This document shows, piece after piece, positions 1 through 64,000 of a DNA stretch of 64,000 nucleotides (its first letter is position 1; every line of letters starts with the position of its first letter). The notes under the pieces are model-generated. The model had not been told where the DNA came from. It saw nothing but the letters and a program-made list of their open reading frames with translations, and ran no database searches. The translations under genes were made by a program, and so were the position numbers. Source of the stretch: a bacterium (GTDB lineage: Bacteria > Krumholzibacteriota > Krumholzibacteriia > G020349025); assembly GCA_031362565.1 (NCBI GenBank), contig JANLSU010000101.1, forward strand, positions 1 through 64,000, in the 5' to 3' direction.

Positions 1-102
1 GACCCGGGCTTGTAGCACCAAGCAAAACCCGACCTCTATGCCGACGGCGCGCCTCCAGACTACACCCAGTTTCATAGACTCGGGTGCGCGGAGCGCATGG
101 GA

Positions 103-216
103 ACTCAGACAGAACGGGCCGCGCCGCGCGCTTCGCGCGCATGATTAGATGCGCGAGCCCGTTAACTCGCCGTCGGGGGGTCGCAAACCTCCGAAGACGT
201 GCTCCGACTCGGAATC
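103..216. repeat. Dispersed ~113-bp REP/MITE-like repeat, copy 1 (inverted relative to 48395-48507)
   Basis: The reverse complement of 103-216 matches 48395-48507 with only a few mismatches; it contains GCGCGCTTCGCGCGC and CGGGGGTCGCAAACCTCCG hairpins. Confidence 0.85.
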
Positions 217-227
217 AGGGGCGGCGA

Positions 228-863
228 TCACTTGCGGATGCAGCGGTCTGTTAGCGGTTTGCTGCTCCGCCATCTTTCTGCCGCACCGAGTGGCTGGATG
301 CCCGCAAGGGAATAGACACCGTTGTACCTCGTCAAATTGAGCGACGGGATAGCAGTGATTTCATAGTCTACGAAGCGCACCTTCGGCCACGCCTGTCGTG
401 CATTGAGGAGTCCGCACCAAAGCGTGGCGGGAATGACCTGGTCGAGTGGCTCGTCGAAAGGCCATGGGGATACAGCCTGCACATCCACGGCGACTCCGAG
501 TGTGTCGCCACGAAGAACCGCCCGCTTGGGCCCAGGCGGATTCTCGACTCGCGCGATCGCGAATCGAATTCCAGCGAGGGAGGCCAAGTTGCGATTCTCT
601 GGCTGCGGAGGTTGTCCTGCTGGGCGCTTGTCCCAGTGCAACAAATTGGGAGCGACGGTCAGCAAAACCACCGAGGGGGAGTCGTAAGCATCGAGGTCGT
701 AGCCGACGTATGGCACAGACGCAATCCACACACCCGACTCCCCCCCGCGAACGAGCAGCGGCTGGGCTGCTTGGTAGATGTACTCCCAGTCTGCGTTGCC
801 GACGCGCGGTACCGCCACCAGCGCGGGCACCAACAGCCAAGAGACAATCTTCAGACTCTTCAA
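228..863 (-). CDS. Hypothetical secreted protein
   Basis: TTG start preceded by GGAG; signal-peptide-like N-terminus (LKIVSWLLVPALVAVPRVGNA); no recognised domain. Confidence 0.65.
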   Translation of the reverse strand: MKSLKIVSWLLVPALVAVPRVGNADWEYIYQAAQPLLVRGGESGVWIASVPYVGYDLDAYDSPSVVLLTVAPNLLHWDKRPAGQPPQPENRNLASLAGIRFAIARVENPPGPKRAVLRGDTLGVAVDVQAVSPWPFDEPLDQVIPATLWCGLLNARQAWPKVRFVDYEITAIPSLNLTRYNGVYSLAGIQPLGAAERWRSSKPLTDRCIRK

Positions 864-976
864 GTTCTCTCCCGCGAACTGTAGATGGCGTTGACAGCGA
901 CGGCGCGCAGGTTTGGCGGCAGAGCGCCAAAACAAGGGCGACGGTCCGGGTTTGGGCCCCCGGACCGTCGGCGGGT

Positions 977-1960
977 TTACTTGCCGAGGGTTGTCTTGAG
1001 TTCTTCGGTGAGGATGGGGACGACTTCGAAGAGATCACCGACGACGCCGTAGTCGGCGGTTTGGAAGATCGGTGCGCTTGGATCCTTGTTGATCGCCACG
1101 ATCACCTTCGAAGTGCGCATGCCGACCAAGTGCTGAATCGCCCCCGAGATGCCACACGCGATGTACAACGTCGGGTTGACGACTTTGCCCGTCTGGCCGA
1201 CCTGGCGGCTGTGCGGTTGATAGCCGGCATCGACGGCGGCACGCGACGCTCCAACAGCGCCACCCAGCACCTCGGCCAGATCCTCGATGATCTTGAAATT
1301 CTCGGCCGATTTGAGCGACCGCCCGCCGGAAACGATGCGGTCGGCTTCACCGAGTTCCACCTTGCCGCCGGTCGTCGCTAGGACTTCCTTGACGACGGCG
1401 CGCGGCGGCGACTGCACGCTCCAGGCGAGTTTCTCCACCCTTCCACTGCCACCCTCGGGCGCCGGCATGAAGACATTGGGCCGCATGCTGACGACCTGCA
1501 CGGTGTTCGCCTGCAAGAGATATTCGGCGTTCACCTTGCCGGTGTAGATCGGATGCACGACCTTCAACCCGCCATCGGCCTGCGGGTCGAGCCCGACCAC
1601 ATCAGTCACGAGGGCGGCTTCGAGCCGGACTGCAACCGCCGGCGCGAGGTCTTTCCCGAACGACGTGTCGGCGAAGAGCACACAACCCGCCCCGCGCTCG
1701 CGCGCCAGGCGGGACAGTGCCTCCGTGTAGGCCTCCGATGAATACGTCGCGTAGCTCGCATCATCGATCGCGTACACCACGGCGGCCCCGTGCTGGGCCA
1801 AAGCCGCGGCCGCGGCATCGAGACCGTGCCCCACCAGCACTGCCGTCACTTCGGCGCCCGTTGTTGCCGCGACGTGTTTTGCCGCCGCCAATGTCTCGAG
1901 GCCGGTCTTGCGCAGGCCGCCGCCCTTGGTCTCGGCCACGACCAGAATGTTTTTTGGCAT
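977..1960 (-). CDS. etfA: Electron transfer flavoprotein alpha subunit
   Basis: GASRAAVDAG, QVGQTGKVV and GISGAIQHLVGM motifs; follows etfB. Confidence 0.96.
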   Translation of the reverse strand: MPKNILVVAETKGGGLRKTGLETLAAAKHVAATTGAEVTAVLVGHGLDAAAAALAQHGAAVVYAIDDASYATYSSEAYTEALSRLARERGAGCVLFADTSFGKDLAPAVAVRLEAALVTDVVGLDPQADGGLKVVHPIYTGKVNAEYLLQANTVQVVSMRPNVFMPAPEGGSGRVEKLAWSVQSPPRAVVKEVLATTGGKVELGEADRIVSGGRSLKSAENFKIIEDLAEVLGGAVGASRAAVDAGYQPHSRQVGQTGKVVNPTLYIACGISGAIQHLVGMRTSKVIVAINKDPSAPIFQTADYGVVGDLFEVVPILTEELKTTLGK

Positions 1961-1970
1961 CGTCATCCCC

Positions 1971-2768
1971 CTACAGCACCTTGGATTCGTTGCGCAGCAG
2001 GCCGACCAGCGTGCGCACCTGTTCCCGCACATCCCCTTCGACGAACTTGCAGGCGCCGCGCTCGGCGAGCGGCAAGAGCCGCGTCCGGCGCGCACCGGAG
2101 CCGGCGGCGCCGACCGTGCCGGGTGCGAGCCCGAGCGCCGCGGCATTCTTTTCCTCGATCGGTTTCTTCTTGGCCTTCATGATGCCGGTCAAGCTGGCAT
2201 AGCGTGGTTCGTTCAGACCCTTCTCGCACGAGAAGAGCGCCGGCAACGCGCATTCGATGATTTCCTCGCCGCCATCGATGCGGCGGCGGACGGTGGCAGT
2301 CTTGCCGTCGGCCGCGAGTTCGAACGCCTGGACCAAATTGACATGTGGCATGTTCAGCATCTCGGCAACCGCCGTCGGCACCACCGAGGCGTTGTCATCG
2401 ATCGCCATCTTGCCGGTGAACACCAGGTCGAAGTTCTCGGCGCGGAGCGCCGCCGCCAGCACGCGTGCCGTTGCCAGCGCGTCGCCGCCCTCGAAGGCAT
2501 CGTCCCGCAGGTGCACGCCGCGGTCGGCGCCCATTGCCAAGGCGGTGCGGACGGTCTCCGCCACGCTCGCCGGCCCCATCGACACCACGGTCACTTCCGG
2601 CGTGCCGCCTTGCTTCTCCTTGATCTGCAAACCCTGCTCGACGGCGAATTCGTCGTACGGGTTCATGACGTACTTGATGCCCTCGCGCACGATGTCCGTG
2701 CCATCCGGGCCAATGCGAATTTTCGTTTCGGTGTCCGGCACCTGTTTGACAAGGACCCCGATCTTCAT
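1971..2768 (-). CDS. etfB: Electron transfer flavoprotein beta subunit
   Basis: VKQVPDT, MNPYDEFAVE, ALAMGAD and NEPRYASL motifs. Confidence 0.96.
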   Translation of the reverse strand: MKIGVLVKQVPDTETKIRIGPDGTDIVREGIKYVMNPYDEFAVEQGLQIKEKQGGTPEVTVVSMGPASVAETVRTALAMGADRGVHLRDDAFEGGDALATARVLAAALRAENFDLVFTGKMAIDDNASVVPTAVAEMLNMPHVNLVQAFELAADGKTATVRRRIDGGEEIIECALPALFSCEKGLNEPRYASLTGIMKAKKKPIEEKNAAALGLAPGTVGAAGSGARRTRLLPLAERGACKFVEGDVREQVRTLVGLLRNESKVL

Positions 2769-2825
2769 CGTCCCCTCCCTACGTCAGTGTGGAGCGCCCC
2801 GCGCGCCCCTCTTGAGCGAACCGTT

Positions 2826-3977
2826 CTAACCCGAATACTTCTTGAGCACAGCGCGGCCGATCACCAGTTTCTGGATTTCGGTCGTGCCTTCGTAGAGTTC
2901 GGTGACCCGCGCATCGCGCAGATAGCGCTCGACGGCGGCACCGCGCAGGACGCCGGCCGTGCCGCAAATACGCACCGCGTCGCGCGCGATGCGATTGCTG
3001 GCCTGCGATGCGAACAACTTGGCCATCGCCGCTTCCTGTGAATGCGGCTCGCCGAGATCGCGGAGCCGCGCCGCGTTGTACGTCAAGTGGCGGGCCGCTT
3101 CGACGTCGGTCGCCATGAGCGCCAGCTTGTTCTGCACCGCTTGCAGCTGCGCGATGGGTTGCCCTTGTTGTTGGCGATCGAGCGCATAACGCGCCGCCGC
3201 ATCCAAACAGGCTTGGGCGATGCCAACGGCTTGCGTCGCGATCCCGACCCTTCCGCCGTCCAGAGTCTGCATGGCGATCTTGAACCCGTCGCCCAGTTCA
3301 CCCAGGACGTTGGCTGCCGGCACGCGGCAATCGACCAGGAGGATCTCGGTCGTGTGCGACGCCGAAAGTCCCATCTTGTCTTCGTGCTTGCCGACGGAGA
3401 GGCCCGGCGTTTCACGCTCGATCACGAAAGCCGTGATGCCGCGCGTCTTGTGCGACACATCGGTGCGCGCGAACACCACATACACCCCCGCGTCGGAACC
3501 GGTCGTGATGAAGAACTTGGTGCCGTTCAGCACCCATTGATCCCCATCCCGCACCGCCGACGTCGTCAGCGCCGCCGCATCACTGCCCGAATGCGGCTCG
3601 GTCAGGCAATAGGCGCCGATGCGCTCGCCGCGCGCCATCTGCGGCAGGTACTTGCGTTTGACCGCTTCGGAGCCGAACTGCCGGATGGGATTCGAAACGA
3701 GCGAGTTGTGCACCGACAACGTCACGCCCGTCGATGCGCAGGCCCGATTGACCTCTTCGAGAATGAGCGTCAAAGCGAAATTGCCGAGGGCGCTTCCCTG
3801 GTATTCAGTGGGAATGAGCGCGCCGCAGTACCCAAGATCGACGGCACGCCGGATGAGGTCGGCCGGATAGCGCCCCGCCCGCGAGTTGGCATCGGCGTGC
3901 GGCGCGACCTCGCGATCCGCGAAGTCGCGGGCCTGGGCCTGCACCCGCAGTTGCGCTTCCGTCAGCGGATACAGCAT
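2826..3977 (-). CDS. Acyl-CoA dehydrogenase
   Basis: CLTEPHSGSDA, LNGTKFFIT and ELYEGTTEIQK motifs; adjacent to etfBA. Confidence 0.95.
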   Translation of the reverse strand: MLYPLTEAQLRVQAQARDFADREVAPHADANSRAGRYPADLIRRAVDLGYCGALIPTEYQGSALGNFALTLILEEVNRACASTGVTLSVHNSLVSNPIRQFGSEAVKRKYLPQMARGERIGAYCLTEPHSGSDAAALTTSAVRDGDQWVLNGTKFFITTGSDAGVYVVFARTDVSHKTRGITAFVIERETPGLSVGKHEDKMGLSASHTTEILLVDCRVPAANVLGELGDGFKIAMQTLDGGRVGIATQAVGIAQACLDAAARYALDRQQQGQPIAQLQAVQNKLALMATDVEAARHLTYNAARLRDLGEPHSQEAAMAKLFASQASNRIARDAVRICGTAGVLRGAAVERYLRDARVTELYEGTTEIQKLVIGRAVLKKYSG

Positions 3978-4017
3978 GCGCGTCCCCTCAACTTTGTCCT
4001 CCCACGCGGCCTCATTC

Positions 4018-5889
4018 TCAAGGCGTGGCCGGCAGTGTCGCGGCGGTCGCGAGCCGCGCCAGGGCCGCGACATAGGCGACGCATAGGTCTTGCAGTTCGC
4101 GCTGCGAAATCGATTCGTTGCGCGTGTGGCCGCGCGGCTCACTACGCGGCCACTGCGGGCCGAATGGAATCGTCTCCGGCAAGAGCCGCGCCGCGCTCGC
4201 CGTCGCCGCGACCGGCGGCGTCACCTCGCCGCTCGCGAGCGCCGCGGATTCCTCCAAGACCGACGTAATCTCGCGCGACGGCGAAATCCGCGCCGGCTCG
4301 TGCCCACCCGCTTCCCAATCGAGTGCAAGGCTCATGGAGTTCTGTTTGTTGAACGCCTCGATCGACGCCTGAACGCGTTGTTTGACGTCCGCGGCAGTGT
4401 GTCCCGCCGGCCAGCGAATGTCCACGAGCGAGGTGAACTCCTCACCCAGCCGGTCAAAGGCGACCGGGCTCACCCAGCAGTGCCCCATCTCGGGATCCGA
4501 GAAGTCGAGGCCGACGGTCTTGCCGGTCACATCCCGCGCGTAGCCGCGGTCGATCCACCACATGACATCGCTCGCCGAGTTCTTGAATAGTCCCGGCAGG
4601 GACCAGATGGCGCCCGAGGCGTTCACGACGCTGTTCTCGGCCCGGTCCGCGTGCATGACGTGCTGCGGATTGCCGTAGGCGAAGAAATGCAGCGTGTCCT
4701 CCTGAACGTACGTCTCGTAGATGGTGGCAGGATGCAGCTTTTGGAACGCCTCGATCGCCGGCCGCCATTTTTGATTCACCATGACGCTCGACGGGTTGTC
4801 GGTGTTGAGCGGCGTGTCGTAACGCACCCAAACACGCGCTTCCATCGGCACGGTGCTGGTGCCAAACACACACTGCGCCTTCCACACGTAGAACTCACCG
4901 GGCTTGATGCCGGCTCGCGACTTCATGCCGCGTGTCGAACTGACCCGGGCGACGAGATGGCCCATCTCACCGGTCGCATAGGGGAATTCGCCGTCGGCCG
5001 CCAGCACGATCGCCGGCTTGGTGGTCATGACGGCAATGCTGGACGCAGCGCTCGCGTCCGCTTCTTCGCCGTTCGCGCTGACCAGCAGCACCGCCGGGCG
5101 CGCCAGTTTGAGACCCGCGTCACGCAGCACCCGCAGCGCGAAAAGATTGACGATGATCGGACCCTTGCCGTCATACACGCCGAGACCAACCCAGCGTTCA
5201 TTCATTTTCTTGAGTTCGTAGGGCGGCGAGTCCCACTTGTGGTCGACCGGTTTGGCAACGTCGGCGTGTGTGTACACCGCGACCGCGGGTCCGGCCGCTT
5301 TACTTGCCAAAGTGACTTGCAGCGTCTCATAGGCGTGGTTCTTCGCCTGCAGTCCAAGCCGGGTCGCGAGGTCGGCGATCGCATCGAAGGCCTTGCGCAC
5401 TTCCGGATTGTCGGAGTTCTTATCGACGACAGTGTTGAAACTCTGAAAGGCGATGAGCGCCCGAAGCTCGCGCTGCACGTCGGCGCCATAGCGCACCTGC
5501 AGATAGTCACCGAGCATGACGCCGAGCGCCTGGCGCGCGACCGGGTTCGCGGCATCGACGCTGCCCCGGAACTTGCCAAGCGCGGCATAGACTTCGGGGA
5601 AAGCCACCGGTGCGTCGATCGCCTTCCAGGCCGCATCCAGGTAGCGCTGAAAAGCGACGCCCGGTTTGTCGGCGGAAAACGCCGCGACATCCGGAGCGCG
5701 TAGAAACGTTTGCAAGGCGGTTTGTAGCTTGGGCCGCGCCACTTCGAGTTGTTCGCGGAGCGCCAGGTAATCCGTGGCGGCATGAGCGGGCGACGGGCAA
5801 ACCGCCATCGCCACCGCGCCAACAAACGCTGCGGCCGCCGCGCCCCGGACCGCCATGTGCTTCAACGTGAATCGCCGCATCGAACGCAT
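4018..5889 (-). CDS. Secreted M20/PepV-like metallo-dipeptidase
   Basis: THADV, GLGVYDGKGP, GEE, ADGEFP and GHTRNE metal-ligand-like motifs; signal peptide; AAAGGA RBS. Confidence 0.8.
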   Translation of the reverse strand: MRSMRRFTLKHMAVRGAAAAAFVGAVAMAVCPSPAHAATDYLALREQLEVARPKLQTALQTFLRAPDVAAFSADKPGVAFQRYLDAAWKAIDAPVAFPEVYAALGKFRGSVDAANPVARQALGVMLGDYLQVRYGADVQRELRALIAFQSFNTVVDKNSDNPEVRKAFDAIADLATRLGLQAKNHAYETLQVTLASKAAGPAVAVYTHADVAKPVDHKWDSPPYELKKMNERWVGLGVYDGKGPIIVNLFALRVLRDAGLKLARPAVLLVSANGEEADASAASSIAVMTTKPAIVLAADGEFPYATGEMGHLVARVSSTRGMKSRAGIKPGEFYVWKAQCVFGTSTVPMEARVWVRYDTPLNTDNPSSVMVNQKWRPAIEAFQKLHPATIYETYVQEDTLHFFAYGNPQHVMHADRAENSVVNASGAIWSLPGLFKNSASDVMWWIDRGYARDVTGKTVGLDFSDPEMGHCWVSPVAFDRLGEEFTSLVDIRWPAGHTAADVKQRVQASIEAFNKQNSMSLALDWEAGGHEPARISPSREITSVLEESAALASGEVTPPVAATASAARLLPETIPFGPQWPRSEPRGHTRNESISQRELQDLCVAYVAALARLATAATLPATP

Positions 5890-6067
5890 CAGTTCCTTTC
5901 GTCGCACGTCCTACCGCGCGCCATGAACGGCGCCGCGAGTCGGCGCGTGTCGGGAGAACCCGAGCGGCCCGGGCGGGCCGCGGTCGGAGGCCAAACGGCA
6001 GCATAGGAAGGGGGCTCCGGGCCGTCAAGCGCGCCCCGCACCCCCTTGGGCGGTGTATGCTCACCCG

Positions 6068-6958
6068 ATGCGAAAGCTCGTGTATTCGCCAGCTTACGAG
6101 TGCGACATCGGCCCACACGTCTTCCCGACCGCCAAGTACCGGCTGGTCCTGGAGCACCTCCAGGCGACAGGCCAGGTGCTTCCGGAAGCGGTCGACCTTC
6201 CGGCGCCCGTGGCCCGGGCGCTCTTGGAGGCCGTGCACCTGCCGGTCTACCTGGATGATCTCCTCGGCCTCCGGCCGACGCCGCGGGTCCTGCAGTCCGA
6301 ACTGCCGATCTCGGCCGCGATTCGTGACGCCGCCCTCTTGGCGGCGGGTGGAACGCTCTTGGCCTGCCGGCACGCGCTCCGCGACGGCACGGCGATGCAC
6401 CTGGGAGGCGGCTTCCATCACGCCATGCCGGACCATGGCGAGGGGTTCTGCCTGATCCACGATGTGGCGGTGGCGATTCGCGCCTTGCAGGCCGAAGGCG
6501 CCATCACCCGGGCAGCAGTCATCGACACCGATGTCCACCAGGGCAACGGCACGGCGCGCATTTTTCAAGGCGACGAGAGCGTGTTCACGTTCTCGATCCA
6601 CCAGGAGAACAACTACCCCGTCAAGGAAACCAGTGACTTCGACATTGGGTTGGACGATGGTGTCGGCGATGCCGAGTACCTCGAGATCCTCGGGCAGGTC
6701 GTGGCGCGGATTCTGGATACCCAGACACCCCAACTGGTCATCATGGTGGCGGGCGCCGATCCATACGAAGACGATCAACTGGGCGGGCTGGCGTTGACGA
6801 TCGAGGGGCTGCGGGCCCGCGACCGTTTGGTGGTGCAGGAGTGCCGCGAGCGCGGCATTGCCGTCGCCGGTGTTTTGGCCGGCGGCTACGCGCGCCACAT
6901 CGAGGATACGGTCCGCATTCATGCGCACACGGCACTCGAGTTGTTGGATGCGGATTAG
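6068..6958 (+). CDS. Histone deacetylase family protein
   Basis: GGGFHHA, GFC, DTDVHQGNGT, GADPYEDDQLG and AGGY motifs. Confidence 0.94.
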   Translation: MRKLVYSPAYECDIGPHVFPTAKYRLVLEHLQATGQVLPEAVDLPAPVARALLEAVHLPVYLDDLLGLRPTPRVLQSELPISAAIRDAALLAAGGTLLACRHALRDGTAMHLGGGFHHAMPDHGEGFCLIHDVAVAIRALQAEGAITRAAVIDTDVHQGNGTARIFQGDESVFTFSIHQENNYPVKETSDFDIGLDDGVGDAEYLEILGQVVARILDTQTPQLVIMVAGADPYEDDQLGGLALTIEGLRARDRLVVQECRERGIAVAGVLAGGYARHIEDTVRIHAHTALELLDAD

Positions 6959-7013
6959 ACGCGGCTTGCGCCCCCAACCACACCCCAAGAACTGACCCCG
7001 AGGAGTGACGCGC

Positions 7014-7811
7014 GTGAGTTTCGAACGCCAGGCAGGCGCGATCGAGGCCGAAGTGCGGCGCATCGGCGCCTTCCAGCTCGGCGCATTCCGCAGCTTGTCG
7101 CCCGACGATGTGCACACGAAGCAGGATGCCTCCGGCGACCCATCGGTCGTGACGCGCTATGACATCGAATCGGAACAGATGTTCATCGACTGGGTGCGGC
7201 GCGAATTCCCCGGCCATGGCTTCGTGGGCGAGGAAACCGGTAACCATGCGGGCGACCCAGCACACACCTGGATCGTCGATCCGATCGACGGCACCGCCAA
7301 TTTCGCCACCGGTATCGCGACCTGGGGTGCGAGTGTCGCCTATTGGCGCGATGGCGCGCCGTATTTCGCGTGCGTGTTCCTGCCGGCCCTCGATCAGATG
7401 TTCACGGCGACACGCGGCCAGGGCGCATTCTTGAACGGCCGCGCCATTCATGCGAGCCCGGTGCGCGAGTACTCGTGGCAGACGACGGTCGGACTCGATA
7501 GCCGCGCCCACACGCGCCATGTCTTGCGGCTCGAAGCGCGCGTGCGGATCTTGGGCAGTGCCATCGCCAACTTGTGCTACACGGCGAACGGCATGTTCAC
7601 GGCCAGCGTCACCCGCGGCAAACTTTGGGACGTGGCCGCCGGCGTGCTCATCCTCGCGGAGGCGGGTGCGGTGATCGATTCGACGCCGGATCTGAGCACG
7701 TTGTCTGCCGCAACCTATGCCGCAACGAACACCGCCACCCCATCCATCACGATGTCGGCCCGCGGCAACGCCCACCTGCCGCCACTCACCGGTTACTTGC
7801 ACCGGGTGTAG
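7014..7811 (+). CDS. Inositol monophosphatase family protein
   Basis: GEE, WIVDPIDGTANF and WDVAAG motifs; AGGAG RBS before GTG. Confidence 0.92.
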   Translation: MSFERQAGAIEAEVRRIGAFQLGAFRSLSPDDVHTKQDASGDPSVVTRYDIESEQMFIDWVRREFPGHGFVGEETGNHAGDPAHTWIVDPIDGTANFATGIATWGASVAYWRDGAPYFACVFLPALDQMFTATRGQGAFLNGRAIHASPVREYSWQTTVGLDSRAHTRHVLRLEARVRILGSAIANLCYTANGMFTASVTRGKLWDVAAGVLILAEAGAVIDSTPDLSTLSAATYAATNTATPSITMSARGNAHLPPLTGYLHRV

Positions 7812-8016
7812 CCGGCGCACGGACTCCTTTTGCGGACTACGTCCGATCGTCTACGCAACTGAGCGTATTGACCGCTAATTCCGCAGGTCCTAGCGTGAAC
7901 GGCGTTCGACCCTCGTATTCTCTGTGGCTTCAGGCCCGTCTGAACCGCGGCTCGGATTGTGCGCTGCACGCTTGTTCCGACCAGCACGCACAATCAACCG
8001 CGCGGGGGGGATTCTT

Positions 8017-8283
8017 GTGTCGATGCACCTTTCTTGTCTTGTTTGCAAGCGTATGACCGAACACGTAGCCGTCTCCCGAGCCCTCGCCATCACTGGTTTC
8101 TCGCGGCGCGCAATGTACCACTGGATCATGCGGCTCTGGGTGCACGCGCAGCAGCTCAAGAACGGATACTGGATGATCTGCATCGAGTCGCTGCCCAGCA
8201 AATCACGGCGCCCGTTTTTCGAGCCGGGCGCCGCGGAACCACCGATCGAGCCCGGCGACCAGCCTGGTCGACCTTCGCCCTGA
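8017..8283 (+). CDS. Small CxxC plus excisionase/MerR-like HTH protein
   Basis: CLVC, then VSRALAITGFSRRAMYHWI (HTH-like), then a wing-like HAQQLKNGYWMICIESL segment. Confidence 0.6.
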   Translation: MSMHLSCLVCKRMTEHVAVSRALAITGFSRRAMYHWIMRLWVHAQQLKNGYWMICIESLPSKSRRPFFEPGAAEPPIEPGDQPGRPSP

Positions 8284-8494
8284 CGACGTGTGGGGGAGCG
8301 AAGAAAGTTGCGTCAAGTAACGAAAGACGATGCAATGTTGTGCACCTCTACTCGTTGCGCTTGAATTCAGCTTCCCCGAGTCTATGTAGGCAAGCAAAAG
8401 AAGCAAGGCACGCGGTATTCGTCGATCACCGCCGGTGGCCGAACGGCCATGAGCCGCGCTTCACTTCGAAGAAGACAAGTAGCCTGGGAGGTTC

Positions 8495-9202
8495 GTGATG
8501 TCACGAATTCGCCTGACGTGGGCGTGCGCTGCCCTCCTGCTCGTCAGCGCCGCGGTATATGTTGGCTGCAACTCCTTGAACGAATCACAACCCGCGGCTC
8601 CGTCCGAGAAGGCTGCGCCAGCGGATCGGATTGCGACGACGACGACATTCAACCATTGCGTCGGCGGTTGGGTCTCGCAGGAAACGTCGGTCGCGTGTGA
8701 CGAATGTGACCATGAGAACTTCACGTCGAGCACTTCCGGACCGGTCGAGATCTGGCTTTACCACCCGCTGACCTGCGATTCATTCCTGAACGGCATCCTC
8801 GAGTTCAACACATCGGGCCTCGACGACAACTCCACGATTAGCAGCGCCACGCTAAAGTTCAGCGTCAAAGACTACGAGCCGTACAATCTTTACCAGCAGA
8901 TGATCCGCGTCTTGGTGGGCAATACCGATCCCTGCGACTCGAGCTTTGATGGAAAGCAATTCTGGGGTTGCACTCAAGACCTCGTAGATCTGGGCACCGT
9001 GGCCATCGACTCGACCGGCAACTACCAGTTCACGATCGCGAATCCCAACAGCGTGATCAGTAAAAATCACGTGACGGAGTTCTACTTCGTAGACGCCTCC
9101 ATACCCGCATTGGAGGCCACTGTCTGGTACTCGCACGTTTGGCTACGTCAGATTGCGGCTACCGCCAGGTATCAGGCCCCGTCGTTGGTGGTGGTCAACT
9201 AG
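8495..9202 (+). CDS. Hypothetical secreted protein or lipoprotein (DNRLRE/CBM96-like fold possible)
   Basis: GGAGG RBS; signal peptide with VGC; LEFNTSGL..STISSATLKF pattern. Confidence 0.7.
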   Translation: MMSRIRLTWACAALLLVSAAVYVGCNSLNESQPAAPSEKAAPADRIATTTTFNHCVGGWVSQETSVACDECDHENFTSSTSGPVEIWLYHPLTCDSFLNGILEFNTSGLDDNSTISSATLKFSVKDYEPYNLYQQMIRVLVGNTDPCDSSFDGKQFWGCTQDLVDLGTVAIDSTGNYQFTIANPNSVISKNHVTEFYFVDASIPALEATVWYSHVWLRQIAATARYQAPSLVVVN

Positions 9203-9361
9203 GGCGCGTACTTCTCACAATCGAATGTGCGCGAGGCACACCACGTGAGTGGCCTGGTTGCGCCGCGACGCAGACCCCATGCGTCGGATGTTGCATGACA
9301 TGTTGAAGGCCGGGTCCATGGGACCCGGCCTCCAGCGTCAAAGCAGGTCGAAACCGAGAAC

Positions 9362-10093
9362 TCAGTTGTACAGGTGCTTCGCTGCGCTCCAGCTGATGGC
9401 CTCGACGCCGATCAGGGTCTGGTTCTTGATGTGGACGGACCAAGAGTTGACGGTGCCGAGGTCGGCAACGGCGCGGTCCGAAACGTTCAGGAACCAGCAA
9501 CCACCCTTGCGGAGGTTCTTGAAGATTGCAAGCGGCGATCCAAGGTTCGGTGACGGCTTGTAGCAGCCGGCAGCAATGTTTGCAGACGTGCCCGCGCACA
9601 CTCCATCCGCGACCGCAGCAGCAGCGGAATCGTCGAACAGCAACGTGTTGGCAGGGATCAGATTGCTGCTGCAGCCAACGCCGGTGCCGGATCCGCAGGG
9701 CGCATTCGCTGTCGCGTTGGTCCCGCGCGGACGGCACAGCACCGTGGCCTGCGCGTCGATCGCGCCGTCGCACGTCTCGTCATAGCCAACAACCGCGACA
9801 AGGTCGCCCACCCAAGTATGCGTGGCGTTGATGTCGATGATGACGTCAGCGATCAAAGAGCCGTCGGCGGGCACGATGATCGGGCCCACGTTGACGCCGA
9901 GGACGGTATTGTCCGGGATCGTCGCATTGACCGTCTGAATTTCAGACTTGTAGCCCGTCAGATCGCAGTTCGCCTGCACCTGCGGATTGCCATTGCCGGG
10001 ATCACTCTCGTCCTTCGTATCCGTTGCCCACGCTGTCGTGGCCAAGGCCAAACATGCGAGCGCGCAGAGAATCGTGCTGTAACTCCGCTTCAT
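9362..10093 (-). CDS. Secreted proprotein-convertase P-domain protein
   Basis: Signal peptide; THTWVGDL and GCWFLNVSD...GTVNSWSV P-domain motifs; C-terminal SWSAAKHLYN; GGAGG RBS. Confidence 0.85.
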   Translation of the reverse strand: MKRSYSTILCALACLALATTAWATDTKDESDPGNGNPQVQANCDLTGYKSEIQTVNATIPDNTVLGVNVGPIIVPADGSLIADVIIDINATHTWVGDLVAVVGYDETCDGAIDAQATVLCRPRGTNATANAPCGSGTGVGCSSNLIPANTLLFDDSAAAAVADGVCAGTSANIAAGCYKPSPNLGSPLAIFKNLRKGGCWFLNVSDRAVADLGTVNSWSVHIKNQTLIGVEAISWSAAKHLYN

Positions 10094-10490
10094 GATCTGC
10101 CTCCACTATTTCCTGATGTACACTCGAGCCTGCAGCGATGGCACTCCAAGCGGCCACGCCACCCGGCGCTGCCCTCACCCCGAAACACCTGAAAGCGCCG
10201 CACGCGAAACGCGGAGCGCGTTTCGACCAGTCGAAGCCTCTCACAGGACCCTCCGAGGGGCCGCCGTGAATCTAGGGTGAAGCGGGTTCATCCTAAAAGG
10301 CGCGGCCGAAAACAAGCAAGAAAAAAGGGCTCGTGAGACGCAATTGCTGCGCCCAGCCGAACCGGCCGGGCAGTGGGGCAAAAGGACCAGGACCGCGACA
10401 CGGACCGAGTGAAGCATCGCTGGTCACCGCGAAACGAATCCGCTCCGTCGGCGCGATCGTTCTTCGCTGGGTTTCTGCGGTCCCTAGGGC

Positions 10491-10528
10491 AAAGAGAAGC
10501 CCCCGCCGCGGTGTGGCGACGGGGGCTC
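10491..10528 (-). terminator. Putative intrinsic terminator of the metallopeptidase gene
   Basis: Minus-strand AGCCCCCG...CGGGGGCT stem followed by TCTCTTT, just after the stop at 10547. Confidence 0.55.
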
Positions 10529-10546
10529 ATCTCGAAACGATCGCGG

Positions 10547-13477
10547 TCAGCGTACGACGACCAGCTTGCGGGTCACGAGCGCCTCGCCGGCTGCGAGTCG
10601 GTAGAAATACACGCCCGCCGGCACCGGGCTGCCGTGGTCGTCGCGCCCGTCCCATTGCGCCGAGTGCCGGCCCGCAGCCAGAACGCCGGAGGCCAGAAGG
10701 CGCACGCGATGCCCCGCGACGTCGAACACCGTGAGCGAGCCCGAGGCCGCGCGCGGCAGCCCGAATCGAATCGTCGCCATACCGTCCGGCGCCGGATTCG
10801 GTTCGCTCTGTGCGAGGGCGGCGATTTCGTCGATCGGTCCGGCGTCGGTGGCAACGTTGGCCGGCCCGTTCAGGCGCACGCACCAAGAGACCAGACGGCC
10901 GTTACTGCCGTCGGTGACCGGGTCGACGACGCGCAGGATCCAACTGCCGTTGGCGCTGTCGCCCACGAAATCACTGAGCGCGCCCGGACCCGAAACCGTG
11001 AGGGTCGTCGGGTAGGTGCCGATGATGTTGTCGGCGGTGACACCCGTCTGGTTGTGCAAGCGCACCGTCTTCGAGCCGTGACGCAGCTCGACGATCAGGT
11101 CACCGATCGATGGATGCGTGATGTTGACATCGCATTCCAGCGACAGCACGTTCCAGTTGTTGTTCGTGACGTTCTGGATGTTGGAGATCCCGAAGACACC
11201 TTCCACGACGAGTTGGTTCGGCGCCACGCACGCCTGCAACTGCAACTGCTCGAAGAGCACCAGATCCTGGTACTCGGTCGTGGTCGCGAGCTGCACCGGC
11301 ACCCCGGTCTTGGTGGCGGCAGCGAAGCCGGCTTTGGAAGCCGTGATCTTGTAACTATCCACGAACAGCCCCGAGAACGCGTAGCTGCCGTCGAGCGTCG
11401 AAACCGTGCTGGCGCCGCCTGGCGTCAGCGTCACCAAAACGCCGGAATTGTCGACCTGATGCGCCAAGTGCACCCGGCCCGAAATACCGCCGTTGTTCGG
11501 ACCAATGTGGAACGAGTTGAAGGTCCCCGGCGCCCCCGTCGGCTTGACTGCCGTGCCGCCGTTCACATCACGAGCGCGAATGTAGTAGCGCACCACGACG
11601 CCGGTCAGCGGCCCCGGAATAGACGCCGAATACTCGTTGGGATTGCCGGTCGCCGTCATCACGAGCGAATCGGTGAAGACGCCGGTCGTTCCGTAGTACA
11701 GCTTCACGGAGGCGAGTGGCTGCACCGTCGTCACCGTCGCCACGACGGGATACGGCCCGGTCGTATCGTTCGTGTCGCCGACCGGCGAATGCGCGATCGT
11801 CGGCACAAAGTTCGCTGGATTGACGAAACCCCAGAACCCGAGCACCGGGACGAGCGTCGCCAGGTGCGCCCCGCCGTAGAAGTCGATATCGGACTGAATG
11901 ACCTGGTTCGCGGCATCGGCCATTGTCGCACTCGTTCCAAGCGCGAAATGATGATCGAGAACGAGCTTGTCCATCACCGTACGCCCGACGCGGCGCAGGC
12001 AATCAGTCAAGCCGCTCGACCAGAGCGTTCCCGAAGCGTGTACTTCACCGCAGCAATTCTGCGGGTAGTGCATCGTCGAATCGACGAGGACGCGCCCCGG
12101 CCAGAAGGCATTGTGGCCATCCCAGTTGAAGCAGAAGCTCGGCTCGAAGGTCGGATTGATGGAGTAGGAGTACGACCCGGCCCAGTAGTCGCCGAAGCCT
12201 TCCCCCATTTGTCCTTCCTGGTCACCGCCCCAACCCGGCACGATGTTGTCCTGGATCGAGTGCCCATATTCGTGCACGACCACGTCCGCGTCCTCGGCGT
12301 CGTCGACACCGCCTTCACCGAACGCGAGCCGCTTCGACGACGGGATGTAGTGCGAGTTATCGGCGCCGCTCAACCCGTGCGAATCGATTTCCTGGATCCG
12401 GTTATTGACGTTGGCGAATCCCAGGCTCTGAATGTAGCGCTGGTTCTGATCGATGTGGAAATAGCAGTTCACGTCCTCGAAGCCCTGGGCGTTGCGCTGG
12501 AACAAGAAGGCATTGGGATCGCTAGTCGTGACCGGGGTCGAAACCGGCGACTCGAATTCGATGATCTTGGCATACGGACCCGACAAGCTGTAGATCGACC
12601 CGGTCTGGGTGATCCCAAGGAGCGCCCGCGTGTCGTACGCGCCCGGAAACGGCACCGCCGAATCGGCGTCGCTGTTGTCGATGAAGGTCGTGTTGTTGAG
12701 CTTGGTCCGCGGATCCGGATCGAAGACTCGGCCCGTGCCGTCGACGTACTGCATGCGGTCCTCGACGCCGAGCATCGCGCCGGTCTGGGCATCCACGAAC
12801 ACGAGCCAGTCGCCCATCGGCGCCTCGACGGGCACCGACACGAGCCACGCGAGACGGCCGCCGGCCGGGGTCTCGACCACCGACAGCTTGGCCGTGAAGT
12901 CGCCGATCGCCTTGCCGGTCGGCTGAACCGCCGCTTGGCCGACAGCGAGCGCCGCCGCGGCATCGAGGGCGGGCGTCGTCTTGACCAGGAGTCCCGGGCG
13001 GAGGGTGCTGTGGACGGACGAGACCTCGCCATCCTGCGCCACCTTGACCACGACTTCGGCGCGGTACACCGGCACCCCGTCCACCACCTGGTCATAACGG
13101 TAGTGGGTTCCCGAGAGGCTCGCCTTCTCACTCGTCAGCTCGACTTGGATCGTGCCGCCACCCGACGCCAGCCCGAGTTCGGCGGCATGGGCGGCGAGGA
13201 AGTTCTCGGCCGCGACCCGCGCCGGCATGGCCTTGGAGACGGGGCCGGGGGGCGTGCGCCGGTACAGATGGCGCAGGAGCCCGGTGTCGGTGCCGTATTG
13301 CAGTTGCACGTCGCCGTCGCGGACAAAGCCGCTCGCGGCTTCGATCTCGCGCACCGCACTGCGAAGGCTTGCCTTGCCGGGGACAGCGGCCGGTGCCTTC
13401 TGAGCCCACGCCGGCATGCCAGCCAGGGCTACGAGCAGGGCGGCCGCGGCCGCAGTGCGCACGGAGGAAAGCGGCAT
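10547..13477 (-). CDS. Secreted M36/M4-like zinc metallopeptidase with FTP propeptide, P-domain and C-terminal FlgD-Ig domain
   Basis: HEYGH zinc motif, GEGFGD, HYRYDQ propeptide, ITHPSIGDL P-domain, WDGRDD..G..VPAGVYFYRL C-terminus. Confidence 0.9.
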   Translation of the reverse strand: MPLSSVRTAAAAALLVALAGMPAWAQKAPAAVPGKASLRSAVREIEAASGFVRDGDVQLQYGTDTGLLRHLYRRTPPGPVSKAMPARVAAENFLAAHAAELGLASGGGTIQVELTSEKASLSGTHYRYDQVVDGVPVYRAEVVVKVAQDGEVSSVHSTLRPGLLVKTTPALDAAAALAVGQAAVQPTGKAIGDFTAKLSVVETPAGGRLAWLVSVPVEAPMGDWLVFVDAQTGAMLGVEDRMQYVDGTGRVFDPDPRTKLNNTTFIDNSDADSAVPFPGAYDTRALLGITQTGSIYSLSGPYAKIIEFESPVSTPVTTSDPNAFLFQRNAQGFEDVNCYFHIDQNQRYIQSLGFANVNNRIQEIDSHGLSGADNSHYIPSSKRLAFGEGGVDDAEDADVVVHEYGHSIQDNIVPGWGGDQEGQMGEGFGDYWAGSYSYSINPTFEPSFCFNWDGHNAFWPGRVLVDSTMHYPQNCCGEVHASGTLWSSGLTDCLRRVGRTVMDKLVLDHHFALGTSATMADAANQVIQSDIDFYGGAHLATLVPVLGFWGFVNPANFVPTIAHSPVGDTNDTTGPYPVVATVTTVQPLASVKLYYGTTGVFTDSLVMTATGNPNEYSASIPGPLTGVVVRYYIRARDVNGGTAVKPTGAPGTFNSFHIGPNNGGISGRVHLAHQVDNSGVLVTLTPGGASTVSTLDGSYAFSGLFVDSYKITASKAGFAAATKTGVPVQLATTTEYQDLVLFEQLQLQACVAPNQLVVEGVFGISNIQNVTNNNWNVLSLECDVNITHPSIGDLIVELRHGSKTVRLHNQTGVTADNIIGTYPTTLTVSGPGALSDFVGDSANGSWILRVVDPVTDGSNGRLVSWCVRLNGPANVATDAGPIDEIAALAQSEPNPAPDGMATIRFGLPRAASGSLTVFDVAGHRVRLLASGVLAAGRHSAQWDGRDDHGSPVPAGVYFYRLAAGEALVTRKLVVVR

Positions 13478-13664
13478 CGGATCGTCTCCCGGACAGAGGT
13501 TGGGCCGCGAAATGCAGACGACGGCGCGCGTCATGCTGGGACGCCGCTGCCGTCGGTGAGACGCGAGAACGATGTTGATTGTTAGGGTTGGAGAACGGTC
13601 CTGTCAACCGTGCGTTGGTTGCGCGGTCGATGCGGCGTTGCACCGCATCGACCGCTTGCCCCTG

Positions 13665-14900
13665 TTACTCGAAGCGGAGTGCGACGATCGGATCCTTGCG
13701 GGCCGCCTGCTGCGCCGGGTAGAGACCGAAGACGACGCCGACCGTGCCCGAGATGCCGAACGACACGAGGACCGAGATCGGCGACACGACCGTGTCCCAC
13801 TTGGCGAACAGGTTGATGGCGAGCGCCATGCCGGCGCCGAGCAGGATGCCGATGATGCCGCCGCTCACCGCGATCAGCACCGTCTCGTTCAGGAACTGAC
13901 CGAGGATGTCGCGCTGGGAAGCGCCCAGAGCCCGCCGGATGCCGATTTCCTTGGTCCGTTCGGTGACCGTCGCCAGCATGATGTTCATGATGCCGATGCC
14001 GCCGACCAGCAGCGACAACGCCGCGATGGACCCCATGACGATGTTGAAGATGCGCTGGGTGCGCTGGCTCTGCGCCAAGAGTTCATCGGGAATGAGGACC
14101 TCGTAGTCCTTGACGCCGTAGTGCCGGCGCTCGAGCACCCGCCGCACGAGCACCGCCGCGGGCACGACGAAGGCGGCATTCCGGACCTGGACGGCGATTT
14201 CTTCCACCTGGTCGGGATAGTCGTCGTCGGTAAAGCGCTTCAGCGCCGTCGCCGCCGGGATATAGACGTCGCGATTGATGTTGCGCAACTTGATCGCCGC
14301 CGTCTTGCCCTCTTTGAAATTCTTCTGGCCCATGACGCCGACGACTTCGAAGTTCTCTTCGCCAATCTTGAGCGACTTGCCGATCGCCTCCCCGATGCCG
14401 AAGATCTCGCGGTGAACTTCCGAGCCCAGCACGCAGACCCGCGCCGCGGTCTTTTCGTCCAGGTACGAAATGAAACGGCCGCTCGACGCCCGCGCGTTGG
14501 TGATCTCGTCGTACATGTCATTGACGCCGACCACTTTGATTCCCTCGGGCCGCTTGGCGCCCAGGTAGACCTCGGCTTCGATGAACTTGATCGGTGAAAC
14601 CGCGCTGGCATAGGGCACCTTGTCGGCGAGATCGCGCGCGTCCTGCCAGCAGAGCCCCTCGGAGACCGTTTCTTCGTTCTCCTGTTGCTCGACGGTCTTC
14701 TCCGCCTTCTTGATGCGGATGTTGTTGGTGCCAAGCAACCGGATCTGTTCCAACGTCTCGCGGCGCGCACCCTCACCAATCGACATCATGGAAATCACCG
14801 CGGCGACGCCGAAAATGACGCCGAACATCGTCAGCAGCGTACGGAGTTTGTGCCGCACGAGGTTCTTCACCCCGGAAGACAGCATCTCACGAACATCCAT
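13665..14900 (-). CDS. MacB/FtsX-family ABC transporter permease
   Basis: LRTLLTMFGVIFGVAAVI and VGGIGIMNIMLATVTERTKEIGIRRALGA motifs. Confidence 0.95.
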   Translation of the reverse strand: MDVREMLSSGVKNLVRHKLRTLLTMFGVIFGVAAVISMMSIGEGARRETLEQIRLLGTNNIRIKKAEKTVEQQENEETVSEGLCWQDARDLADKVPYASAVSPIKFIEAEVYLGAKRPEGIKVVGVNDMYDEITNARASSGRFISYLDEKTAARVCVLGSEVHREIFGIGEAIGKSLKIGEENFEVVGVMGQKNFKEGKTAAIKLRNINRDVYIPAATALKRFTDDDYPDQVEEIAVQVRNAAFVVPAAVLVRRVLERRHYGVKDYEVLIPDELLAQSQRTQRIFNIVMGSIAALSLLVGGIGIMNIMLATVTERTKEIGIRRALGASQRDILGQFLNETVLIAVSGGIIGILLGAGMALAINLFAKWDTVVSPISVLVSFGISGTVGVVFGLYPAQQAARKDPIVALRFE

Positions 14901-14910
14901 GTCGTGCCTC

Positions 14911-15642
14911 CTAAGCTTCCTCGCGCCAGCCGGTGCCGGTCACGGCCGGCCGGGGCGCGCTCTTACGGCTGCCGGTATCGCGCTCCACGACACCGTCGCG
15001 CATCGAAATCACCCGTTCGCTCCATTTGGCCACTTCCGGATCGTGGGTCACGAGGACGAGTGTCGTGCCACCTTGGTGCAGCTTCTCGAAGATGCGCAGA
15101 ATCTCGATTCCGGTCGCCGAATCCAGGTTTCCGGTCGGTTCGTCGGCCAGAATCAGCGGCGGTGCGTTGACGAGTGAACGGGCAATTGCCACACGCTGGC
15201 ACTCGCCGCCCGAGAGTTCGGTCGGCCGGTGCTCGTGGCGGTGCCCCAACCCGACCGCGTCCAAGACTTTCTGGGCCCGGTCACGCCGTTCCTCGCGCGG
15301 CACGGCGGCGTATACCAGCGGCAGTTCGACGTTCTCGACCACCGTCAGCTGCGGAATCAGATTGAAGCTCTGGAAAATGAAGCCGACCTTGCGATTGCGC
15401 AAGCGCGACATTTCCACGTCCAACAGAGTCTCGGCGGCGGTGCCGTCGAGCAAATACCGTCCCGTGGTCGGCCGGTCGAGACAGCCGAGGATGTGCATGA
15501 GCGTCGACTTGCCCGATCCCGACGGACCCATGATGGTGACAAACTCGCCGTAGTCGATCTGCAGGCTGACGCCTTTCAGTGCGGCGACTTCGTTGTCACC
15601 CATGCGGTAGACACGACGCATGTCCTGCACGTCGATCAGCAT
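14911..15642 (-). CDS. ABC transporter ATP-binding protein (LolD/MacB type)
   Basis: GPSGSGKST Walker A, LSGGECQR signature, ILADEPTGNLD. Confidence 0.96.
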   Translation of the reverse strand: MLIDVQDMRRVYRMGDNEVAALKGVSLQIDYGEFVTIMGPSGSGKSTLMHILGCLDRPTTGRYLLDGTAAETLLDVEMSRLRNRKVGFIFQSFNLIPQLTVVENVELPLVYAAVPREERRDRAQKVLDAVGLGHRHEHRPTELSGGECQRVAIARSLVNAPPLILADEPTGNLDSATGIEILRIFEKLHQGGTTLVLVTHDPEVAKWSERVISMRDGVVERDTGSRKSAPRPAVTGTGWREEA

Positions 15643-15654
15643 GGTGCTGCTCCT

Positions 15655-16827
15655 TCAGCTCGGCTGTCCCAAACAAACCTTGTCACCGGGCTTCAAGCCC
15701 GAACGGATGACCACGAACTTGTCGTTGCTGGCGCCGCATTCCACGACCACGCGGTGCGACTTACGTCCACGCTTGAGGTAGGCGACCGTCTTGCCGTCTT
15801 CGTTGAACACGGCTTCGACCGGCACGTAGGTGACGTCCTTCAACTCGTCGATGAGAATTTGGGCGTTCGCCGACAAACCGGGACGCAGGCGCGGATCGGC
15901 GTCCAGCACATCGATGGTGACCTCGAACACCTTGACGCCGGTGCGGCGGCCCGACACTTTGCTCACCTTGTGCTCGGCCAGATTGCCGACCGTCGCCACC
16001 TTGCCCTTGAACTTCATGTCCGGCACGGCGTCGAGCCCGATCGTCACCGGCTGGCCCGGCTGGATCTTTTGGACGTCCATTTCGTTGATCTCGGTTTCGA
16101 CCTGCATGGTCGAGATGTCCGGCAGGTACATGAGCGGCTGGCCCTGGAACGGTGTATCGCCGACCCCGACCTTCTTGCCGTCTTCCGGGCGCCCGACGTT
16201 GGCGTACACGACGAGTCCGGCCATCGGCGCATAGACCGCATTGGCTTCCAGCTTGTGCTTCATTTGGTCGAGCCCACCATGGGCGAACTGGACGTTGGAT
16301 TTCTCCTGGTCGACCGCCGCGTCGTAGGACGCCGTCCTGGACTTGAGTTCGAGGTAGGCAAGACGGGCTTCCTCGACTTCGCTGTCCATGGCGAAGCCCT
16401 TCTTCTTCAACTCGAGCAATGATTGGTAGTTCTTATTGGAGGACTCTTCCTTGAAGTGCTGCGCCTCGAGATCGCTCTCGGCCTTGCGCAGAGAAGCCAC
16501 CGCACGCGAAACCGCGGAGTTTTGCTCGTCGATGCCGATCTTGTACTTCTCGGATTCGAGTTGCACGATCAGCTCGCCGGGTTTGACCCACGACCCTTCC
16601 TTGGCAAGGAACAGAATGAGCCGGTCGTTCGGCGCCCCGATCGTCGCCGAGCGGGTGGCTTTGAGTTCGCCGACTTCGTTCAGCGTCAGGGTCAAGTCGC
16701 CGTGTGTGACGTCCGCCGTCGGCAGGTCGATTTCGTTACCGCTGGAAGCGGCAATTCGCCACCCGACGAGCGCCACGACCACGACGGCGGCGAGAATCCG
16801 GAACCACATTGTGCGCAGGATCTGCAT
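15655..16827 (-). CDS. MacA-like periplasmic adaptor (membrane fusion protein)
   Basis: N-terminal TM anchor, lipoyl-like halves, coiled coil, LRPGLSA and GLKPGDKV motifs. Confidence 0.92.
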   Translation of the reverse strand: MQILRTMWFRILAAVVVVALVGWRIAASSGNEIDLPTADVTHGDLTLTLNEVGELKATRSATIGAPNDRLILFLAKEGSWVKPGELIVQLESEKYKIGIDEQNSAVSRAVASLRKAESDLEAQHFKEESSNKNYQSLLELKKKGFAMDSEVEEARLAYLELKSRTASYDAAVDQEKSNVQFAHGGLDQMKHKLEANAVYAPMAGLVVYANVGRPEDGKKVGVGDTPFQGQPLMYLPDISTMQVETEINEMDVQKIQPGQPVTIGLDAVPDMKFKGKVATVGNLAEHKVSKVSGRRTGVKVFEVTIDVLDADPRLRPGLSANAQILIDELKDVTYVPVEAVFNEDGKTVAYLKRGRKSHRVVVECGASNDKFVVIRSGLKPGDKVCLGQPS

Positions 16828-16949
16828 GTCGTCACCTCGGTCGGTTGGAGTCGCTCCATCAATGATTGTGCAAGATGCGCTGACGCGGAGCGTGCGTCGT
16901 GGCGCCGAAAACAAAATTGGTCGATTGGCGATGAACTGTGCGGTCGCGC

Positions 16950-17543
16950 TTACTCCGGAACCGGCGTCTTGTTCTTGGTGCTTTCGTCGCACACAACCGC
17001 GACGCCGAGCACGACGAGGCGGTGCAGAGAAGCGTCGACCGCTTCGATGCGACCTGTGATCTCATCCTCGTCACTGTTCTTCTCCGGTTTCGGATCGAGG
17101 CGCTTGATTTCGATCTCGTCGGCGAGCAGCGTCCCGTCCTTTTGGATCTGCCCTTCGGCCTCGACGCGGTCGCCTTGCCGCAGTTCCGAGAAGGCGACAT
17201 GCCGTCCGGGGCCGCCCTGTATTTCGGTCCGGTGGTTCGTGACCACCTGCAGTCCGTTGCCCATCGTCAGGCGCTTGCGCGCCACATCGAGCACCGTGAC
17301 CGTACCCTTGACCTCGACCTCGTCCAGATCACCGCGCAGCACCTTGATCTCGCTCGCCCGGACGACCTGGCCCGCACCCAACGGGCCTTCAACCTTGACC
17401 CAGACGCCTTTCGCGAGGCGTGGAAACCATTCGCCGAGCGGCGGCCGCCGGCTTTCGCCGCGGGCAGGGGCCACGACGGCAATGGCGAGCAGCGCCGCGG
17501 CGATCCAGTTGCTTGTGCGTGCCTGCTGCAAGGATCGCCGCAT
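16950..17543 (-). CDS. DUF5666-repeat secreted protein
   Basis: Signal peptide; repeated 'G.v..vD......v.G..v..d..T' units; LRQGDRVEAEG...LLADEIEIK. Confidence 0.75.
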   Translation of the reverse strand: MRRSLQQARTSNWIAAALLAIAVVAPARGESRRPPLGEWFPRLAKGVWVKVEGPLGAGQVVRASEIKVLRGDLDEVEVKGTVTVLDVARKRLTMGNGLQVVTNHRTEIQGGPGRHVAFSELRQGDRVEAEGQIQKDGTLLADEIEIKRLDPKPEKNSDEDEITGRIEAVDASLHRLVVLGVAVVCDESTKNKTPVPE

Positions 17544-17645
17544 TCCAGTTCGACTTCCGCTCGGGTCCGGGCCGCGGGCACCCCCCACGACTCCCTGATG
17601 CTACGGCCTCCGGTCCAAAGCGTTGTCATCCCGGCGTCCCGCGCG

Positions 17646-17663
17646 TGTAACAAGTCTGTAACA
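17646..17663. promoter_or_regulatory. OmpR/PhoB-type direct-repeat box
   Basis: TGTAACA-agtc-TGTAACA with an 11-bp period, upstream of the DUF5666/MacAB genes. Confidence 0.55.
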
Positions 17664-17675
17664 CCGCCGGCGGCC

Positions 17676-18134
17676 TCAAGCCTCGATCTCACAATCCTCG
17701 TCGCAGCGCACCAGGAAGCCCATTACGGACAGTGTCCGCGCGTGTGGATCCATGGCCGTAATGGCACTTTCGATCTGGTCCATCTCGTCCGGCGTCCGTG
17801 ATTTAGTCTTGATCTTCACCGGCTCGAACCGGCGCCCATCGAGAGCGCGCCCCTTGGTCTTGACGCGCGTTCCAGGCTGGATCTCCTCCAGGCGCAGTGC
17901 CTGCTTGTCCAAGCCCTTCATTTCGACGCCATTGCCGATTGCGACCGCGAGCCCGAGGATGCGGAGGGTTCCCGACGCCGCATCGGCGCTCTCCACCATC
18001 GCTTCGATCTCGTCCATGTCGCCGTCGCTCTTGATCGAAATCGTCTGGGCGCGAAACGCACCGTCGGCGAACGCGCCTTCGACGCTGATGCGCATACCGA
18101 TCCGCAAATCGCTGAAGTCGTAGAAACCTTGCAT
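17676..18134 (-). CDS. DUF5666-repeat protein
   Basis: LRIGMRISVEG...AQTISIK repeat units; AAGGAG RBS. Confidence 0.75.
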   Translation of the reverse strand: MQGFYDFSDLRIGMRISVEGAFADGAFRAQTISIKSDGDMDEIEAMVESADAASGTLRILGLAVAIGNGVEMKGLDKQALRLEEIQPGTRVKTKGRALDGRRFEPVKIKTKSRTPDEMDQIESAITAMDPHARTLSVMGFLVRCDEDCEIEA

Positions 18135-18198
18135 CCGCTGTCTCCTTTGCCTTGCCCGTCTCGAACCTCGTTGCCCCGTTGGCTGATGCCGGTACAGG

Positions 18199-19449
18199 TC
18201 AGCGCCGTACGAGCGCCGTCGTCGCCGCCAGATCCGCCGCGCGCCGTGCATTGGCGGCCCACGTGCGCTCGCGGTGCGTCCATTCGCGGCCGCGCTCGGC
18301 GCGTCCGAGCGCCGTCTTTGGATCCGCCAGCACTGCTTCGATGGCTTGCGCCAACGACGCCGGGTCGCCCGGTACCGCCGGCTCGACGTAACCCGCTTCG
18401 ACGAGATCGGTAATCTGGCCGAGACGCGAAGCCACGACCGGCTTCCCGGCGGCCAGGGACTCGTAGACCTTGAGCGGCGAGAAATAAAAGTCCTCGGCCG
18501 GCAGATACGGCGCCACCGTCAGATCCATTGCGTCCAGCAGTTCCGGCACGCGGGCGTGATCCACGGCGCCCGTGAACACGACCGCACCGTCCAGGCCGCG
18601 TGACCGCGCCGTGGCCCGGAGCGCGTCACCCTTGGGACCATCGCCCACCAAGAGCAACCGAGCCGTGGGCCAGCGCGGATGCAGCAGTGTGAAGGCGTCC
18701 AGCAACACGTCGGTCCCGTGCCAGCTCTTCAAGCTGCCGACAAAGCCGATCACCGGGCCCAAGCCCAAACCGAGTGCTTGGCGGACGCGCGCCCCTTGGC
18801 CGGCGGCCGCTTCAAAGCGTTCGACGTCGACCCCGTTCGCGACCACATGGACGCGATCGCGCGGTGCACCCTCGGCGCAAGCCCGGGCAGCGAGTTCGGC
18901 GGAAACCGCCAACATGGCATCGGTCTCGCGCCAGACGCGCGCCTCGACGGCGCGCGCCACGTCGCCCAAGTGCAAACCGCGGGCGCGTTCCTGTTCGAGA
19001 CAGAGCGGCGCGTTCACTTCGAGCACATGCGGCACACCGAGCGCCCGCGCCAAGCCCAGTCCGCCGGCGCCAAAGAGTGCATAGCGTTCGTAGACGAAGT
19101 CCGCACCGAAGTCGCGCAAGCGTGGCGCTGCGGCTTCGAGCAACTGGTTGTAGAGAATGTTGCGGACTTCTTGCGCGACTCGGGACGGATGTCCGGCAGC
19201 GGTCGGCCCGAAGGCGCGATCGGCGCGCCGGAGTGCATCGAGAGCCGGCAGGTGCGGTTCGAGATCCACCGGATCGAGCACCGACAATTGAAAATCGGCA
19301 TTGCCGGCGCGTTCGATGGCCGGCGACAACACTTGCACCGTGTGGCCAAGCCCGGCGAAGGCGTTCGCCATCGCCCGCAGGTGAATCGACGCGCCCTTGT
19401 GCCCGTAGACCGGGACGCCGAAGTCGCTGCACACGTAGAAGATCCGCAT
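18199..19449 (-). CDS. Glycosyltransferase family 4
   Basis: GHKGASIH, FVYERY, LEVNAPL, GFVGSLKSWHG and FYFSPLKVYE motifs. Confidence 0.93.
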   Translation of the reverse strand: MRIFYVCSDFGVPVYGHKGASIHLRAMANAFAGLGHTVQVLSPAIERAGNADFQLSVLDPVDLEPHLPALDALRRADRAFGPTAAGHPSRVAQEVRNILYNQLLEAAAPRLRDFGADFVYERYALFGAGGLGLARALGVPHVLEVNAPLCLEQERARGLHLGDVARAVEARVWRETDAMLAVSAELAARACAEGAPRDRVHVVANGVDVERFEAAAGQGARVRQALGLGLGPVIGFVGSLKSWHGTDVLLDAFTLLHPRWPTARLLLVGDGPKGDALRATARSRGLDGAVVFTGAVDHARVPELLDAMDLTVAPYLPAEDFYFSPLKVYESLAAGKPVVASRLGQITDLVEAGYVEPAVPGDPASLAQAIEAVLADPKTALGRAERGREWTHRERTWAANARRAADLAATTALVRR

Positions 19450-19457
19450 CGAAGAAC

Positions 19458-20975
19458 TCAGCCCTTCAAGGTGGCGAGCGGCCGGACCCGCACCACGGGT
19501 TGTGCAATCTCGAAGCCGCGCATCGTGTCGATGACTTTGCGAATGTCTTTGAACGACCCCGGTGCCTGTTCGCCGATGTTCATCGTGCCGGCGCGGTAGA
19601 GCCGGATTTCGCGCGCCTTCATGTCGGCCTCGACGGCCGCCTCGGACCACTGCGCCATGGCCTCCGGCTTGTCGAGCACCCGCCCGGCGCCGTGGTTGGC
19701 GGAATGGAACGTCGCGGCATTGCCTTCGACGCCGACGCCGACGTACGAGTCGCTGCCCATCGAACCCGGGACCGGAATCGGTTGGCCGGTGTGCGAGAAA
19801 ATCGGATGCCCGGCGCAGCGCGACGGCGGCATCGCGACGTTGGCTCCATGGCGGTGCACCCACAACGGTTCGCCGCCGTGCATTTCCTGTTGAATCGTCA
19901 CATGCGAGCAATCGAACAAGAGCGGCATCGCGAGCGACGGATCGGCGAAGGTCGAGCGCACCGCGGTGCGCAGCGCCTCGGTGATCGCCATCCGGTTCAC
20001 GAAGCCGAAGTTGGCGGCGGCGTACACGGCGCGGATGAAGCGCCGGCCTTGGTACGAGTCGGCTGGAATCGTGAAGAACTGCCGGTGTGCGAACATGAAC
20101 TTCCAGATGAGCGACAGATCCTGCATCGACGGCCGCGCATGACGCAGATGGAATTGCGCCTTGTCCCAATCGAACGCCAGGCGTTCGCCGAAGGCCTCGG
20201 CACGGGCGTGCGTCGAGTAATAACGCATCGTCAGTCCGCCGACGGCGCCGGAGCCGGTGTGCATCATGAAGAGCACCTTGCCGAGCCCAAGTCCCAGCCG
20301 GCGCGCTTTGTCGGGGTCGAGAATTTCGACGATCTCCTGGGCTTCCAGGAAATGGTTGCCGGCGCCCATCGAGCCGAATGCCCGCCGCGCCTTCTTGATG
20401 GCGGCATCCGGCACCGCGTCCATGATTTCGTCCGGATCGATGTCCTGGCCGGCGAACATGCTGCCTTGCCGTTCGATGAAGTCGAGTTCGCCGGCGTCGA
20501 GCCCGAAATGCTCGCGGGCCCAAGTGGCGCCCTCGGTGAGGGCGCGCTTGACGTCCTTCTTCTTCAACACCGCGTCGCGTTGCGGCGGAATCGGCACGGT
20601 GCGTTGTAATTCGGCATACAGGGCGTCCAGCATCGGACCGGTGCAGGCACTCGCCGGCAAGTCGGTCGCCACCATGCGCATGCCGCAATTGAGGCCCTTG
20701 TCGATAGCGAACGGAATGAACCGGTCGCGGGTCGCGAGCACGATGCCCGTCGGGGCCGGATTGCGGCCTTTGTAGTGCACGTCGGGCATCGCCACGATGG
20801 GATGCTCGATGCCGGCAATGCGGGCCATTTGCGTCAGTTCGGCGAGCGCGTTCTGCCCCGGCATGATGTCGGGGGTGACGAAGAGGTGCACCGGCGTGCG
20901 CGCGCCGGCACCCGGCGGCAGCACGATGGGCGACGCCGCGGCCGGGATATTTTCGGTTGTGATGCGGTCGTTCAT
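19458..20975 (-). CDS. rtcB: RtcB-family protein (divergent RNA-ligase homolog)
   Basis: MPDVH, NCGMR, GNHFLE, HTGS, PGSMG, HGAGR and C-terminal LKG motifs; an alternative start at 21002 overlaps the upstream stop. Confidence 0.9.
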   Translation of the reverse strand: MNDRITTENIPAAASPIVLPPGAGARTPVHLFVTPDIMPGQNALAELTQMARIAGIEHPIVAMPDVHYKGRNPAPTGIVLATRDRFIPFAIDKGLNCGMRMVATDLPASACTGPMLDALYAELQRTVPIPPQRDAVLKKKDVKRALTEGATWAREHFGLDAGELDFIERQGSMFAGQDIDPDEIMDAVPDAAIKKARRAFGSMGAGNHFLEAQEIVEILDPDKARRLGLGLGKVLFMMHTGSGAVGGLTMRYYSTHARAEAFGERLAFDWDKAQFHLRHARPSMQDLSLIWKFMFAHRQFFTIPADSYQGRRFIRAVYAAANFGFVNRMAITEALRTAVRSTFADPSLAMPLLFDCSHVTIQQEMHGGEPLWVHRHGANVAMPPSRCAGHPIFSHTGQPIPVPGSMGSDSYVGVGVEGNAATFHSANHGAGRVLDKPEAMAQWSEAAVEADMKAREIRLYRAGTMNIGEQAPGSFKDIRKVIDTMRGFEIAQPVVRVRPLATLKG

Positions 20976-21001
20976 CGGAGTTTCACCTCGGTCTGCAGAC
21001 A

Positions 21002-22072
21002 TCAGGCATTCGCCCCGGCGCCGGCGCGTTCGAGCACCGCACGCACCACGGGATCCACGCCTTGGGTGCGATCGATCCCGATCTCCCAGCGGCCACATTG
21101 CGTGACCAGTGCCCGCAATGTCGCGGCACGGCGCTCGAGCGACTGCGGCACCGGCCAGGCGACATCCAGGGTCGCGGCGAACCAGTGGTAGTCGTTCACT
21201 TCACGCGTCAGCTCGTTGAAGGCGATCAGGAACTGCACGCAGCGGTCGACTTCCAGCGGCCGCACGTAGCTCTGGTGGGTGAAGCGCGGCATGAACAACG
21301 CACTCGCTTCCACCGAGTCGACGACCGCCGAGCGCCGCACGTGGTACACATTCTTGTGATTGGCGCCATCCGGAATCTCGCACGGAGCCAGAATCGCGCG
21401 CCGCGCCCCCAGCAGTTCGACGCTCTGATCGTCGAGCCGGATCGGTTCGTAGCACGAGTAGATGCGCCGGTCGTCGTGGAAGATGAGATTCTCCGACACC
21501 AGCCGGGTACCCTCGTGCGCCAGGAGCGACACGCCGGTCGTCGTCTTGCCGACGCCACCGACGCCGCCAATCACGACCCCGTGGCCGCCGACATCGATGC
21601 CCGAGGCGTGCATCAAATACAGCCCGCGGTAGTGTTCCAGATACCAGGCCATCGGGTGAAACACGAACCAGCTCATCAAGCCGAAGAATTTCTTGTAACG
21701 GTAGTTGGGTTCGGCTTCGACCTTGGCAGCGCGCGGCGCGTACCGGTAGCGCGCCTCGATGTGCAAGTGTTCGCCGTCCATTTGGAAGCGCATCGTCAGA
21801 TTCTTGATCCGCAGCAGGTTCGTCCACACGAGTTCGTTGGGCCCGGCGAGCAGGCGCTTGCCGACGCGGTCGAGCTGGCTCTGGCCCGGAAACTCGAGGA
21901 TGGAGTCGTCGGTGTCCTCGCCCTCGAACCAAGCGACGTGCACTGTCACCTGGGCATCGGCCGCGGTGACGATGTGATCCGGCAGGTGCATGCGCACATA
22001 GTCGAGTAAATCCTCGTATTCCGATTCGATGCGCAGGCGTACGCCCTGCATCTCGACGCAGACGTCCTTCAC
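21002..22072 (-). CDS. HprK-related P-loop NTPase/kinase
   Basis: LMHASGI...GGVGGVGKTT Walker A in an HprK-like context; GTG start overlapping the upstream stop, with AAGGAGG RBS. Confidence 0.75.
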   Translation of the reverse strand: MKDVCVEMQGVRLRIESEYEDLLDYVRMHLPDHIVTAADAQVTVHVAWFEGEDTDDSILEFPGQSQLDRVGKRLLAGPNELVWTNLLRIKNLTMRFQMDGEHLHIEARYRYAPRAAKVEAEPNYRYKKFFGLMSWFVFHPMAWYLEHYRGLYLMHASGIDVGGHGVVIGGVGGVGKTTTGVSLLAHEGTRLVSENLIFHDDRRIYSCYEPIRLDDQSVELLGARRAILAPCEIPDGANHKNVYHVRRSAVVDSVEASALFMPRFTHQSYVRPLEVDRCVQFLIAFNELTREVNDYHWFAATLDVAWPVPQSLERRAATLRALVTQCGRWEIGIDRTQGVDPVVRAVLERAGAGANA

Positions 22073-22692
22073 GCTTTCCTCCTTGGCGGCGCGACCGGGG
22101 CGTAACGATGTTCGATGCACTCCGGATCCGCGCCCGGGCGAATCTCGAGCACGCGGTCGTGCTTGTGCTTGAACGCCAGACATTCTTCCAGGGAGCGGCC
22201 CAAGAGCAGCCCCCACAAGACACGGTTGGTGGCGCGGTGCCCGACGATGAGCACCGTGTCGCCGGCGTAGCACGCGCCGACCTCGGCGACAAAGGGCACG
22301 AGGCGCGCCTGCAGTTCGGCATACGTTTCGCCGCCCGGCGCCCGGAAACCGAGCGGATCGGCCTTGCGCGCCGCCCAGAGCGCCTGCACCGACGGATCGG
22401 GATCGCCCGCCACGTGGCCTTCGAGGCTGCCGTAGGACATCTCGTCCAGTTCGGGGCGGGCCTGTACTTCGAGATGCCGCGCTTGCGCGAGCGGCCGCGC
22501 GGTGTCGCGGGTGCGGCGCAGCGTGCTCGTGTAAATCGCCGCCAGCGGCTCGTCGGCGAGCAACGCCGCCAGTGCCGCCGCGTGCTCGGCGCCGAGCGGC
22601 GACAAGCGCGTGTCGGTACTGCCCTGCAAGCGGTGCTGCAAATTCCACTCGGTCTCGCCATGCCGGGCCAGGAAGATGCGCTTCGGTCTCAT
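22069..22692 (-). CDS. Histidine phosphatase (phosphoglycerate mutase-like) family protein
   Basis: ARHGETEWN, STLRRTRDTA, E..YG..EG, PGGET and VGH motifs. Confidence 0.94.
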   Translation of the reverse strand: MRPKRIFLARHGETEWNLQHRLQGSTDTRLSPLGAEHAAALAALLADEPLAAIYTSTLRRTRDTARPLAQARHLEVQARPELDEMSYGSLEGHVAGDPDPSVQALWAARKADPLGFRAPGGETYAELQARLVPFVAEVGACYAGDTVLIVGHRATNRVLWGLLLGRSLEECLAFKHKHDRVLEIRPGADPECIEHRYAPVAPPRRKA

Positions 22693-23987
22693 GTGCGGCT
22701 CGCTTCCCGCGCCGGCTCGAGGCCGGCAGCGAATTCCAGCACCCGCCGGGCGCGCGCCTTCCAACTGTATTCGGCGACGCTTTGGGCCGCATTCATCACG
22801 AGCCGGGCGGCGCGGCTGCGATCCGAGCGCAGTGCCGCGAGTCCCGCCGCGAGCGCCTCCGGATCGTCCGGCCGCACGAGCCAGGCGTTGTCGTCATGGC
22901 GCAGGATCTCGCGCGTCGACGGCAGGTCGGTGGCAACGATGGGCACACCGGCCCGCATCATCTCGAAGGCTTTGAGCGGCGACGTAAAGTATTCGGCTTC
23001 CACGAATCCCTCGCGCGGCAACGGAATGACGCCGACGCGCGCCCGCGCCATGTACGCCGCGACGCGATGCGGCGCGACCTGGCCTTCGAGGGTGAGCCGG
23101 TCGGTGATGCCGAGTGCCGCGGCCACCGTCTCGACGCGTTGCAAGTCTTCGGAGGTGTTGCCGCCGACGACCGTGAGGTGGGCATCGGGCAGGCGCACGA
23201 GAGCGCGCAGCAGGCCGTCGATCCCCTTCCAGCGATACAACTGTCCCACATACAGGAGATCCAGGTCGCGGCCCGTGTCGTCCAGCGTGCCGGCGATCTG
23301 CATGCGTCCTGTCGCATCGACGGGAATCCGGGTGCCGTTCGGCACTACACAGAGTGGCGCGTGCGCCGGAAAATGTTCCTCGAGCATGCGGCGCGCGTTG
23401 TCCGAAGTGCAGATGATGCCGTCGATTCCGGCATACGTCCGGGCTTCGAGAGCGCGGCGGCGTTCGACCTTTTCTTGGACGACCGGATCCTGGAGCGACC
23501 GGCCGCGTTCTTCCTGGTGGGTCGCCTTGGTGAGAAACGCCAGCTTGTGGACTTCGAACACGGTGCGCAAATCGGCCGGCGGGCGCAGGCCGCGCACCAG
23601 ATCCAGAAGTTCGAGGCCGGCCGGATCGCGCGTCATGAGCACGGTCGGGCCCTTGGAGTGGCGCCGCAGGAAGGTCTGCAAGTAGACGCGGAAGTACGGG
23701 CCGCGCCAGTCGTTGAAATCCGTCGCCAGCGGCAACGACAACGACACGAAACGCAGCCGTGGATGTTCGGCCTCACCGTAGTACGTGAAGCAGTCGCGCC
23801 GCGACGCGGTGAGACGGCGCACCACCAAGAGGACGTCGGCGCCCTCACGCGCCATTTCGAGGCAGGTGTTGAAACTCTGGATCGAATTGGCTTTCGGCGA
23901 CGGGAAGTCAATGCGGCTGAAATACAACACGCGTGGCCGGGTTTGACCGGCGGCCGAAGCCGCCCCTGCTGATTGGCGCTGTGACAT
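22689..23987 (-). CDS. Glycosyltransferase family 4
   Basis: ANSIQ, FEVH, YVGQLYRWKG, FTSPLKAFE and YSWKARA motifs. Confidence 0.92.
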   Translation of the reverse strand: MSQRQSAGAASAAGQTRPRVLYFSRIDFPSPKANSIQSFNTCLEMAREGADVLLVVRRLTASRRDCFTYYGEAEHPRLRFVSLSLPLATDFNDWRGPYFRVYLQTFLRRHSKGPTVLMTRDPAGLELLDLVRGLRPPADLRTVFEVHKLAFLTKATHQEERGRSLQDPVVQEKVERRRALEARTYAGIDGIICTSDNARRMLEEHFPAHAPLCVVPNGTRIPVDATGRMQIAGTLDDTGRDLDLLYVGQLYRWKGIDGLLRALVRLPDAHLTVVGGNTSEDLQRVETVAAALGITDRLTLEGQVAPHRVAAYMARARVGVIPLPREGFVEAEYFTSPLKAFEMMRAGVPIVATDLPSTREILRHDDNAWLVRPDDPEALAAGLAALRSDRSRAARLVMNAAQSVAEYSWKARARRVLEFAAGLEPAREASRT

Positions 23988-24134
23988 GACGGCTCCTGAA
24001 CAATCCGTACGATCGCTCGCCGGCCGAACCGGTTGAGACGAATACGAGGCAACGACGCAGAACCAACGCGGGCGAGCTGGGGTGGCCGGTAGACGGATGT
24101 TCCTCATCGTCCCGACCTGCCGCACGCAACTTCT

Positions 24135-24164
24135 ATTTTAGCTGATGTTTAGGCGTCAGGTCAA
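24135..24164 (-). promoter_or_regulatory. Sigma70-like promoter for the GT-phosphatase-HprK-RtcB-GT-DUF5666 unit
   Basis: TTGACC-N18-TAAAAT on the minus strand in an AT-richer intergenic stretch. Confidence 0.55.
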
Positions 24165-24168
24165 TGTT

Positions 24169-24879
24169 CTACACCGCCTCGTCGGCGGCGGCGGTCTCGA
24201 ACACATAGCCGGCGCCGCGTTGGGTCAAAATCCAACGCGGCGCATCGGGCTCGTCCTCGATCTTCTTGCGGAGACGAGCAATGTGGTTGTCGACGGTGCG
24301 GGTGGTAGGAAACACGTCGTAGCCCCAGATCTCGTTCAGGAGTTGCTCGCGCGACAGCATTTCGCCCCGGTGCTCGATAAAATACGCCAGGATACGGAAT
24401 TCCCGGGTCGAGAGCTCCAGGTCGTGGCCGCCTTTGGTCACCCGCTGGCGTTTGAAGTCGACCTCGATGTCGCCGAACCGGAACATCTCGCGCACCGGTG
24501 CCTTGCCGGCAACCGGCGCCCGCTTCAGCACGGCTTTGATACGTGCCAATAATTCGCGCACGCTGAATGGTTTTGTTACATAGTCGTCTGCCCCCAGCTC
24601 GAGCCCCAGGACCCGGTCGTTCTCGTCGCCGCGCGCCGTCAGCAGGATGATGGGCGTCGTGCGGCCGCTATCGCGCAGGCGTTTGGCGATCTCGAGTCCG
24701 CTCATTCCCGGCAACATGACATCGAGCACCAGGAGCGCGTGGTCGCCATCGCGGGCGCACTCGAATCCCTTCTTGCCATCGGTCGCGGTATCGACCACGT
24801 AGCCCTCGCCCTCCAGTGCGCTGCGTAGGCCTTGCACCAGACTCGGGTCGTCTTCGACCACCAGAATGCGACTCGTCAC
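24169..24879 (-). CDS. OmpR/PhoB-family response regulator
   Basis: ILVVEDD, LDVMLPG, GADDYVTKPF receiver motifs and RTVDNHIARLRKKIE winged HTH. Confidence 0.96.
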   Translation of the reverse strand: MTSRILVVEDDPSLVQGLRSALEGEGYVVDTATDGKKGFECARDGDHALLVLDVMLPGMSGLEIAKRLRDSGRTTPIILLTARGDENDRVLGLELGADDYVTKPFSVRELLARIKAVLKRAPVAGKAPVREMFRFGDIEVDFKRQRVTKGGHDLELSTREFRILAYFIEHRGEMLSREQLLNEIWGYDVFPTTRTVDNHIARLRKKIEDEPDAPRWILTQRGAGYVFETAAADEAV

Positions 24880-27008
24880 GACTTGGCCTCCTCGGGTACG
24901 GACCCAGCGGCGGGCGGCGTCGAATCGGTTGCCGGCTCCGCCGGCAGCCAGACCGTGAACCGCGCTCCACGCCCCGGCGCGCTCTGCACTTCGACCCGGC
25001 CGCCGTGAGCCTCGGCGATCCGGCGCACGAGCGTCAACCCGAGCCCGACACCTTGCCGCGGGCTCGAAAGCCGCTGGTCGACGCGATAGAACTCTTCGAA
25101 GATCCGCTGCTGCTCGGACGGTTCGATGCCGATGCCGCGGTCCTCTACCTGAATCGCCACCGCGGCGCCGCGCCGCAGGACGCGCACCGCGATCCAGCGC
25201 TCGTCTTCCGAGTACTTGACGGCGTTGGTGAGCAGGTTCAGGACCACCTGGCGCAACGCGTCGCGGTCGGCCCGCACTTCCGGCAGATTCGGTTCCACTT
25301 CGACGCTGTAGGTGAAGCCGGCGGCCTCCGCCTGCGGCCGGAAATCCTCCGCGGTCGCGCTGACGAGCGGGCCAATTTCCTCGTACTCGAACTGGAAGCG
25401 GCGCGTGCCGCGCGTGAAATTCGCGAAGTCGAGCACCGCATCGATGAGCCGTTCGAGACGGCCGCACTCGCCGCGGATGACCGCTAACTGGCGCCTCCGC
25501 TCCGTGTCGCCGAGCCGCTCGCCGTTCATTTCGAGCATTTCGGCATACATCCGAATGGACGCCAGCGGGGTGCGCAATTCGTGCGAGACGTTCGACACGA
25601 AGTTGGTCTTGAGACCGGCGAGCCGGCCCTCACGGCGCACCGCGGTCAGCACCAGGACGGCACCGGCGACGATGGTCAGGAGCAGGACGATGATGACGGC
25701 GAGGAAGGCGCGTGTCCGCACATCGACGGCGTTGACGGCGGTGCCGGCGCGCGGCACCACGACGACATTCCAAAACTCGAACGGCTCGCCGAGGTTGGCG
25801 CGCAAGACATCCGGCGTTGCCGAACCCGCGGCCGGCACCGCCGGCACCGCCGCGCCGATCACGTGCCGGCCGGCATCGTCGGTAATCGCCAGTTCCGCTT
25901 CTTGCGACAGCTGCAGTTGCTTCAGGAATCCCGGCAACACGGCCGACGACAAATGCGGCAGGTCGATCACCAATCCGGCGATCCCGGCGATGCGGTTCTG
26001 GTTGGCGCTGGGCAGGAAGCGGTACACGACCAAGAAGGGCTCGGCATCGATGACGTCCGACAAATAGCGCAGGCGCGGCGAGTGCGCTTGTTCGTCGAGA
26101 ACCGCGCGCAGCAAGCGCCGGTCGAGCTTGCGCGCCAAGAACGCATCACCCAAGCGGCGCGGGGCATTCCAGGCCGCGACACGGGCCGCGAGCGCCGCCG
26201 ACACGGACGCCGGCGGGCGCGGCGCGAGCCGCACCACGCCTTCTGCGGCGCGGTCGCGGAAGAATTCGATTTGCGATGGTGCGAGTTCCGAAGCGTGTTC
26301 GAGGGTGGCATCGCCGAGCGCCGCAAACTCGGGCGCCGCCGCCGAATCGTCGAGGGCTTCCAGAGCCCGCGCCGCGATCAGACCCGCCACCAGATCGAGG
26401 GGCTGATTGTCGAAGTCGAATGCATCGGGGTACTCGGACCGCAACCGCCGGGCGGTCGCCAGTGCCTGGCGCGATGCGCCGGATGCGAATTGAGCCCGCG
26501 CCAAGCTGGCGAGGGCGATGGCCCGCAACCGCGGGTTGAGCGCCTTGGACGCGAGGGCCGTGTACTCTGCCACCGCCACGGCGGGATCCTCGTACTCCGC
26601 CGAATCGGCCACCGCGAGCCGGGCCTCGAAGTCGCGCGCTTCGGCGGCGTCCGGGATCGGCAAACGCTGCATCGTGCCGATCCCGCTGCTTTGGCCGTTG
26701 GCCTTTAGAGTGAACGCGGCGCGCACGAAGCGCTCGGCCCGGAGCGCCGAATCTGCGGCCGCGGTGCTATCCGCGGTCAACAAGTCGGACCACGCGACCT
26801 CGAGTTCGGCAAGTTCGTAGTGGACGACGCGCGCCGCGTAATCGCCGTAGCGCTGGTAGTTCTCGAGCACGCGACCGCTCTGCGCGCGGCGCTCGGAATC
26901 GACGGCCCGCAGTGTGAACCATGCGAGCAACAGGCTCGGAATGAACACGAGCCCCAGGAAGGCGGCCACGAGCCGCACCTGCGTGCTCTGCCATCCCCGC
27001 AGTCGCAA
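24876..27008 (-). CDS. Membrane sensor histidine kinase
   Basis: Two TM helices, SHELRTPL H-box, NLLTNAVKY, DRGIGI and GLGL boxes; TTG start with AAGGAG RBS. Confidence 0.94.
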   Translation of the reverse strand: MRLRGWQSTQVRLVAAFLGLVFIPSLLLAWFTLRAVDSERRAQSGRVLENYQRYGDYAARVVHYELAELEVAWSDLLTADSTAAADSALRAERFVRAAFTLKANGQSSGIGTMQRLPIPDAAEARDFEARLAVADSAEYEDPAVAVAEYTALASKALNPRLRAIALASLARAQFASGASRQALATARRLRSEYPDAFDFDNQPLDLVAGLIAARALEALDDSAAAPEFAALGDATLEHASELAPSQIEFFRDRAAEGVVRLAPRPPASVSAALAARVAAWNAPRRLGDAFLARKLDRRLLRAVLDEQAHSPRLRYLSDVIDAEPFLVVYRFLPSANQNRIAGIAGLVIDLPHLSSAVLPGFLKQLQLSQEAELAITDDAGRHVIGAAVPAVPAAGSATPDVLRANLGEPFEFWNVVVVPRAGTAVNAVDVRTRAFLAVIIVLLLTIVAGAVLVLTAVRREGRLAGLKTNFVSNVSHELRTPLASIRMYAEMLEMNGERLGDTERRRQLAVIRGECGRLERLIDAVLDFANFTRGTRRFQFEYEEIGPLVSATAEDFRPQAEAAGFTYSVEVEPNLPEVRADRDALRQVVLNLLTNAVKYSEDERWIAVRVLRRGAAVAIQVEDRGIGIEPSEQQRIFEEFYRVDQRLSSPRQGVGLGLTLVRRIAEAHGGRVEVQSAPGRGARFTVWLPAEPATDSTPPAAGSVPEEAKS

Positions 27009-27040
27009 TGGTTCTCCTTGTCCGCAAATCGGGTGCGCCG

Positions 27041-28207
27041 TCAGCGGTTGTCGTGCCCAGCCGCGATGATGCGCCGGTACAGCGTTTCAAGAGTCGCGGC
27101 GCGGGCGGCGTTCGAAAACGTCGCGACCGCCAATCGGTGGCCATTCCGGCCCAGCTGGCGCGCCTGTGCCGGATCCGCCAGCAGATCCACGATCGCGCGC
27201 GCCAATGCCGGCGCATCGCCCGGCGGTACGAGCCGGCCCGTTTCGCCGTCGCGAACGAGTTCTCGATTGCCACCGACGTCGGTACAAACGACCGGCCGCG
27301 CCATGGCCAAAGACTCGCGCATGACGCCCGACAATCCTTCCCACGCGGTCGCGGATGCACTCACCGATACATCGAGCGCGGCCAGGACATGCGGTACATC
27401 CTGCCGCGGGCCGGTGAAGCGGAGGTGCGATTCGAGCCCTACGCCGTCACGCGCGCCCAATTGGCGCGCCAGCGCTTCGAGACCGGCACGCGCCCCGTCG
27501 GGATCCGGCCCGACGATCGCGAAATAGGTTTCGGGCGCGACGCGCAAGACTTGCGATGCGGCGTCCAGAAACACGTCGTGTGATTTGTAATGGCTGAGTT
27601 TGGCGACCAGACCCACGAGCCGCGCGCCCGCGGTAGCGCCGTTCAACAACTCGCGCCGTACGGCGCTGCCGTCGACGCCCGGATCGAAGCGGTCCGGATC
27701 GTAGCTCCCATAGATGACTTCGATGCGCCCGGCTGGAATGCCCGCCGCTATGAGGACATCGCGGATGTGCGCCGCGACGACGACATGGGCCCGCACCGCC
27801 GGATGCTGCATTTTTTCCACTTCGGCTGCCTGCAACGGCCGGCTCTGGCCGCGGTTCACGACCACGGGTGGCAGTTCCATATCGCGGCACGAACGGAACA
27901 GGGCTTTGTACGTCGCGCGGTGGGTATGGATGACATCGAAGTGTTCCCGGGCCACGAACTCCCGCAGTTCGGAGCACGGTTCCTTCTTGTCGAGCGGCAA
28001 ACGCACCAGCTTCATTCCGGCCCGGGTGACTTGCTCGAGCGTGCCGTCGTGCGGGCTGGGTGCGGTGTGAAACACGCACGTTACATCGTGGCCACGCGCT
28101 TGCAGGCCCCGCGCCAGCAACACCATTTGCACGGCGCCGCCGGATAGGATCTCGGAGTGGTCGGCGAGTTGCAGAATCTTGAGTGGCTGCATCGGCGCCC
28201 TTTTCAT
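27041..28207 (-). CDS. Glycosyltransferase family 4
   Basis: SGGA, KSHDVFL and EGLSGVMRESLA..PVVCTDVGGNRE motifs. Confidence 0.92.
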   Translation of the reverse strand: MKRAPMQPLKILQLADHSEILSGGAVQMVLLARGLQARGHDVTCVFHTAPSPHDGTLEQVTRAGMKLVRLPLDKKEPCSELREFVAREHFDVIHTHRATYKALFRSCRDMELPPVVVNRGQSRPLQAAEVEKMQHPAVRAHVVVAAHIRDVLIAAGIPAGRIEVIYGSYDPDRFDPGVDGSAVRRELLNGATAGARLVGLVAKLSHYKSHDVFLDAASQVLRVAPETYFAIVGPDPDGARAGLEALARQLGARDGVGLESHLRFTGPRQDVPHVLAALDVSVSASATAWEGLSGVMRESLAMARPVVCTDVGGNRELVRDGETGRLVPPGDAPALARAIVDLLADPAQARQLGRNGHRLAVATFSNAARAATLETLYRRIIAAGHDNR

Positions 28208-28249
28208 GACGCGCGGCGCACACCCGAGGGCGACCGCGGGTTGCAGTCT

Positions 28250-29497
28250 TCAGGTGCGGACGATCGACGCGGCATTCTGCTCGGCGATCGTGACGAGGCG
28301 TGTGGCGCAATCGGCAGCGCCGGCTTCGAGCCGCGTCAAGACGCGATGGGCGCGTTTCGCGACCAACGACACTGCCAAATGCCAGAACCAACGGTTCGAC
28401 GCGAAGCGCGGACTGGCGCTGATATAGGCCGAACGGAATGCCGCGACGGCCGATTCCATTTCCCGTTGCGGCCGGCCAAAGACGTAGCCCTTGTAGTAGA
28501 GATGGCTCGCGAAGCGCGCCAGGTCGTACATCGGATCGCCCCAGCACGCGTTGTCGAAGTCGATGAGCCGCGGTACGCCGCCATCGACCAGAAACTGCGC
28601 CGGATGAAAGTCGCCGTGCAAGAGCGCCGGCTCCGGTTCGGGAAACGGCGCTCCCAGCATGGTCACGATGCGCTCGAGCCGCGGCCGCAGGGCCGGGTAT
28701 GCGGCGGCGAGTTCGGCGCTGGCTTCTTCGAAGTGCCGCCACTCGCGCGCGCCGTATGCCACCGTGTCGAGCGCCGAGCGGGTCGAAGCGGCGAGATTCG
28801 TTTCGTGCAGCGTCGCCAGTTGCCGGGCCATCGCCTGCATCACATCACGGGTCAGATGCGGGTCGGGATTCGACCAGAAACCGACGCCGGGAACATGCTC
28901 GAGGACGAGCAGCCGGCGCCCCAGATCGACATTGAGAACGCGCGGCACCGGCACACCGGCCGCCAGCAAGGCGCGCATCACGGCGCCGACCCGTTCGACG
29001 CGGTCATCGTGGTAGAGCTTGGCGATCGTTTCCTCGCCACCATAGCAGCCGGCGAGGACGCAATTCATCGTCGGCACGTAGCTCACCACACTCCATTGCC
29101 CTTCACGCCAGACGTTGGTCAGTTGCTCGAGGCGCGGATCGGCCGGAAAACGCCAGTACACCATGTCGAGTTCGGCGACGAACCCGGTCGGTGCGCCCGG
29201 GCCGCGCTTTTGCAAGCGATCGACATAGCGGCGCAGCGAGCGCGCCGCCGGCAAGAACTCGGCGTAGACATAGTGCGGCCGGCCGTTGTCGGCAGGCTCG
29301 CCTTCCTTCCAGAGCCGGTACAGGACGCGCGTCGACTTTCCCGGTTTGTAGCTGACGCGCTCGATGGCGCAGCGCTCCCACGCCGTGCCGTCGCGCGGCG
29401 GCAAGAAGCGTGTGAAGGCCTCGAGCATGAGTTCGGGCGTCAGCGCGCGCGGCAGCACGGGCAGGTCGAGCACTCCATCCGGCGCCGCGTATCTCAC
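28250..29497 (-). CDS. APH/choline-kinase-like phosphotransferase
   Basis: HGDFHPAQ and LIDFD motifs, GDPMYDLARF. Confidence 0.88.
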   Translation of the reverse strand: MRYAAPDGVLDLPVLPRALTPELMLEAFTRFLPPRDGTAWERCAIERVSYKPGKSTRVLYRLWKEGEPADNGRPHYVYAEFLPAARSLRRYVDRLQKRGPGAPTGFVAELDMVYWRFPADPRLEQLTNVWREGQWSVVSYVPTMNCVLAGCYGGEETIAKLYHDDRVERVGAVMRALLAAGVPVPRVLNVDLGRRLLVLEHVPGVGFWSNPDPHLTRDVMQAMARQLATLHETNLAASTRSALDTVAYGAREWRHFEEASAELAAAYPALRPRLERIVTMLGAPFPEPEPALLHGDFHPAQFLVDGGVPRLIDFDNACWGDPMYDLARFASHLYYKGYVFGRPQREMESAVAAFRSAYISASPRFASNRWFWHLAVSLVAKRAHRVLTRLEAGAADCATRLVTIAEQNAASIVRT

Positions 29498-30885
29498 AGA
29501 CCGTCCCCTTCGATGCGCGCCCGGGCGGCTTCGAGCACCCGGCCGATCTTCACCGCTGCATCCGCGTGCAGGTGTTTGACACACTTGAGAGCTTGCTTGC
29601 GGACGAGCAAGCTCGCGACGTACCAGTTCAGCACGGCGTCGCGCCGGCCCCAGGGTACATGCGCGCTCCACGACTCGTAGAAGGCGGTCGCGAGGCGCCG
29701 CGCCCGGCCCGGCGGCAGCACACCCATGGCCTCCAAGTAATGCAGGTCGGCGGTGAAATTCGCAACATCATAGAGCGGGTCGGCGTGCACGAAGCTGTCG
29801 AAATCGACGAGCGCGCTCTTGTGGCCGTCGTGGAGCAGGTGCGCGAGCTTGAAGGTGCCATGGGACGTGACGAGGGGCAGGCGCGGCAGGCCCGGCAGCA
29901 TCGCGTCCAGACGCCGCTTGATCCGCTCCAACTCGGCCGCGGCGTCGGGGTGGACATGCGCCACCAGTGCGGCGTGGGCCCGCATTTTGACCGCCTCGTC
30001 GTCCAAGTCATGTCGCGGCCGGACGGGGATGCGCACCAGATGCATCGCCGCCAAGCCACGCCCGATGGCGGCGGCGTGCGCCGGAGTCACCTGTGCGGCG
30101 GACTGCGACAGCGGCGCCCCCGGGACGCCGCGCTGGTACGTGGTCCATCCCTCGGCGTCGAAGGGCAGCGGTTCCGGGATGCGCAAGAAACGAGAGTCGG
30201 TTTGCGCCGCCCGCCAGAGCGCCTCGAGAATGCTGTGGGCTTCGCGCGCTGGCACGACGTCGTCGTAGGTTTTCGAGTACACGGTTTGCAGTTCAGCACT
30301 CGGCAGCGTCCGGGGCGCGCCGTTGGCGTCGCGCGGCGGATGCCATTCCACTTCGTAGCGCAGCACACAGCGCTTGCGCGGGATGTAGCGCACCAACGTG
30401 CGCGTCGCGGGCCCCATCTCCAGGCCGGCGGCGGCGCCGGCGGTGGCCAAGAGCGCCAGGGTTTCACGCGGCGCCTGGCGCCACTGCGCCGGCAGCGTCT
30501 TGAGTTTGGGATCATTCGGAAACGTCCACAGCACGAGATCGAGATCCGTGCAGTGATACGCGGCGGCACCGAGGCCCGGCGTCACAAACTTGTCCTTCGC
30601 GGCTTTGCGTTCGGCCTTGGCGTACATCGCGGCGGGATCCGGGAGCCCCAGAACCGCGGACAGAATCTGCGTCTCGCGCCGGCCGCCGGCTTCCAACGTC
30701 ACCGAGTAGACGAGACTGCATTCGGCACCCGGCACGTAGAACAGGCGCTGGACCGACACCTCGACGGCGCGTTCGGGCCGGCCCTGCGCCGCAAACCAGG
30801 TGTCGAGTGCGGCAGTGATTCGCGCCGGATCGAGCACCGCACGCACGGCCGCAAGTTGCGGCCCGTTTTGCGTCCCGAGCGTCAT
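29494..30885 (-). CDS. APH-like phosphotransferase, probable pseudokinase
   Basis: HGTFKLAH (catalytic Asp replaced by Thr), LVDFD, ADPLYDVANF. Confidence 0.85.
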   Translation of the reverse strand: MTLGTQNGPQLAAVRAVLDPARITAALDTWFAAQGRPERAVEVSVQRLFYVPGAECSLVYSVTLEAGGRRETQILSAVLGLPDPAAMYAKAERKAAKDKFVTPGLGAAAYHCTDLDLVLWTFPNDPKLKTLPAQWRQAPRETLALLATAGAAAGLEMGPATRTLVRYIPRKRCVLRYEVEWHPPRDANGAPRTLPSAELQTVYSKTYDDVVPAREAHSILEALWRAAQTDSRFLRIPEPLPFDAEGWTTYQRGVPGAPLSQSAAQVTPAHAAAIGRGLAAMHLVRIPVRPRHDLDDEAVKMRAHAALVAHVHPDAAAELERIKRRLDAMLPGLPRLPLVTSHGTFKLAHLLHDGHKSALVDFDSFVHADPLYDVANFTADLHYLEAMGVLPPGRARRLATAFYESWSAHVPWGRRDAVLNWYVASLLVRKQALKCVKHLHADAAVKIGRVLEAARARIEGDGL

Positions 30886-32210
30886 GCGAAATCCCGCCCT
30901 TCCGCCGCGGCGCGCGCCGCGGTCAATACCGCGGCCACGGGCTCGACGCCCGATGCCGCGAGTTTCTTGACGTTCTTGAGCGCCTGGCGATTGACGAGCA
31001 GCACCGCTTTCCACCACGCGAGCCGGCGGCGATCCACACCCCACGGCACCAGAATCGCATACGCCGACACGAACGCCCGCTGCGCGTCGGCAATCTCGGC
31101 CGCCGACCAATGACCCTGGGCGACGGTCTCGAATCGCGACAGGAAGCGCGCCACATCGAGCAACGGGTCGCCGCGCCCGAACAAGTCGAAGTCGATGATC
31201 GACACCCGGTCACGTCCAACGAGCACCTGATTGCAGTGGAAGTCACCGTGCACGGCGGCGGTCTGAATCACGTCGGCCGGGGCCGCCGCGGCGAGCGGCC
31301 CGATGGTCGCTTCGATCTCGCGATGCAGGTGCGGATAGAACCGCAACAGCGCGTCGCGGGCACGTTCCAACTTGACGGATTCGTCGGCCACGCGCCAGAC
31401 GCGCTCGGCCGGCAGATCACTGCGATGCAGTGCCGCGAGCGAGGCCGCGACACGCCGCATGAGCACCGGCATGTCGGCACCCAAGAGCGAGTCGAGCAGC
31501 GGCTCGCCGCCGGGTGAATCCTGCCAGACCGCATTGCGCACTGGATCGCAACCCAACGGCCGCGCCAGTCCGAGCTCCGGGGCCCGGCGCACGGCGTATT
31601 CCCACAACATTTGCATTCGCGCCACCACGCTCTGCGCATCGTCCGTGGCGTACACCTTGCCATAGAACGGTTCGGGACGGGCATGATCCAGCCGGTCATA
31701 GCGCAGGATGCAGCGCTTGGCGGGCACGTAATTGACGACGATCGTTTCGAGCCCCGGACGCGCGCCCGTCCACGGCGCCGGCGTGAGTTGCACCGCCCGG
31801 TCGAACAGCGTGCCGCTCGAGCGCACGATATGCCCGAGACCCGGCATCGCCGGATCGTCCGGAAAAGTCCAGAGCGCCAGGCGCAAATCGGGCCAGTAGG
31901 CGGGAATCGGCCCGGCGGGCGTTTGGATCGCCGGACGCTCGCGAAAATGCGCCGGCACCGGCTCGGTGCCGAAGGCGCGTCCGGCAAGCGCGAACGGCAC
32001 TCGCTCGCCGCCCGGATCGTCGTACTTCAACCCATAAGCCAACAGACATGTGGCGCCCGGGTAGTAGCGCACATCCTGGGCACGACAGCGGCGCAACGTC
32101 CAGCCCGGCAAGGCGTGGGCGCGGAACCGGGCCGCAATCGCGTCGTCGTCCACGAGCGCCGGCAGTTGCGGCAGGCTCGTGTCGACCGGAATTTGCGACG
32201 CGTCGAGCAT
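30882..32210 (-). CDS. APH-like phosphotransferase
   Basis: HGDFHCNQ, IIDFD, GDPLLDVARF. Confidence 0.88.
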   Translation of the reverse strand: MLDASQIPVDTSLPQLPALVDDDAIAARFRAHALPGWTLRRCRAQDVRYYPGATCLLAYGLKYDDPGGERVPFALAGRAFGTEPVPAHFRERPAIQTPAGPIPAYWPDLRLALWTFPDDPAMPGLGHIVRSSGTLFDRAVQLTPAPWTGARPGLETIVVNYVPAKRCILRYDRLDHARPEPFYGKVYATDDAQSVVARMQMLWEYAVRRAPELGLARPLGCDPVRNAVWQDSPGGEPLLDSLLGADMPVLMRRVAASLAALHRSDLPAERVWRVADESVKLERARDALLRFYPHLHREIEATIGPLAAAAPADVIQTAAVHGDFHCNQVLVGRDRVSIIDFDLFGRGDPLLDVARFLSRFETVAQGHWSAAEIADAQRAFVSAYAILVPWGVDRRRLAWWKAVLLVNRQALKNVKKLAASGVEPVAAVLTAARAAAEGRDFA

Positions 32211-32230
32211 CGCGGTTTCCCTTCGGTGGA

Positions 32231-33577
32231 TCAGACGGGTGTGTCGCTGCCGTCGAGCCAGCCCTCGGCGCGCTCGACCAAGCGTTGGATCTTGATGTCG
32301 CCGTCGTCCTTCATGCGCTTGACGCACTTCTGGGCGTGCTTCGCGACCAGGATGACCGCGGCGTACCAGCGCAGTGCCGCCTCCGGCAACGGGCCCGAGT
32401 GAACCGCGGTGTAGCCGTCGATGAAGGCGCGGGCCGCGGCCCGCGTTTCGTCTTCGCCCATCTCCCCCTTGGCGCACAGGTAGTAGAGATGCGCGATGAA
32501 GCTGCCGGCGTCGCACATCGGGTGGCCGTCGCGAAAACCGTCGAAGTCGACGAGCGCCAGGCGGCCCCGGAAGGCAAGAAGTTGGGTGAAGCGAAACGCG
32601 CCATGAATGGGTGTCGGTGGCGCCGTCTCGATGGACGCCAGTTGCGCCTGCGCCAAGGCGCGCACGCGTTCGATCCCCGGTGCAAGCTCCGCATCGTAGC
32701 GTTGCAACACACCGGCGGCCTTCATGAAGTTCGCGAGTTCGTGCGCCTCGCCCCACGGTTCGAGCCCCTGCACCGCGCCGGCGTGAATCCGCGCCAGTCC
32801 GCGCCCGGCTTGTTCCATGGCCGCCTGGGCGCGATCTCCGTGCAGTTCCGCGAGCGCCGCCGTACCCGGCAGCGCGCCCAGGACGAGGGTTTGCAGATCC
32901 TCGAGATACGCCAGCGGTTCGGGACAAGCGAGCGTGTTCGCATCGTCGCGCGCACTCTCCCAGAGGCGCCGCATGACGGTGTAGATCGCACCACCGCGGC
33001 TGTGTGCATAGGTCTTGGTGTACACGAGACGGCGGCTGCCGTCCGTGGCGGTGATCTTGTGCCGCATGACGAGGCGCTTGCCCGGCACGTACTTGACCAG
33101 GGCGCCTTCGGCGTGTTGGATGCCGCGCGCCGCAAGCGCCGGAATGCGTTCGGCAACGGCTCCCAACCCTTCCGGACCCGCAATGATGTCGACGCCCGGC
33201 AGTTTCGGATCATTCGGGAATCCCCACAGCACGAGCCCCAGATCCGCGAAGTACAAGAGCGGCGGGCCGTATGCCGGTTGGATCCACGACCGCTTGTGCA
33301 TTTTCTTGTAGAGGTGCGCCGCATCGTCCGGGCGCTCCATGCGCCCATGCATGACATGCCGCAGCGCGACTTGCCGCTCGGTGTCGAGCAACTTGACGCG
33401 GTACGCGAGGCGGGCATTGCGCCCCGGCTTGTAGGTAAAACGCCCGACCTTGACTTGCAGAAGCTGCAAACCGCTGCCGAAGTGCGGCGCCAAGAGCTGG
33501 CGCATGGCTTCGCCGTCGGTCGCGACGCCGAGGCCGGCGAGTGCCGCGTCGCGCGGCACGTCTTGGATATCGACCAT
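32231..33577 (-). CDS. APH-like phosphotransferase, probable pseudokinase
   Basis: HGAFRFTQ (Asp replaced by Ala), LVDFD, GHPMCDAGSF; GGAGG RBS. Confidence 0.85.
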   Translation of the reverse strand: MVDIQDVPRDAALAGLGVATDGEAMRQLLAPHFGSGLQLLQVKVGRFTYKPGRNARLAYRVKLLDTERQVALRHVMHGRMERPDDAAHLYKKMHKRSWIQPAYGPPLLYFADLGLVLWGFPNDPKLPGVDIIAGPEGLGAVAERIPALAARGIQHAEGALVKYVPGKRLVMRHKITATDGSRRLVYTKTYAHSRGGAIYTVMRRLWESARDDANTLACPEPLAYLEDLQTLVLGALPGTAALAELHGDRAQAAMEQAGRGLARIHAGAVQGLEPWGEAHELANFMKAAGVLQRYDAELAPGIERVRALAQAQLASIETAPPTPIHGAFRFTQLLAFRGRLALVDFDGFRDGHPMCDAGSFIAHLYYLCAKGEMGEDETRAAARAFIDGYTAVHSGPLPEAALRWYAAVILVAKHAQKCVKRMKDDGDIKIQRLVERAEGWLDGSDTPV

Positions 33578-33591
33578 GTCATCCTCCAACG

Positions 33592-34944
33592 TCAGGCAGC
33601 CGGAAACCACGCTTCGGCGGCGGTCAAGATTGCATCGACGCGCTCCGGCGCCATGCGCTTCACACACTTGTAGGCTTGGCTGGAGAGCAACAGCGCGCTC
33701 GTGTACCAGCGCACGCGGCGGTCGGGCCAGCCCCACGGGACGCCGGCGCCATAGGCCGCACCGAACGCGGTGACCGCGGCATCGATCGCTTCGGTTTCGG
33801 TCTTCGAGCCCAAACCTGCCACCGCCAGATGTGCGAAGAAGCGGCCGACATCGTAGGTCGGATCACCCAGTCCCGCACCATCGAAATCGATGAAGGCGAC
33901 TTGGCCTTCGGCGTCGAAGATGTGGCTCGTCTTGAACGAACCGTGCACCGGGGCCGGCGGCACCGGCGGCAAGCCGGGCGCGGCGGCGGCGAGCCGTTGG
34001 CGGAGCGCTGCGACCCGGGCGGCGAACTGCGGATAGGCGCGCTCGATCTTCAGGGACGAGGCGGTGAGTTCTTCCAACTCGCGCTCCAGGCCAAGACCCG
34101 GGCCGAGGGTGAGATTCGAGGCATGAAACGCCGCCAGGGCGCTTGCCACCGGACCCGCGAGCGCGGCCAAATCCATGCTACCGGCATCCTTCGAAAACGA
34201 GTTCCCCGGCAGCATCTCCTGCCACACGATGTCGTGCTCGGCGTCGAGGCCGTAAGGCATTGGGATGCGCAAGCGGCCGCTGCGGACCGCGTCGCTGGCC
34301 GCGAGTTGCGCCAGCACGTCATACGCCGCGCGACCCAATCCCGGTTGATACGCTTTGCCATAGAACCAACGCTCGACAATGCCGCCGGGGCCTTCCCAAC
34401 GCACCCGGTAGCGATAACCACAGCGCTGTCCCGGCACGTACTTGCCGACACCAAAGCGCACGTCTTGGACGTGCCCGGGAGCCGGCAATCCGAAAGCCGC
34501 CGGATCGCGCTCGAGGAGCGCCGTGATCGCATCGGTCGAAGCGAGAATTGCCAGACCGGGCACGTTCGGATCGTTCGGATAGGCCCACACGACCATGCCC
34601 AGATCGGCCAGCAAGGCGACGGCAGGACCCAACTCGGGCGGTGTCAGCGTCGCACGCAACGCGCGCCGGTACACCGACGCCGATTTCTCGTCCGGGTAGA
34701 TCTTGCCGTAGAAAAACTGCTCGGCCCGTTGGCCGTCGGGAGCGCGTAGTTTCGCTTCGAAGGTCAGGCGGCAGCTCCGGCCGGGTTTGTAGTACACCCG
34801 CCGGAGCTTGATGCCGCGAACCTGCAGTCCCGCCGCTACGAAGCCGGCGTTCGACTGCAAGCTGGCCGCGAATCGATCCGCATCGAATACGACGCTCAGC
34901 TGCGGGAAAGTGCAGTCCTGCGGCAGTTTCTTGAGCTTGGGCAT
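33592..34944 (-). CDS. APH-like phosphotransferase, probable pseudokinase
   Basis: HGSFKTSH (Asp replaced by Ser), FIDFD, GDPTYDVGRF; GGAGG RBS. Confidence 0.85.
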   Translation of the reverse strand: MPKLKKLPQDCTFPQLSVVFDADRFAASLQSNAGFVAAGLQVRGIKLRRVYYKPGRSCRLTFEAKLRAPDGQRAEQFFYGKIYPDEKSASVYRRALRATLTPPELGPAVALLADLGMVVWAYPNDPNVPGLAILASTDAITALLERDPAAFGLPAPGHVQDVRFGVGKYVPGQRCGYRYRVRWEGPGGIVERWFYGKAYQPGLGRAAYDVLAQLAASDAVRSGRLRIPMPYGLDAEHDIVWQEMLPGNSFSKDAGSMDLAALAGPVASALAAFHASNLTLGPGLGLERELEELTASSLKIERAYPQFAARVAALRQRLAAAAPGLPPVPPAPVHGSFKTSHIFDAEGQVAFIDFDGAGLGDPTYDVGRFFAHLAVAGLGSKTETEAIDAAVTAFGAAYGAGVPWGWPDRRVRWYTSALLLSSQAYKCVKRMAPERVDAILTAAEAWFPAA

Positions 34945-34962
34945 GACGTCCTCCGTGGCGTC

Positions 34963-36849
34963 TCAGCCGGCCTGATCACCGGTGCCGCCGGCGCCATACT
35001 GCAACTCGTACAGGTTGCGGTAGGTGGCGCTGCGTTCCATGAGTTCTTCGTGCCGGCCTTCCTCGGCGATCTTGCCGTCCTCGATCATGAGGATGTGATC
35101 GGCATTGATGATCGTCGAGAAACGGTGCGCGATCACGAAGCTCGTGCGTCCTTGCATGAGCTTCGAGAGCGCCGTGTTGATCTGCGCTTCGGACAGTGCA
35201 TCGAGGCCGGTCGTGGGCTCGTCGAGAATCAGGATCGGCGCGTTGCGCAAGATGGCGCGCGCGATGCTGATGCGCTGCTTCTGGCCGCCCGAGAAGTTCA
35301 CACCGCGCTCTTCGACCATCGTCTCGTAGCCCAATGGCAGGGCCATGATGAAGTCGTGCGCCTGGGCGGCCTTGGCCGCGGCGATGACTTCCTCATCGGT
35401 CGCGCCCGCATTTCCAAAGGCGATGTTTTCGCGCAGCGTCTTGCGGAACAGGAAGTTGTCCTGCAGCACGACGGTGATCTGGTTGCGAAGTGAAGTGAGC
35501 GTGTACTTGCGGATGTCCTGTCCGTCGATGACCACCGCTCCCACAGTGGGATCGTAGAACCGCATCAGCAGGTTCGCCATGGTGGATTTCCCGGCGCCGC
35601 TCGAACCCACGAGCGCCACGGTCTGGCCGGCGCGGGCCCGGAACGTCAGCTTGTGGAGTACCGTTTGGCCCTTTTTGTACGCGAAGGTCACGTCGCGGAA
35701 CTCGACGTCGCCGTTGAAGTCCGGCGCCGGGTTGGCATCGGCTGCGTCGTGCACCACGACCGGTTGCTCGACCAGTTCCACGAGGCGCTCGCCGCTCACG
35801 ACCGCCTGGGCGAGGTCCACCAGAATTTCCGAGAATTTGTCGATCGGCCCATAGAGTTGCTTCAGGTAGGCCGAGAACACCAGCAGGTCGCCCGGCGAGA
35901 GTTCGTTGTTCAGCACCCGGCGCGCGCCCCAATAGATCACCGCGGTCGTGCCGACGGCGATCGTCACCTGCACCGCGCGCTTGAAGGACTTGGAAAGCTG
36001 GGCGGTACGAATTTCCGCGTCCAAGCTGCGCTGGTTCTGCTTCTGGAACCGCGCGTGCTCCTGCGATTCGGCCTGGTAGGCCTGAATCAAGCTGATGGAC
36101 AGCATGTTCTCTTGGACGATGGAGGCGACGTCGCTTTCACGGTTGCGCTTGTTCTTTTGCTGTTCCTTGACGCGCACCGAGAAGAAATGCGTCGCGAAGT
36201 AGAGAATCGGCACGATCGAGAAGGCGAGCAAGAACAGCTTCCAGTCCATCCAGATCATCGTGGCGCAGATGCCGACGAGCCGGAAGATGTTGCTGCCGAA
36301 ATCCTGAATCGAATCGATAAAGAGTTTCTTGAGCTTGTTGATATCGGAGGTCAGGCGCACCACGAGGTCGCCGGAGCGCGACTTGTCATGGAAGTTGAGG
36401 GACAGCGCCTGCAGGTGGACGTAGATGCGCTCGCGCACCTCGACGACCATGGTCTCCCCGACCACCGACATCAGATACTTGTTCATGTAGCTGAAGAAGG
36501 CGCTCGAGATGGCGATGCCGATGATCGCCAGGCTGATCGGCAGCAGGAGTTGTACCGGTTCCGTACCGAACCAACGCCCCATCCACGCGGCGTTGTCCGG
36601 CAGGGCCCGGCCGAGCAGGACGTGATCGAAAATGAGTTTCAGCGGCCACGGCTGCGCCAGGTCGGACGCCACCGAGAGCAGCATCCCGAGAATCGCTACG
36701 GCCAGCAACTTCCAGTGCCGGAAGAGGTCGGGCGCGAACGTGCGCCAGATCTTCTTGTAGCCCTGGTAGTCGAAGTCGACGGCGACGTCCTCGGTGTCGC
36801 CCTTCGCCTTCGCCTTCTTCTTCTTTTTCTTGTCCTTATCCTTGGCCAT
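34963..36849 (-). CDS. MsbA-like ABC exporter (fused permease and ATPase)
   Basis: AQPWPLKLIFD, TM domain, GSSGAGKST, FSGGQKQR and ILDEPT motifs. Confidence 0.95.
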   Translation of the reverse strand: MAKDKDKKKKKKAKAKGDTEDVAVDFDYQGYKKIWRTFAPDLFRHWKLLAVAILGMLLSVASDLAQPWPLKLIFDHVLLGRALPDNAAWMGRWFGTEPVQLLLPISLAIIGIAISSAFFSYMNKYLMSVVGETMVVEVRERIYVHLQALSLNFHDKSRSGDLVVRLTSDINKLKKLFIDSIQDFGSNIFRLVGICATMIWMDWKLFLLAFSIVPILYFATHFFSVRVKEQQKNKRNRESDVASIVQENMLSISLIQAYQAESQEHARFQKQNQRSLDAEIRTAQLSKSFKRAVQVTIAVGTTAVIYWGARRVLNNELSPGDLLVFSAYLKQLYGPIDKFSEILVDLAQAVVSGERLVELVEQPVVVHDAADANPAPDFNGDVEFRDVTFAYKKGQTVLHKLTFRARAGQTVALVGSSGAGKSTMANLLMRFYDPTVGAVVIDGQDIRKYTLTSLRNQITVVLQDNFLFRKTLRENIAFGNAGATDEEVIAAAKAAQAHDFIMALPLGYETMVEERGVNFSGGQKQRISIARAILRNAPILILDEPTTGLDALSEAQINTALSKLMQGRTSFVIAHRFSTIINADHILMIEDGKIAEEGRHEELMERSATYRNLYELQYGAGGTGDQAG

Positions 36850-36907
36850 TACGATGTGCTTCCTTCCGAAACTGCGTTTCCAACCTCGGACGCGTTGGCC
36901 ACCGGCG

Positions 36908-37852
36908 TCACAGCCGTGCAGTGCCGCGTTCCAAACACAGAGCGAGATCCTGGCGCCAGCCGAGCGGCTGTTTGCGCCACAAGATCATGGCGCGCCGCAC
37001 GTAGCAAAACGCTTCGTAGTGCGGCAATGCCGGCAACTCACCAGTACCGCTTTGCGCCGCGTAGGCCGCCAGAAAACGGTCGCCCAGAGCCCGCCCGGCG
37101 TCACCCAAGTGCGCTTCGAGACCGACGCGGAAGTTGGCAACGTCCAGGGCCCGGTCGGCGACACACAATCCGTCCAGGTCGAGCACGTACACGGTGCCGG
37201 CGTCGACGAACAATTGCGTCGGTGCGAAGTCACCGTGCGAGGTCACAGGACTTGCGGCGACTTGGGAATCGCGCGCGAAGATCGCCGCGACGAGTGCCCG
37301 CAGACGCGGCGCTAGTTCCGGCAGCGCTGCGGCGAGCGCCTCGATTCCCGGGTGGCACGTGCGGCGCATCTGCGCCTCGAGGTCGGCGTGTCGCGCCGCC
37401 GGCACATGGGTCGCGTGCAGAGTCGCGAGCGCCCGCCCCAATCGCTCCGCCAGCCCCGGCGTCTCACGCACATCGTCCCAGCCGCGCACCGGTGCCCCGG
37501 GCACCCACGCTTCCACGATCATTCCCAAATCATCCCAGCAGCCGAGCAACTTCGGCGCCCGGGTGTCCCCGGCGAGCGCCGCATTCATTTCGCGTAATAC
37601 GGCAGCATGCCGCGCCGCCCGATCCTTGCGGTACATCTTGCCGACGACCCGCGTGCCGTCGGCGAATGTGTACGCCAGCACACAGCGCTTGCCGCGCACG
37701 TGCTTGAGCACCTGCGCGACAGGCGTGCCACGGTCGCCGAGCAGAGCGCCAAGCCAAGCGCCGGCCCGCGCCGGGTCGAGCGCGCCGGCCAGCCCCGGCA
37801 GTGCCGCATCCTGCGGCGCCGGGTCGCTCGTGCGGGCAAATGAGTCCTGCAT
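36908..37852 (-). CDS. APH-like phosphotransferase
   Basis: HGDFAPTQ, VLDLD, ALDVANF. Confidence 0.87.
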   Translation of the reverse strand: MQDSFARTSDPAPQDAALPGLAGALDPARAGAWLGALLGDRGTPVAQVLKHVRGKRCVLAYTFADGTRVVGKMYRKDRAARHAAVLREMNAALAGDTRAPKLLGCWDDLGMIVEAWVPGAPVRGWDDVRETPGLAERLGRALATLHATHVPAARHADLEAQMRRTCHPGIEALAAALPELAPRLRALVAAIFARDSQVAASPVTSHGDFAPTQLFVDAGTVYVLDLDGLCVADRALDVANFRVGLEAHLGDAGRALGDRFLAAYAAQSGTGELPALPHYEAFCYVRRAMILWRKQPLGWRQDLALCLERGTARL

Positions 37853-37881
37853 CGCGGCTCCTCCGAAACGTGGCCCGACCC

Positions 37882-38886
37882 TCAGCCTTGCACCTCGGCC
37901 AGGCTCTCCAAGCTGTCGTCGATGAACTTGCGCGCCTTTTTCTGCCAGCCGTCTTCCTGGAAGCGCAGGCGCTTGCAGGCGCGCCGCAGGTGCGTGATGG
38001 CTTCGAAGAGCGGCACGCGCTTCAGAATGTCGTCGGGCATCGATTTGAAGTATTCATCGAGGAACGCGTCCGCGAGCAACGGCGCGCTCGGAATCTTGCG
38101 TGCCTTGCCCTTCAAGAAGACCAGCACGTTGCCCAGATCGGCGGCCGGATCGGCGACGCAGCAGGCGTCGAAATCGATGACCCAGGTGCGTTCGGGTGCG
38201 ACATGCACCTGGCCCATATGAAAATCACCGTGAATGAGCGCCGGTGCACTGTGCGCGAATGCCGCCTCGAGCCGGGTGGACTCGCGCAGAATCTCGTCGA
38301 CCGCCGAACGCAATTCCGGCGCCCGCTCGCGCAGCACCTGCGGGCGCGGGTGGCAGCGGCGGATGTGATCCTGCATGCGATACGGCTCGCCGACCCGCAC
38401 CGGAGATCGGTGCAACTTGGCGAGCGAGCGCGCCATGGCACGCAGCGACGGCTCGGCAAGATCGGTTTTCAAGAAGTCCTTCACCGGCGCACCGCCGATT
38501 TCCTCCTGCAAGAGCAATGACAGACGTGGCAGGTAGGCGGCCACCGCCGGGATCGAGATCTGGTCCGCCGCATCGCGCTCGAACCCAGCGACCCACAGTT
38601 TTTGCATGAGGTCGGTCACCGGCTCACCGGCATCGCCCTTGTAGACCTTGCCGATGAGTGACGTCACCCGGCGCTCACCGGCGGTCTCGGTGTGCAGCCG
38701 GTAGCGCAGCACACAACGCTGCTTACGCCGGCGCAGCACTTCCACCTCGAGATGGGTCAGACGCGTGTCCGGGCTTTCCCAACGCGCCAGCTCGGGTTCG
38801 AGCACCTCGCGCATGCGGCGCGGATCGCTCGCATCCTTGAGCGTGAACAATTTGTCGGTGCCGTAGAAAGAATCATCGTGGTTCAT
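37882..38886 (-). CDS. APH-like phosphotransferase
   Basis: IGKVY, HGDFHMGQ, VIDFD, ADPAADLGN. Confidence 0.88.
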   Translation of the reverse strand: MNHDDSFYGTDKLFTLKDASDPRRMREVLEPELARWESPDTRLTHLEVEVLRRRKQRCVLRYRLHTETAGERRVTSLIGKVYKGDAGEPVTDLMQKLWVAGFERDAADQISIPAVAAYLPRLSLLLQEEIGGAPVKDFLKTDLAEPSLRAMARSLAKLHRSPVRVGEPYRMQDHIRRCHPRPQVLRERAPELRSAVDEILRESTRLEAAFAHSAPALIHGDFHMGQVHVAPERTWVIDFDACCVADPAADLGNVLVFLKGKARKIPSAPLLADAFLDEYFKSMPDDILKRVPLFEAITHLRRACKRLRFQEDGWQKKARKFIDDSLESLAEVQG

Positions 38887-38951
38887 GCCATGCTCCAAGG
38901 GCGGACCGCCGGAAGGCGGCCGGACAACCAAGCTTGATGGGACCTTAGGAT

Positions 38952-40283
38952 CTAAACCGCCCCGTCCTGACGCGCGACGTCAGAACGGGCCGGGGGTGTC
39001 GTACCCGCGTCCACAGAACGCAGGCCGAGTCCTTCGTGGAATAAAGCCAGCAGACGGCGCGTGTTGCGCGCGACGTCGAATTCCGCCTCCACTTTGCGCC
39101 GGCCCTCCTGGGCGTACCGGCGCCGGAGCGCCGGGTCGCGCAGCAGGGTTTCCATTGCGTCCGCCAGCGGCTGCGGGGCCCGCGGCGGCACCAACATGCC
39201 GTTTGTCCCATGCTCGACGAGTTCCGGCACCCCGGAAACGTCGGTCGAAACCACCGGCAGTTCCATGGCCATCGCCTCGACCAATACATTCGGCAATCCG
39301 TCGCGGTCGCCGTTGTCGAGCACCTGGCACGGCAGCGCGAACAGCGTCGCGTTACGATAGATCTCGATGAGCTCGTCTTGCAGAACGGCACCCGGGAAGG
39401 TGACCTGTTCCTGCAGATCGAGCGAGTGAACCAATTCCTCGAGCCCGGCGCGCTGCGGGCCCTCGCCGTAGATCGTGCACCGCAGCTTGACGCCGCGGTC
39501 ACGCAGCAGGGCGCAGGCCCGGATCAGGGTGTCGAAGCCCTTCTTTTCGACCAAGCGTCCGACCGACACGATGACCGGCACCCGGTGGCCTTCCGAACGG
39601 GCCGCGATCGGCACGATGTGATCGCGGTCGCCGCGCGTGAAACGCGCCACTTCCAAACCGTGGTAGATGCGATGGATCGGCGCCAGGCCGCCGCCGACCT
39701 CGTGCAAGTATTTTTCGTTGGCACCCGTACACGTGACCACGAACGACGCTTCGCGCATTTTGTCGCGCAAGATCTCGCGCTCGGTCAGGTACAGATCCTT
39801 GGCGTGGGCCGTGAAGCTGAACGGCGTGCCGGACAGCCACTTCACGAACATCGCCACGGTAGCCGGGCCATGACAGAAGTGCGCATGAAAATGGCGGACG
39901 GTGGTGCCACGCAGCGTCCAACCGACCAACCAGCCCGCCTGCATGAAGCGCCGCAAGGTGGACGTGCTGCGCTGGCGCAGGCAACGCGACAGCGTGTAGC
40001 GGAGCGCGCGCAGATACGGCCTCGGGCGCCGCGCGAAGAGTGCCAAGTGCACCGGCAGCATCAACGGCAAAGCGAGAACGATGCGCTCCGGCAGATACCG
40101 CACCGGGGCGCGGACGTTGTCGACATTCGCCTGGCGCGCGCCGCCTTCCGGGCGCTTGAGCGGGAAAATGCGGATCTCCAGCCCGAGCCGTTCCAGCTCC
40201 AGGATCTCGTTCGTCACGAAGGTCTCGGAGATGCGCGGGAAGCCCTTCGGCAGGTATCCCACGATCAAATCGTTGCGTCTCAT
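38952..40283 (-). CDS. Glycosyltransferase family 4 (WcaL-like)
   Basis: GFPRISETFVTNE, HAHF, FTAHAKDLY, GRLVEKKG and DRDGLPNVLVEAMA motifs. Confidence 0.94.
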   Translation of the reverse strand: MRRNDLIVGYLPKGFPRISETFVTNEILELERLGLEIRIFPLKRPEGGARQANVDNVRAPVRYLPERIVLALPLMLPVHLALFARRPRPYLRALRYTLSRCLRQRSTSTLRRFMQAGWLVGWTLRGTTVRHFHAHFCHGPATVAMFVKWLSGTPFSFTAHAKDLYLTEREILRDKMREASFVVTCTGANEKYLHEVGGGLAPIHRIYHGLEVARFTRGDRDHIVPIAARSEGHRVPVIVSVGRLVEKKGFDTLIRACALLRDRGVKLRCTIYGEGPQRAGLEELVHSLDLQEQVTFPGAVLQDELIEIYRNATLFALPCQVLDNGDRDGLPNVLVEAMAMELPVVSTDVSGVPELVEHGTNGMLVPPRAPQPLADAMETLLRDPALRRRYAQEGRRKVEAEFDVARNTRRLLALFHEGLGLRSVDAGTTPPARSDVARQDGAV

Positions 40284-41524
40284 CGCATCGACCTTGCCCG
40301 TACTTCGTCGGCCACGTAACGGCTGACGCGCGGCAACCCATCCGAGTCCAGCACTTGCCAAGCCTCCGGATGCGGTACAGCCGAGGGCTCGAACAAGATG
40401 CGTTCGATCGTGGCGGATAGATGCTCGGGTGTGAGTTGTTCGGGATGGATCATGTCCACGAGCCCGAGTGCTTCCATGCGTACGGTGCGAATCCACTGCT
40501 CGGTCACGGGCTGGACACGCGGCACGATGATCGCTCGTTTATTGAGGGTGAGGATCTCGCACACAGAGTTGTATCCGCCCATCGAGACGACCAGATCCGA
40601 GGCGTTCATGTAGTTCAAGAGTTCGGTCGAAAAATCGACGATCTTGGCGATCCCTGGCGTCGTGCTGGCCTTGAGCAGCAGGCGTTCTTTTTTGTAGAGC
40701 GGCATTTCCGGGCCCAGCACGAGCACACTTTGCACCTGGCGCTCCGGATCTCCCGACGCCCGCTTCGCCATGTAGCGCAGCCCCTTGAGATACGCTTTCA
40801 TCAGATCGTAGCCGTCGCCGCCACCGCCTGCAGTGACCAGGACGAAACGGCCGGCGCCGATTCCCAGCTCGCGGCGCACTTCGTCGCGGTCGCGCAGCGC
40901 CGGGCTATGCATGATGTAGCCGCAATAGTTCATCTTCTTGGCGACGCTTTCCGGGAAATTGTATTCGGCCACCATGTCGTAGACCTTGGGGGACCCGAAC
41001 ACCCAGATCGAATCGTAGAACTTCTCGAGCGTCTCGTAGAAGTTGCGCTGCTCCCAGAGTTTGCGCACGTGCTCCGGATCGTCCAGAATGTCGCGCAAGC
41101 ACAGCACGACCTTCGAGGTCGGCTGCACCGTCTTGAGCCACTCGATGCTGCGCAGGAGTTCACCCTTGATCCCCGTCGGGACCTTGTCCACGAGCACGAT
41201 GTGCGGCCGGAAGCCGCGGAACGTGGCATGGATGAGCTGCTCGCGCATCTCACTGATCTCGCGGAACGACGTCCGCAGGTATTTCGAAACGTACTTGTTG
41301 CGCGCCTGCCGGTGCACGCACGGCAACTTGACGTAGTCCATCTTGGGCGACAGCCGGAAAGAATGCGCCATCGATGAGCCGGTCAACAGCAGGATCGACA
41401 GATCGGGGATTTCTTTCGCGAGCTGGTCGCAAATCTTCAGGGTGCGACGCAGATTACCGAGCCCGAAGGCGTCGTGGGAGTAAACCAACAATCGCGTGGT
41501 GCGGCGAGGAGTCGAGACAGCCAT
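40280..41524 (-). CDS. Predicted glycosyltransferase (COG4671/GT28-C-like)
   Basis: YSHDAFGLGNLRR, LRDILD, TAGGGGDG, SMGGYNS and PRV...EQ..R motifs. Confidence 0.9.
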   Translation of the reverse strand: MAVSTPRRTTRLLVYSHDAFGLGNLRRTLKICDQLAKEIPDLSILLLTGSSMAHSFRLSPKMDYVKLPCVHRQARNKYVSKYLRTSFREISEMREQLIHATFRGFRPHIVLVDKVPTGIKGELLRSIEWLKTVQPTSKVVLCLRDILDDPEHVRKLWEQRNFYETLEKFYDSIWVFGSPKVYDMVAEYNFPESVAKKMNYCGYIMHSPALRDRDEVRRELGIGAGRFVLVTAGGGGDGYDLMKAYLKGLRYMAKRASGDPERQVQSVLVLGPEMPLYKKERLLLKASTTPGIAKIVDFSTELLNYMNASDLVVSMGGYNSVCEILTLNKRAIIVPRVQPVTEQWIRTVRMEALGLVDMIHPEQLTPEHLSATIERILFEPSAVPHPEAWQVLDSDGLPRVSRYVADEVRARSMR

Positions 41525-41846
41525 GAACGACCTCGGATCCTTCCAAGTTATCCGCCGGCTTAGGCATGCCGCAGCCAACGACCTCCCCAAAGGCTCGATG
41601 ACAGAGCCGAACGGAGGGTCACGAATATGGCGGCATCGCCTGACAGAGCGGACGAGCGGAACGAAATCCATTTTCGAGTCGAGCCCGATCGTCCTTCGAC
41701 GCGCGCAGATTCTCTTGGCTGGGGTGTAACGGGTGCTCGATCCGACGGGCACACGTTCGTGAGAATCTGTGGGAAATTCACTGCGTAACCGCGCGTCGCG
41801 GTGGTTCCAGATCCAACTCATGGTTGAAAACCAGTTCCGAGGTCCA

Positions 41847-41875
41847 AGTATATCCGGCGTGTAACAAGAAGTCAA
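41847..41875 (-). promoter_or_regulatory. Sigma70-like promoter of the GT/ABC/kinase operon
   Basis: TTGACT-N17-TATACT on the minus strand, with TGTTACA in the spacer. Confidence 0.65.
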
Positions 41876-41993
41876 CGAAACCGCATCATGAACGTCGCAA
41901 ACGAGCCGCATTTGGGTGAAAATCCGCAGTAATCACCCCGCGACGCGAAGTGTGATACAGTGCGTCGTCCACTTTCGAAGGGAAATGGTCCAC

Positions 41994-42161
41994 ATGGCGA
42001 ATTCGAAAACTCACGCAGTCGCAGCCAAACACCGCCGCGCTCAGAGCAGTGCAAAGGAAAAGCTCCGATTGCACCTGGCAGGAAAGCTCGATGCCGAGAA
42101 ATTGCCGAGCCTTGCGAAGCGTTACCTGGCGCGCCACTCGCGGATGACCAAGCGCGGCTAG
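41994..42161 (+). CDS. Small basic hypothetical protein (55 aa)
   Basis: GAAGGGAA upstream; fills an otherwise empty intergenic gap; Lys/Arg-rich and helical-looking. Confidence 0.5.
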   Translation: MANSKTHAVAAKHRRAQSSAKEKLRLHLAGKLDAEKLPSLAKRYLARHSRMTKRG

Positions 42162-42216
42162 GTCCGGACAAAGTGTCACAGCCTGGTCATGCGCCCACCC
42201 GGAACCGGGCGCCGGG

Positions 42217-44421
42217 TCAGGGATGCAGCGGGTGAATGGGGCGCGGTTCGAGCCGCTGATCGACGGTCCGCATCTTGCAGCGAACTTGCATTTCCCCGAG
42301 GTGGGCGAGCGCGTCCCGATTCGCCGGTTGGCGCTCGAGCACCGCGATGAAGGCGCCGGCTGCCTGGTTGTAACACTCGGCTTCGAAATGCGCCCGGCCG
42401 AGGTCGAGAGCCGCCGCCACATCGACCTCTTGAACGCCGCGGGCGATCGCGCCTTCGGTCACTGCCAACCGGCGGCATAATGCGATCTCGTCCGCGTAAC
42501 TCATTCTAGAGTCCGCTTGGTCCAGCACGCGGACCGCGTCGCCGTAGCGTCCGGCCTGCGCCAAGCCGACGCCGTAGGCGCGCCGCGCTTCGGGATCGCC
42601 GGGCCCAAGAGCGAGGGCCCGCTCCAGGTTCGCGAGCGCCGCTCCGAGTTCGTGCCGCTCGCCGTGCCACACCCCGAGCCCAAGGAGTGCCGCGCCCTCC
42701 GCGGCCGAGTCCCGCGCCGCGGCCACCGCGGCCTGCAAACCACCCCACTCGGCGAGAGCCCCAAGCTCCGGGTCGCCCGGCGCCCGTGCCAACCCGCGGC
42801 GGATCCACGGTTCGGCCCGGCGCCACTCGCCGGCCGTGAGGGCGCTCCGCGCCACACGCCCGGCGACTCCGACGAGATCGGTGCCCGCCGCCTGCTCGAG
42901 GACCGCCTCGGCGTTGGATTCGTCCCCGGCCGCGTACAAGATTGCCGCATAGGCAACCTGCGCCGCCGTGTCCCGCGGCCGCGATTGCGCCGCCCGTTCG
43001 TAACTGCTGCGATCCAGGTCGTAAAGACGCCAGGACCACCCGGCGAAACCCTGCGGCTGCAGCTCGCGCAACCATTCGTACGGGCGCTCGGACCGCCGCT
43101 GGAGGTTGTGGAGAGCGTTGGATTCCACTGCCAAGCGGCCGAGGCGCGGCACCGCGGGGTCCGGGTTCACGAGCCACGTTTCGCCGCGGGCGGTGGCGGC
43201 GGCGAGGCAAGCCGCGAGGCGACGGTCATCCTGGCCCCAGGCCAGGTTCGAGTCGAGCAACCAGCGATGTCCGGCCGCGGGCCCGCCCGCGAGCGGTGTG
43301 AAGTAGGCGAAGAACTGCGGCACCGAGCGGCCCCAATCCGCCAGACCCACGGCTAAGGCGACGATCAGCCCGATGCGCGCCACGCGGCCGCGCCGCCGCA
43401 GATCCTCCGCGCCGAGGCCCGCAAGGACCGCGAATACCGGCAGAACCGGCAGCACGTGGCGCACTCCGACGTTGACGCGCAACAGCGTGAACGCCACGAC
43501 GATGGCGATTGCCGGAACGGCGAGGAGGGCTCGATCGTGCCGGGACACGCGCCGCGCCCGGACCGCGCCCCACGCAGCGAGCCCGAGCAGCACCGGCGAC
43601 GTCTTGAGCAGCAGTGCCGCAACGTAGTACAAGGCGAAGCCGTGCTCCGAACGCCGCCCGGCCAAGTACGCGAACCGCACCTCGTCACGATGCGCCATCT
43701 TGCCCCGCACCGCATCGATGAGCGGCTGCGGCCGGCCGATGTAAACGACGCAGGCCAGCACCAGGGTAGCAACCACTGCAACGCCCAGCGCCTGTGCACC
43801 GCGGCGGCGGGCGGTGCGGTCGCCGCCGAGCGCGGCAACGAGCGCCAAGCTCGGGATGAGCAACACACCGCTGAATTTGATGAGTGCGGCGGCAGCGACC
43901 GCGGACGCGAATCCCGCCGTCCAGCGGCGCCGGGCTGCCGCATCCGGCGCGCCGGTGAGACCTCTCCAACACCAAAGTGCGGCGCACCACGCGGCTGTAA
44001 CCGGCGCGTCGAGAGTCGCCACGTGACCGTGCGCGAGAAGATTCGGTTCGAAGGCCGCAGCACCAAGTGCGACGAGCCCGGCGAACACCCCGCCGAGCGC
44101 CCGGCCCCAGCGCCAAACGAGCAGCACGAGTCCCAGCGCTCCGAGCAGCACGGGGACGCGGCACGGCACGAGCGTGCCCGCATCGTCGGGGAAACGATAG
44201 TCACGGTGCAGCAGACGGAGCGGCAACGTCTCCCACAGTTGACCGAGCGGCGGGTTGTCAAATCCGCCCGCGAACCGGCCGGTTTCCCAATAGAGCCAGC
44301 CGCTCAATAGATGTGGTTGTTCGTCCGCCACGGAGGCGTCACGCACCAGGGCCGTCGCGCCGAGTGTCGCAGCCAGCACGAGGCAGACGCCGGCGAGAAC
44401 CCGTTCGGTGGAAAAACGCAC
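42217..44421 (-). CDS. ArnT/PMT-like (GT-C) membrane glycosyltransferase with C-terminal TPRs
   Basis: ADEQPH, DNPPL, EPNLLAHG..TLD, KFSG, GVRHVLP and DSNLAWGQD motifs; TPR-like tail. Confidence 0.85.
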   Translation of the reverse strand: MRFSTERVLAGVCLVLAATLGATALVRDASVADEQPHLLSGWLYWETGRFAGGFDNPPLGQLWETLPLRLLHRDYRFPDDAGTLVPCRVPVLLGALGLVLLVWRWGRALGGVFAGLVALGAAAFEPNLLAHGHVATLDAPVTAAWCAALWCWRGLTGAPDAAARRRWTAGFASAVAAAALIKFSGVLLIPSLALVAALGGDRTARRRGAQALGVAVVATLVLACVVYIGRPQPLIDAVRGKMAHRDEVRFAYLAGRRSEHGFALYYVAALLLKTSPVLLGLAAWGAVRARRVSRHDRALLAVPAIAIVVAFTLLRVNVGVRHVLPVLPVFAVLAGLGAEDLRRRGRVARIGLIVALAVGLADWGRSVPQFFAYFTPLAGGPAAGHRWLLDSNLAWGQDDRRLAACLAAATARGETWLVNPDPAVPRLGRLAVESNALHNLQRRSERPYEWLRELQPQGFAGWSWRLYDLDRSSYERAAQSRPRDTAAQVAYAAILYAAGDESNAEAVLEQAAGTDLVGVAGRVARSALTAGEWRRAEPWIRRGLARAPGDPELGALAEWGGLQAAVAAARDSAAEGAALLGLGVWHGERHELGAALANLERALALGPGDPEARRAYGVGLAQAGRYGDAVRVLDQADSRMSYADEIALCRRLAVTEGAIARGVQEVDVAAALDLGRAHFEAECYNQAAGAFIAVLERQPANRDALAHLGEMQVRCKMRTVDQRLEPRPIHPLHP

Positions 44422-44425
44422 CCCG

Positions 44426-44854
44426 TCACGAGCCTTCCTGAACCCAGACCGCGCCATCTTCGAAGTGCTCTCTCTTCCACACCGGCAGATCGCGCTTCAC
44501 GGCTTCGATCCCGTAGCGCAGCGCCTCGAATCCCTCGGCACGATGCGGAGTTGAGACGACGATCGCGATACTCGCCGCGCCGATCTCGACGCGCCCGATG
44601 CGATGCACGAGCGCCGCCGTACACTCCGGCCAGCGGACACACATTTCGGTGCCGATCTGGCGCAGGACCCGCTCGGCCATGGATTCATAGGCTTCGTAAT
44701 CAATATGGAGAACGCGCCGGCCGAGTTTTTCATCCCGCACCGTGCCGACGAAGGACAAGATCGCACCCGCCCCGGGCCGGGCAACCAAATCCTGTAACGC
44801 ACCGACGTCGAGGGGTGCCGGGGTGATCGCAACATGGAGGCGCGCGTCGGTCAA
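44426..44854 (-). CDS. moaE: Molybdopterin synthase catalytic subunit
   Basis: GAILSFVGTVR, YEAYESMA, HRIG, PHR and PVWKRE motifs. Confidence 0.95.
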   Translation of the reverse strand: MTDARLHVAITPAPLDVGALQDLVARPGAGAILSFVGTVRDEKLGRRVLHIDYEAYESMAERVLRQIGTEMCVRWPECTAALVHRIGRVEIGAASIAIVVSTPHRAEGFEALRYGIEAVKRDLPVWKREHFEDGAVWVQEGS

Positions 44855-44868
44855 ATGAACCCTCCCCC

Positions 44869-45114
44869 TCAGCCGCCGCTGACGGGCGGCAAGAGCGCCA
44901 AGGTGGCACCCTCGGGCACGCTGACGCTGGTCGCCACGAACTCTTCATTCAGGGCAACGCGCAGCGACGGCACCAGCGATTCAAGTGCCGGATAGCGCGT
45001 CACGAGCGCCACCAGAGCCGACCCCACGGTCGTCCCCGGCTCGATGTCGATTTCCGTGCGCATCGCCCCAATTGCGTCACGAGCGGCGGCGAAGCACAGC
45101 ACTTCGATACGCAT
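44869..45114 (-). CDS. moaD: Molybdopterin synthase sulfur carrier subunit
   Basis: FAAARD...ALNEE...LLPPVSGG; adjacent to moaE. Confidence 0.95.
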   Translation of the reverse strand: MRIEVLCFAAARDAIGAMRTEIDIEPGTTVGSALVALVTRYPALESLVPSLRVALNEEFVATSVSVPEGATLALLPPVSGG

Positions 45115-45276
45115 CGGGCCATCCTAGCATGGTGGCAAGTTCCTTCGAAGTCGCTTGGCCGGACGGCCGTCGCCTTCGTACAATAGAGAGGCAAGGTCCG
45201 AAGGCGCGATCGATGCCGGCGTCCAACCTCGCGGCGGCGTTTCGACGCCGTCACACCGTGCCCACGGAGGACTCGA

Positions 45277-46347
45277 GTGGCGCTAGCGGCGGAATTCGCG
45301 GCCAAGCAAGCGCACGTCGCGGCGTGGCTGGAAGAACGGCGTGCCGACGCGGCATTGCTTTGCGCTCCGGCAACGGTGGCCTGGTTGAGTTGTGGAGGCG
45401 AGTTGAATCTGGGCCCCGGCGCGGCGGGCTACGTCGTGACCGCCGAGCGCTCCTATTTGCTCTGCCCCGCCGAAGATGTCGACCGCACGCGCCAGGAAGA
45501 AGTGCGCGGGTTGCCGGTGGATGTCGTCGCCGTTCTGTCCCTTTCCATCGATGCGCTGGTCGATCGGGCCCGCGGCTTACTGCCGGAAGCGACACGCTGG
45601 CGAACGGACACGGTGGGTCTCGGTCTCGAACGCGATGCCAGCATCGACAACCTGCGGCGCGTACTGGGCCCCGAAGACGAGGAACGGTTCGTCCGCCTGG
45701 CGCGTGACGCGGCCGCCGCCGTCGAGGAAGTCGCCGCCGAATGCTATCGCGGCGTCGGTGAACGCGACGCCGCCGCGCGCTTGGCCGCCGAATGCGTCCG
45801 CCGCCAGATGACCCCGCGCGAAATCCTCGCCGGCGCCGACGAACGCTTCGAAACCTACGCGCGCCCCTTGCCCAAGGGTGCGACCGCAGAGCGCGTCTTG
45901 ATGTTGGGGCTCGTAGCGACGCGCGGCGGCCTCCATGTCGCGGTCAGCCGCACGCTCTGCTTCACCCGTCCCGAGGAACCGTTCCTGCAACGCTTCGCGA
46001 GCGGACTCGACATCATGGCCCGCCTCCACCACGAAACCCGCTGCGGCGAAACGCTGGGTACAGTCGTGCAGCGCGCCCTGCCGCAGCCGCCCATGCACTT
46101 GGGCAGCCTCGGCGGTACGACCGGCTTCGCCTACCCCGAGCACGAGGCACGCGTCTCGTCGTCCTGGAAGCTCGGTCCACGACAAGGCGTCGTGTGGAGC
46201 GTGGCCTCGGCCGGCATGCGCATCGAAAACACGTCCATCCTCACGCCCACCGGCCTCCAAGTCGCAAGCATGACCGACGGCTGGCCCCGCCGCACCGTTC
46301 GCATCGATCAGACCCCGCACGAACTCCCGGACCTCCTGCTCCTGTAG
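45277..46347 (+). CDS. M24 (Xaa-Pro peptidase) family protein, degenerate
   Basis: Creatinase-N-like start (VAWLSCGG), GLHVAVSRT, IENT; the canonical metal ligands appear to be missing. Confidence 0.7.
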   Translation: MALAAEFAAKQAHVAAWLEERRADAALLCAPATVAWLSCGGELNLGPGAAGYVVTAERSYLLCPAEDVDRTRQEEVRGLPVDVVAVLSLSIDALVDRARGLLPEATRWRTDTVGLGLERDASIDNLRRVLGPEDEERFVRLARDAAAAVEEVAAECYRGVGERDAAARLAAECVRRQMTPREILAGADERFETYARPLPKGATAERVLMLGLVATRGGLHVAVSRTLCFTRPEEPFLQRFASGLDIMARLHHETRCGETLGTVVQRALPQPPMHLGSLGGTTGFAYPEHEARVSSSWKLGPRQGVVWSVASAGMRIENTSILTPTGLQVASMTDGWPRRTVRIDQTPHELPDLLLL

Positions 46348-46537
46348 CCGCCCCATCACCCGCCCGCACTTGGCACCGCGACCCCCAACGCACGAGCGAC
46401 GCCAGGACGGGCGCCTGCAAGAAAACGCCGCGTTGATCGAGACCCGTTCAGCTCTCCCTTACTCGTTTCATTGCAACGAGTATTACCCAATACAGACTCG
46501 TTCTGGAACGGAACTATGCACTTGACGGCGATGAATC

Positions 46538-46837
46538 ATGGACCTAATTGGTCCACAATTCGGCCACGGCGACGAACACGTCAAGCATCGCGACAAGGAA
46601 TACGTGCGCGGCGAAATTCATTCCAACACCATCGAAGGGTTCTTTTCCCTAATGAAACACGGCGTCTACGGCACCTGGCACAGCATCAGCCGCAAACAAC
46701 TGTTCCTCTACGTCGCTGGACCGGCGTGCGAATTCCGGTACAACCACGGAAGGAAGGGTGACGGAGCGCGCACGCTGCCTGCTATGCGCCAGGCGGACGG
46801 GATGCGGCTCAAGTACCGGCAGCAGACGGGGTGCTAG
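46538..46837 (+). pseudogene. IS1595-family transposase C-terminal remnant
   Basis: VKHRDKEYVRGEIHSNTIEGFFSLMKHGVYGTWHSISRKQL.LYV..EFRYN matches the DDE_Tnp_IS1595 C-terminus; the N-terminal part is absent. Confidence 0.88.
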
Positions 46838-47249
46838 CCTTTGGACTTGGCCCGGCGTGAAGAAGCGGAAGGATAAAAGGATTCAAGCCAAAGCGCACGG
46901 CCATGGAATGAATATATTCTCGGAAATAGGGCCACGCATTGAATAGCCCGTTAGTTTTCGCGAACGCCTCGAAGTCAGATTGCTGTACATCAGACGGCAT
47001 TTCGTGAACAACGTAGGTAAGCTCAAATAGGCCTGAAATGTCGATCCTCGGTGGCTCGGTCCTGTCACGCACGCGCGTAAATGCCTGAACCACAAACCGC
47101 CCACTGTCGTCCGGTGGCGAGACTAGCTTGGCGGCGTGGATCATCTGCATCTCAACATCGACTTGAGATTCGGCAAAACTATTTCTCGCGACTGCCTCTA
47201 GCATTTTCACTTGTTCAATTGCGGCAATGGCAGAAACGTTTACGCTCAT
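46809..47249 (-). CDS. SecB-like chaperone of a TAC system
   Basis: FAKTNGLFNAWPYFREYIHSMAVRFGLNPFILP is the SecB-like C-terminal signature; ATGA overlap with the antitoxin gene. Confidence 0.85.
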   Translation of the reverse strand: MSVNVSAIAAIEQVKMLEAVARNSFAESQVDVEMQMIHAAKLVSPPDDSGRFVVQAFTRVRDRTEPPRIDISGLFELTYVVHEMPSDVQQSDFEAFAKTNGLFNAWPYFREYIHSMAVRFGLNPFILPLLHAGPSPKASTPSAAGT

Positions 47250-47638
47250 GCGGCCCTCGCTCCGTCCACTAGCGCGCCAGCGGTTGAGTCGACCGACACG
47301 GTAGTGGATGGCATCAAATTCCATCGAAACTGAATTACGTTTGTTTCGGCTTCGAACCCACCAAGTGGCCTCAGGCTAAAATCTGCCTGCGTGTCCATTG
47401 CTGTGGCGATGTCAGCAATAGTTCGAATCGTTAGGTTTTTGTCTCCCGCCAGGACCTGGCTGATATACCCGCGCGTACGCCCGAGTCTTCCTGCTAGGTC
47501 AGATCGACTGATACCCTTTTCCTCCATCCACCCCCAGATCATGTGGGTGACTTTGAGAATAAGGGCCTCCTGCTGAAATATCTTGGCATTGTCTGGAGAC
47601 TCGTCGATCCACGCCTCAAATTGTGTTTGCTCCGTCAT
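47246..47638 (-). CDS. HigA-like XRE-HTH antitoxin with C-terminal extension
   Basis: ISRSDLAGRLGRTRGYISQVLAGDKNLTIRTIADIA HTH; ~40-aa tail ending ARAA. Confidence 0.88.
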   Translation of the reverse strand: MTEQTQFEAWIDESPDNAKIFQQEALILKVTHMIWGWMEEKGISRSDLAGRLGRTRGYISQVLAGDKNLTIRTIADIATAMDTQADFSLRPLGGFEAETNVIQFRWNLMPSTTVSVDSTAGALVDGARAA

Positions 47639-47991
47639 GCTTGCTCCAAGTTGTCGTACTCGCGCAAAAGTCTGACCGCTTTCTCATACTCTCGGCGCAT
47701 CTTGGTGCCGGTGCTTTTCTTGGCGCCGTGCACAATCACGAATTTTTTCCCTCGGAACCCGCCGAACAAACGGACTGGACCTTTCTTGAATTCAAATAGA
47801 GGGTAACCCTTGAGCTCCCTGAACTGCTCTTTTGGCCAAGGCTTCCTAGCGTCGAAATCGGCCGCGAAAACCCGCATCCGTGAAATAAGGGATTTGCGAT
47901 GTGCCGGCTCAATTTCGTCAAAAAACCTCCTGGCCTCCTGCGCATTTTCGCCCCAAATGACGGAGCCCCAGCGGCCACTCGCGATTATCAT
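47635..47991 (-). CDS. HigB/RelE (Gp49-like) toxin
   Basis: FRELKGYPLFEFKKGPVRLFG...IVHGAKK pattern; basic protein; toxin-first order with ATGA overlap. Confidence 0.85.
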   Translation of the reverse strand: MIIASGRWGSVIWGENAQEARRFFDEIEPAHRKSLISRMRVFAADFDARKPWPKEQFRELKGYPLFEFKKGPVRLFGGFRGKKFVIVHGAKKSTGTKMRREYEKAVRLLREYDNLEQA

Positions 47992-48010
47992 GCGGGCGCT
48001 CCTTGTTTAG

Positions 48011-48031
48011 TTATGCATAAACTGGTGTCAA
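48011..48031 (-). promoter_or_regulatory. TAC operon promoter/operator
   Basis: Perfect TTGACA (minus strand, 48026-48031) followed by the palindrome TTATGCATAA (48011-48020), then an AAGGAG RBS. Confidence 0.55.
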
Positions 48032-48111
48032 AGCGCAATGGCACGGGCACCGCATGGGCAGGTTGTAATTTCCCCGTCATTTTGGCGCCTGGAGAACCAC
48101 CAAGGGGAGCC

Positions 48112-48270
48112 ATGGGCCGCAGGAAGCCAGGGCCAAAGCCGAAGGGCAATTGGCTGCCGACCGTTGGGAAGTCGCTCAGGAAGAAGCCGCCAGAGGGCGG
48201 ATGGGGGGCCGAGGACCCCGAGCGCGCCAGAAAGCAGAAGAAACCGAACAAGGGAACCTCCGAAAGCTAG
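48112..48270 (+). CDS. Small basic hypothetical protein
   Basis: AAGGGGAG RBS; KPGPKP..GNW...V.KSL.KKPPEGGW. Confidence 0.4.
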   Translation: MGRRKPGPKPKGNWLPTVGKSLRKKPPEGGWGAEDPERARKQKKPNKGTSES

Positions 48271-48394
48271 CCATTAGGCTGCTTCTCTGGTTCCCCTTTC
48301 GGTCGTGCTTCGCACGGTAGACGTTTGTCAGGACTCCGTCAAGAATATTCGGAGCGTCCACAAGCGGTCTGATTCCGACTCCGCGTCCGAGTCC

Positions 48395-48534
48395 GATTCC
48401 GAGTAGTCGCACGTCTTCGGAGGTGTGCGACCCCCGACGGCGAGTTAACGGGCTCGCGCATCTAATATTGCGCGCGAAGCGCGCGGCGCGGTCCGTTCTG
48501 TCTGAGTCGGCGGGGGTCGCACACCTCCGAAGAC
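48395..48534. repeat. REP/MITE-like element, copy 2, with a perfect 24-bp inverted repeat
   Basis: GTCTTCGGAGGTGTGCGACCCCCG (48413-48436) and its exact reverse complement (48511-48534); the core matches 103-216 inverted. Confidence 0.85.
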
Positions 48535-48635
48535 CCCCACGCCAAAGCAATCGCCCCCGGCATCGGGTGGCGGGAGCAGGCGCGGGCGCGGGCGCGGGCG
48601 CGGGCCCCGAAGCGGAGGCTGGGAAGCGCTCCGCT

Positions 48636-49814
48636 TCAGTACTTCGGCAGCGACGGATCCACCGTGTCGATCCAGCCGTGGATGCCGCCCGACATGTTCT
48701 GCACCCGCGTGAATCCCGCCGCGCGCAACAACTCCGCTGCCTTCGCGCTACGTCCGCCGAGCTTGCAGTGCACGACGATGTCGCGATCGCGCGGCAGTTC
48801 GCCGACGCGCTCCGGCAGCGTCTTGAGCGGAATCAACGTCGTGCCCGGGATGCGGCAGATCTCCACCTCGTGCGGCTCACGCACGTCGATGACCAGCAAA
48901 TCGTCGCCGCGATCGAGCCGCGCCTTCAAGTCCTTGGGGCTGATGTCGCCGGGATTCAATGCGGCCTCCGTGACCTGCGGGCCAATGCCGCAGAATTGTT
49001 CGTAGTCGATGAGTGCCGTGACACGCGGATTCGGTCCGCACACGGCGCAGTCGGGGTTCTTGCGCAAACGCAGCTCGCGGAAGCGCATTTGCAGCGCGTC
49101 GAACAGCAAAAGCCGGCCGATCAACGGCTCGCCCTCACCGAGCAACAGCTTGATCGTTTCCATCGCCTGGATCGTGCCGACGATGCCCGGCAGGACGCCC
49201 AGCACGCCGCCTTCGGCGCAGTTCGGCACCAGCCCGGGAGGCGGCGGTTCCTCGTACAAGCAGCGGTAGCACGGCCCGCGCTCGGCCCAGAACACCGAGG
49301 CTTGGCCTTCGAAGCGGAAGATGCTGCCGTAGACATTCGGCTTGCCCAACAATACGCAGGCATCGTTCACGAGATAGCGGGTCGGGAAATTATCGGTGCC
49401 GTCGACAATGATGTCGTAGTTGCGAAACAGGTCGAGGGCGTTCGTCGAGTCGAGCCGCATTTCGTGCGCTTCGATCTGGATATGCGGATTGATCCCCTGC
49501 AAGCGCTCGCGGGCTGCAGCGATCTTGCTGCGCCCGACGTCGCCGGTCGAGAACACCACTTGGCGCTGCAAATTCGTAAAATCGACGACGTCGAAATCCA
49601 CCAGGCCAAGCCGCCCGACGCCGGCCGCCGCGAGATACAGTCCAAGCGGCGCGCCCAATCCACCGGTGCCGACCAGGAGCACGCTTCCGGCTTTGAGTTT
49701 CCGCTGCCCCTCGAGCCCGACCTCCGGCATCACGATGTGGCGGCTATAGCGCCGAAGTTCGTCGGTGCTCAGTTGCACGGACCCGCCGTTCGTGCCGCGC
49801 AGCGTGTCGCTCAT
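48636..49814 (-). CDS. moeB: MoeB/MoeZ adenylyltransferase with C-terminal rhodanese domain
   Basis: RYSRH, GTGGLG, NLQRQ, DGTDNFPTRYL, CYRC and HCKLGGRS motifs. Confidence 0.95.
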   Translation of the reverse strand: MSDTLRGTNGGSVQLSTDELRRYSRHIVMPEVGLEGQRKLKAGSVLLVGTGGLGAPLGLYLAAAGVGRLGLVDFDVVDFTNLQRQVVFSTGDVGRSKIAAARERLQGINPHIQIEAHEMRLDSTNALDLFRNYDIIVDGTDNFPTRYLVNDACVLLGKPNVYGSIFRFEGQASVFWAERGPCYRCLYEEPPPPGLVPNCAEGGVLGVLPGIVGTIQAMETIKLLLGEGEPLIGRLLLFDALQMRFRELRLRKNPDCAVCGPNPRVTALIDYEQFCGIGPQVTEAALNPGDISPKDLKARLDRGDDLLVIDVREPHEVEICRIPGTTLIPLKTLPERVGELPRDRDIVVHCKLGGRSAKAAELLRAAGFTRVQNMSGGIHGWIDTVDPSLPKY

Positions 49815-50098
49815 CGCGCCGCCTTGCCACCGGCGATGGCCGGCACGATGGAAATCGTGTCGCCGGGTCCGACCGGCGTTGCATCGCGCGCCAGGGCGCG
49901 AATGTCTTCGTCGTTCACGTACACATTGACGAAACTCCGCAAGCGGCCGTCATCGGCATACAAATGCCGGCGCAACTCGCTGTAGCGTGCCGCCAAATTG
50001 GCCAGAACTTCCCCGACGGTGCGGCCTTCCACCTCGACGCGGGTTTGGGCATCGGCGAAGGCGCGGAGCGCGGTCGGAATCAAAACCGGGGTCGCCAT
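49811..50098 (-). CDS. CysO/MoaD/ThiS-like sulfur carrier protein
   Basis: IPTALR, FVNVYVNDEDIR and IVPAIAGG followed by KAAR. Confidence 0.92.
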   Translation of the reverse strand: MATPVLIPTALRAFADAQTRVEVEGRTVGEVLANLAARYSELRRHLYADDGRLRSFVNVYVNDEDIRALARDATPVGPGDTISIVPAIAGGKAAR

Positions 50099-50099
50099 G

Positions 50100-50528
50100 T
50101 CATGCCTCTCTCAAGCCGTGCAACTCTTCCGCCACGAATGCCGATCGGTCGTCCGACAGCACCCACGACGTGCACTCGCCGGCGCGGCCGGCGGCCACCG
50201 CGAGCACCAAGTACGAGTGCCAGGGCAACGCGTGCTCCCGATCATACTCCGAGGGACGCGCCGGGTGGTCGGGATGCGAATGGTAGAAGCCGATAAGGAC
50301 GAGCCCGCGGGCGTCGGCCGCCTGCTCGGCGGCGCGATACTCCGCCGGCGTGATGAGAAACCGGCGCCGCCTTTCGTCCGGCCGGGCGTTGACCAGCGGC
50401 ACCGCCTCGTCGACCCGGCGCACACCGCCTTCCACCCGGCCCACCAGTACGCCGCAGCATTCCTCCGGATAGTCGGCGACGCCGTGGCGGTCGATGGCGG
50501 CGCGCACTCCAGGTCCCAGTTCGACCAT
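50100..50528 (-). CDS. M67/JAB metallopeptidase (Mec-like)
   Basis: YPEECCG and YHSHPDHPARPSEYD JAMM motif. Confidence 0.93.
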   Translation of the reverse strand: MVELGPGVRAAIDRHGVADYPEECCGVLVGRVEGGVRRVDEAVPLVNARPDERRRRFLITPAEYRAAEQAADARGLVLIGFYHSHPDHPARPSEYDREHALPWHSYLVLAVAAGRAGECTSWVLSDDRSAFVAEELHGLREA

Positions 50529-51493
50529 CAATCCTCCGACCGTGACGCCCGCTCCGCGCGCTCTTCGAACTCGCGATCGAGTGCGAACAGCGGTTCGCCG
50601 AGATACTTGAGCCCATTGTCCGGGAACACGGTCACATACACGCCCGGTCCATCGCGACGCATGAGGCGGCGCGCGGCGACAAGCGCCGCAGCCGACGACG
50701 GCCCCACCAAGAGGCCTTCGGTGCGTGCCAAGCGCAGCAACATCTCCTGCGCAACCTCGGTCCCCACTTCCAGAATCTCGTCGGCGAGCGCCGCATCCCA
50801 AATCGCCGGCTGACAGGCGGTCGGCATGTGCTTGAGCCCCTCGAGGCCGTGGTACGGCGAATCAGGGATCACCGCCACACAGCGCACCTGCGGCAGCTGT
50901 TCGCGCAACCGGCGCGTCGTGCCGACGAACGTGCCGCTCGTACCGAGCCCGGCGATGAAGTGCGTGATGCGATTCGCGGTCTGCGACAGAATCTCGACGC
51001 CCGTGCCCTCGTAGTGGGCGCGCCAGTTGGCGGCGTTGCCGTACTGATCGCCGTGAAAATACCGCGCCGGCTCGGCCGCTGCGAGCCGGCGGGCGGTCGC
51101 GATCGCGGCGTCCATGCCGAGCATCGGGTCGGTGAGCACGAGTTCAGCCCCATAGGTCGCGAGAATCTTGCGACGCTCGAGACTGGCATTGGCGGGGAGT
51201 ACCAAGGTGACGCCAAAACCGAACACGGCGCCCAGCATGGCGTACGAGATGCCCGTGTTGCCGCTCGTGGCATCCAGGAGCCGCCGTCCGGCGCCGAGCG
51301 CGCCCTGGGCGAACGCCGCTCGGACGATGCCGAGCGCGGCGCGATCCTTCACCGATCCACCCGGATTGTGCCACTCGCACTTGGCCCAGAGTTCGCCGCC
51401 ACCCAATCCGGCTTCGAGCTTGGCGAGCCGCAGCAGCGGAGTTGCACCGATCGCATCGAAAGTTCCTGGAAGTGCACGGGGGGCGGGATTCAA
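50528..51493 (-). CDS. cysM: Cysteine synthase (CysM-like, PLP-dependent)
   Basis: NPGGSVKDR, TSGNTG, GLGTSGT and GPSS motifs. Confidence 0.9.
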   Translation of the reverse strand: MNPAPRALPGTFDAIGATPLLRLAKLEAGLGGGELWAKCEWHNPGGSVKDRAALGIVRAAFAQGALGAGRRLLDATSGNTGISYAMLGAVFGFGVTLVLPANASLERRKILATYGAELVLTDPMLGMDAAIATARRLAAAEPARYFHGDQYGNAANWRAHYEGTGVEILSQTANRITHFIAGLGTSGTFVGTTRRLREQLPQVRCVAVIPDSPYHGLEGLKHMPTACQPAIWDAALADEILEVGTEVAQEMLLRLARTEGLLVGPSSAAALVAARRLMRRDGPGVYVTVFPDNGLKYLGEPLFALDREFEERAERASRSED

Positions 51494-51504
51494 GAGCGGC
51501 CCTC

Positions 51505-51675
51505 ACTCGAATGCCCAAGCCGCAGAAGCGGCGGGCCCGAAACGGGCATCTGGCGCAGACTCCCGGAGTCCCCGAGACCACGAAGCCGAGGTGTCAAATC
51601 CAACAAAAGGAACTCGGCACCGTGGCTCGCTGGGAGCCTGGCCAGATGTTCGATGTCGGCCGCACCCCAAGGATA
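51505..51675 (-). ncRNA. Candidate structured RNA (long irregular hairpin) in the cysM leader
   Basis: Four nested complementary segments plus an outer stem; family not identified. Confidence 0.35.
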
Positions 51676-51770
51676 CGGCCGTGGCGAGGATCCGGCGCCC
51701 GTCCCGTGAACCAAGGAGCGTGCGCGCGCGTCGAGCCGCAAAGCGATGCCGCGGCGCGACAGGCCGCCGT

Positions 51771-51799
51771 ATTATAGCAACCCGGGCGGTGAGCGTCCA
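51771..51799 (-). promoter_or_regulatory. Sigma70 promoter with extended -10, upstream of the cysM operon
   Basis: TGGACG-N17-TATAAT with TGn immediately before the -10 (TGCTATAAT). Confidence 0.65.
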
Positions 51800-51836
51800 G
51801 GCGAGCCCTTGGCCAGAGGTCACTAACGGAGGATTC

Positions 51837-52982
51837 ATGAAGCTTCTCGTCTTGGGCGCCGGACTGCAGGGCGGTGCCGCAGCGTTCGATCTCCTGCGCA
51901 ATCCGGACGTCGAACGCGTCGGCCTGGCGGACGTGAATAGCGACCGGCTCGAACAGGCGCGCCTGCGGCTCGGCGACCGCCGGCTCGCGGTGCACGAGCT
52001 CGACGCTCAAGATTCGAGCCGCGTCGTCGAGCTCATGGCCGAGTACGACGCTTGCCTGTCGGCGGTGAACTACTGGTTCAACGTCGATCTGACCCGCGCC
52101 GCCATCGAAGCGCACACGCATTTTTGCGACTTGGGCGGCAACAACGCCGTCGTGAACGAGCAGCTGCAACTCGATTCAGCGGCATTCGCGGCCGGCGTGA
52201 CCGTCGTTCCGGACTGCGGCCTGGCGCCCGGAATGGCGAACATTCTCGCGGCACATGGCATTCGCAAGCTGGACGAAACGGCAGCCGTACGCATCCGCGT
52301 CGGCGGCCTGCCGCAGAATCCAAAACCGCCGCTCGAATATCAACTCGTGTTCGCGATCGAGGGATTGATCAACGAGTACGTGGAACGCTGCGTGGCGGTG
52401 CGCGACGGCGTGAAACTTTTCGTCGAGCCCTTGACCGAAGTGGAAGAGATCGAATTCCCCGAACCCTTCGGCACTCTCGAAGCGTTCAACACGTCCGGCG
52501 GCCTCTCGACCTTGGCCAAGACGTTCGCGGGCAAAGTTCGCGACATGGACTACAAGACGATTCGCTATCCCGGCCATTGCGCTAAGATGCGAACGCTCTT
52601 CGAACTGGGATTGTTCGGCACCGAAGCCATCGACGTCGGCGAGCAGTCGGTGGTGCCGCGCAAGCTGACCGGCCGGGTTCTCGAACGCCTCTTGCCGCAC
52701 GACCAACCCGATTGCGTGCTGGTGCGGGTTTCGGTGATGGGCATGAAAAACGGCGGCCGGCGGCGGTTCGAGTACGAAATCATCGACCGGTACGACGCCA
52801 CGAACGGCATCACCGCCATGATGCGCTGTACGGCGTATCCGGCCAGCATCATCCTGCAGATGCTGGCCAGCAAGCGCATCGAGCAACGCGGCGTCGTGTT
52901 GCAAGAGCGTTGCGTGCCGGCCGACGAGTTCATTGTCGAACTCGGCCGGCGCGGCATCCAGGTCGTGGAACGCCAATCCTAG
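51837..52982 (+). CDS. Saccharopine dehydrogenase / lysine 6-dehydrogenase family protein
   Basis: VLGAGLQG, DLGGN, DCGLAPG, VGGLPQ, EGLINEY and YKTIRYPGH motifs; GGAGG RBS. Confidence 0.93.
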   Translation: MKLLVLGAGLQGGAAAFDLLRNPDVERVGLADVNSDRLEQARLRLGDRRLAVHELDAQDSSRVVELMAEYDACLSAVNYWFNVDLTRAAIEAHTHFCDLGGNNAVVNEQLQLDSAAFAAGVTVVPDCGLAPGMANILAAHGIRKLDETAAVRIRVGGLPQNPKPPLEYQLVFAIEGLINEYVERCVAVRDGVKLFVEPLTEVEEIEFPEPFGTLEAFNTSGGLSTLAKTFAGKVRDMDYKTIRYPGHCAKMRTLFELGLFGTEAIDVGEQSVVPRKLTGRVLERLLPHDQPDCVLVRVSVMGMKNGGRRRFEYEIIDRYDATNGITAMMRCTAYPASIILQMLASKRIEQRGVVLQERCVPADEFIVELGRRGIQVVERQS

Positions 52983-52998
52983 AGGGCGATCGCGCCGC

Positions 52999-54303
52999 TC
53001 AGTGGCCGGCGGGCTTTGCCAGCTTGGGACGGTCGCGGTACTTTTGCCAGAGGCGCGTTTGGCGATTGTCGAGACTCACTTCGTGGCCGGCAATGAAGGC
53101 CCGCACCACATGGGTGCGGATGTCGAGCGGATCGCCATCGGCCAAAAAGAACGTCGCCTCCTTGTTGGCCTCGAGCGACCCCAGCCGGTCGCCGACGCCG
53201 AGGATCTCGGCCGCGGTTTGCGTCAAGGCACGCAGCGCCACGTCGTGCGGCAGGCCATAGGCCACCGCCGTCGCCGCTTCATATGGCAAGTTGCGGGCAT
53301 TGGCGGCGCCGAAGGCTCCACCACCGGTCGAGAAACAAAAATCGACTCCCGCCGCGTGCAACGTTGCGGCCGCGGTGTACGGCGTGTCGTACGGTTCCCA
53401 GCGGCGGGCGGGGAGGGCCAGGACCGGTTCGAGGATCACCGGAATGTGGCGTTCGGCGAGCTCCGGCGCGACGCGTGCCACATCACTCCCGGACAAAAAC
53501 ACGATCTTGACACCTTCCTGCGCCGCCCACTGAAGCGCAGCGCGAATCTGCACCAGTCCACCGGCATTCACCAAAACCGGCGCCTCGCCGCGCAACACCG
53601 GGCCCATGGCATCCCAACGCGGGTCCCGGTCGTGCGCCGGCACGCCCTTGCTGCCTTCGGCGCCACGGGCGCGCCAATACGCCCGGCCGTTCGCGAACGT
53701 GTCACGCAGCAATTGCAAGCGCGCGTCACGGTTCTTGATCTGTTCATCGGGCGGCGGCGTCGCATCGGGCTCGCGATTGATGTGCATGTCGGGCCAGTTG
53801 ACGAGCATCCCCACCGGCGCCTTGACGGTGAGATCCTCCCAATTCCAGCCGTCCATGCGGAGCACCGCCGCCGTGCCGGCTACGAGTCCGCCACGCGGTG
53901 CGGCCATCGCGATCAGCACGCCGTTGGCGCGCGTCACCGGCAATAGTTCCGAATCGGCGTTGAGCGCCACCTCGGCCCGCACGTTCGGATTCACATCACC
54001 GACTTCGCTCACATCGACCGTGCCGCGAACACTGCTGATTTCGACCAGTCCGAGCACGGTGTTGGCGTCGATGAGACTCGGGTAGGCGTGCAGGCCGGTA
54101 CCGTCGATGACTTTGGCGCCGGCCGGCACGGACGCAGTGGGTCCAACCGCCGCGAGGCGCGCCCCATCGACGACAATAACGCCCGGCCCTTCAGGCCCGG
54201 TGATCGGATGCAAGGTCGCGCCCCGCACGACGAACACTTCGGCCGGCGCGGCGACGGGGGCGAGCCAAAAGAGCGCGGCGGCGAACAACGCGGGGTACTT
54301 CAC
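52999..54303 (-). CDS. Amidohydrolase-family protein (secreted)
   Basis: IDGTGLHAYPSLID, GLVEI and GSLEANKEAT...GDPLD motifs; lacks HxH. Confidence 0.88.
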   Translation of the reverse strand: MKYPALFAAALFWLAPVAAPAEVFVVRGATLHPITGPEGPGVIVVDGARLAAVGPTASVPAGAKVIDGTGLHAYPSLIDANTVLGLVEISSVRGTVDVSEVGDVNPNVRAEVALNADSELLPVTRANGVLIAMAAPRGGLVAGTAAVLRMDGWNWEDLTVKAPVGMLVNWPDMHINREPDATPPPDEQIKNRDARLQLLRDTFANGRAYWRARGAEGSKGVPAHDRDPRWDAMGPVLRGEAPVLVNAGGLVQIRAALQWAAQEGVKIVFLSGSDVARVAPELAERHIPVILEPVLALPARRWEPYDTPYTAAATLHAAGVDFCFSTGGGAFGAANARNLPYEAATAVAYGLPHDVALRALTQTAAEILGVGDRLGSLEANKEATFFLADGDPLDIRTHVVRAFIAGHEVSLDNRQTRLWQKYRDRPKLAKPAGH

Positions 54304-57300
54304 GGCTGAACCTCCTCGTGGCACGACGCTCCATGTTCGGCGCCGTAGCTCGGCCGCCAGACGCCCCAAGTGGCACTCTCCTCCGGCTTCATTTTCTTGC
54401 GGGCCTCGCGCGCCTTGGCGACGAGCGCACCGCGCTCGGCTTCCATGCCGCCGCGGGCGGCGAGATCGAGTCTGCGGTCGAAATACTTGCGGCCTTCGAT
54501 CCACGTCTGCTCGCAACGCGTCGTGGCCGCCAGCGGGCTCTGCGTCCAGAGCGCGAAATCCGCGTCCTTGCCCGGCTCGAGCGAACCGACGCGATTGTCG
54601 ATGCGCAGCTGCTTGGCCGGATTCAAGGTTGCGAAGGCGAGGGCGTCCGGTTCCGGCACGCCGCCGTACTTGACCGCTTTGGCCGCCTCCAGGTAGAGAT
54701 GCCGCGCCAGTTCCGAGCTGTCCGAATTGAACGACACGACCACGCCGCGGTCGTGCAGGATCGAGCCGTTGTATGGGATCGCGTCGTACACTTCGAACTT
54801 GTAGGCCCACCAATCGCTGAAGGACGAAGCGCCGGCGCCATGCAGCGCCATCTCGTCCGCCACCTTGTAACCTTCGAGAACGTGCTGGAAAGTGGCGACA
54901 CGGAAGCCGAACTCCTCGGCGACGCGCATCATCATCAGGATTTCGTCGGCCCGGTACGAATGACAGTGCACCAGGCGTTCGCCGCTCAGGATCTCGGCGA
55001 TCGCCTCGAGCTGCAGGTCGCGCCGCGGCGGAATGGCGTTCTTGCCCTTGTGGCGATACTCGTTCCATTGCCGCGCATAGTCGCGCGCCGCGATGAAGCG
55101 TTCGCGAATGGACTGCTCGACGCCCATGCGCGTCTGTGGAAAACGGTCGTTGCGGTCGTCCCAGTTCGACTGCTTGGGATTTTCGCCGAGCGCGAACTTG
55201 ATGCCGGGCGGCGCCGCGCGGAACACGAGTCCCGCCGGCGGCTCGCTCCAGCGCAACTTGATGACCGTGTTCTGGCCGCCGATCGAATTGGCGGAACCGT
55301 GCAATTGGTTGGCGACCGTCAAGCCGCCGGCCAGTTCGCGATAGAGAGCGATCGATTCGGAATCGAGAATATCGGCGGTCCGCACTTCGGCGGTGCAAAT
55401 GTTCGTGCCCTCGTTGACGCTGCCCACCAGGTCGGAGTGCGAATGGCAGTCGACGAGTCCGGGCGTCAGATGCATGCCGCGGCCATCGACTTCGACGGCG
55501 CCGCCGGGGGCGCGCAGGCCGCGGCCCACTGCCGTGATCTTGCCGTCGACGGCAACGAGGTCGGCGTCGGCGAGAATGCCTTGCGGGCCGCAGGTCCAAA
55601 CGGTCGCGCCGCGCACCACGACCGCGCGCGGCCGCGGGCCGGGCTTGGGCGGCCACGGCACACTGGCCACAGCGGCACTCGCCGCCGCGGCCGGCGGGCT
55701 GGCTTTCGCGCTGTCCGCGGCTGCCGCCGGCTTGGCATCGGCGTTCACCTTGGTGCCCCGGACCGGCGCGCTCGAGCCGTCGGCGAACCACCACATGCCT
55801 GCTGCCGCGTCCGGCGACCCGGCGGCAGGCGGCGCGAAGCGCAAGCGATCGTCACCGCTTCGCGCCGTGAGTTCGCTCTGCGCCCAACGCACCTCGGTGA
55901 GTGCCCGGATACCGGCGGCGTCTTGAATGCGCGCCGTGAGTGTCCACTCCGACCCTTCCACATGCAGCGTCGGCTCGATCTTGGCGGCGGCGCGCTGGAA
56001 CGAGAGTTTCCAATCGCCCTTGAGCGCTTCCAGATCACCGCGGTTGGCGATTTCATAGCGATCGCCTTCGACCCACACTTCAACGACCCGCGCCGTGCCG
56101 GCAAAAAGATCGCCGTCCGCGACCGTCAAGTTGGCGATCCGGCCTTGTTCGATGCGCCCGAGCTGGGTGTCGGCGCCTAGGAGGTGCGCCGGTACGGTTG
56201 TCAACGCGGCAAGTGCCGCATCGGGCGCGAGGCCGCGCTCGATCGCCAGGCGCACGCGCGCCAAGAACACGGTGCGCTTGCGCAGGCCCTGCGACGAAAG
56301 CGCGAACGGAATCCCGGCGGCTTGCATCCGGTGCGGATTGTCGGCGGCCGTATCCCAATGACGCAACGCTTCCAGATCGACATCGAGCGCTTCGTCGTCG
56401 TCCGCGGCGCGCGGCGGCTCGGGATAGTTGACTTGCAGGACGAACGGCCGCCCCGCAGCGCGGAGCGCATCCAGGTAGCGGTATTCATCGCCATTGCCCA
56501 GGAGCACGGCGTCGCAGCCAAATTCGCGCGCCACCGCATCCGCCCGCAGGCACCCGAGCACGTCGCCGGTCACCATCCAGAGCGGCTGCTTGCCATACGC
56601 CGGCAGTACCGCCGACAAGGCACGGAGTGAGACGTCGTCGTGCGGACGCGTGACACCGCGCGACGTCGCATACAAGCGCGCCGCGTCGCGCGCCCAACCC
56701 GCGTCGAGCAACGATTGGCGGGCGAGCGCCACACTGCCCATGATCGATGACGGATAGCCGCCCGGGCGGCCGCTGCCGGCCGGGCCGCCCCGGTCGAGTT
56801 CGAAGGCCATGACTTGCGCCACGTGCGGCCGCAACAGTTGATCGGCGGCACTGCCGTCGCGCAAATTGACCAGCGCGCTCTGGCCGCGAAACACACCTGC
56901 ACCCGGCACGACATGCGCGGCCGTGAAACCCAACGCCCGCAGTTCGTCGAGTGCGTCGCGCCCCAAATCGAGCGTCGAGGCAACATCGACTTCGGCGCGC
57001 ACCATCACATTGTCGGCGCCGGCGCCGCGCGCGGCCGGCGGCGCGGCGCTCACCGGCGCCGCCGGACCCTCGCGGGACCCACCGCGTGGTGCGGGCGCCG
57101 GAGTGCGATCGAGCCAGGCTTCGACGAAACCCGCATACACCGTGCGGCCGCGCAAGTCCCAAACGCGTGCATCGGGCGGCGGTGCAAGGTGCGATCCGAC
57201 GGCCTCCACGACGCCGTCACGCAACACAATGGTCGCGTCGTCGAGGACCGTACCGGGCGCCGGCACGACCCGCGCGTGAACGAGCGCGTGGACGCGCGGC

Positions 57301-57374
57301 GTGCGACCGGCGGCGCTGCACGGCGCAGCCAGAAGCAGGCTCGAAAGAATGACGGCCGAGCGGCGCATTCGCAC
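54300..57374 (-). CDS. Two-domain amidohydrolase-family protein (secreted)
   Basis: PGLVDCHSH, KFALGENPK, HCHSYRADE, FQHVLEGYK and GSLEPGKDAD motifs. Confidence 0.9.
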   Translation of the reverse strand: MRMRRSAVILSSLLLAAPCSAAGRTPRVHALVHARVVPAPGTVLDDATIVLRDGVVEAVGSHLAPPPDARVWDLRGRTVYAGFVEAWLDRTPAPAPRGGSREGPAAPVSAAPPAARGAGADNVMVRAEVDVASTLDLGRDALDELRALGFTAAHVVPGAGVFRGQSALVNLRDGSAADQLLRPHVAQVMAFELDRGGPAGSGRPGGYPSSIMGSVALARQSLLDAGWARDAARLYATSRGVTRPHDDVSLRALSAVLPAYGKQPLWMVTGDVLGCLRADAVAREFGCDAVLLGNGDEYRYLDALRAAGRPFVLQVNYPEPPRAADDDEALDVDLEALRHWDTAADNPHRMQAAGIPFALSSQGLRKRTVFLARVRLAIERGLAPDAALAALTTVPAHLLGADTQLGRIEQGRIANLTVADGDLFAGTARVVEVWVEGDRYEIANRGDLEALKGDWKLSFQRAAAKIEPTLHVEGSEWTLTARIQDAAGIRALTEVRWAQSELTARSGDDRLRFAPPAAGSPDAAAGMWWFADGSSAPVRGTKVNADAKPAAAADSAKASPPAAAASAAVASVPWPPKPGPRPRAVVVRGATVWTCGPQGILADADLVAVDGKITAVGRGLRAPGGAVEVDGRGMHLTPGLVDCHSHSDLVGSVNEGTNICTAEVRTADILDSESIALYRELAGGLTVANQLHGSANSIGGQNTVIKLRWSEPPAGLVFRAAPPGIKFALGENPKQSNWDDRNDRFPQTRMGVEQSIRERFIAARDYARQWNEYRHKGKNAIPPRRDLQLEAIAEILSGERLVHCHSYRADEILMMMRVAEEFGFRVATFQHVLEGYKVADEMALHGAGASSFSDWWAYKFEVYDAIPYNGSILHDRGVVVSFNSDSSELARHLYLEAAKAVKYGGVPEPDALAFATLNPAKQLRIDNRVGSLEPGKDADFALWTQSPLAATTRCEQTWIEGRKYFDRRLDLAARGGMEAERGALVAKAREARKKMKPEESATWGVWRPSYGAEHGASCHEEVQP

Positions 57375-57485
57375 TCTCCTCCGGCAGGCGACACAACGGC
57401 CCCCGTCATCCTGGACGCGGACTCGGGACCTACGGCAATGAGGACGTTCACTCTAGCCGTGGTGGGCGCCACCCGCAAAGGGGGG

Positions 57486-57965
57486 TCAGGCGCTCGGATC
57501 GAGCGCCCGCAGCACCCGGCAGGGATTGCCGGCCGCGACGACATTGTCCGGCACATCGCGCGTCACGACACTGCCTGCACCGATGATCGAATTGGTGCCG
57601 ATCGTGACGTTGGAGAGGATCGTGCAGCTCGTGCCGATCGACGCACCGCGCTTGATGCGCGTCGGCTCGACGCTCCAGTCGGCTTCGGTCTGCAGTTGCC
57701 CGCCGGCCGTCGCGCGCGGGAACTTGTCGTTGATGAACGAGACGTTGTGGCCCACGAACACATCGTCCTCGATGGTGACGCCTTCGCAAATGAAGGTATG
57801 GCTCGAGATCTTGCAGTTCTTGCCGATCGTGGCGTTCTTCTGGATCTCGACGAACGCACCCACCTTCGAGTTGTCACCGATCGAACAGCCATAGAGATTG
57901 ACGAAGTCGAAGATCTTGACGTTGGCGCCCAATTGGACGTCGTCGCGGATATTTTGAAACGGCAT
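57486..57965 (-). CDS. Hexapeptide-repeat N-acetyltransferase (WbpD/FdtC-like)
   Basis: VNLYGCSIG, KISSHTFICEGV, FINDKFP and GAGSVVTRDVP motifs. Confidence 0.93.
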   Translation of the reverse strand: MPFQNIRDDVQLGANVKIFDFVNLYGCSIGDNSKVGAFVEIQKNATIGKNCKISSHTFICEGVTIEDDVFVGHNVSFINDKFPRATAGGQLQTEADWSVEPTRIKRGASIGTSCTILSNVTIGTNSIIGAGSVVTRDVPDNVVAAGNPCRVLRALDPSA

Positions 57966-58046
57966 TCGGTCCTCCGGAATGGGGCGTCAGGTGAAGCATC
58001 TTAGCCGTTGCAACCGGGGGCTCCCAACCCCCTCGGGCGCGGTTCT

Positions 58047-59411
58047 TCACCGCGCCCGGCTGCGAAACCGCAGAACCGCGGCGCGCGCAAAGGCCGACAC
58101 GTCGCTGGTCCGCGCCGCGATGCCGGCCCACGTGTAGCCGAGCGCCGGACGCAGGACGGCGGCGCGAACCACCATGCCGTAGAGTGCGGCAACCGCCGCG
58201 GCGGCCGCCGCACCACGCGGCCCGAAACGCGGAATCCACCACAGCATCAATGCGACAGCCAGTCCGAGCCCGGACCAGGTGATCCAAAGCAGCGTGCGCA
58301 GGCGCCCCAGACCGACGAGAAAAGGACTGCCGACGCTGGCGAGCGGCAGAGTCAGAGCGCCGGCGACCAGAATTTGGAAGACCGGCACGCTGGCCGTATA
58401 ACGGCCGTGAAAGAGCAGTTCGAGAATGGGACCCGTTGCGACGATCAGAAGAAGGCAAAGCGGCACGAGCGCGAGCGTCAGAAAGCACACGCTCTTCTCG
58501 AAGAGCACGCGCAGGTCGTCGCGACGGCCGGTGGCGTGCAGCCGCGACACCGCCGGCATCATGACTTGAGTGATGGCCTGGGCGAGCACATTGAAGGCGC
58601 GGAACAGCATCCGCGCCGCGCCATAGGCGGCGACGCCGCGCGGATCGAGAAGGCGCCCGGCCACGAAGGCATCCGCCTGCTGCGTCAGCGTCGCACCAAT
58701 TCCAGACCCGAGAAACGATTTGCCGAAGGCCAGAATGCGCCGGGCGTCGGCTCGGCTGACCGGCACGAGCGTCTCGCGGCGCGTTGCCGCGAGTGCGATG
58801 AGGGTCCCGATTCCAGCCGCCGCCGCCTGAATCCACTGAATCGTCACCGCGTCCCGCGGCCAAGCGGAACAGCGCCAAACGACCAAACCGGCCACAGCGA
58901 CCGCATAGTACGACAAATCGAGCATGAACACCCGGCGCAACCGCCGCAGTCCTTCGAGGCTCGAAATCGCCGCATCGCGCGGGCTGCCGACTGCCAAGAG
59001 GCAGGCACTCGGCACCAATACTGCCGCCAGCTCCGGCTTGTCGAACGCCAGCGCCCAAACGGCACGTCCGCCCCAAAGAACGACCGCGGCCGCGAGGCTG
59101 GCACCGGCGTAGAGCGCCATGCCGGTGCTCGCGATACGATCGGTGCGGGCCCGCTCGGCGACGAAGCGGATGAGCGGCACGAGCCAAAGCGACCGAAACA
59201 GTTGCGACAGGGTAAGAAGCACGGTACTCGCCAGGTATTGCAGGCCGAACTCTTCCGTCGGCAGGGTGCGCACGACGAGCACCGCAAAGGCGAGGCCGAA
59301 CCACAACGGCAGACTCTTGTCGAGCATGGACCATGACAACGTGCGCCAATGCGCGCCGGCCCGGACCCGCGGGCCGTCCGGCCCGGGTTTTTGGTTCACA
59401 GCTCGCGCCAC
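58047..59411 (-). CDS. Wzx-like oligosaccharide flippase (MOP superfamily)
   Basis: About 12 TM segments; LPTEEFG, D....G......VAAY..A, PAVS and IPRFG..GAA motifs. Confidence 0.88.
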   Translation of the reverse strand: MARAVNQKPGPDGPRVRAGAHWRTLSWSMLDKSLPLWFGLAFAVLVVRTLPTEEFGLQYLASTVLLTLSQLFRSLWLVPLIRFVAERARTDRIASTGMALYAGASLAAAVVLWGGRAVWALAFDKPELAAVLVPSACLLAVGSPRDAAISSLEGLRRLRRVFMLDLSYYAVAVAGLVVWRCSAWPRDAVTIQWIQAAAAGIGTLIALAATRRETLVPVSRADARRILAFGKSFLGSGIGATLTQQADAFVAGRLLDPRGVAAYGAARMLFRAFNVLAQAITQVMMPAVSRLHATGRRDDLRVLFEKSVCFLTLALVPLCLLLIVATGPILELLFHGRYTASVPVFQILVAGALTLPLASVGSPFLVGLGRLRTLLWITWSGLGLAVALMLWWIPRFGPRGAAAAAAVAALYGMVVRAAVLRPALGYTWAGIAARTSDVSAFARAAVLRFRSRAR

Positions 59412-59464
59412 CTTTCGCTACCCTGCAGCGCGCTGGGTGTCGAACCGAAAGGACCAGGACAACG

Positions 59465-59995
59465 ATGATGAAGAAGGCATTCGCGACGTTTCTCGTTTTG
59501 CTCGGCGGGGCTCTGCCGGCGGCGGCTCAGAGCCAGTTCCAGAGCACGTTCGAACTCGGCATCGGCTATACGCGGCCTGCGACCGAGAACGCGGACATGG
59601 TGACATTTCTGCTGCAGGCAGAAGATTTCTTCGTCGAAACCGGGATCGGCATCCGCAGCAAGGCGGGTGTGATTCTCGCGACCCCATCGGGGGGAATCCA
59701 AGGCGGTGACACGGTCTTCAGCTGGCTCGTACGCGGCGCAGTGCGCCCGTTCGTCGTCGGCAACACGACCGGCCACGTGGGCGTCGAGTTCTCGCTGCAC
59801 TCGAACTCGGCAGTCGACTCGCACGGCGAAATCGGCACGAAGGTCGGTTTGGGCGGATTCTTGGGCGTTTCGCATCCGCTGACCGATCACCTCAACTTCG
59901 CCGTGCACATGTTCCCGATCGCGTTCGAGTTCGGCGGCAAGGACACGATCACCAAGATCGGCGTTGCCGAAATCAGCGCGCACGTCATTTTCTGA
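59465..59995 (+). CDS. Probable small outer-membrane beta-barrel protein
   Basis: Signal peptide; alternating beta-strand pattern; C-terminal Phe. Confidence 0.7.
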   Translation: MMKKAFATFLVLLGGALPAAAQSQFQSTFELGIGYTRPATENADMVTFLLQAEDFFVETGIGIRSKAGVILATPSGGIQGGDTVFSWLVRGAVRPFVVGNTTGHVGVEFSLHSNSAVDSHGEIGTKVGLGGFLGVSHPLTDHLNFAVHMFPIAFEFGGKDTITKIGVAEISAHVIF

Positions 59996-60106
59996 ACCGG
60001 CCGAGCGTGCCGGGCGGGGGCCTCTCTCGCCCGGCGCGCTCCGGATCATGCCCGTGCCGCGCGCGCGTGACAAGGCGCTGGGCGCGGTCACGGAGGCACT
60101 CTGTAC

Positions 60107-61201
60107 ATGGCGCGCTCCGTGTGCTTCGTCGGGCACCTCATGCTGCCTTTGCTCACGGGCGGCGACGAACCGGTCGTCGGTGGCGCCGAAGTTCAGTCGT
60201 TCCATCTCGCCGCCGAACTGCAGCGCCGCGGCTGGCAGACCTCCTTCCTCGTGTGTTCGCTCGATGGAACCGCGGCCGACACGATTCGACCGACACCCTT
60301 CGGGCCGGCGCAGGTCCTGTACCCACGTCATGTTGCCAAGCCGCTCGCCGTCAAGGTGCAGGAAAAGCGCGCCCTGTTCGCCGCCGTCAGGGCCAGTGGT
60401 GCGAACCTCGTGTTTCAACGCGCCGTGTGGGATGCCGACGTCGCGGCGATCGCGGCGCGCCGGAACGGCATTCCGTACGTCTACTCGCTGGCCAGTGATC
60501 GCGACGCCGTGCGCTTGCCGTTTCTGAGCCGCCGGCGCAACGTGTTGCGCTGGGCAACCGCGGTGGCGTCGCAGTCGGACCTGCAGCGCGACTGGGTGCG
60601 GCGCTATGGACGCGAGTCGACGGTCATTCCGAGCGGTTTCCCGGTTCCCGCCTGGCGCGAATCGGCACGTGACACGGTGCTCTGGGTCGGCACACTGCGG
60701 ACGCTCAAACGTCCCGATCTCTTCCTCGACCTGGCGGCCGAACACCCGGACTGGCCCTTCGTCCTGTGCGGCGGACCGGGCGAAGACCCGCGGCTCGCCG
60801 ATCACATCGCGACGCGCGCCCGGCGCCTGTCGAACGTGCACGTGGCGGGATTCGTGCCCTACGCCCGGATGCCGGAGTTCTTCGCGCGCGCCCGCGTCAT
60901 CGTCAACACGTCGGAATACGAAGGATTCCCCAACACGTTCGTGCTCGCATGGCTGTACGGTGCGGTGGTGTTGTCCTTGGGAGTGGACCCGGATGGCTGG
61001 CTGACACGCGGCGGGCTCGGTGCCGTGGCGCGCGACGCGCCGGAGTTGTCGGCGCTCCTCGGCCGTGCCCTGACCGACGACGGCTGGACGCAAGCCACCA
61101 TGCAGCGCGCCCGCCAACACGCCGAGCAGGTCCACGACATCCGGCCTGTGGCAACGGCGTTCGAGGCGCTTTTCGAGACCGCCCTGCAAAATCGCGGCTG
61201 A
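60107..61201 (+). CDS. Glycosyltransferase family 4
   Basis: GGAEVQ, WVG....KRP and EGFPNTF motifs. Confidence 0.92.
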   Translation: MARSVCFVGHLMLPLLTGGDEPVVGGAEVQSFHLAAELQRRGWQTSFLVCSLDGTAADTIRPTPFGPAQVLYPRHVAKPLAVKVQEKRALFAAVRASGANLVFQRAVWDADVAAIAARRNGIPYVYSLASDRDAVRLPFLSRRRNVLRWATAVASQSDLQRDWVRRYGRESTVIPSGFPVPAWRESARDTVLWVGTLRTLKRPDLFLDLAAEHPDWPFVLCGGPGEDPRLADHIATRARRLSNVHVAGFVPYARMPEFFARARVIVNTSEYEGFPNTFVLAWLYGAVVLSLGVDPDGWLTRGGLGAVARDAPELSALLGRALTDDGWTQATMQRARQHAEQVHDIRPVATAFEALFETALQNRG

Positions 61202-61270
61202 CTTCGCTTGCTGCGGCCGGGAGCCCCCTCGTATGCTCCGCCCAGGCGGACGGACGCAGGAGGTGGCGGC

Positions 61271-62608
61271 GTGGGCGGCAAAATCGAAGTTCCAGTCGGG
61301 CAGGGTCGTCAGAACGACGGCGCAGATGCACTGCACCAGTCGCGGCTCGCCAACGGCCTCGACGTCATTCTCCTCGAGAATCCCGTCGTGCCACTCGTCA
61401 CCGTCGAAATCAACGTCCATAACGGTGCCTATACCGAAACCGACGCGTACGACGGTTTGTCGCACCTCTACGAGCACATGTTCTTCAAGGCCAACGAGCG
61501 CTTGCCCGATCAGGAACGTTACCTGCGGCGGACCCGCGAACTCGGCATGGAGTGGAACGGCACGACGAGCGAAGAGCGGGTCAATTACTACTTCACACTG
61601 CACGCCGATCGTTTGGAAGAGGGCCTGCGTTTCATGAGCGACGCGATTCGAACGCCGCTCTTCTTGACGGACGAGTTGGCGCGCGAAACCGAGGTTGTGA
61701 TCGGTGAATACGATCGCGCCGAATCGGATCCCGGCTTTCATTTGCACGTCGCGGTGAGCCGGGCGCTCTGGCACACGCACTATGTGCGCAAGAACGTCAT
61801 CGGCACCCGCGAAGTCATCTTGAGCACCACACCGGCGAAAATGAGCCGCATTCAACAACGGTTCTACGTGCCGAACAACAGTGCACTGCTTATTGCCGGT
61901 GCGGTCGACCGCGACCAGGCGCTGCAACTGGCGGCAACGGTCTTCGGCGACTGGCCCGCGGGCCCCGACCCGTTCGCCGCCGATCCGCCGCCGCATCATC
62001 CGCCGTTGACGCATTCGTCGCGCCTCATCGTCGAAAAACCGGTGCACGCCACGACATTGACGCGCGCCTGGCATGGCCCAAGCGTCGAACTCGACCGCCC
62101 TGCGACCTTCGCCGCCGATGTGTTGTCGTTCATCCTCGGCCAGCGCAACTCGCGCTTCTACCGGCGGCTGGTGGATTCCGGCCTGGCTCAGAGCGCCGCC
62201 CTGCACTACCAGACGCTGCGCTACACGGGGCCGATTCAGGCGTATCTGGTCACCTCGGCCGCACGCATGGCGGCGGCCGACGCGGCGCTGCAAGATGAAA
62301 TCGCCCATTTGGCGGCCGACGATGGCTTCACCGACGAAGAATTGGCGAATGCGAAGCGGCAGCTCGAGATCGACCTCGTCTACGATGCCGAACGGCCGTC
62401 GCAGCTCGTGCACACGCTGGGATATTGGTGGGCGGTCGCCGGGCTCGACTACTACACCGAATACGCCACCCAGTTGCGGCGCGTCGAGCGCGCCGATGTG
62501 CAGCGCTTCGTACGCCGTTACTTGCTCGAGAGCCCGAACGTAACGGGAATTCTCGTCGCCCCCGAGGAGCGCGCCCACTTGGGAGCCCTTGGTACGGAGG
62601 TCCCGTGA
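61271..62608 (+). CDS. M16 (pitrilysin) zinc peptidase, catalytic subunit
   Basis: GLSHLYEHMFFK (HxxEH), NGTT and FYVPNN motifs. Confidence 0.93.
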   Translation: MGGKIEVPVGQGRQNDGADALHQSRLANGLDVILLENPVVPLVTVEINVHNGAYTETDAYDGLSHLYEHMFFKANERLPDQERYLRRTRELGMEWNGTTSEERVNYYFTLHADRLEEGLRFMSDAIRTPLFLTDELARETEVVIGEYDRAESDPGFHLHVAVSRALWHTHYVRKNVIGTREVILSTTPAKMSRIQQRFYVPNNSALLIAGAVDRDQALQLAATVFGDWPAGPDPFAADPPPHHPPLTHSSRLIVEKPVHATTLTRAWHGPSVELDRPATFAADVLSFILGQRNSRFYRRLVDSGLAQSAALHYQTLRYTGPIQAYLVTSAARMAAADAALQDEIAHLAADDGFTDEELANAKRQLEIDLVYDAERPSQLVHTLGYWWAVAGLDYYTEYATQLRRVERADVQRFVRRYLLESPNVTGILVAPEERAHLGALGTEVP

Positions 62609-63858
62609 GCGCCCCACGCACCACCGAGGCCCCGGTTCTCGAACTGGAAGCCGCCGGCCTTCGCGTCCTCGTCAAGCACAATCCGGCGCACGAGGTCGTG
62701 GCCGCGCGCCTGTACACGCGCGGCGGCGCGGCCAATCTCACCGCCGAGACCGCCGGTGCCGAGGCCATGTACGCGCGCCTGTCGCGCCGCGGCACGCGGC
62801 GCTATCCCAAGGAAGCGTTGAACGGTCTCGTGTCGCGCCTGGGGATCGATGTTGGAGCCACCGTTGCGCACGACGCGACCGTGTTCACGTTGCGCTGCCT
62901 GCGCCGATTTCTCGACGAGGCGTGGGATGCATTCGCGGATGTGGTGGCGGATCCGCGCCTCGAGCCCGCCGACCTGGAGATCGTGCGCGAGCAGATGCTG
63001 CTCGAGCGGCGCCAAGCACTCGACAGTCCGGACGGCGCACTCGGCGAATTGGCGCGCGAGCGCATCTACGCCAATCACCCTTACGCGGCGAATCCACAAG
63101 GCACCGAAACGTCGCTCGCGGGACTCGATGCGGGCGTACTCCGGACCCACGCGGCGCGTTGTTTCACGCGTTCGAATGCCTTGATGGTGATCGTCGGCGA
63201 TGTGGCGCGGGCCGATGCCGAGCGCCTGGCCGCCCGGTTCGCTTCCCTGCCCGCCGGCACGGGGGCCGCTCCACTGCCGCCGCCGCTGCACTTCGCCGCC
63301 GGCTCGGCGCGGATCGAGGCGCGGGAGCTGCCGACGAACTATGTTCTCGGGGAATTCACCGCACCGGCGCTCCGCGACGCCGATCATGCGGCGATGCAGC
63401 TCGCGTTATCGGTATTGCGCGACCGGTTCTTCGAGGAGGTGCGCACGAAGCGCAACCTGAGCTATGCCCCGAGTGCCAGCCTCGGGCACGACGTCTGCAA
63501 CCTGGGTTCGATCTACGTCACCGCCGTCGATGTTCCGACGACGCTCGGCGTCATGCGGGACGAAATGCGGCGCCTGGCCGACGTACCGATGCCGCGCAAG
63601 GAACTCGCCGACAAGGTGCGGACATTCGTGACGCGTTACTATTTGCAAAACGAAACGAACCAAGCGCAGGCCGGCTTTCTTGCCGCCTACGACCTGTGGG
63701 GCGGTGGCTGGCGGCGGGCGAGCGAGTTCGTGACGCGGCTCGAAGCCGTCGCGCCGGAAGACGTGACGCGAGTCGCTTCCGAAGCCTTCCGCAACATTCA
63801 GTACGTGGCCTTGGGCGACCCCGCAACAATCCCCGCCGGCGCGCTCGTCGACCCGTAA
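62605..63858 (+). CDS. M16 peptidase, non-catalytic partner subunit
   Basis: No HxxEH; HPYA, RFFEEVRTKRNLSY; GTGA overlap with the upstream gene. Confidence 0.9.
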   Translation: MSAPRTTEAPVLELEAAGLRVLVKHNPAHEVVAARLYTRGGAANLTAETAGAEAMYARLSRRGTRRYPKEALNGLVSRLGIDVGATVAHDATVFTLRCLRRFLDEAWDAFADVVADPRLEPADLEIVREQMLLERRQALDSPDGALGELARERIYANHPYAANPQGTETSLAGLDAGVLRTHAARCFTRSNALMVIVGDVARADAERLAARFASLPAGTGAAPLPPPLHFAAGSARIEARELPTNYVLGEFTAPALRDADHAAMQLALSVLRDRFFEEVRTKRNLSYAPSASLGHDVCNLGSIYVTAVDVPTTLGVMRDEMRRLADVPMPRKELADKVRTFVTRYYLQNETNQAQAGFLAAYDLWGGGWRRASEFVTRLEAVAPEDVTRVASEAFRNIQYVALGDPATIPAGALVDP

Positions 63859-64000
63859 GGCCGCCGACCGCTCACCCGATGGCACTTCGTAGACGCTGCG
63901 CGCCGCTCAGTTCGCCCGGCGCACTCGCGAGAGATCCATCCCCGCGAGCGTCGCAGGCAGCGCCTCGACCCAAGCCTTCAAGTCGCCCTCGGGGGCGACG

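Follow-up and report, generated by a model that had tools for sequence, protein, structure and literature searches.

From position 13665 to 41524, the window, i.e. the complete stretch of 64,000 nucleotides that was analysed, carries 23 consecutive genes on the minus strand, which appear to constitute one conserved operon-like system. Judged from the sequences, the chances are about even that this system makes a likely anionic (phosphorylated) glycoconjugate, which would be assembled at the cytoplasmic face of the inner membrane and then exported. The run is far more than a chance arrangement, since its order recurs in other phyla, and natural fusions connect kinase, glycosyltransferase (GT), exporter, and RtcB with one another. 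Sugar chemistry is indicated indirectly, namely by evidence from the GT domains, from sugar-kinase-like folds, and from the sulfotransferase/PAPS and phytase-like accessories of relatives. If the reading is true, an RNA-ligase-like enzyme would have a previously undescribed role in a route to an envelope molecule.

Gene content of the cluster

According to GC3-guided ORF calling and a checked gene model, all 23 coding sequences (Table 1) are intact, and the intergenic distances range from -4 to 132 bp. Six pairs share a start/stop overlap of 4 nt (GT28/GT4_a, APH5/APH6, APH6/APH7, HK/RR, GT4_c/HisPase, HisPase/HprK-like); the overlap of HprK-like and RtcB comprises 1 nt. The initial annotation had recognised the same-strand run but counted 22 genes, because MacAB was taken as two genes instead of three. 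Pfam and NCBIfam reproduced its list of domains and their order: a Glyco_tran_28_C GT, a GT4, two APH proteins, an ABC_membrane plus ABC_tran exporter, five APH proteins, a GT4, a histidine kinase (HK), an OmpR-type response regulator (RR), a GT4, a His-phosphatase, a weak HprK_C protein, RtcB, a GT4, two DUF5666 proteins, an HlyD-type membrane fusion protein, an ABC ATPase, and a MacB_PCD/FtsX permease. As it had also stated, Wzy, Wzc, Wza, and a priming transferase are without any domain match within 13665-41524 in both libraries; the same holds for Wzx, acyltransferases, polyprenol-linked steps, and nucleotide-sugar genes. The first GT, which that annotation had labelled COG4671-like, is GT28-C-like by Pfam (E 5e-11). 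The exporter called MsbA-like does possess both ABC domains, but reaches only 458 bits with the MsbA model, whose cut-off is 602.

Table 1. Genes of the cluster in the order of transcription.
Product	Position	Strand	Evidence
GT28-C-like (MurG/UGT-type) glycosyltransferase, 414 aa	40280..41524	-	Pfam Glyco_tran_28_C E 5e-11
GT4_a glycosyltransferase, 443 aa	38952..40283	-	Glycos_transf_1 E 6e-42
APH1, short APH-fold kinase (HGD catalytic loop), 334 aa	37882..38886	-	APH E 1.5e-15; HGDFHMGQ
APH2, short APH-fold kinase (HGD), 314 aa	36908..37852	-	APH E 6e-14
MsbA-like half-ABC exporter (TMD+NBD), 628 aa	34963..36849	-	ABC_membrane + ABC_tran
APH3, long APH-fold, catalytic Asp replaced (HGS...SH), 450 aa	33592..34944	-	APH E 1.5e-16
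APH4, long APH-fold, catalytic Asp replaced (HGA...TQ), ~448 aa, start inferred	32231..33577	-	APH E 6e-12
APH5, long APH-fold kinase (HGD), 442 aa	30882..32210	-	APH E 2e-11
APH6, long APH-fold, catalytic Asp replaced (HGT...AH), 463 aa	29494..30885	-	APH E 6e-14
APH7, long APH-fold kinase (HGD), 415 aa	28250..29497	-	APH E 5e-28
GT4_b glycosyltransferase, 388 aa	27041..28207	-	Glyco_trans_1_4 E 7e-30
Sensor histidine kinase (HK)	24876..27008	-	HisKA + HATPase_c
OmpR/PhoB-type response regulator (RR)	24169..24879	-	Response_reg + Trans_reg_C
GT4_c glycosyltransferase, 472 aa	22689..24107	-	Glyco_trans_1_4 E 5e-26
Histidine phosphatase (PGM branch), 207 aa, accessory	22069..22692	-	CobC-type model 116 bits, cut-off 163
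HprKl, PEPCK/HprK-fold P-loop kinase-like protein, 356 aa	21002..22072	-	Hpr_kinase_C E 3e-3 only
RtcB-C, divergent RtcB-family ligase, 505-514 aa	19458..21002	-	PF01139 E 3.5e-88, 297 bits
GT4_d glycosyltransferase, 416 aa	18199..19449	-	Pfam
DUF5666b, DUF5666 protein without signal peptide, 152 aa	17676..18134	-	Weak DUF5666 match
DUF5666a, secreted DUF5666 protein, 197 aa	16950..17543	-	DUF5666 E 7e-20
MacA-type membrane fusion protein	15655..16827	-	HlyD_D23 + HlyD_3; RND_mfp above cut-off
MacB-type ABC ATPase	14911..15642	-	ABC_tran E 2e-34; top matches MacB, LolD models
MacB-type permease	13665..14900	-	MacB_PCD + FtsX

Transmembrane (TM) segments are present in HK, ABC, MacA, and MacB and in none of the GT or kinase proteins; the HK has a periplasmic domain of ~400 aa between TM segments at aa 13-31 and 436-454. 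For the GT28-C-like protein, no sequence relative exists in the PDB at E ≤ 0.01; its orthologues head the cluster in the genome G001 and in loci of KSB1 and Verrucomicrobiia. The best NCBIfam match of GT4_a is an EpsE-type GT4 (211 bits, cut-off 400), and its orthologues (41-53% identical) occupy the same position in relatives. GT4_d is the most conserved GT of the system, its nearest solved relatives being the HepE-like Alr3699, MshA, PimA, and GlgM. An orthologue of GT4_c was found in the genome G002; the His-phosphatase lies within the cluster only in G002 and in the window's own assembly (G000). A defence-system search of the locus gave only a weak DrmC match (E 3e-4), to this phosphatase. 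In relatives, a tandem pair of genes like the MsbA-like exporter (43-50% identical) is located immediately upstream of the APH block. DUF5666a starts with a signal-like hydrophobic stretch, as read from its translation, and precedes OEP-MacA-MacB in other phyla. DUF5666b has no hydrophobic N-terminus; in KSB1 loci, its orthologues are situated between the genes for APH1 and APH2, and some APH1-type kinases carry the domain as a fusion. Orthologues of the MacB-type permease are 57-62% identical across phyla, and the pump proteins match the models of DevA, DevB, and DevC, among others.

Conservation of gene order and natural fusions

Gene order was compared in 30 bacterial HprK-like loci from KSB1, Calditrichia, Eisenbacteria, Verrucomicrobiia, Planctomycetota, Haliangiales, Gammaproteobacteria, and unclassified MAGs. 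Same-strand genes were counted, the denominators comprising only loci with enough flank. The HprK-like gene served as the search query, so all counts are conditional on it; many loci are from related KSB1 MAGs (2-4 copies each) and are non-independent. Upstream of the HprK-like gene, an RR occurs in 23 of 28 and an HK in 20 of 23 loci; nearby are a long APH gene (20/22), GT4_d (17/20; orthologues 39-53% identical), RtcB (17/21), MacA (9/14), and a TolC-like OEP (8/14). For DUF5666a, OEP, and MacAB, the share is only about half. Extension in the upstream direction, in four cases belonging to three genomes, gave GT28(-GT4_a)-APH1-(DUF5666b)-(APH2)-ABC-ABC, which is the window's order; GT4_a and APH2 are each present in three of these, and in two, long APHs come next after the ABC pair. 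In KSB1 and Verrucomicrobiia MAGs, the sub-blocks GT28-GT4-APH-APH-ABC, multi-APH, GT4, HK/RR, HprK-like, RtcB, DUF5666, and MacAB follow each other in the same order, the full block being syntenic; its core is likewise present in MAGs from Calditrichia, Eisenbacteria, and elsewhere. The synteny of the sub-blocks bears out the earlier proposal of a single coherent system lacking a characterised counterpart, and neither a named or studied homologue nor a paper turned up. The smaller COG4671+GT4+ABC+APH clusters mentioned in the initial annotation do occur as a sub-block (G001; L035; L073-L075), which in all the cases seen adjoins an HprK-like gene, itself the search query.

Relatives add a TolC-like gene, which is absent from the window, secreted phytase-like proteins (T9SS-tagged beta-propeller phytase homologues), sulfotransferase/GT8 proteins, AsnB, YjbH, and in one case PAPS synthesis, the locus embedding a sulfotransferase, ATP sulfurylase, and APS kinase. 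Fusions join HprKl to RtcB (P0188, P0225), to a GT4 on either side (HprKl-GT4, P0184; GT4-HprKl, P0187), to a GT2 (GT2-HprKl, P0274), and to an exporter (ABC-HprKl, P0183). Further fusions combine APH1 with DUF5666 (P0138, P0179), GT4 with APH (P0099), and GT28-C with APH (P0326).

The conserved one-strand order, the four kinds of HprKl fusion, and the start/stop overlaps connecting HisPase, HprKl, and RtcB argue against a mosaic of independent neighbours. Such a mosaic would consist of a glycan/kinase module, a two-component system that drives an RtcB for RNA repair plus accessory kinase, and a MacAB efflux pump, and RtcB-C would be a true RNA ligase. It would fit the lack of RtcB in the G001 cluster and the fact that, where the flank is long enough, roughly a third to half of the loci have no MacAB/OEP; its remaining support comes from RtcB-C itself.

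RtcB-C

With PF01139, RtcB-C scores about half of the 510-580 bits reached by canonical RtcBs of relatives. It aligns end to end with Pyrococcus horikoshii RtcB and keeps the three metal-binding His, the Cys, the nucleophilic His of NHGAGR, and the C-terminal LKG with the guanine-contacting Lys. Three motif changes are clade-wide: in G(F/Y)DINCG, the Asp that serves as metal ligand has been displaced, giving DxGIxCG; MPDxHxGYG has become LPDxH(R/Y)KxRN with a 2-residue insert; and HN is changed to HV. In a tree with 16 canonical RtcBs from the same class, RtcB-C branches apart from these with 100/100 support. By these sequence criteria, RtcB-C is a divergent, cluster-specific paralogue with alterations in its metal and phosphate loops. 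G002 encodes both RtcB-C and a canonical RtcB, G001 the canonical type only. In the assembly of the window, which is 100% complete, RtcB-C could still serve RNA repair, because no other RtcB was found there. Among the neighbours of RtcB-C, RtcA, RtcR, archease, and PrfH were not seen; in nature, its neighbours or fusion partners are a P-loop kinase and GTs. The retained residues and the sole occurrence in G000 favour the mosaic, whereas the separate clade, the altered loops, and the second RtcB of G002 count against it, and we consider it unlikely.

HprKl and the APH-fold proteins

HprKl contains the Walker A motif GGVGGVGKTT, and its AF2 model (pLDDT 91.6) has a two-domain fold that superimposes as a whole on PEPCK (VIA Z 14.3 over 280 residues). 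The C-domain superimposes on that of HprK/P (Z 14, rmsd 2.2-2.5 over ~130 residues), 'SEN' lying opposite the 'IADD' segment of HprK in the alignment. The earlier label HprK-like thus captures the fold only in part, which is equally PEPCK-like, and all Pfam and NCBIfam scores are below cut-off; in NCBIfam, just the HprK-related kinase A and B models matched. The family comprises 164 clusters at E ≤ 1e-30 among 1.84e9 representatives, with no named member among the homologues found.

Although an APH domain was confirmed in all seven presumed kinases, this designation is an overstatement, because the catalytic Asp is missing in three of them; thus, the case for a multiply phosphorylated product is weaker than the gene count suggests. 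The Asp-less variants form orthogroups common to several phyla and are therefore not relics: the orthogroup of APH3 is cross-phylum, APH4 groups with one KSB1 copy, and APH6 clusters with HG[TS]...H proteins adjoining HK in other phyla. APH2 groups with KSB1 copies. The 156 homologues of APH1 are all from metagenomes or MAGs and include two APH-DUF5666 fusions and one GT4-APH; its closest solved sequences are 5-methylthioribose (MTR) kinases (E 6e-4). For the AF2 model of APH6 (pLDDT 88), Foldseek lists mycobacterial maltokinases, then MTR kinases, and lower down glucosamine kinase; the peptide kinases LxmK and TvaE are also among the matches. APH5 weakly matches the maltokinase and GlcN-kinase models of NCBIfam.

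The presence of LxmK and TvaE raises the question of peptide or protein modification and export (RiPP-like, or protein glycosylation/phosphorylation), with APH-fold and HprK-like proteins acting on Ser/Thr, GT4s glycosylating, and ABC/MacAB exporting. LxmK, a class V lanthipeptide kinase, is the top NCBIfam match of six of the seven APH proteins and ties with a maltokinase model for the seventh; for APH7, it is the best of several weak matches. Its scores (20-51 bits, cut-off 315) are sub-threshold. Lasso-peptide clusters are known to carry HPr-kinase homologues, which, like the HprK-related models matched by HprKl, would agree with this alternative, as would Asn-synthase homologues in four loci (L017, L022, L027, L037) and sulfotransferases in some relatives. 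However, these Asn synthases are accessory and have a real GATase domain. The cluster contains no precursor-sized ORF and no space for one, because gaps do not exceed 132 bp, and lasso protease/RRE, LanC, and lyase domains gave no match in Pfam and NCBIfam. The invariant residues of DUF5666b are Gly, Asp, Phe, and Ala only, with no conserved Ser, Thr, or Tyr, and HprKl matches a small-molecule kinase, PEPCK, over its whole length. Peptide modification is hence quite improbable.

Kinship with PEPCK and with small-molecule sugar kinases, to which the APH-fold proteins are closest among solved structures, could also indicate a soluble secreted or periplasmic small molecule (a phosphorylated oligosaccharide, nucleoside- or aminoglycoside-like) that is not envelope-anchored, some APHs being self-protection enzymes or inactive relics. 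The cluster is without a lipid-related gene in Pfam and NCBIfam, ABC and MacAB-TolC pumps export small molecules, and phosphatase and phytase-like accessories occur. Yet known antibiotic clusters differ from a system with a wide and vertically mixed distribution, a dedicated envelope sensor kinase, several copies per KSB1 MAG, and five GT genes that are unaccompanied by tailoring oxidoreductases or aminotransferases. Together with the cross-phylum conservation of the Asp-less orthogroups, this makes a soluble product improbable.

Proposed pathway

For the favoured envelope glycoconjugate, the following route is conceivable. A short glycan would be assembled by the GT28-like and GT4 enzymes on an acceptor that is probably lipidic. 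Phosphorylation of sugar hydroxyls would fall to those APH-fold enzymes that possess the Asp and to the P-loop HprK/PEPCK-like enzyme; the Asp-less paralogues may be non-canonical enzymes or scaffolds. The divergent RtcB could activate a sugar phosphomonoester in a GTP-dependent manner, which would then be joined to a hydroxyl, giving a phosphodiester, or left as a GDP-linked intermediate. Flipping of the product would be the task of the MsbA-like ABC exporter, and periplasmic DUF5666 and MacAB, joined in relatives by a TolC-like protein, would mediate outward transfer. The sensor kinase with its large periplasmic domain and the OmpR-type regulator presumably control the operon.

Comparison with known systems

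MacAB-TolC and DevBCA-TolC, the heterocyst glycolipid exporter, share with the cluster a MacB_PCD/FtsX permease, a separate ATPase, an HlyD-type adaptor, and, in relatives, a TolC-like OEP. Here, however, a secreted DUF5666 protein lies ahead of the pump, and the window is without an OEP gene. Known APH-fold sugar kinases are mycobacterial maltokinase Mak/Pep2, MTR kinase, and actinobacterial glucosamine kinase; with 4u94/4o7o/5jy7, the long APH model can be aligned over its full length, extra N-terminal cap included (E 4e-11 to 8e-10, identity 12-16%). Unlike in these kinases, the catalytic Asp is replaced by Ser, Thr, or Ala in three window paralogues and in the HK-adjacent orthogroup, and a TreS or GlgE partner is absent. 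HprKl resembles HprK/P and ATP-dependent PEPCK in its Walker A motif and superpositions, but differs from HprK/P and the lasso-peptide HprK-related kinases by its sub-threshold scores and by the lack of an HPr-type or lasso context. RtcB-C corresponds to the RNA 3'-phosphate ligase RtcB (RtcBA repair operon, tRNA splicing) in its above-cut-off PF01139 match, full-length alignment, and catalytic residues; its three altered motifs and its neighbourhood set it apart from the canonical enzyme. In LPS core assembly (WaaG-type GT4, WaaP/WaaY kinases, MsbA), a lipid at the inner leaflet carries the glycan during its synthesis and phosphorylation, which precede flipping, and the cluster likewise combines cytoplasmic GT4s and protein-kinase-fold sugar kinases with an MsbA-type half-ABC exporter. 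In contrast to LPS core assembly, the kinases are APH/maltokinase-like and not of the Kdo/WaaP family, GT9 heptosyltransferase and Kdo genes are without a match, and the exporter stays under the MsbA cut-off. RtcB, the PEPCK/HprK-fold protein, DUF5666, MacAB, and a two-component system of its own further distinguish the cluster from waa loci.

Extent and content of the gene block

Because the window has a GC content of about 65%, its raw ORF lists are crowded. For the gene model, minus-strand frames were picked by means of codon-position GC, and the model was then checked. It contains 23 intact CDS, which run from 41524 down to 13665 on the minus strand. Intergenic gaps lie between -4 and 132 bp, start and stop codons overlap by 4 nt in six cases and by 1 nt in one, and GGAGG-like sites are found 5' of many gene starts. 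The initial annotation had reported 22 consecutive minus-strand genes; the uninterrupted run stands, whereas the count has to be raised by one, as MacAB had been taken as two genes.

Searches with Pfam and NCBIfam reproduced the gene list in the order originally claimed. The first genes encode a GT28-C-like glycosyltransferase (GT28), a GT4 enzyme (GT4_a), the APH-fold proteins APH1 and APH2, an ABC exporter (TMD+NBD), APH3 to APH7, and GT4_b. These are followed by a sensor histidine kinase (HK), an OmpR-type response regulator (RR), GT4_c, a histidine phosphatase (HisPase), a protein with a weak HprK_C match (HprKl), RtcB, and GT4_d. Two DUF5666 proteins (DUF5666a, with a signal-like N-terminus; DUF5666b, cytoplasmic), MacA, the MacB ATPase and the MacB permease complete the block. 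The same databases confirmed that it contains no Wzy, Wzc, Wza or priming transferase domain, and neither Wzx nor Wzm/Wzt was found.

The limits proposed for the block hold, since the flanking genes (ETF, acyl-CoA dehydrogenase, an M36 peptidase with a T9SS-type tail, MoaE, and a transposase fragment) are all unrelated to it and the PMT_2/TPR gene next to its upstream end has no counterpart among the related loci examined; for the latter reason, this gene probably lies outside the system. Further features of the surroundings are listed in the table. The 12-nt repeat pair found there may be a regulator site or may be due to chance. A terminator scan 3' of MacB found none. In a search of sequencing runs, one DNA run, a freshwater sediment metagenome, contained the stretch, and no RNA run did.

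Features of the window and of related loci (L, loci carrying HprKl homologues)
Feature	Location	Strand	Remarks
Inositol monophosphatase family gene	6996-7811	+	6 kb downstream of the block
Large M36 (fungalysin-type) metallopeptidase	10547-13534		directly downstream of MacB; P-domain, CarboxypepD_reg, C-terminal FlgD_ig/CHU_C (T9SS-type)
RtcB of the block (RtcB-C)	19458..21002	-	
HprKl, PEPCK/HprK-fold protein	21002..22072	-	
12-nt direct repeat, two copies (TGACAGAGCCGA / TGACAGAGCGGA)	41599-41652		42 nt apart; 75-130 nt upstream of the first gene's start
PMT_2 (GT-C) + TPR membrane protein	42217-44457	-	just upstream of the block
IS1595/ISXO2-like transposase fragment	46535-46837		~100 aa; lower-GC stretch (0.57)
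Small polysaccharide locus	57486-61201		separate, no link to the block
Hexapeptide-repeat acyltransferase	57486-57986	-	separate polysaccharide locus
Wzx/MurJ-like flippase	58047-59417	-	separate polysaccharide locus, 17 kb from the block
GT4	60071-61201	+	separate polysaccharide locus
Beta-propeller phytase homologue, T9SS sorting domain	L030 14091-15500		Calditrichia, inside cluster; E 2e-74
Beta-propeller phytase homologue, T9SS sorting domain	L014 1662-3038		KSB1, inside cluster; E 5e-55
Sulfotransferase, ATP sulfurylase, APS kinase	L073 18554-19234 + L017 4-1403 (G064:C17)		between APH block and GT4_d
502-aa ORF without Pfam match	L073 7535-9043		between two ABC exporter genes of a KSB1 cluster

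Conservation across genomes and phyla

The window belongs to a 5.4-Mb assembly of 133 contigs, in which it is contig C51; its nearest named homologues are from Candidatus Krumholzibacteriia MAGs. Two genomes of the same family carry the cluster. In G002, HK-RR-GT4_c-HisPase-HprKl-RtcB lie on a 5.9-kb contig. In G001 the cluster is compact and reads HK-RR-GT28-GT4_a-APH1-ABC-HprKl-GT4_d-DUF5666-OEP-MacA-MacB (OEP, a TolC-like outer-membrane protein), with a single APH and without RtcB.

A profile of HprKl, run against species-representative genomes, gave at least 31 loci; one weak archaeal match was left out, so that 30 bacterial loci were used for counting. Among the matches listed, all loci belong to MAGs, and the carriers are KSB1/Zhuqueibacter, Calditrichia, a Cytophagia-labelled bin, Eisenbacteria, Verrucomicrobiia, Planctomycetota, Haliangiales, Gammaproteobacteria and several unclassified bins. 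The loci were annotated by tblastn with the window proteins and by Pfam on the remaining ORFs. On one strand, the order [ABC-ABC]-APH(long)n-[phytase-like]-GT4_d-GT4-APH(long)/[sigma70]-HK-RR-HprKl recurs and continues with -[Kelch]-RtcB-[AsnB]-DUF5666-OEP-MacA-MacB.

Counts for the 30 bacterial loci among the matches listed, in which the denominators are the loci with enough flank, are conditional on HprKl, as every locus was found via this protein; moreover, several loci share a KSB1 MAG or stem from related ones (one bin contributed four, two bins two each). Upstream of HprKl were found RR (23/28 loci), HK (20/23), a long APH (20/22), GT4_d (17/20) and another GT4 (17/21). Downstream were RtcB (17/21), DUF5666a (8/17 by tblastn, plus L015 and L018 by Pfam), OEP (8/14), MacA (9/14), the MacB ATPase (6/13) and the MacB permease (6/12). 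Four loci, from three genomes, were extended upstream. All four contain GT28, APH1 and the ABC pair; GT4_a, APH2 and DUF5666b are each present in three, and in two of them the ABC pair is followed by long APHs (five and two copies, respectively). As these extensions reveal the rest of the window's block, the whole 28-kb arrangement, including the multi-APH expansion, is common to Krumholzibacteriia, KSB1 and Verrucomicrobiia. The cluster is one conserved multi-gene unit.

One KSB1-like bin carries four HprKl loci (L014, L024, L027, L038), and two single MAGs carry two each (L015 and L032; L022 and L025). Within one MAG, such loci differ in their accessories, being of a phytase/sigma70/Kelch type or of an AsnB type. 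In KSB1-like genomes, the system is multi-copy and diversified.

The HprK-like protein and its fusions

HprKl is rare: a word-indexed search of 5.8e9 proteins gave 60 matches, and all named ones are "hypothetical". An exhaustive profile search of 1.84e9 representatives delivered a family of 164 clusters at E<=1e-30 and of 449 at E<=1e-10; an ESM Atlas search returned unnamed clusters only. The score for Pfam HprK/P (PF07475) is 17.5 bits and thus below the cut-off of 33.3, and those for the NCBIfam HprK-related kinases A (HprK_rel_A, 33.7 bits) and B (24.7 bits) are below the cut-off of 200. A profile search of the PDB gave HprK with an E-value of 0.008; no close solved relative was found. For the AlphaFold model (pLDDT 91.6), Foldseek ranked ATP-dependent PEPCKs first (E 2e-6) and HprK/P second. 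According to VIA-align, the model matches PEPCK with Z 14.3 over 280 residues, spanning both domains, and its P-loop C-domain matches HprK/P with Z 12.5-14.3 and rmsd 2.2-2.8 over 128-134 residues. The family keeps the Walker A motif GGVGGVGKTT and an invariant Glu-Asn, which aligns with the Asp-Asp of HprK.

Among the long matches of the representative search are two HprKl-RtcB fusions (proteins P0188 and P0225), the former of which has the RtcB motifs of the cluster type. Further fusions are HprKl-GT4, GT4-HprKl, GT2-HprKl and ABC exporter-HprKl, and some of the fusions could be gene-calling read-throughs. In total, six independent architectures tie HprKl to RtcB, glycosyltransferases and the exporter. 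Through fusions and adjacency, HprKl is coupled to these partners both physically and functionally. A complex prediction for RtcB-C and HprKl, with a score of 0.00 and no controls, was given no weight in either direction.

A remodelled RtcB paralogue

RtcB-C scores 297 bits on PF01139, well above the cut-off of 27, whereas canonical RtcBs of the same class reach 510-580 bits. Its full length can be aligned with P. horikoshii RtcB (E 3.5e-54). Compared with this enzyme and 16 canonical RtcBs, it has kept the His residues of NHGAGR, GNHF, HTGS and xSH (CSH), the Cys of NCG, and the C-terminal Lys-Gly. We take the His of HGAGR to be the GMP nucleophile and the His and Cys residues to be metal ligands, as in RtcB. 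RtcB genes are present in 32 of the 61 genomes searched; G002 has both types, G001 only the canonical one, and the window's own assembly only the cluster type.

To compare the two types, 18 cluster RtcBs were aligned with 16 canonical ones, the latter from one class only. The cluster clade has LPDxH(R/Y)KxRN plus a two-residue insert in place of the canonical MPDxHxGYG, DxGI(N/C)CG in place of G(F/Y)DINCG, and HV(S/T)I in place of HNxx. The column of the canonical metal-ligand Asp is Gly in 18/18 cluster RtcBs, and an Asp is found two residues earlier. A long branch with 100/100 support separates both groups. RtcB-C is thus a remodelled paralogue that travels with the cluster and, judged by the retained residues, is catalytically equipped. 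The retained residues would also suit independent neighbouring modules, with RtcB acting as a true RNA-repair enzyme; set beside the remodelled motifs and the recurrent gene order, we consider this explanation unlikely. That RtcB-C has a specific role outside RNA is itself a doubtful, though somewhat more probable, proposal.

APH-fold proteins and DUF5666b

All seven APH-fold proteins exceed the cut-off of PF01636 (44.7-99 bits versus 23.2). In alignments of 9 and 12 sequences, the ATP-binding Lys and the Mg-binding Asp (DFD; DxD metal site) are invariant. Only APH1, 2, 5 and 7 carry the catalytic Asp in their HGD loop; it is replaced by Ser in APH3, Ala in APH4 and Thr in APH6. The substitutions are not decay: regex scans found an HG[TS]xxxxH protein adjoining HK in 15 of 30 loci and an HGA...EQ type upstream of GT4_d. 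In a FastTree phylogeny of 35 APH-fold proteins, from which ORFs missed by the regex were left out, APH1, 2, 3, 4 and 6 of the window group with KSB1/Verrucomicrobiia MAG copies; no clear partner is seen for APH5 or APH7.

The model of APH6 (pLDDT 88) shows an additional domain at the N-terminus. In Foldseek, it is matched best by full-length mycobacterial maltokinases (4u94, 4o7o, 5jy7; E 4e-11 to 8e-10), followed by 5-methylthioribose (MTR) kinases, a glucosamine kinase and choline kinases; the peptide kinases LxmK and TvaE match with only slightly weaker E-values. APH1 found only MTR kinases among PDB sequences, and the GT28-like protein had no match in the same kind of search. By these matches, the APH folds are sugar-kinase-like, three of the seven being non-canonical. 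Closest solved relatives that are small-molecule sugar kinases would also be compatible with a soluble small-molecule product, which we regard as decidedly unlikely.

APH1 is fused to DUF5666 in two cases, and GT4-APH and GT28-APH fusions occur once each. In KSB1 loci, the cytoplasmic DUF5666b lies between APH1 and APH2. Its alignment contains no conserved Ser, Thr or Tyr, and this absence suggests that it serves for binding or as a scaffold and not as a substrate.

Accessory genes, export and control

Five loci contain beta-propeller phytase homologues with T9SS tails. Other accessories of the relatives are Kelch propellers, sigma-70, AsnB, an ATP-grasp ligase, sulfotransferase/GT8 proteins and YjbH. 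Inside the cluster of one KSB1 genome lie genes for a sulfotransferase, an ATP sulfurylase and an APS kinase, which points to a sulfated product variant. These accessories are more in keeping with an anionic (phospho- and/or sulfo-) carbohydrate than with a peptide or RNA function; they vary among the relatives, however, and are no proof as to what the window itself makes. A peptide or protein modification pathway, with which the LxmK and TvaE matches would agree, is the least probable of the alternatives that we weighed. A lasso-peptide cluster had come into consideration because of the HprK-like, Asn-synthase and sulfotransferase genes. Of the parts of a lasso-peptide or lanthipeptide RiPP cluster, Pfam and NCBIfam matched no precursor, leader protease/RRE, cyclase or LanC/lyase, and a precursor gene would not fit into gaps of 132 bp or less; the lasso-peptide idea was rejected because protease/RRE, precursor and core cyclase are absent.

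The ABC exporter has the architecture of MsbA but is no MsbA equivalog, scoring 458 bits on TIGR02203 (cut-off 602). In relatives, the exporter gene is present as a tandem pair, as would suit a heterodimer. The second set of export genes comprises a MacB_PCD+FtsX permease, an ABC ATPase and an HlyD-type adaptor. In contrast to MacAB-TolC, an OEP/TolC gene is missing from the window, where the gap before MacA is 122 bp; OEP is encoded with the pump in G001 and in eight of 14 other loci with enough flank. In other phyla, DUF5666a, which has a signal-like N-terminus, is followed by the TolC-like OEP, MacA and MacB. Two TM segments of HK flank a periplasmic part of about 400 residues; no TM segments were found in any glycosyltransferase, APH-fold protein, HprKl or RtcB. 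Taken together, the predicted features describe a two-stage export apparatus with an envelope sensor. A phosphate-starvation regulon, considered on account of the top sub-threshold PhoB/PhoR models and the phytase, was rejected: the PhoB match of RR (231 bits in NCBIfam) is generic, because YycF (220) and MtrA (211) score closely.

Proposed mechanism and its significance

We infer both product and chemistry, and the reading of the cluster as a glycoconjugate assembly and export system is, as a whole, about evenly balanced between right and wrong. A glycan would be built at the cytoplasmic face on an acceptor, and its hydroxyls would be phosphorylated. RtcB-C might guanylylate such a phosphate, in parallel to the action of RtcB on an RNA 3'-phosphate; sealing to a hydroxyl would then yield a phosphodiester, or a GDP-linked intermediate would result. 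The ABC exporter would flip the product, which MacAB would then expel. More specifically, the RtcB-C clade, together with (and sometimes fused to) a PEPCK/HprK-fold kinase, may have left nucleic-acid repair and may use GTP to activate sugar phosphomonoesters, giving phosphodiester bridges or GDP-linked sugar intermediates in a glycoconjugate. This kinase-plus-ligase phospho-glycan route, which would do without CDP- or UDP-activated donors and be widespread in uncultured FCB-group bacteria, is a tentative idea that we would sooner expect to fail than to hold.

If the glycoconjugate reading is true, the cluster represents a large and widely distributed envelope or secretion pathway, present only in uncultured lineages (Krumholzibacteriia, KSB1, Calditrichia, Eisenbacteria and others). 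RtcB would have its first non-RNA job, the unnamed PEPCK/HprK-fold family would have a defined function, and the conserved Asp-less APH-fold paralogues would be test cases for non-canonical kinase-fold chemistry. The RtcB chemistry, if confirmed, would be categorically new. Owing to the fusions and the small HprKl-RtcB pair, the central question is approachable in vitro with two or three recombinant proteins.

Comparison with known systems

The literature, as far as it was accessible to us, contained no description of this cluster or of COG4671 and, by title or abstract, nothing relevant on DUF5666. PADLOC found no defence system: 16 of 17 proteins had no match, and the lone one was a weak DrmC match (E 3e-4) to the histidine phosphatase. 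The cluster differs from Wzx/Wzy-, synthase- or Wzm/Wzt-dependent polysaccharide loci in lacking their marker domains. In its proposed working, it is most similar to LPS-core assembly (GT4, kinase and MsbA), and its proposed exit stage is of the same type as DevBCA/MacAB; judged by membership tests on its predicted proteins, it belongs to none of these families. Its enzyme set is found in no studied glycan pathway, and in kind we would place it among the glycoconjugate assembly and export loci.

Follow-up and report, generated by a model that had tools for sequence, protein, structure and literature searches.

Why does a gene for an RtcB homolog, a member of a family that to our knowledge is known only for joining nucleic-acid ends, lie inside an operon of kinases and glycosyltransferases? 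We addressed this question in a 64,000-nucleotide stretch of contig JANLSU010000101.1 (positions 1 to 64,000, assembly GCA_031362565.1, a bacterium of the phylum Krumholzibacteriota), hereafter the window, in which a preliminary description had noticed a divergent RtcB and proposed that it may link a sugar or polyol phosphate to a hydroxyl acceptor. Our best reading, held tentatively as a whole and a little short of an even chance, is that the gene encodes a member, predicted to be catalytically competent, of a separate RtcB clade; that it does not belong to an RNA-repair operon; and that the enzyme would use GTP to activate a non-RNA phosphomonoester in the course of glycoconjugate assembly.

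A full-length RtcB in a glycan gene array

The RtcB gene lies within an open reading frame spanning 19458–21098 on the minus strand, and the 505-aa protein begins at an ATG at 20975 preceded by a Shine-Dalgarno-like GAGGTGA; an alternative ATG, at 21002, overlaps the upstream gene's stop codon. The product is a member of the RtcB family and fold over its full length, matching the Pfam RtcB profile PF01139 at 297.5 bits (cut-off 27) with residues 47–505 covering profile positions 2–426 of 426, and its predicted model (pLDDT 94) retrieves structure 4dwq in Foldseek (E 6e-39, TMq 0.80, 29% identity).

The RtcB gene belongs to a run of same-strand genes about 31 kb long that contains seven APH-like kinases, five GT4 glycosyltransferases, a GT28-like enzyme, a GT-C enzyme, an ABC exporter, a MacAB set and a two-component system, with the PMT_2 gene likely marking the upstream end (Table 1). 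The packing noted in the preliminary description is confirmed, with gaps of 26 bp to an HprK-like kinase and 8 bp to a GT4 on either side of RtcB and a histidine phosphatase and second GT4 alongside. We considered the histidine phosphatase as a conserved cassette member and rejected it, as it recurs only beside the close relatives L003, L032, L033 and L035 and in none of L037–L087. Other array members recur more widely: a GT4a relative (38–59% identity across 250 aa or more) is present within 10 kb in 29 of 51 loci and a response regulator relative (51–61% identity) in 24 of 51, DUF5666 relatives detected by tblastn occur near RtcB in many loci, an ABC exporter of like kind is present at L078, L083, L072 and L104, the GT28-like gene adjoins RtcB in the first three of these, and the MacAB set is also found downstream of RtcB in L064 and L104. 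The glycan setting reported in the preliminary description extends well beyond the window, since in many phyla the surveyed neighborhoods are clusters of glycan and kinase genes and not RNA-repair operons, and RtcB loci in other phyla contain GT4, GT2, GT9, GT28-like, Wzx, Wzy, Bac_transf, ABC exporter and MacAB genes.

Alignment of the five tandem APH-fold proteins reveals an invariant lysine and DFD motif, with HGD retained in APH1 and APH3 and gone in APH2, APH4 and APH5. Solved relatives of the APH paralogs are mostly sugar and small-molecule kinases, including macrolide, aminoglycoside, glucosamine, maltose and methylthioribose kinases, and their top NCBIfam match is a weak one to the lanthipeptide kinase LxmK (42.7 bits, cut-off 315). 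We dropped a defense-system reading of the array because none of six scanned proteins (RtcB, the partner kinase, APH1, APH2, GT4a and DUF5666b) matched a PADLOC defense family at E ≤ 0.001. The N-terminus of DUF5666b appears by eye to be hydrophobic and signal-peptide-like.

Table 1. Features of the RtcB array, in window coordinates
Feature	Position	Strand	Basis and remarks
MacAB-like efflux set: HlyD/MacA (15655–16992), ATPase (14911–15642), MacB permease (13665–14900)	13665..16992	-	Pfam
Two DUF5666 proteins (17676–18251 and 16950–17588)	16950..18251	-	Pfam DUF5666
GT4 glycosyltransferase GT4a	18199..19449	-	Pfam Glyco_trans_1_4 and Glyco_transf_4; starts 8 bp past RtcB stop
RtcB-family protein, HprK-linked clade	19458..20975	-	505 aa; PF01139, model and genome search
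Segment with ~27-aa insertion after HTGS	20070..20246	-	Codes residues 244–302
PEPCK/HprK-fold P-loop kinase-like (HprKl)	21002..22072	-	Conserved partner of the RtcB clade; fold, pairing, fusions
Histidine phosphatase (branch 1)	22069..22692	-	His_Phos_1, 168 bits; 4-base overlap with kinase start
GT4 glycosyltransferase GT4b	22689..23987	-	Pfam; conserved in L032 and L033
OmpR/PhoB-type response regulator	24169..24879	-	Pfam Response_reg and Trans_reg_C
Sensor histidine kinase, long N-terminal sensor region	24876..27008	-	Pfam HisKA and HATPase_c; relatives in 26/51 loci
GT4 glycosyltransferase GT4c	27041..28207	-	Pfam
Five tandem APH-fold kinase-like genes: APH1 (28250–29428), APH2 (29494–30885), APH3 (30882–32210), APH4 (32231–33577), APH5 (33592–34944)	28250..34944	-	Pfam APH for APH1–4; APH5 by ORF list and alignment
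ABC exporter, transmembrane and ATPase domains	34963..36849	-	Pfam ABC_membrane and ABC_tran
APH6 (36908–37852) and APH7 (37882–38931)	36908..38931	-	Pfam APH; both with HGD
GT4-like GT4d	38952..40230	-	ORF list; approximate start; tblastn match in L104
GT28_C-like glycosyltransferase	40280..41911	-	Pfam Glyco_tran_28_C
PMT_2 (GT-C) membrane glycosyltransferase with TPR repeats	42217..44457	-	Pfam PMT_2 and TPR

Retained activation residues in a remodeled active site

We aligned the window protein to P. horikoshii RtcB (PhoRtcB), and then to E. coli RtcB (EcoRtcB) and 23 canonical RtcBs, and recovered every kept and changed motif that the preliminary description had listed. NCG, GNHFLE, HTGS, PGSMG, HGAGR and the terminal KG are unchanged, and the replacements are GYDINCG to DKGLNCG, HTGSRG to HTGSGA, HN to HV, HRKGAT to HRHGAN, and AYK to SFK. 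The nucleophile H428 in ANHGAGR occupies an invariant column (PhoRtcB His404, EcoRtcB His337), as do C97, H239 and H358, which align with the PhoRtcB Mn1 ligands Cys98, His234 and His329 (roles described in excerpts of PMC8051266). The guanine contacts are likewise kept, with E211 and K504 matching PhoRtcB Glu206 and Lys480, two residues that read guanine according to excerpts of PMC9745838.

At the second metal site, for which the PhoRtcB ligands are Asp95, Cys98 and His203, C97 and H208 are present and the Asp95 column is occupied by G94, as it is in all 48 core clade rows. Excerpts of PMC9745838 describe Asp95 and Asn330 as touching Mn2 and the GTP γ-phosphate, and the Asn330 column is V359 in the window protein. 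The preliminary description had concluded from the DINCG to GLNCG change that the metal aspartate is lost, a conclusion that alignment qualifies: D92, two residues upstream, is invariant in 119 of 119 examined homologs longer than 400 aa and in 48 of 48 core clade rows, and the Mn2 aspartate would by this comparison be displaced by two residues (D-x-G-x-x-C), and conserved, rather than simply lost.

A further change affects the position of PhoRtcB Arg238 (EcoRtcB Arg189), which is Gly in the window protein (HTGSGAVG). According to excerpts of PMC8051266, this arginine grips the 5′-OH strand, and sealing is 200-fold slower in the E. coli R189A mutant. Other positions used with RNA remain in the clade, including N207 at PhoRtcB Asn202 (a 5′-OH contact), a basic residue (K195) at the Arg190 position, and R432. 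Alignment divides the earlier proposal that GTP activation is kept and RNA-gripping residues are remodeled: the first half is supported at the level of residues, with the nucleophile and guanine contacts kept, and the second applies to the Arg238 column and not to K195 and N207. Overall, the predicted GTP-binding and nucleophile residues are retained and other active-site positions are remodeled. The aligned core has a mean net charge of +6.7 in canonical RtcBs, compared with −0.8 on the clade side; we dropped this measure as too crude to inform on RNA binding, E. coli RtcB itself having a value of −8.

The insertion after HTGS described previously is present: 64 residues separate HTGS from IPADS in the window protein, compared to 35–37 in the 24 canonical rows. 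The segment is predicted to form helices at residues 262–278 and 284–295, within a block modeled at pLDDT 86–94.

A distinct clade of kinase-linked RtcBs

An alignment-based scan of genome contigs found relatives of the window protein, where a scan with the single protein had returned none. In a tree of the family, a branch with SH-aLRT support of 98 separates 24 canonical rows from 55 rows that include all kinase-linked RtcBs. Sixteen alignment columns set the 48 core clade rows apart from the canonical ones, including G to K69, G to R71, G to D92, D to G94, K to H376, R to K436, and Y to F475. The clade signature comprises PDxHxGYG to PDxHxKxRN, HRKGA to HRHGA or HRNGA, HN to HV or HE, AYK to SFK, and SR to DK after HGAGR. 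The prospect that glycosyltransferase-linked RtcBs form a clade with common substitutions is borne out by their position on one side of this branch and by the fixed set they share. Substitutions that had seemed peculiar to the window protein are to be reassigned: comparison across the alignment indicates that the majority of its motif changes are clade-wide traits, and the loss of the Arg238 equivalent (HTGSRG to HTGSGA) is confined to the window subclade and a few others, with HTGSR in most clade members. The closest outgroup of the window subclade is L036 (51% identity), which adjoins a GH116 hydrolase and a PMT_2 gene, a setting that weighs against the preferred reading.

The distribution of this arginine bears on an alternative in which the enzyme would perform the first two RtcB steps only, transferring GMP onto a kinase-made sugar-phosphate and releasing a GDP-linked donor for the adjacent GT4s, in a pyrophosphorylase-like reaction that proceeds through covalent His-GMP. 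Such an enzyme would use the kept guanine contacts and nucleophile, and the window protein has lost the arginine that specifically speeds the sealing step; GT4 genes flank RtcB here and in most loci, the solved APH relatives include maltokinase and glucosamine kinase, and M. xanthus RtcB3 is reported, in a study cited by PMC10630183, to cap phosphate ends without sealing. We nonetheless regard this alternative as decidedly unlikely, as most clade members keep the arginine and ordinary nucleotidyltransferases could serve equally.

A conserved kinase partner

The gene upstream of RtcB encodes a kinase-like protein in which a His-x-Ser motif precedes a GxxGxGKT-type P-loop. The protein scores below the cut-offs of Pfam Hpr_kinase_C (18.4 bits, cut-off 33.3) and TIGR00679 (17.1, cut-off 240) and constitutes a separate family, to which 176 representative clusters belong at E ≤ 1e-30. 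Its predicted model (pLDDT 92.8) matches ATP-PEPCK best in Foldseek, across both domains (E 5.5e-8, TMq about 0.5), followed by the C-terminal domain of HprK/P (E 1e-4).

Pairing of this kinase with RtcB is widespread. A kinase gene in the same orientation lies within 2 kb upstream of RtcB in 41 of the 46 informative loci. At least eight labeled phyla are represented, and the loci are not independent, since several genomes contribute two and some rows are near-identical. In 35 of the 46 the distance is below 400 bp; in six more it is 456–1890 bp, with a Kelch lipoprotein gene between the two in four of these six, and five loci have no kinase upstream. Natural kinase::RtcB fusions occur in L068, P0111, P0115, P0120, P0129 and P0192, and a physical association of the two proteins is predicted from these fusions. 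The same kinase is also fused to GT4 (P0124 and P0131), GT2 (P0230 and P0251) and an ABC exporter (P0130). The pairing and fusion of RtcB and kinase in glycan clusters suggest that RNA-ligase chemistry may have been reused to form phosphate links in a cell-surface glycoconjugate. In G003, a genome of the same family as that of the window, the kinase is followed directly by GT4a with no RtcB between, which indicates that the kinase and cluster can exist without RtcB.

Other HprK-related kinases are tied to peptides, a point that counts against the preferred reading. In a further alternative, the HprK- and APH-fold kinases would phosphorylate Ser/Thr of a peptide or protein, in a RiPP-like or protein phospho-glycosylation pathway, and RtcB would join the phosphate to a sugar or other hydroxyl. 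The partner kinase shows weak similarity to HprK-related kinases A and B (33.9 and 32.9 bits, cut-off 200), precomputed Pfam annotation of the fused forms includes PF27840, named ScmC in the Atlas, and the weak LxmK match of the APH paralogs points in the same direction. Searches of one library for ScmC returned unrelated acronyms only. Against a peptide substrate, the kinase over its full length matches the fold of the small-molecule enzyme PEPCK better than that of HprK/P, most solved APH relatives act on small molecules, no PqqD/RRE or precursor-like small gene was seen adjoining RtcB in the window, where the gaps are 26 and 8 bp, and the signal-peptide-like start of DUF5666b ill suits a target of cytoplasmic modification. 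We judge this alternative very unlikely.

Absence of RNA-repair partners

The preliminary description had found no rtcA, rtcR, archease or prfH gene in the window, and this absence extends to the whole genome, which is 100% complete by marker genes: the search returned no match to RtcA (PF01137), archease (PF01951) or RtcR (PF06956), and none above the cut-off to PrfH (TIGR03072), for which two sub-cut-off matches lie on other contigs. A canonical rtcB elsewhere in the genome, a possibility raised in the same description, did not emerge from the search, and the window gene is the sole RtcB; any need for an RNA ligase in this organism would thus fall on it. By comparison, a canonical RtcB coexists with the clade member in seven of nine other tested genomes (G006, G050, G057, G070, G210, G211 and G212), which favors a task for the clade distinct from RNA repair. 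Across the phylum, 96 of 208 genomes contain no match to the window RtcB query, which indicates that RtcB is not indispensable there.

These observations weigh on both sides of the alternative that the protein acts as a conventional RtcB, joining or capping RNA (or DNA) ends, and shares its regulation with an operon for envelope glycans, for example within a stress regulon controlled by the two-component system of the cluster. Its status as the only RtcB of the genome favors this explanation, as do a full-length RtcB sequence with every chemistry residue in place, the contacts and charges used with nucleic acid that N207, K195, R432 and K436 keep (excerpts of PMC8051266), and the variation in ligation and capping activity reported for M. 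xanthus RtcB paralogs (review PMC10630183). We consider it unlikely in view of the kinase pairing across phyla, the fusion of the RtcB-fused kinase to glycosyltransferases and an exporter as well, the coexisting canonical RtcBs of other genomes, the missing RtcA, archease, RtcR and PrfH, the RtcB-less genomes of the phylum, and the strand-binding arginine lost from the window protein. Should it prove to be an RNA ligase after all, the close tie between this enzyme and the synthesis of envelope glycans would need explaining.

A proposed role in phosphate-bridged glycoconjugates

For the preferred reading, activation of a non-RNA phosphomonoester, we propose that the clade would act downstream of the PEPCK/HprK-fold kinase within a large operon for glycoconjugate synthesis and export. 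In a first step a phosphomonoester would be placed on a sugar, on a polyol or on the glycoconjugate under construction by the partner kinase, possibly along with the APH-fold kinases. As in every RtcB, GTP and manganese would then serve to load GMP onto His428 (step 2), and RtcB would hand the GMP to the phosphomonoester to form R-O-P-P-G (step 3), which the hydroxyl of a second sugar or acceptor would attack to give a phosphodiester and GMP (step 4). The GT4, GT28-like and GT-C enzymes would elaborate the product, and the ABC and MacAB transporters would export it (step 5). We infer the sugar or polyol phosphate substrate, the neighboring kinases as its source and the phosphodiester product (steps 1, 3 and 4). 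Weighing against this reading are the RNA-contacting residues that the clade keeps, the standing of the window gene as sole RtcB of its genome, the five loci with no kinase upstream, and the RtcB-less cluster of G003. In its broadest form, which we advance cautiously and with somewhat less than even confidence, the proposal is that this RtcB clade left nucleic acids and, with a dedicated kinase, uses His-GMP to activate sugar or polyol phosphomonoesters toward phosphodiester (or GDP-activated) links in exported glycoconjugates. Since the clade is widespread and fixed beside or fused to a kinase in glycan operons, the hypothesis is concrete and testable.

The clade shares with canonical RtcB (P. 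horikoshii PH1602, E. coli RtcB and human RTCB; PF01139) its fold, the HGAGR histidine, the Cys/His/His Mn1 site, GNHFLE and the guanine-reading terminal lysine. It differs in the 16 fixed columns and, in the window subclade, in lacking the 5′-OH-strand arginine and carrying the ~27-aa insertion; and its gene partners are the kinase and glycosyltransferases, not RtcA, RtcR, archease or PrfH. The M. xanthus RtcB paralogs, notably RtcB3 with its reported 5′-phosphate capping, provide a precedent (PMC10630183 and a study cited there) for divergence in activity and for guanylylation without sealing, although the M. xanthus paralogs act on DNA or RNA ends. The partner kinase resembles HPr kinase/phosphorylase and ATP-PEPCK in its P-loop, His-x-Ser motif and fold, but departs from HPr kinase/phosphorylase in falling below family cut-offs, lacking an HPr context and forming its own family.

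In CDP-alcohol and NDP-sugar routes to phosphodiester-linked glycans, with teichoic-acid-type and Stealth-type polymerases, the phosphate is activated as a CDP- or UDP-linked donor made by nucleotidyltransferases. The proposed product, in which a phosphodiester would connect a sugar or polyol, would belong to the same class, with activation differing in that it would proceed via enzyme-His-GMP and an R-ppG intermediate. We know of no RtcB of any kind that acts on a non-nucleic-acid substrate, and searches of one library returned no kinase- or glycan-linked RtcB by title or abstract among the matches listed. If correct, the proposal would add a third way to such links beside NDP-sugar and CDP-alcohol chemistry, a first non-nucleic-acid substrate for the RtcB family, and a new kind of enzymatic route to surface polymers bridged by phosphate. 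It would also give a function to the 176-cluster kinase family and change the annotation of the clade homologs, which source annotations currently name tRNA-splicing ligase.

A divergent RtcB encoded within a co-directional glycan operon

The window RtcB gene lies inside a longer open reading frame, with GAGGTGA preceding its ATG at 20975 and a second possible ATG at 21002 overlapping the upstream gene's stop codon. The protein scores 297.5 bits with the Pfam RtcB profile (PF01139; cut-off 27), with residues 47–505 aligned to profile positions 2–426 of 426. An AlphaFold2 model built with 53 homologues as input has a mean pLDDT of 94.0 and matches the P. horikoshii RtcB–GMP–Mn complex 4dwq (Foldseek E 6e-39, TMq 0.80, 29% identity). 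The gene is real and its product belongs to the RtcB family; homologues are named "tRNA-splicing ligase RtcB" or "RtcB family protein" at source.

The placement of RtcB in a glycosyltransferase and kinase operon is borne out by an array lying entirely on the minus strand, which reads 5′ to 3′: PMT_2/TPR, GT28-like, GT4d, APH7, APH6, ABC exporter, APH5-APH4-APH3-APH2-APH1, GT4c, histidine kinase, response regulator, GT4b, histidine phosphatase, PEPCK/HprK-fold kinase, RtcB, GT4a, two DUF5666 genes, and MacA, MacB ATPase and MacB permease. Gaps between called coordinates, with two starts uncertain in the DUF5666–MacA stretch, are mostly below 70 bp and include four 4-base overlaps; the largest are 181 bp (regulator/GT4b) and about 305 bp (PMT_2/GT28-like). 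Most relatives of the APH paralogues with solved structures are kinases of small molecules: macrolides, aminoglycosides, glucosamine, maltose or methylthioribose. All seven paralogues keep the ATP Lys and DFD motif, and the HGD catalytic motif is intact in APH1, 3, 6 and 7. In its place APH2, 4 and 5 carry HGT, HGA and HGS, respectively, followed by F-[KR]; the APH genes next to RtcB at KSB1, Calditrichia, Acidobacteriota and Planctomycetota loci are likewise of this Asp-less type, which may comprise pseudokinases or enzymes with another chemistry. DUF5666 stands alone in the window, and one of the two proteins (DUF5666b) has a hydrophobic N-terminus.

Coordinates of features in the window and in homologous loci (L numbers)
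Sequence	Positions	Strand	Feature
Window	about 44.5 to 13.7 kb	-	Co-directional array
Window	19458-20975	-	RtcB-family protein, 505 aa
Window	19458-21098	-	Open reading frame enclosing RtcB
Window	21002-22072	-	PEPCK/HprK-fold kinase
Window	28250-38931	-	Seven APH-fold paralogues in one operon
Window	10547-13534	-	995-aa secreted M36/fungalysin-like metallopeptidase directly downstream of MacB genes; P-domain, CarboxypepD_reg and FlgD_ig C-terminal domains
Window	57486-62617	-	Separate second glycan-type group: hexapeptide acyltransferase, Wzx-like flippase (Polysacc_synt_3), 1073-aa protein without Pfam match
L036	5590-14605		RtcB behind 1363-aa GH116-family protein, facing PMT_2-like gene
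L037	1-1197		Kelch-repeat gene
L044	12689-13672		Kelch-repeat gene
L047	8500-10000		Kelch-repeat gene
L048, L053, L056			Kelch-repeat gene
L064	18836-20047		Kelch-repeat gene
L072 (Gammaproteobacteria-labelled)	5261-6436		myo-Inositol-1-phosphate synthase
L072	8323-9703		RtcB matches in two overlapping pieces, different frames
L078 (Vicinamibacterales)	17865-20646		Two SAM-methyltransferase proteins with C-terminal DUF5666 domain
L083 (Planctomycetota)	6251-7570		myo-Inositol-1-phosphate synthase
L104 (G003:C51)	1077-18803		Same-family compact cluster

RtcB is linked and fused to a PEPCK/HprK-fold kinase

The kinase encoded directly upstream of RtcB matches Hpr_kinase_C over the P-loop region only, its 18.4 bits falling short of the 33.3-bit cut-off, and has weak matches to HprK-related kinases A and B. 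In its model (26 homologues as input, pLDDT 92.8), both domains resemble those of ATP-dependent PEP carboxykinases (E 5.5e-8, TMq about 0.5), with a further match to the catalytic domain of HprK/P (E 1e-4). Among 1.84 billion representatives, the kinase-family profile recovers 176 representative clusters at E ≤ 1e-30 and 472 at E ≤ 1e-10.

In five near loci with 63–94% identity, L003 from a same-family genome and L032–L035 from metagenomes, the order GT4b, histidine phosphatase, kinase, RtcB, GT4a is kept as far as the short contigs reach, with the response regulator also upstream in L033; synteny is expected at such distance. An alignment-based scan restricted to one genome per species gave 51 more distant loci (31–76% identity) labelled KSB1, Calditrichia, Vicinamibacterales/Acidobacteriota, Planctomycetota, Eisenbacteria, Rokuibacteriota, Methylomirabilota, Omnitrophota and others, at which we counted neighbours by tblastn with window neighbours as queries. 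An HprK-like gene lies upstream of RtcB on the same strand in 41 of 46 judgeable loci, 35 within less than 400 bp and six at 456–1890 bp, and is not upstream in five; another five have too little upstream DNA to judge. Within 10 kb of RtcB are a GT4a relative (38–59% identity) at 29/51 loci, at least one APH-fold gene at 36/51 and a response regulator at 24/51, although these counts overstate independence because several genomes are represented twice and there are near-identical rows. Six loci annotated in full with Pfam carry glycan genes throughout (GT4, GT2, GT9, GT28-like, DegT, epimerase, UDP-glucose dehydrogenase, ABC exporter, MacAB-TolC, DUF5666), and three deep-branching RtcBs of the own phylum (27–28% identity) are likewise preceded by a GT4 gene and a kinase gene. 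With GT4 genes so frequent nearby, RtcB might release a GDP-linked donor for them, a role we regard as quite unlikely.

A Kelch-repeat gene with a lipoprotein-like N-terminus by eye turns up repeatedly within or next to the cassette at KSB1-like and Calditrichia loci, and lies between kinase and RtcB in four of the six loci with 456–1890 bp spacing. Of the five loci scored as having no upstream kinase, L037 is only provisionally so, since its sequence begins within a Kelch gene; in L040 and L050 a purple-acid-phosphatase-like gene precedes RtcB; L082 reads Bac_transf, RtcB, Wzx, GT4s, Wzy, with a weak kinase-like match 3.3 kb downstream; and L072 carries inositol-1-phosphate synthase, GT28-like, RtcB in two frames, GT4, ABC genes and three APH genes. 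The split in L072 may be a frameshift, pseudogene or assembly error. The synthase lies within 4 kb upstream of RtcB in L072 and L083, a hint that some cassette versions may build with inositol phosphate. L036, the nearest outgroup of the window subclade (51% identity), is without the kinase.

Kinase::RtcB fusions occur as a single 828-aa frame (L068), in P0111 (34% identity to the window kinase, E 2e-56), whose length class P0115 and P0120 share, and by Pfam in P0129 and P0192. Ten long kinase representatives scanned were fused to RtcB (two), GT4 (two), GT2 (two) or an ABC exporter (one), or had no partner domain (three); the kinase is fused to GT4 (in both orders), GT2 and ABC exporter in P0124, P0131, P0230, P0251 and P0130. 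As assembly gene calls, single fusions could be artefacts, but recurrence in several forms argues against this. The natural fusions suggest that kinase and RtcB may bind each other.

Within the phylum, 112/208 genomes match the RtcB query, so many do without any RtcB. Full-length kinase occurs in 7/208, six with linked RtcB and one, G003, without. The G003 cluster (HK, RR, GT28-like, GT4d, APH7, ABC exporter, kinase, GT4a, DUF5666, MacAB) is without RtcB, histidine phosphatase, GT4b, GT4c and APH1–6. The kinase and the core cluster can thus function in the absence of RtcB, so that RtcB ranks as an extra step further downstream. In the compact same-family cluster (L104, L091), the kinase is followed directly by GT4a in a single 798-aa open frame, and the lack of RtcB coincides with that of the extra APH paralogues.

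Kinase-linked RtcBs share a remodelled active site

HMMER alignment to P. horikoshii RtcB (PhoRtcB) and MAFFT alignment to the E. coli enzyme and 23 canonical own-phylum RtcBs bear out every motif listed in the preliminary description: NCG, GNHFLE, HTGS, PGSMG, HGAGR and the terminal KG are kept, and GYDINCG is DKGLNCG, HTGSRG is HTGSGA, HN is HV, HRKGAT is HRHGAN and AYK is SFK. The changes are present, yet mostly clade-wide and not special to the window protein. The insertion after HTGS also stands, with 64 residues from HTGS to IPADS against 35–37 in 24 canonical rows, the extra segment forming two helices in the predicted model.

PMC8051266 assigns Cys98, His234 and His329 of PhoRtcB to Mn1, Asp95, Cys98 and His203 to Mn2, Asn202 to the 5′-OH, and Arg238 to two phosphates of the 5′-OH strand, with sealing 200-fold slower in E. 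coli R189A; PMC9745838 has Lys480 and Glu206 read guanine, and Asn330 and Mn2 contact the GTP gamma-phosphate. The window RtcB retains the Mn1 site (C97/H239/H358), H208, nucleophile H428 and guanine readers E211 and K504, whereas the columns of Asp95, Asn330 and Arg238 hold Gly, Val and Gly. The metal Asp, earlier described as lost, appears instead to be relocated: D92, which may take its place, stands two residues upstream, five before the Cys instead of three, and is conserved, as D-x-G-[ILVM]-x-C-G occurs in 119/119 homologues longer than 400 aa among the best 120 of 578 matches.

Sixteen alignment columns are near-fixed in different states between 24 canonical and 48 core clade rows, including window positions 69 (canonical G, clade K), 92 (G, D), 94 (D, G), 436 (R, K), 470 (E, Q) and 475 (Y, F) in 48/48 clade rows, 71 (G, R) and 195 (R, K) in 45/48, and 376 (K, H) in 42/48. 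By alignment, remodelling appears to centre on the Mn2/gamma-phosphate side of the site, with new Lys/Arg at 69, 71 and 436. Retention of GTP activation, as first proposed, fits the intact H428, E211 and K504; loss of RNA grip would fit the Gly in the Arg238 column, a change not shared by the whole clade: most members keep HTGSR, with G or T in the window subclade, Calditrichia rows and a few others.

A quick IQ-TREE analysis used 79 rows drawn from the window protein, three metagenome relatives, L036, 43 species-representative loci, 28 own-phylum loci (23 canonical, five clade-side) and E. coli, leaving out fragments (L003, L035, L058, L063, L072, L079) and two loci without a long enough ORF (L074, L087). 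A branch with SH-aLRT 98 splits 24 canonical rows from 55 holding every kinase-linked RtcB; since the tree is midpoint-rooted only and several deep rows are long-branched, kinase-linked RtcBs with their shared substitutions fall on one side of a supported branch and are not claimed as a rooted clade.

A possible role in phosphodiester formation

Marker genes put the own genome at 100% completeness, and the window RtcB is its sole RtcB: a canonical rtcB was searched for elsewhere and not found. The absence of rtcA, rtcR, archease and prfH noted for the window extends to this genome, where RtcA, archease and RtcR were not found and PrfH gave none above cut-off. Canonical-type second matches occur in four own-phylum genomes (G006, G050, G057, G070), and second copies in G210, G211 and G212 score 534–601 Pfam bits against 240–331 for the linked copy; both kinds are present in 7/9 other genomes tested, G208 and G209 being without the second kind. 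That the linked protein is an ordinary nucleic-acid enzyme, merely co-regulated with its neighbours, we judge unlikely.

RtcB enzymes form His-GMP from GTP and transfer GMP to a phosphomonoester, whose activated phosphate is then attacked by a hydroxyl. From its sequence, the window RtcB keeps the residues needed for His-GMP formation and GMP transfer. Given the context, the phosphomonoester is more likely one that the partner kinase places on a sugar, polyol or glycan intermediate than an RNA-borne one; a peptide or protein substrate is very unlikely. We tentatively favour, with less than even confidence, a route in which the kinase would place this non-RNA phosphomonoester, GMP would pass to it from His-GMP of RtcB, and hydroxyl attack would yield a phosphodiester end product. 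Literature searches found no paper linking RtcB with HPr-kinase-like genes or glycan clusters; should the chemistry prove right, the pathway as such would be new. HprK/P can use pyrophosphate, and RtcB guanylylation releases it, so a fused pair could, as pure speculation, recycle it.
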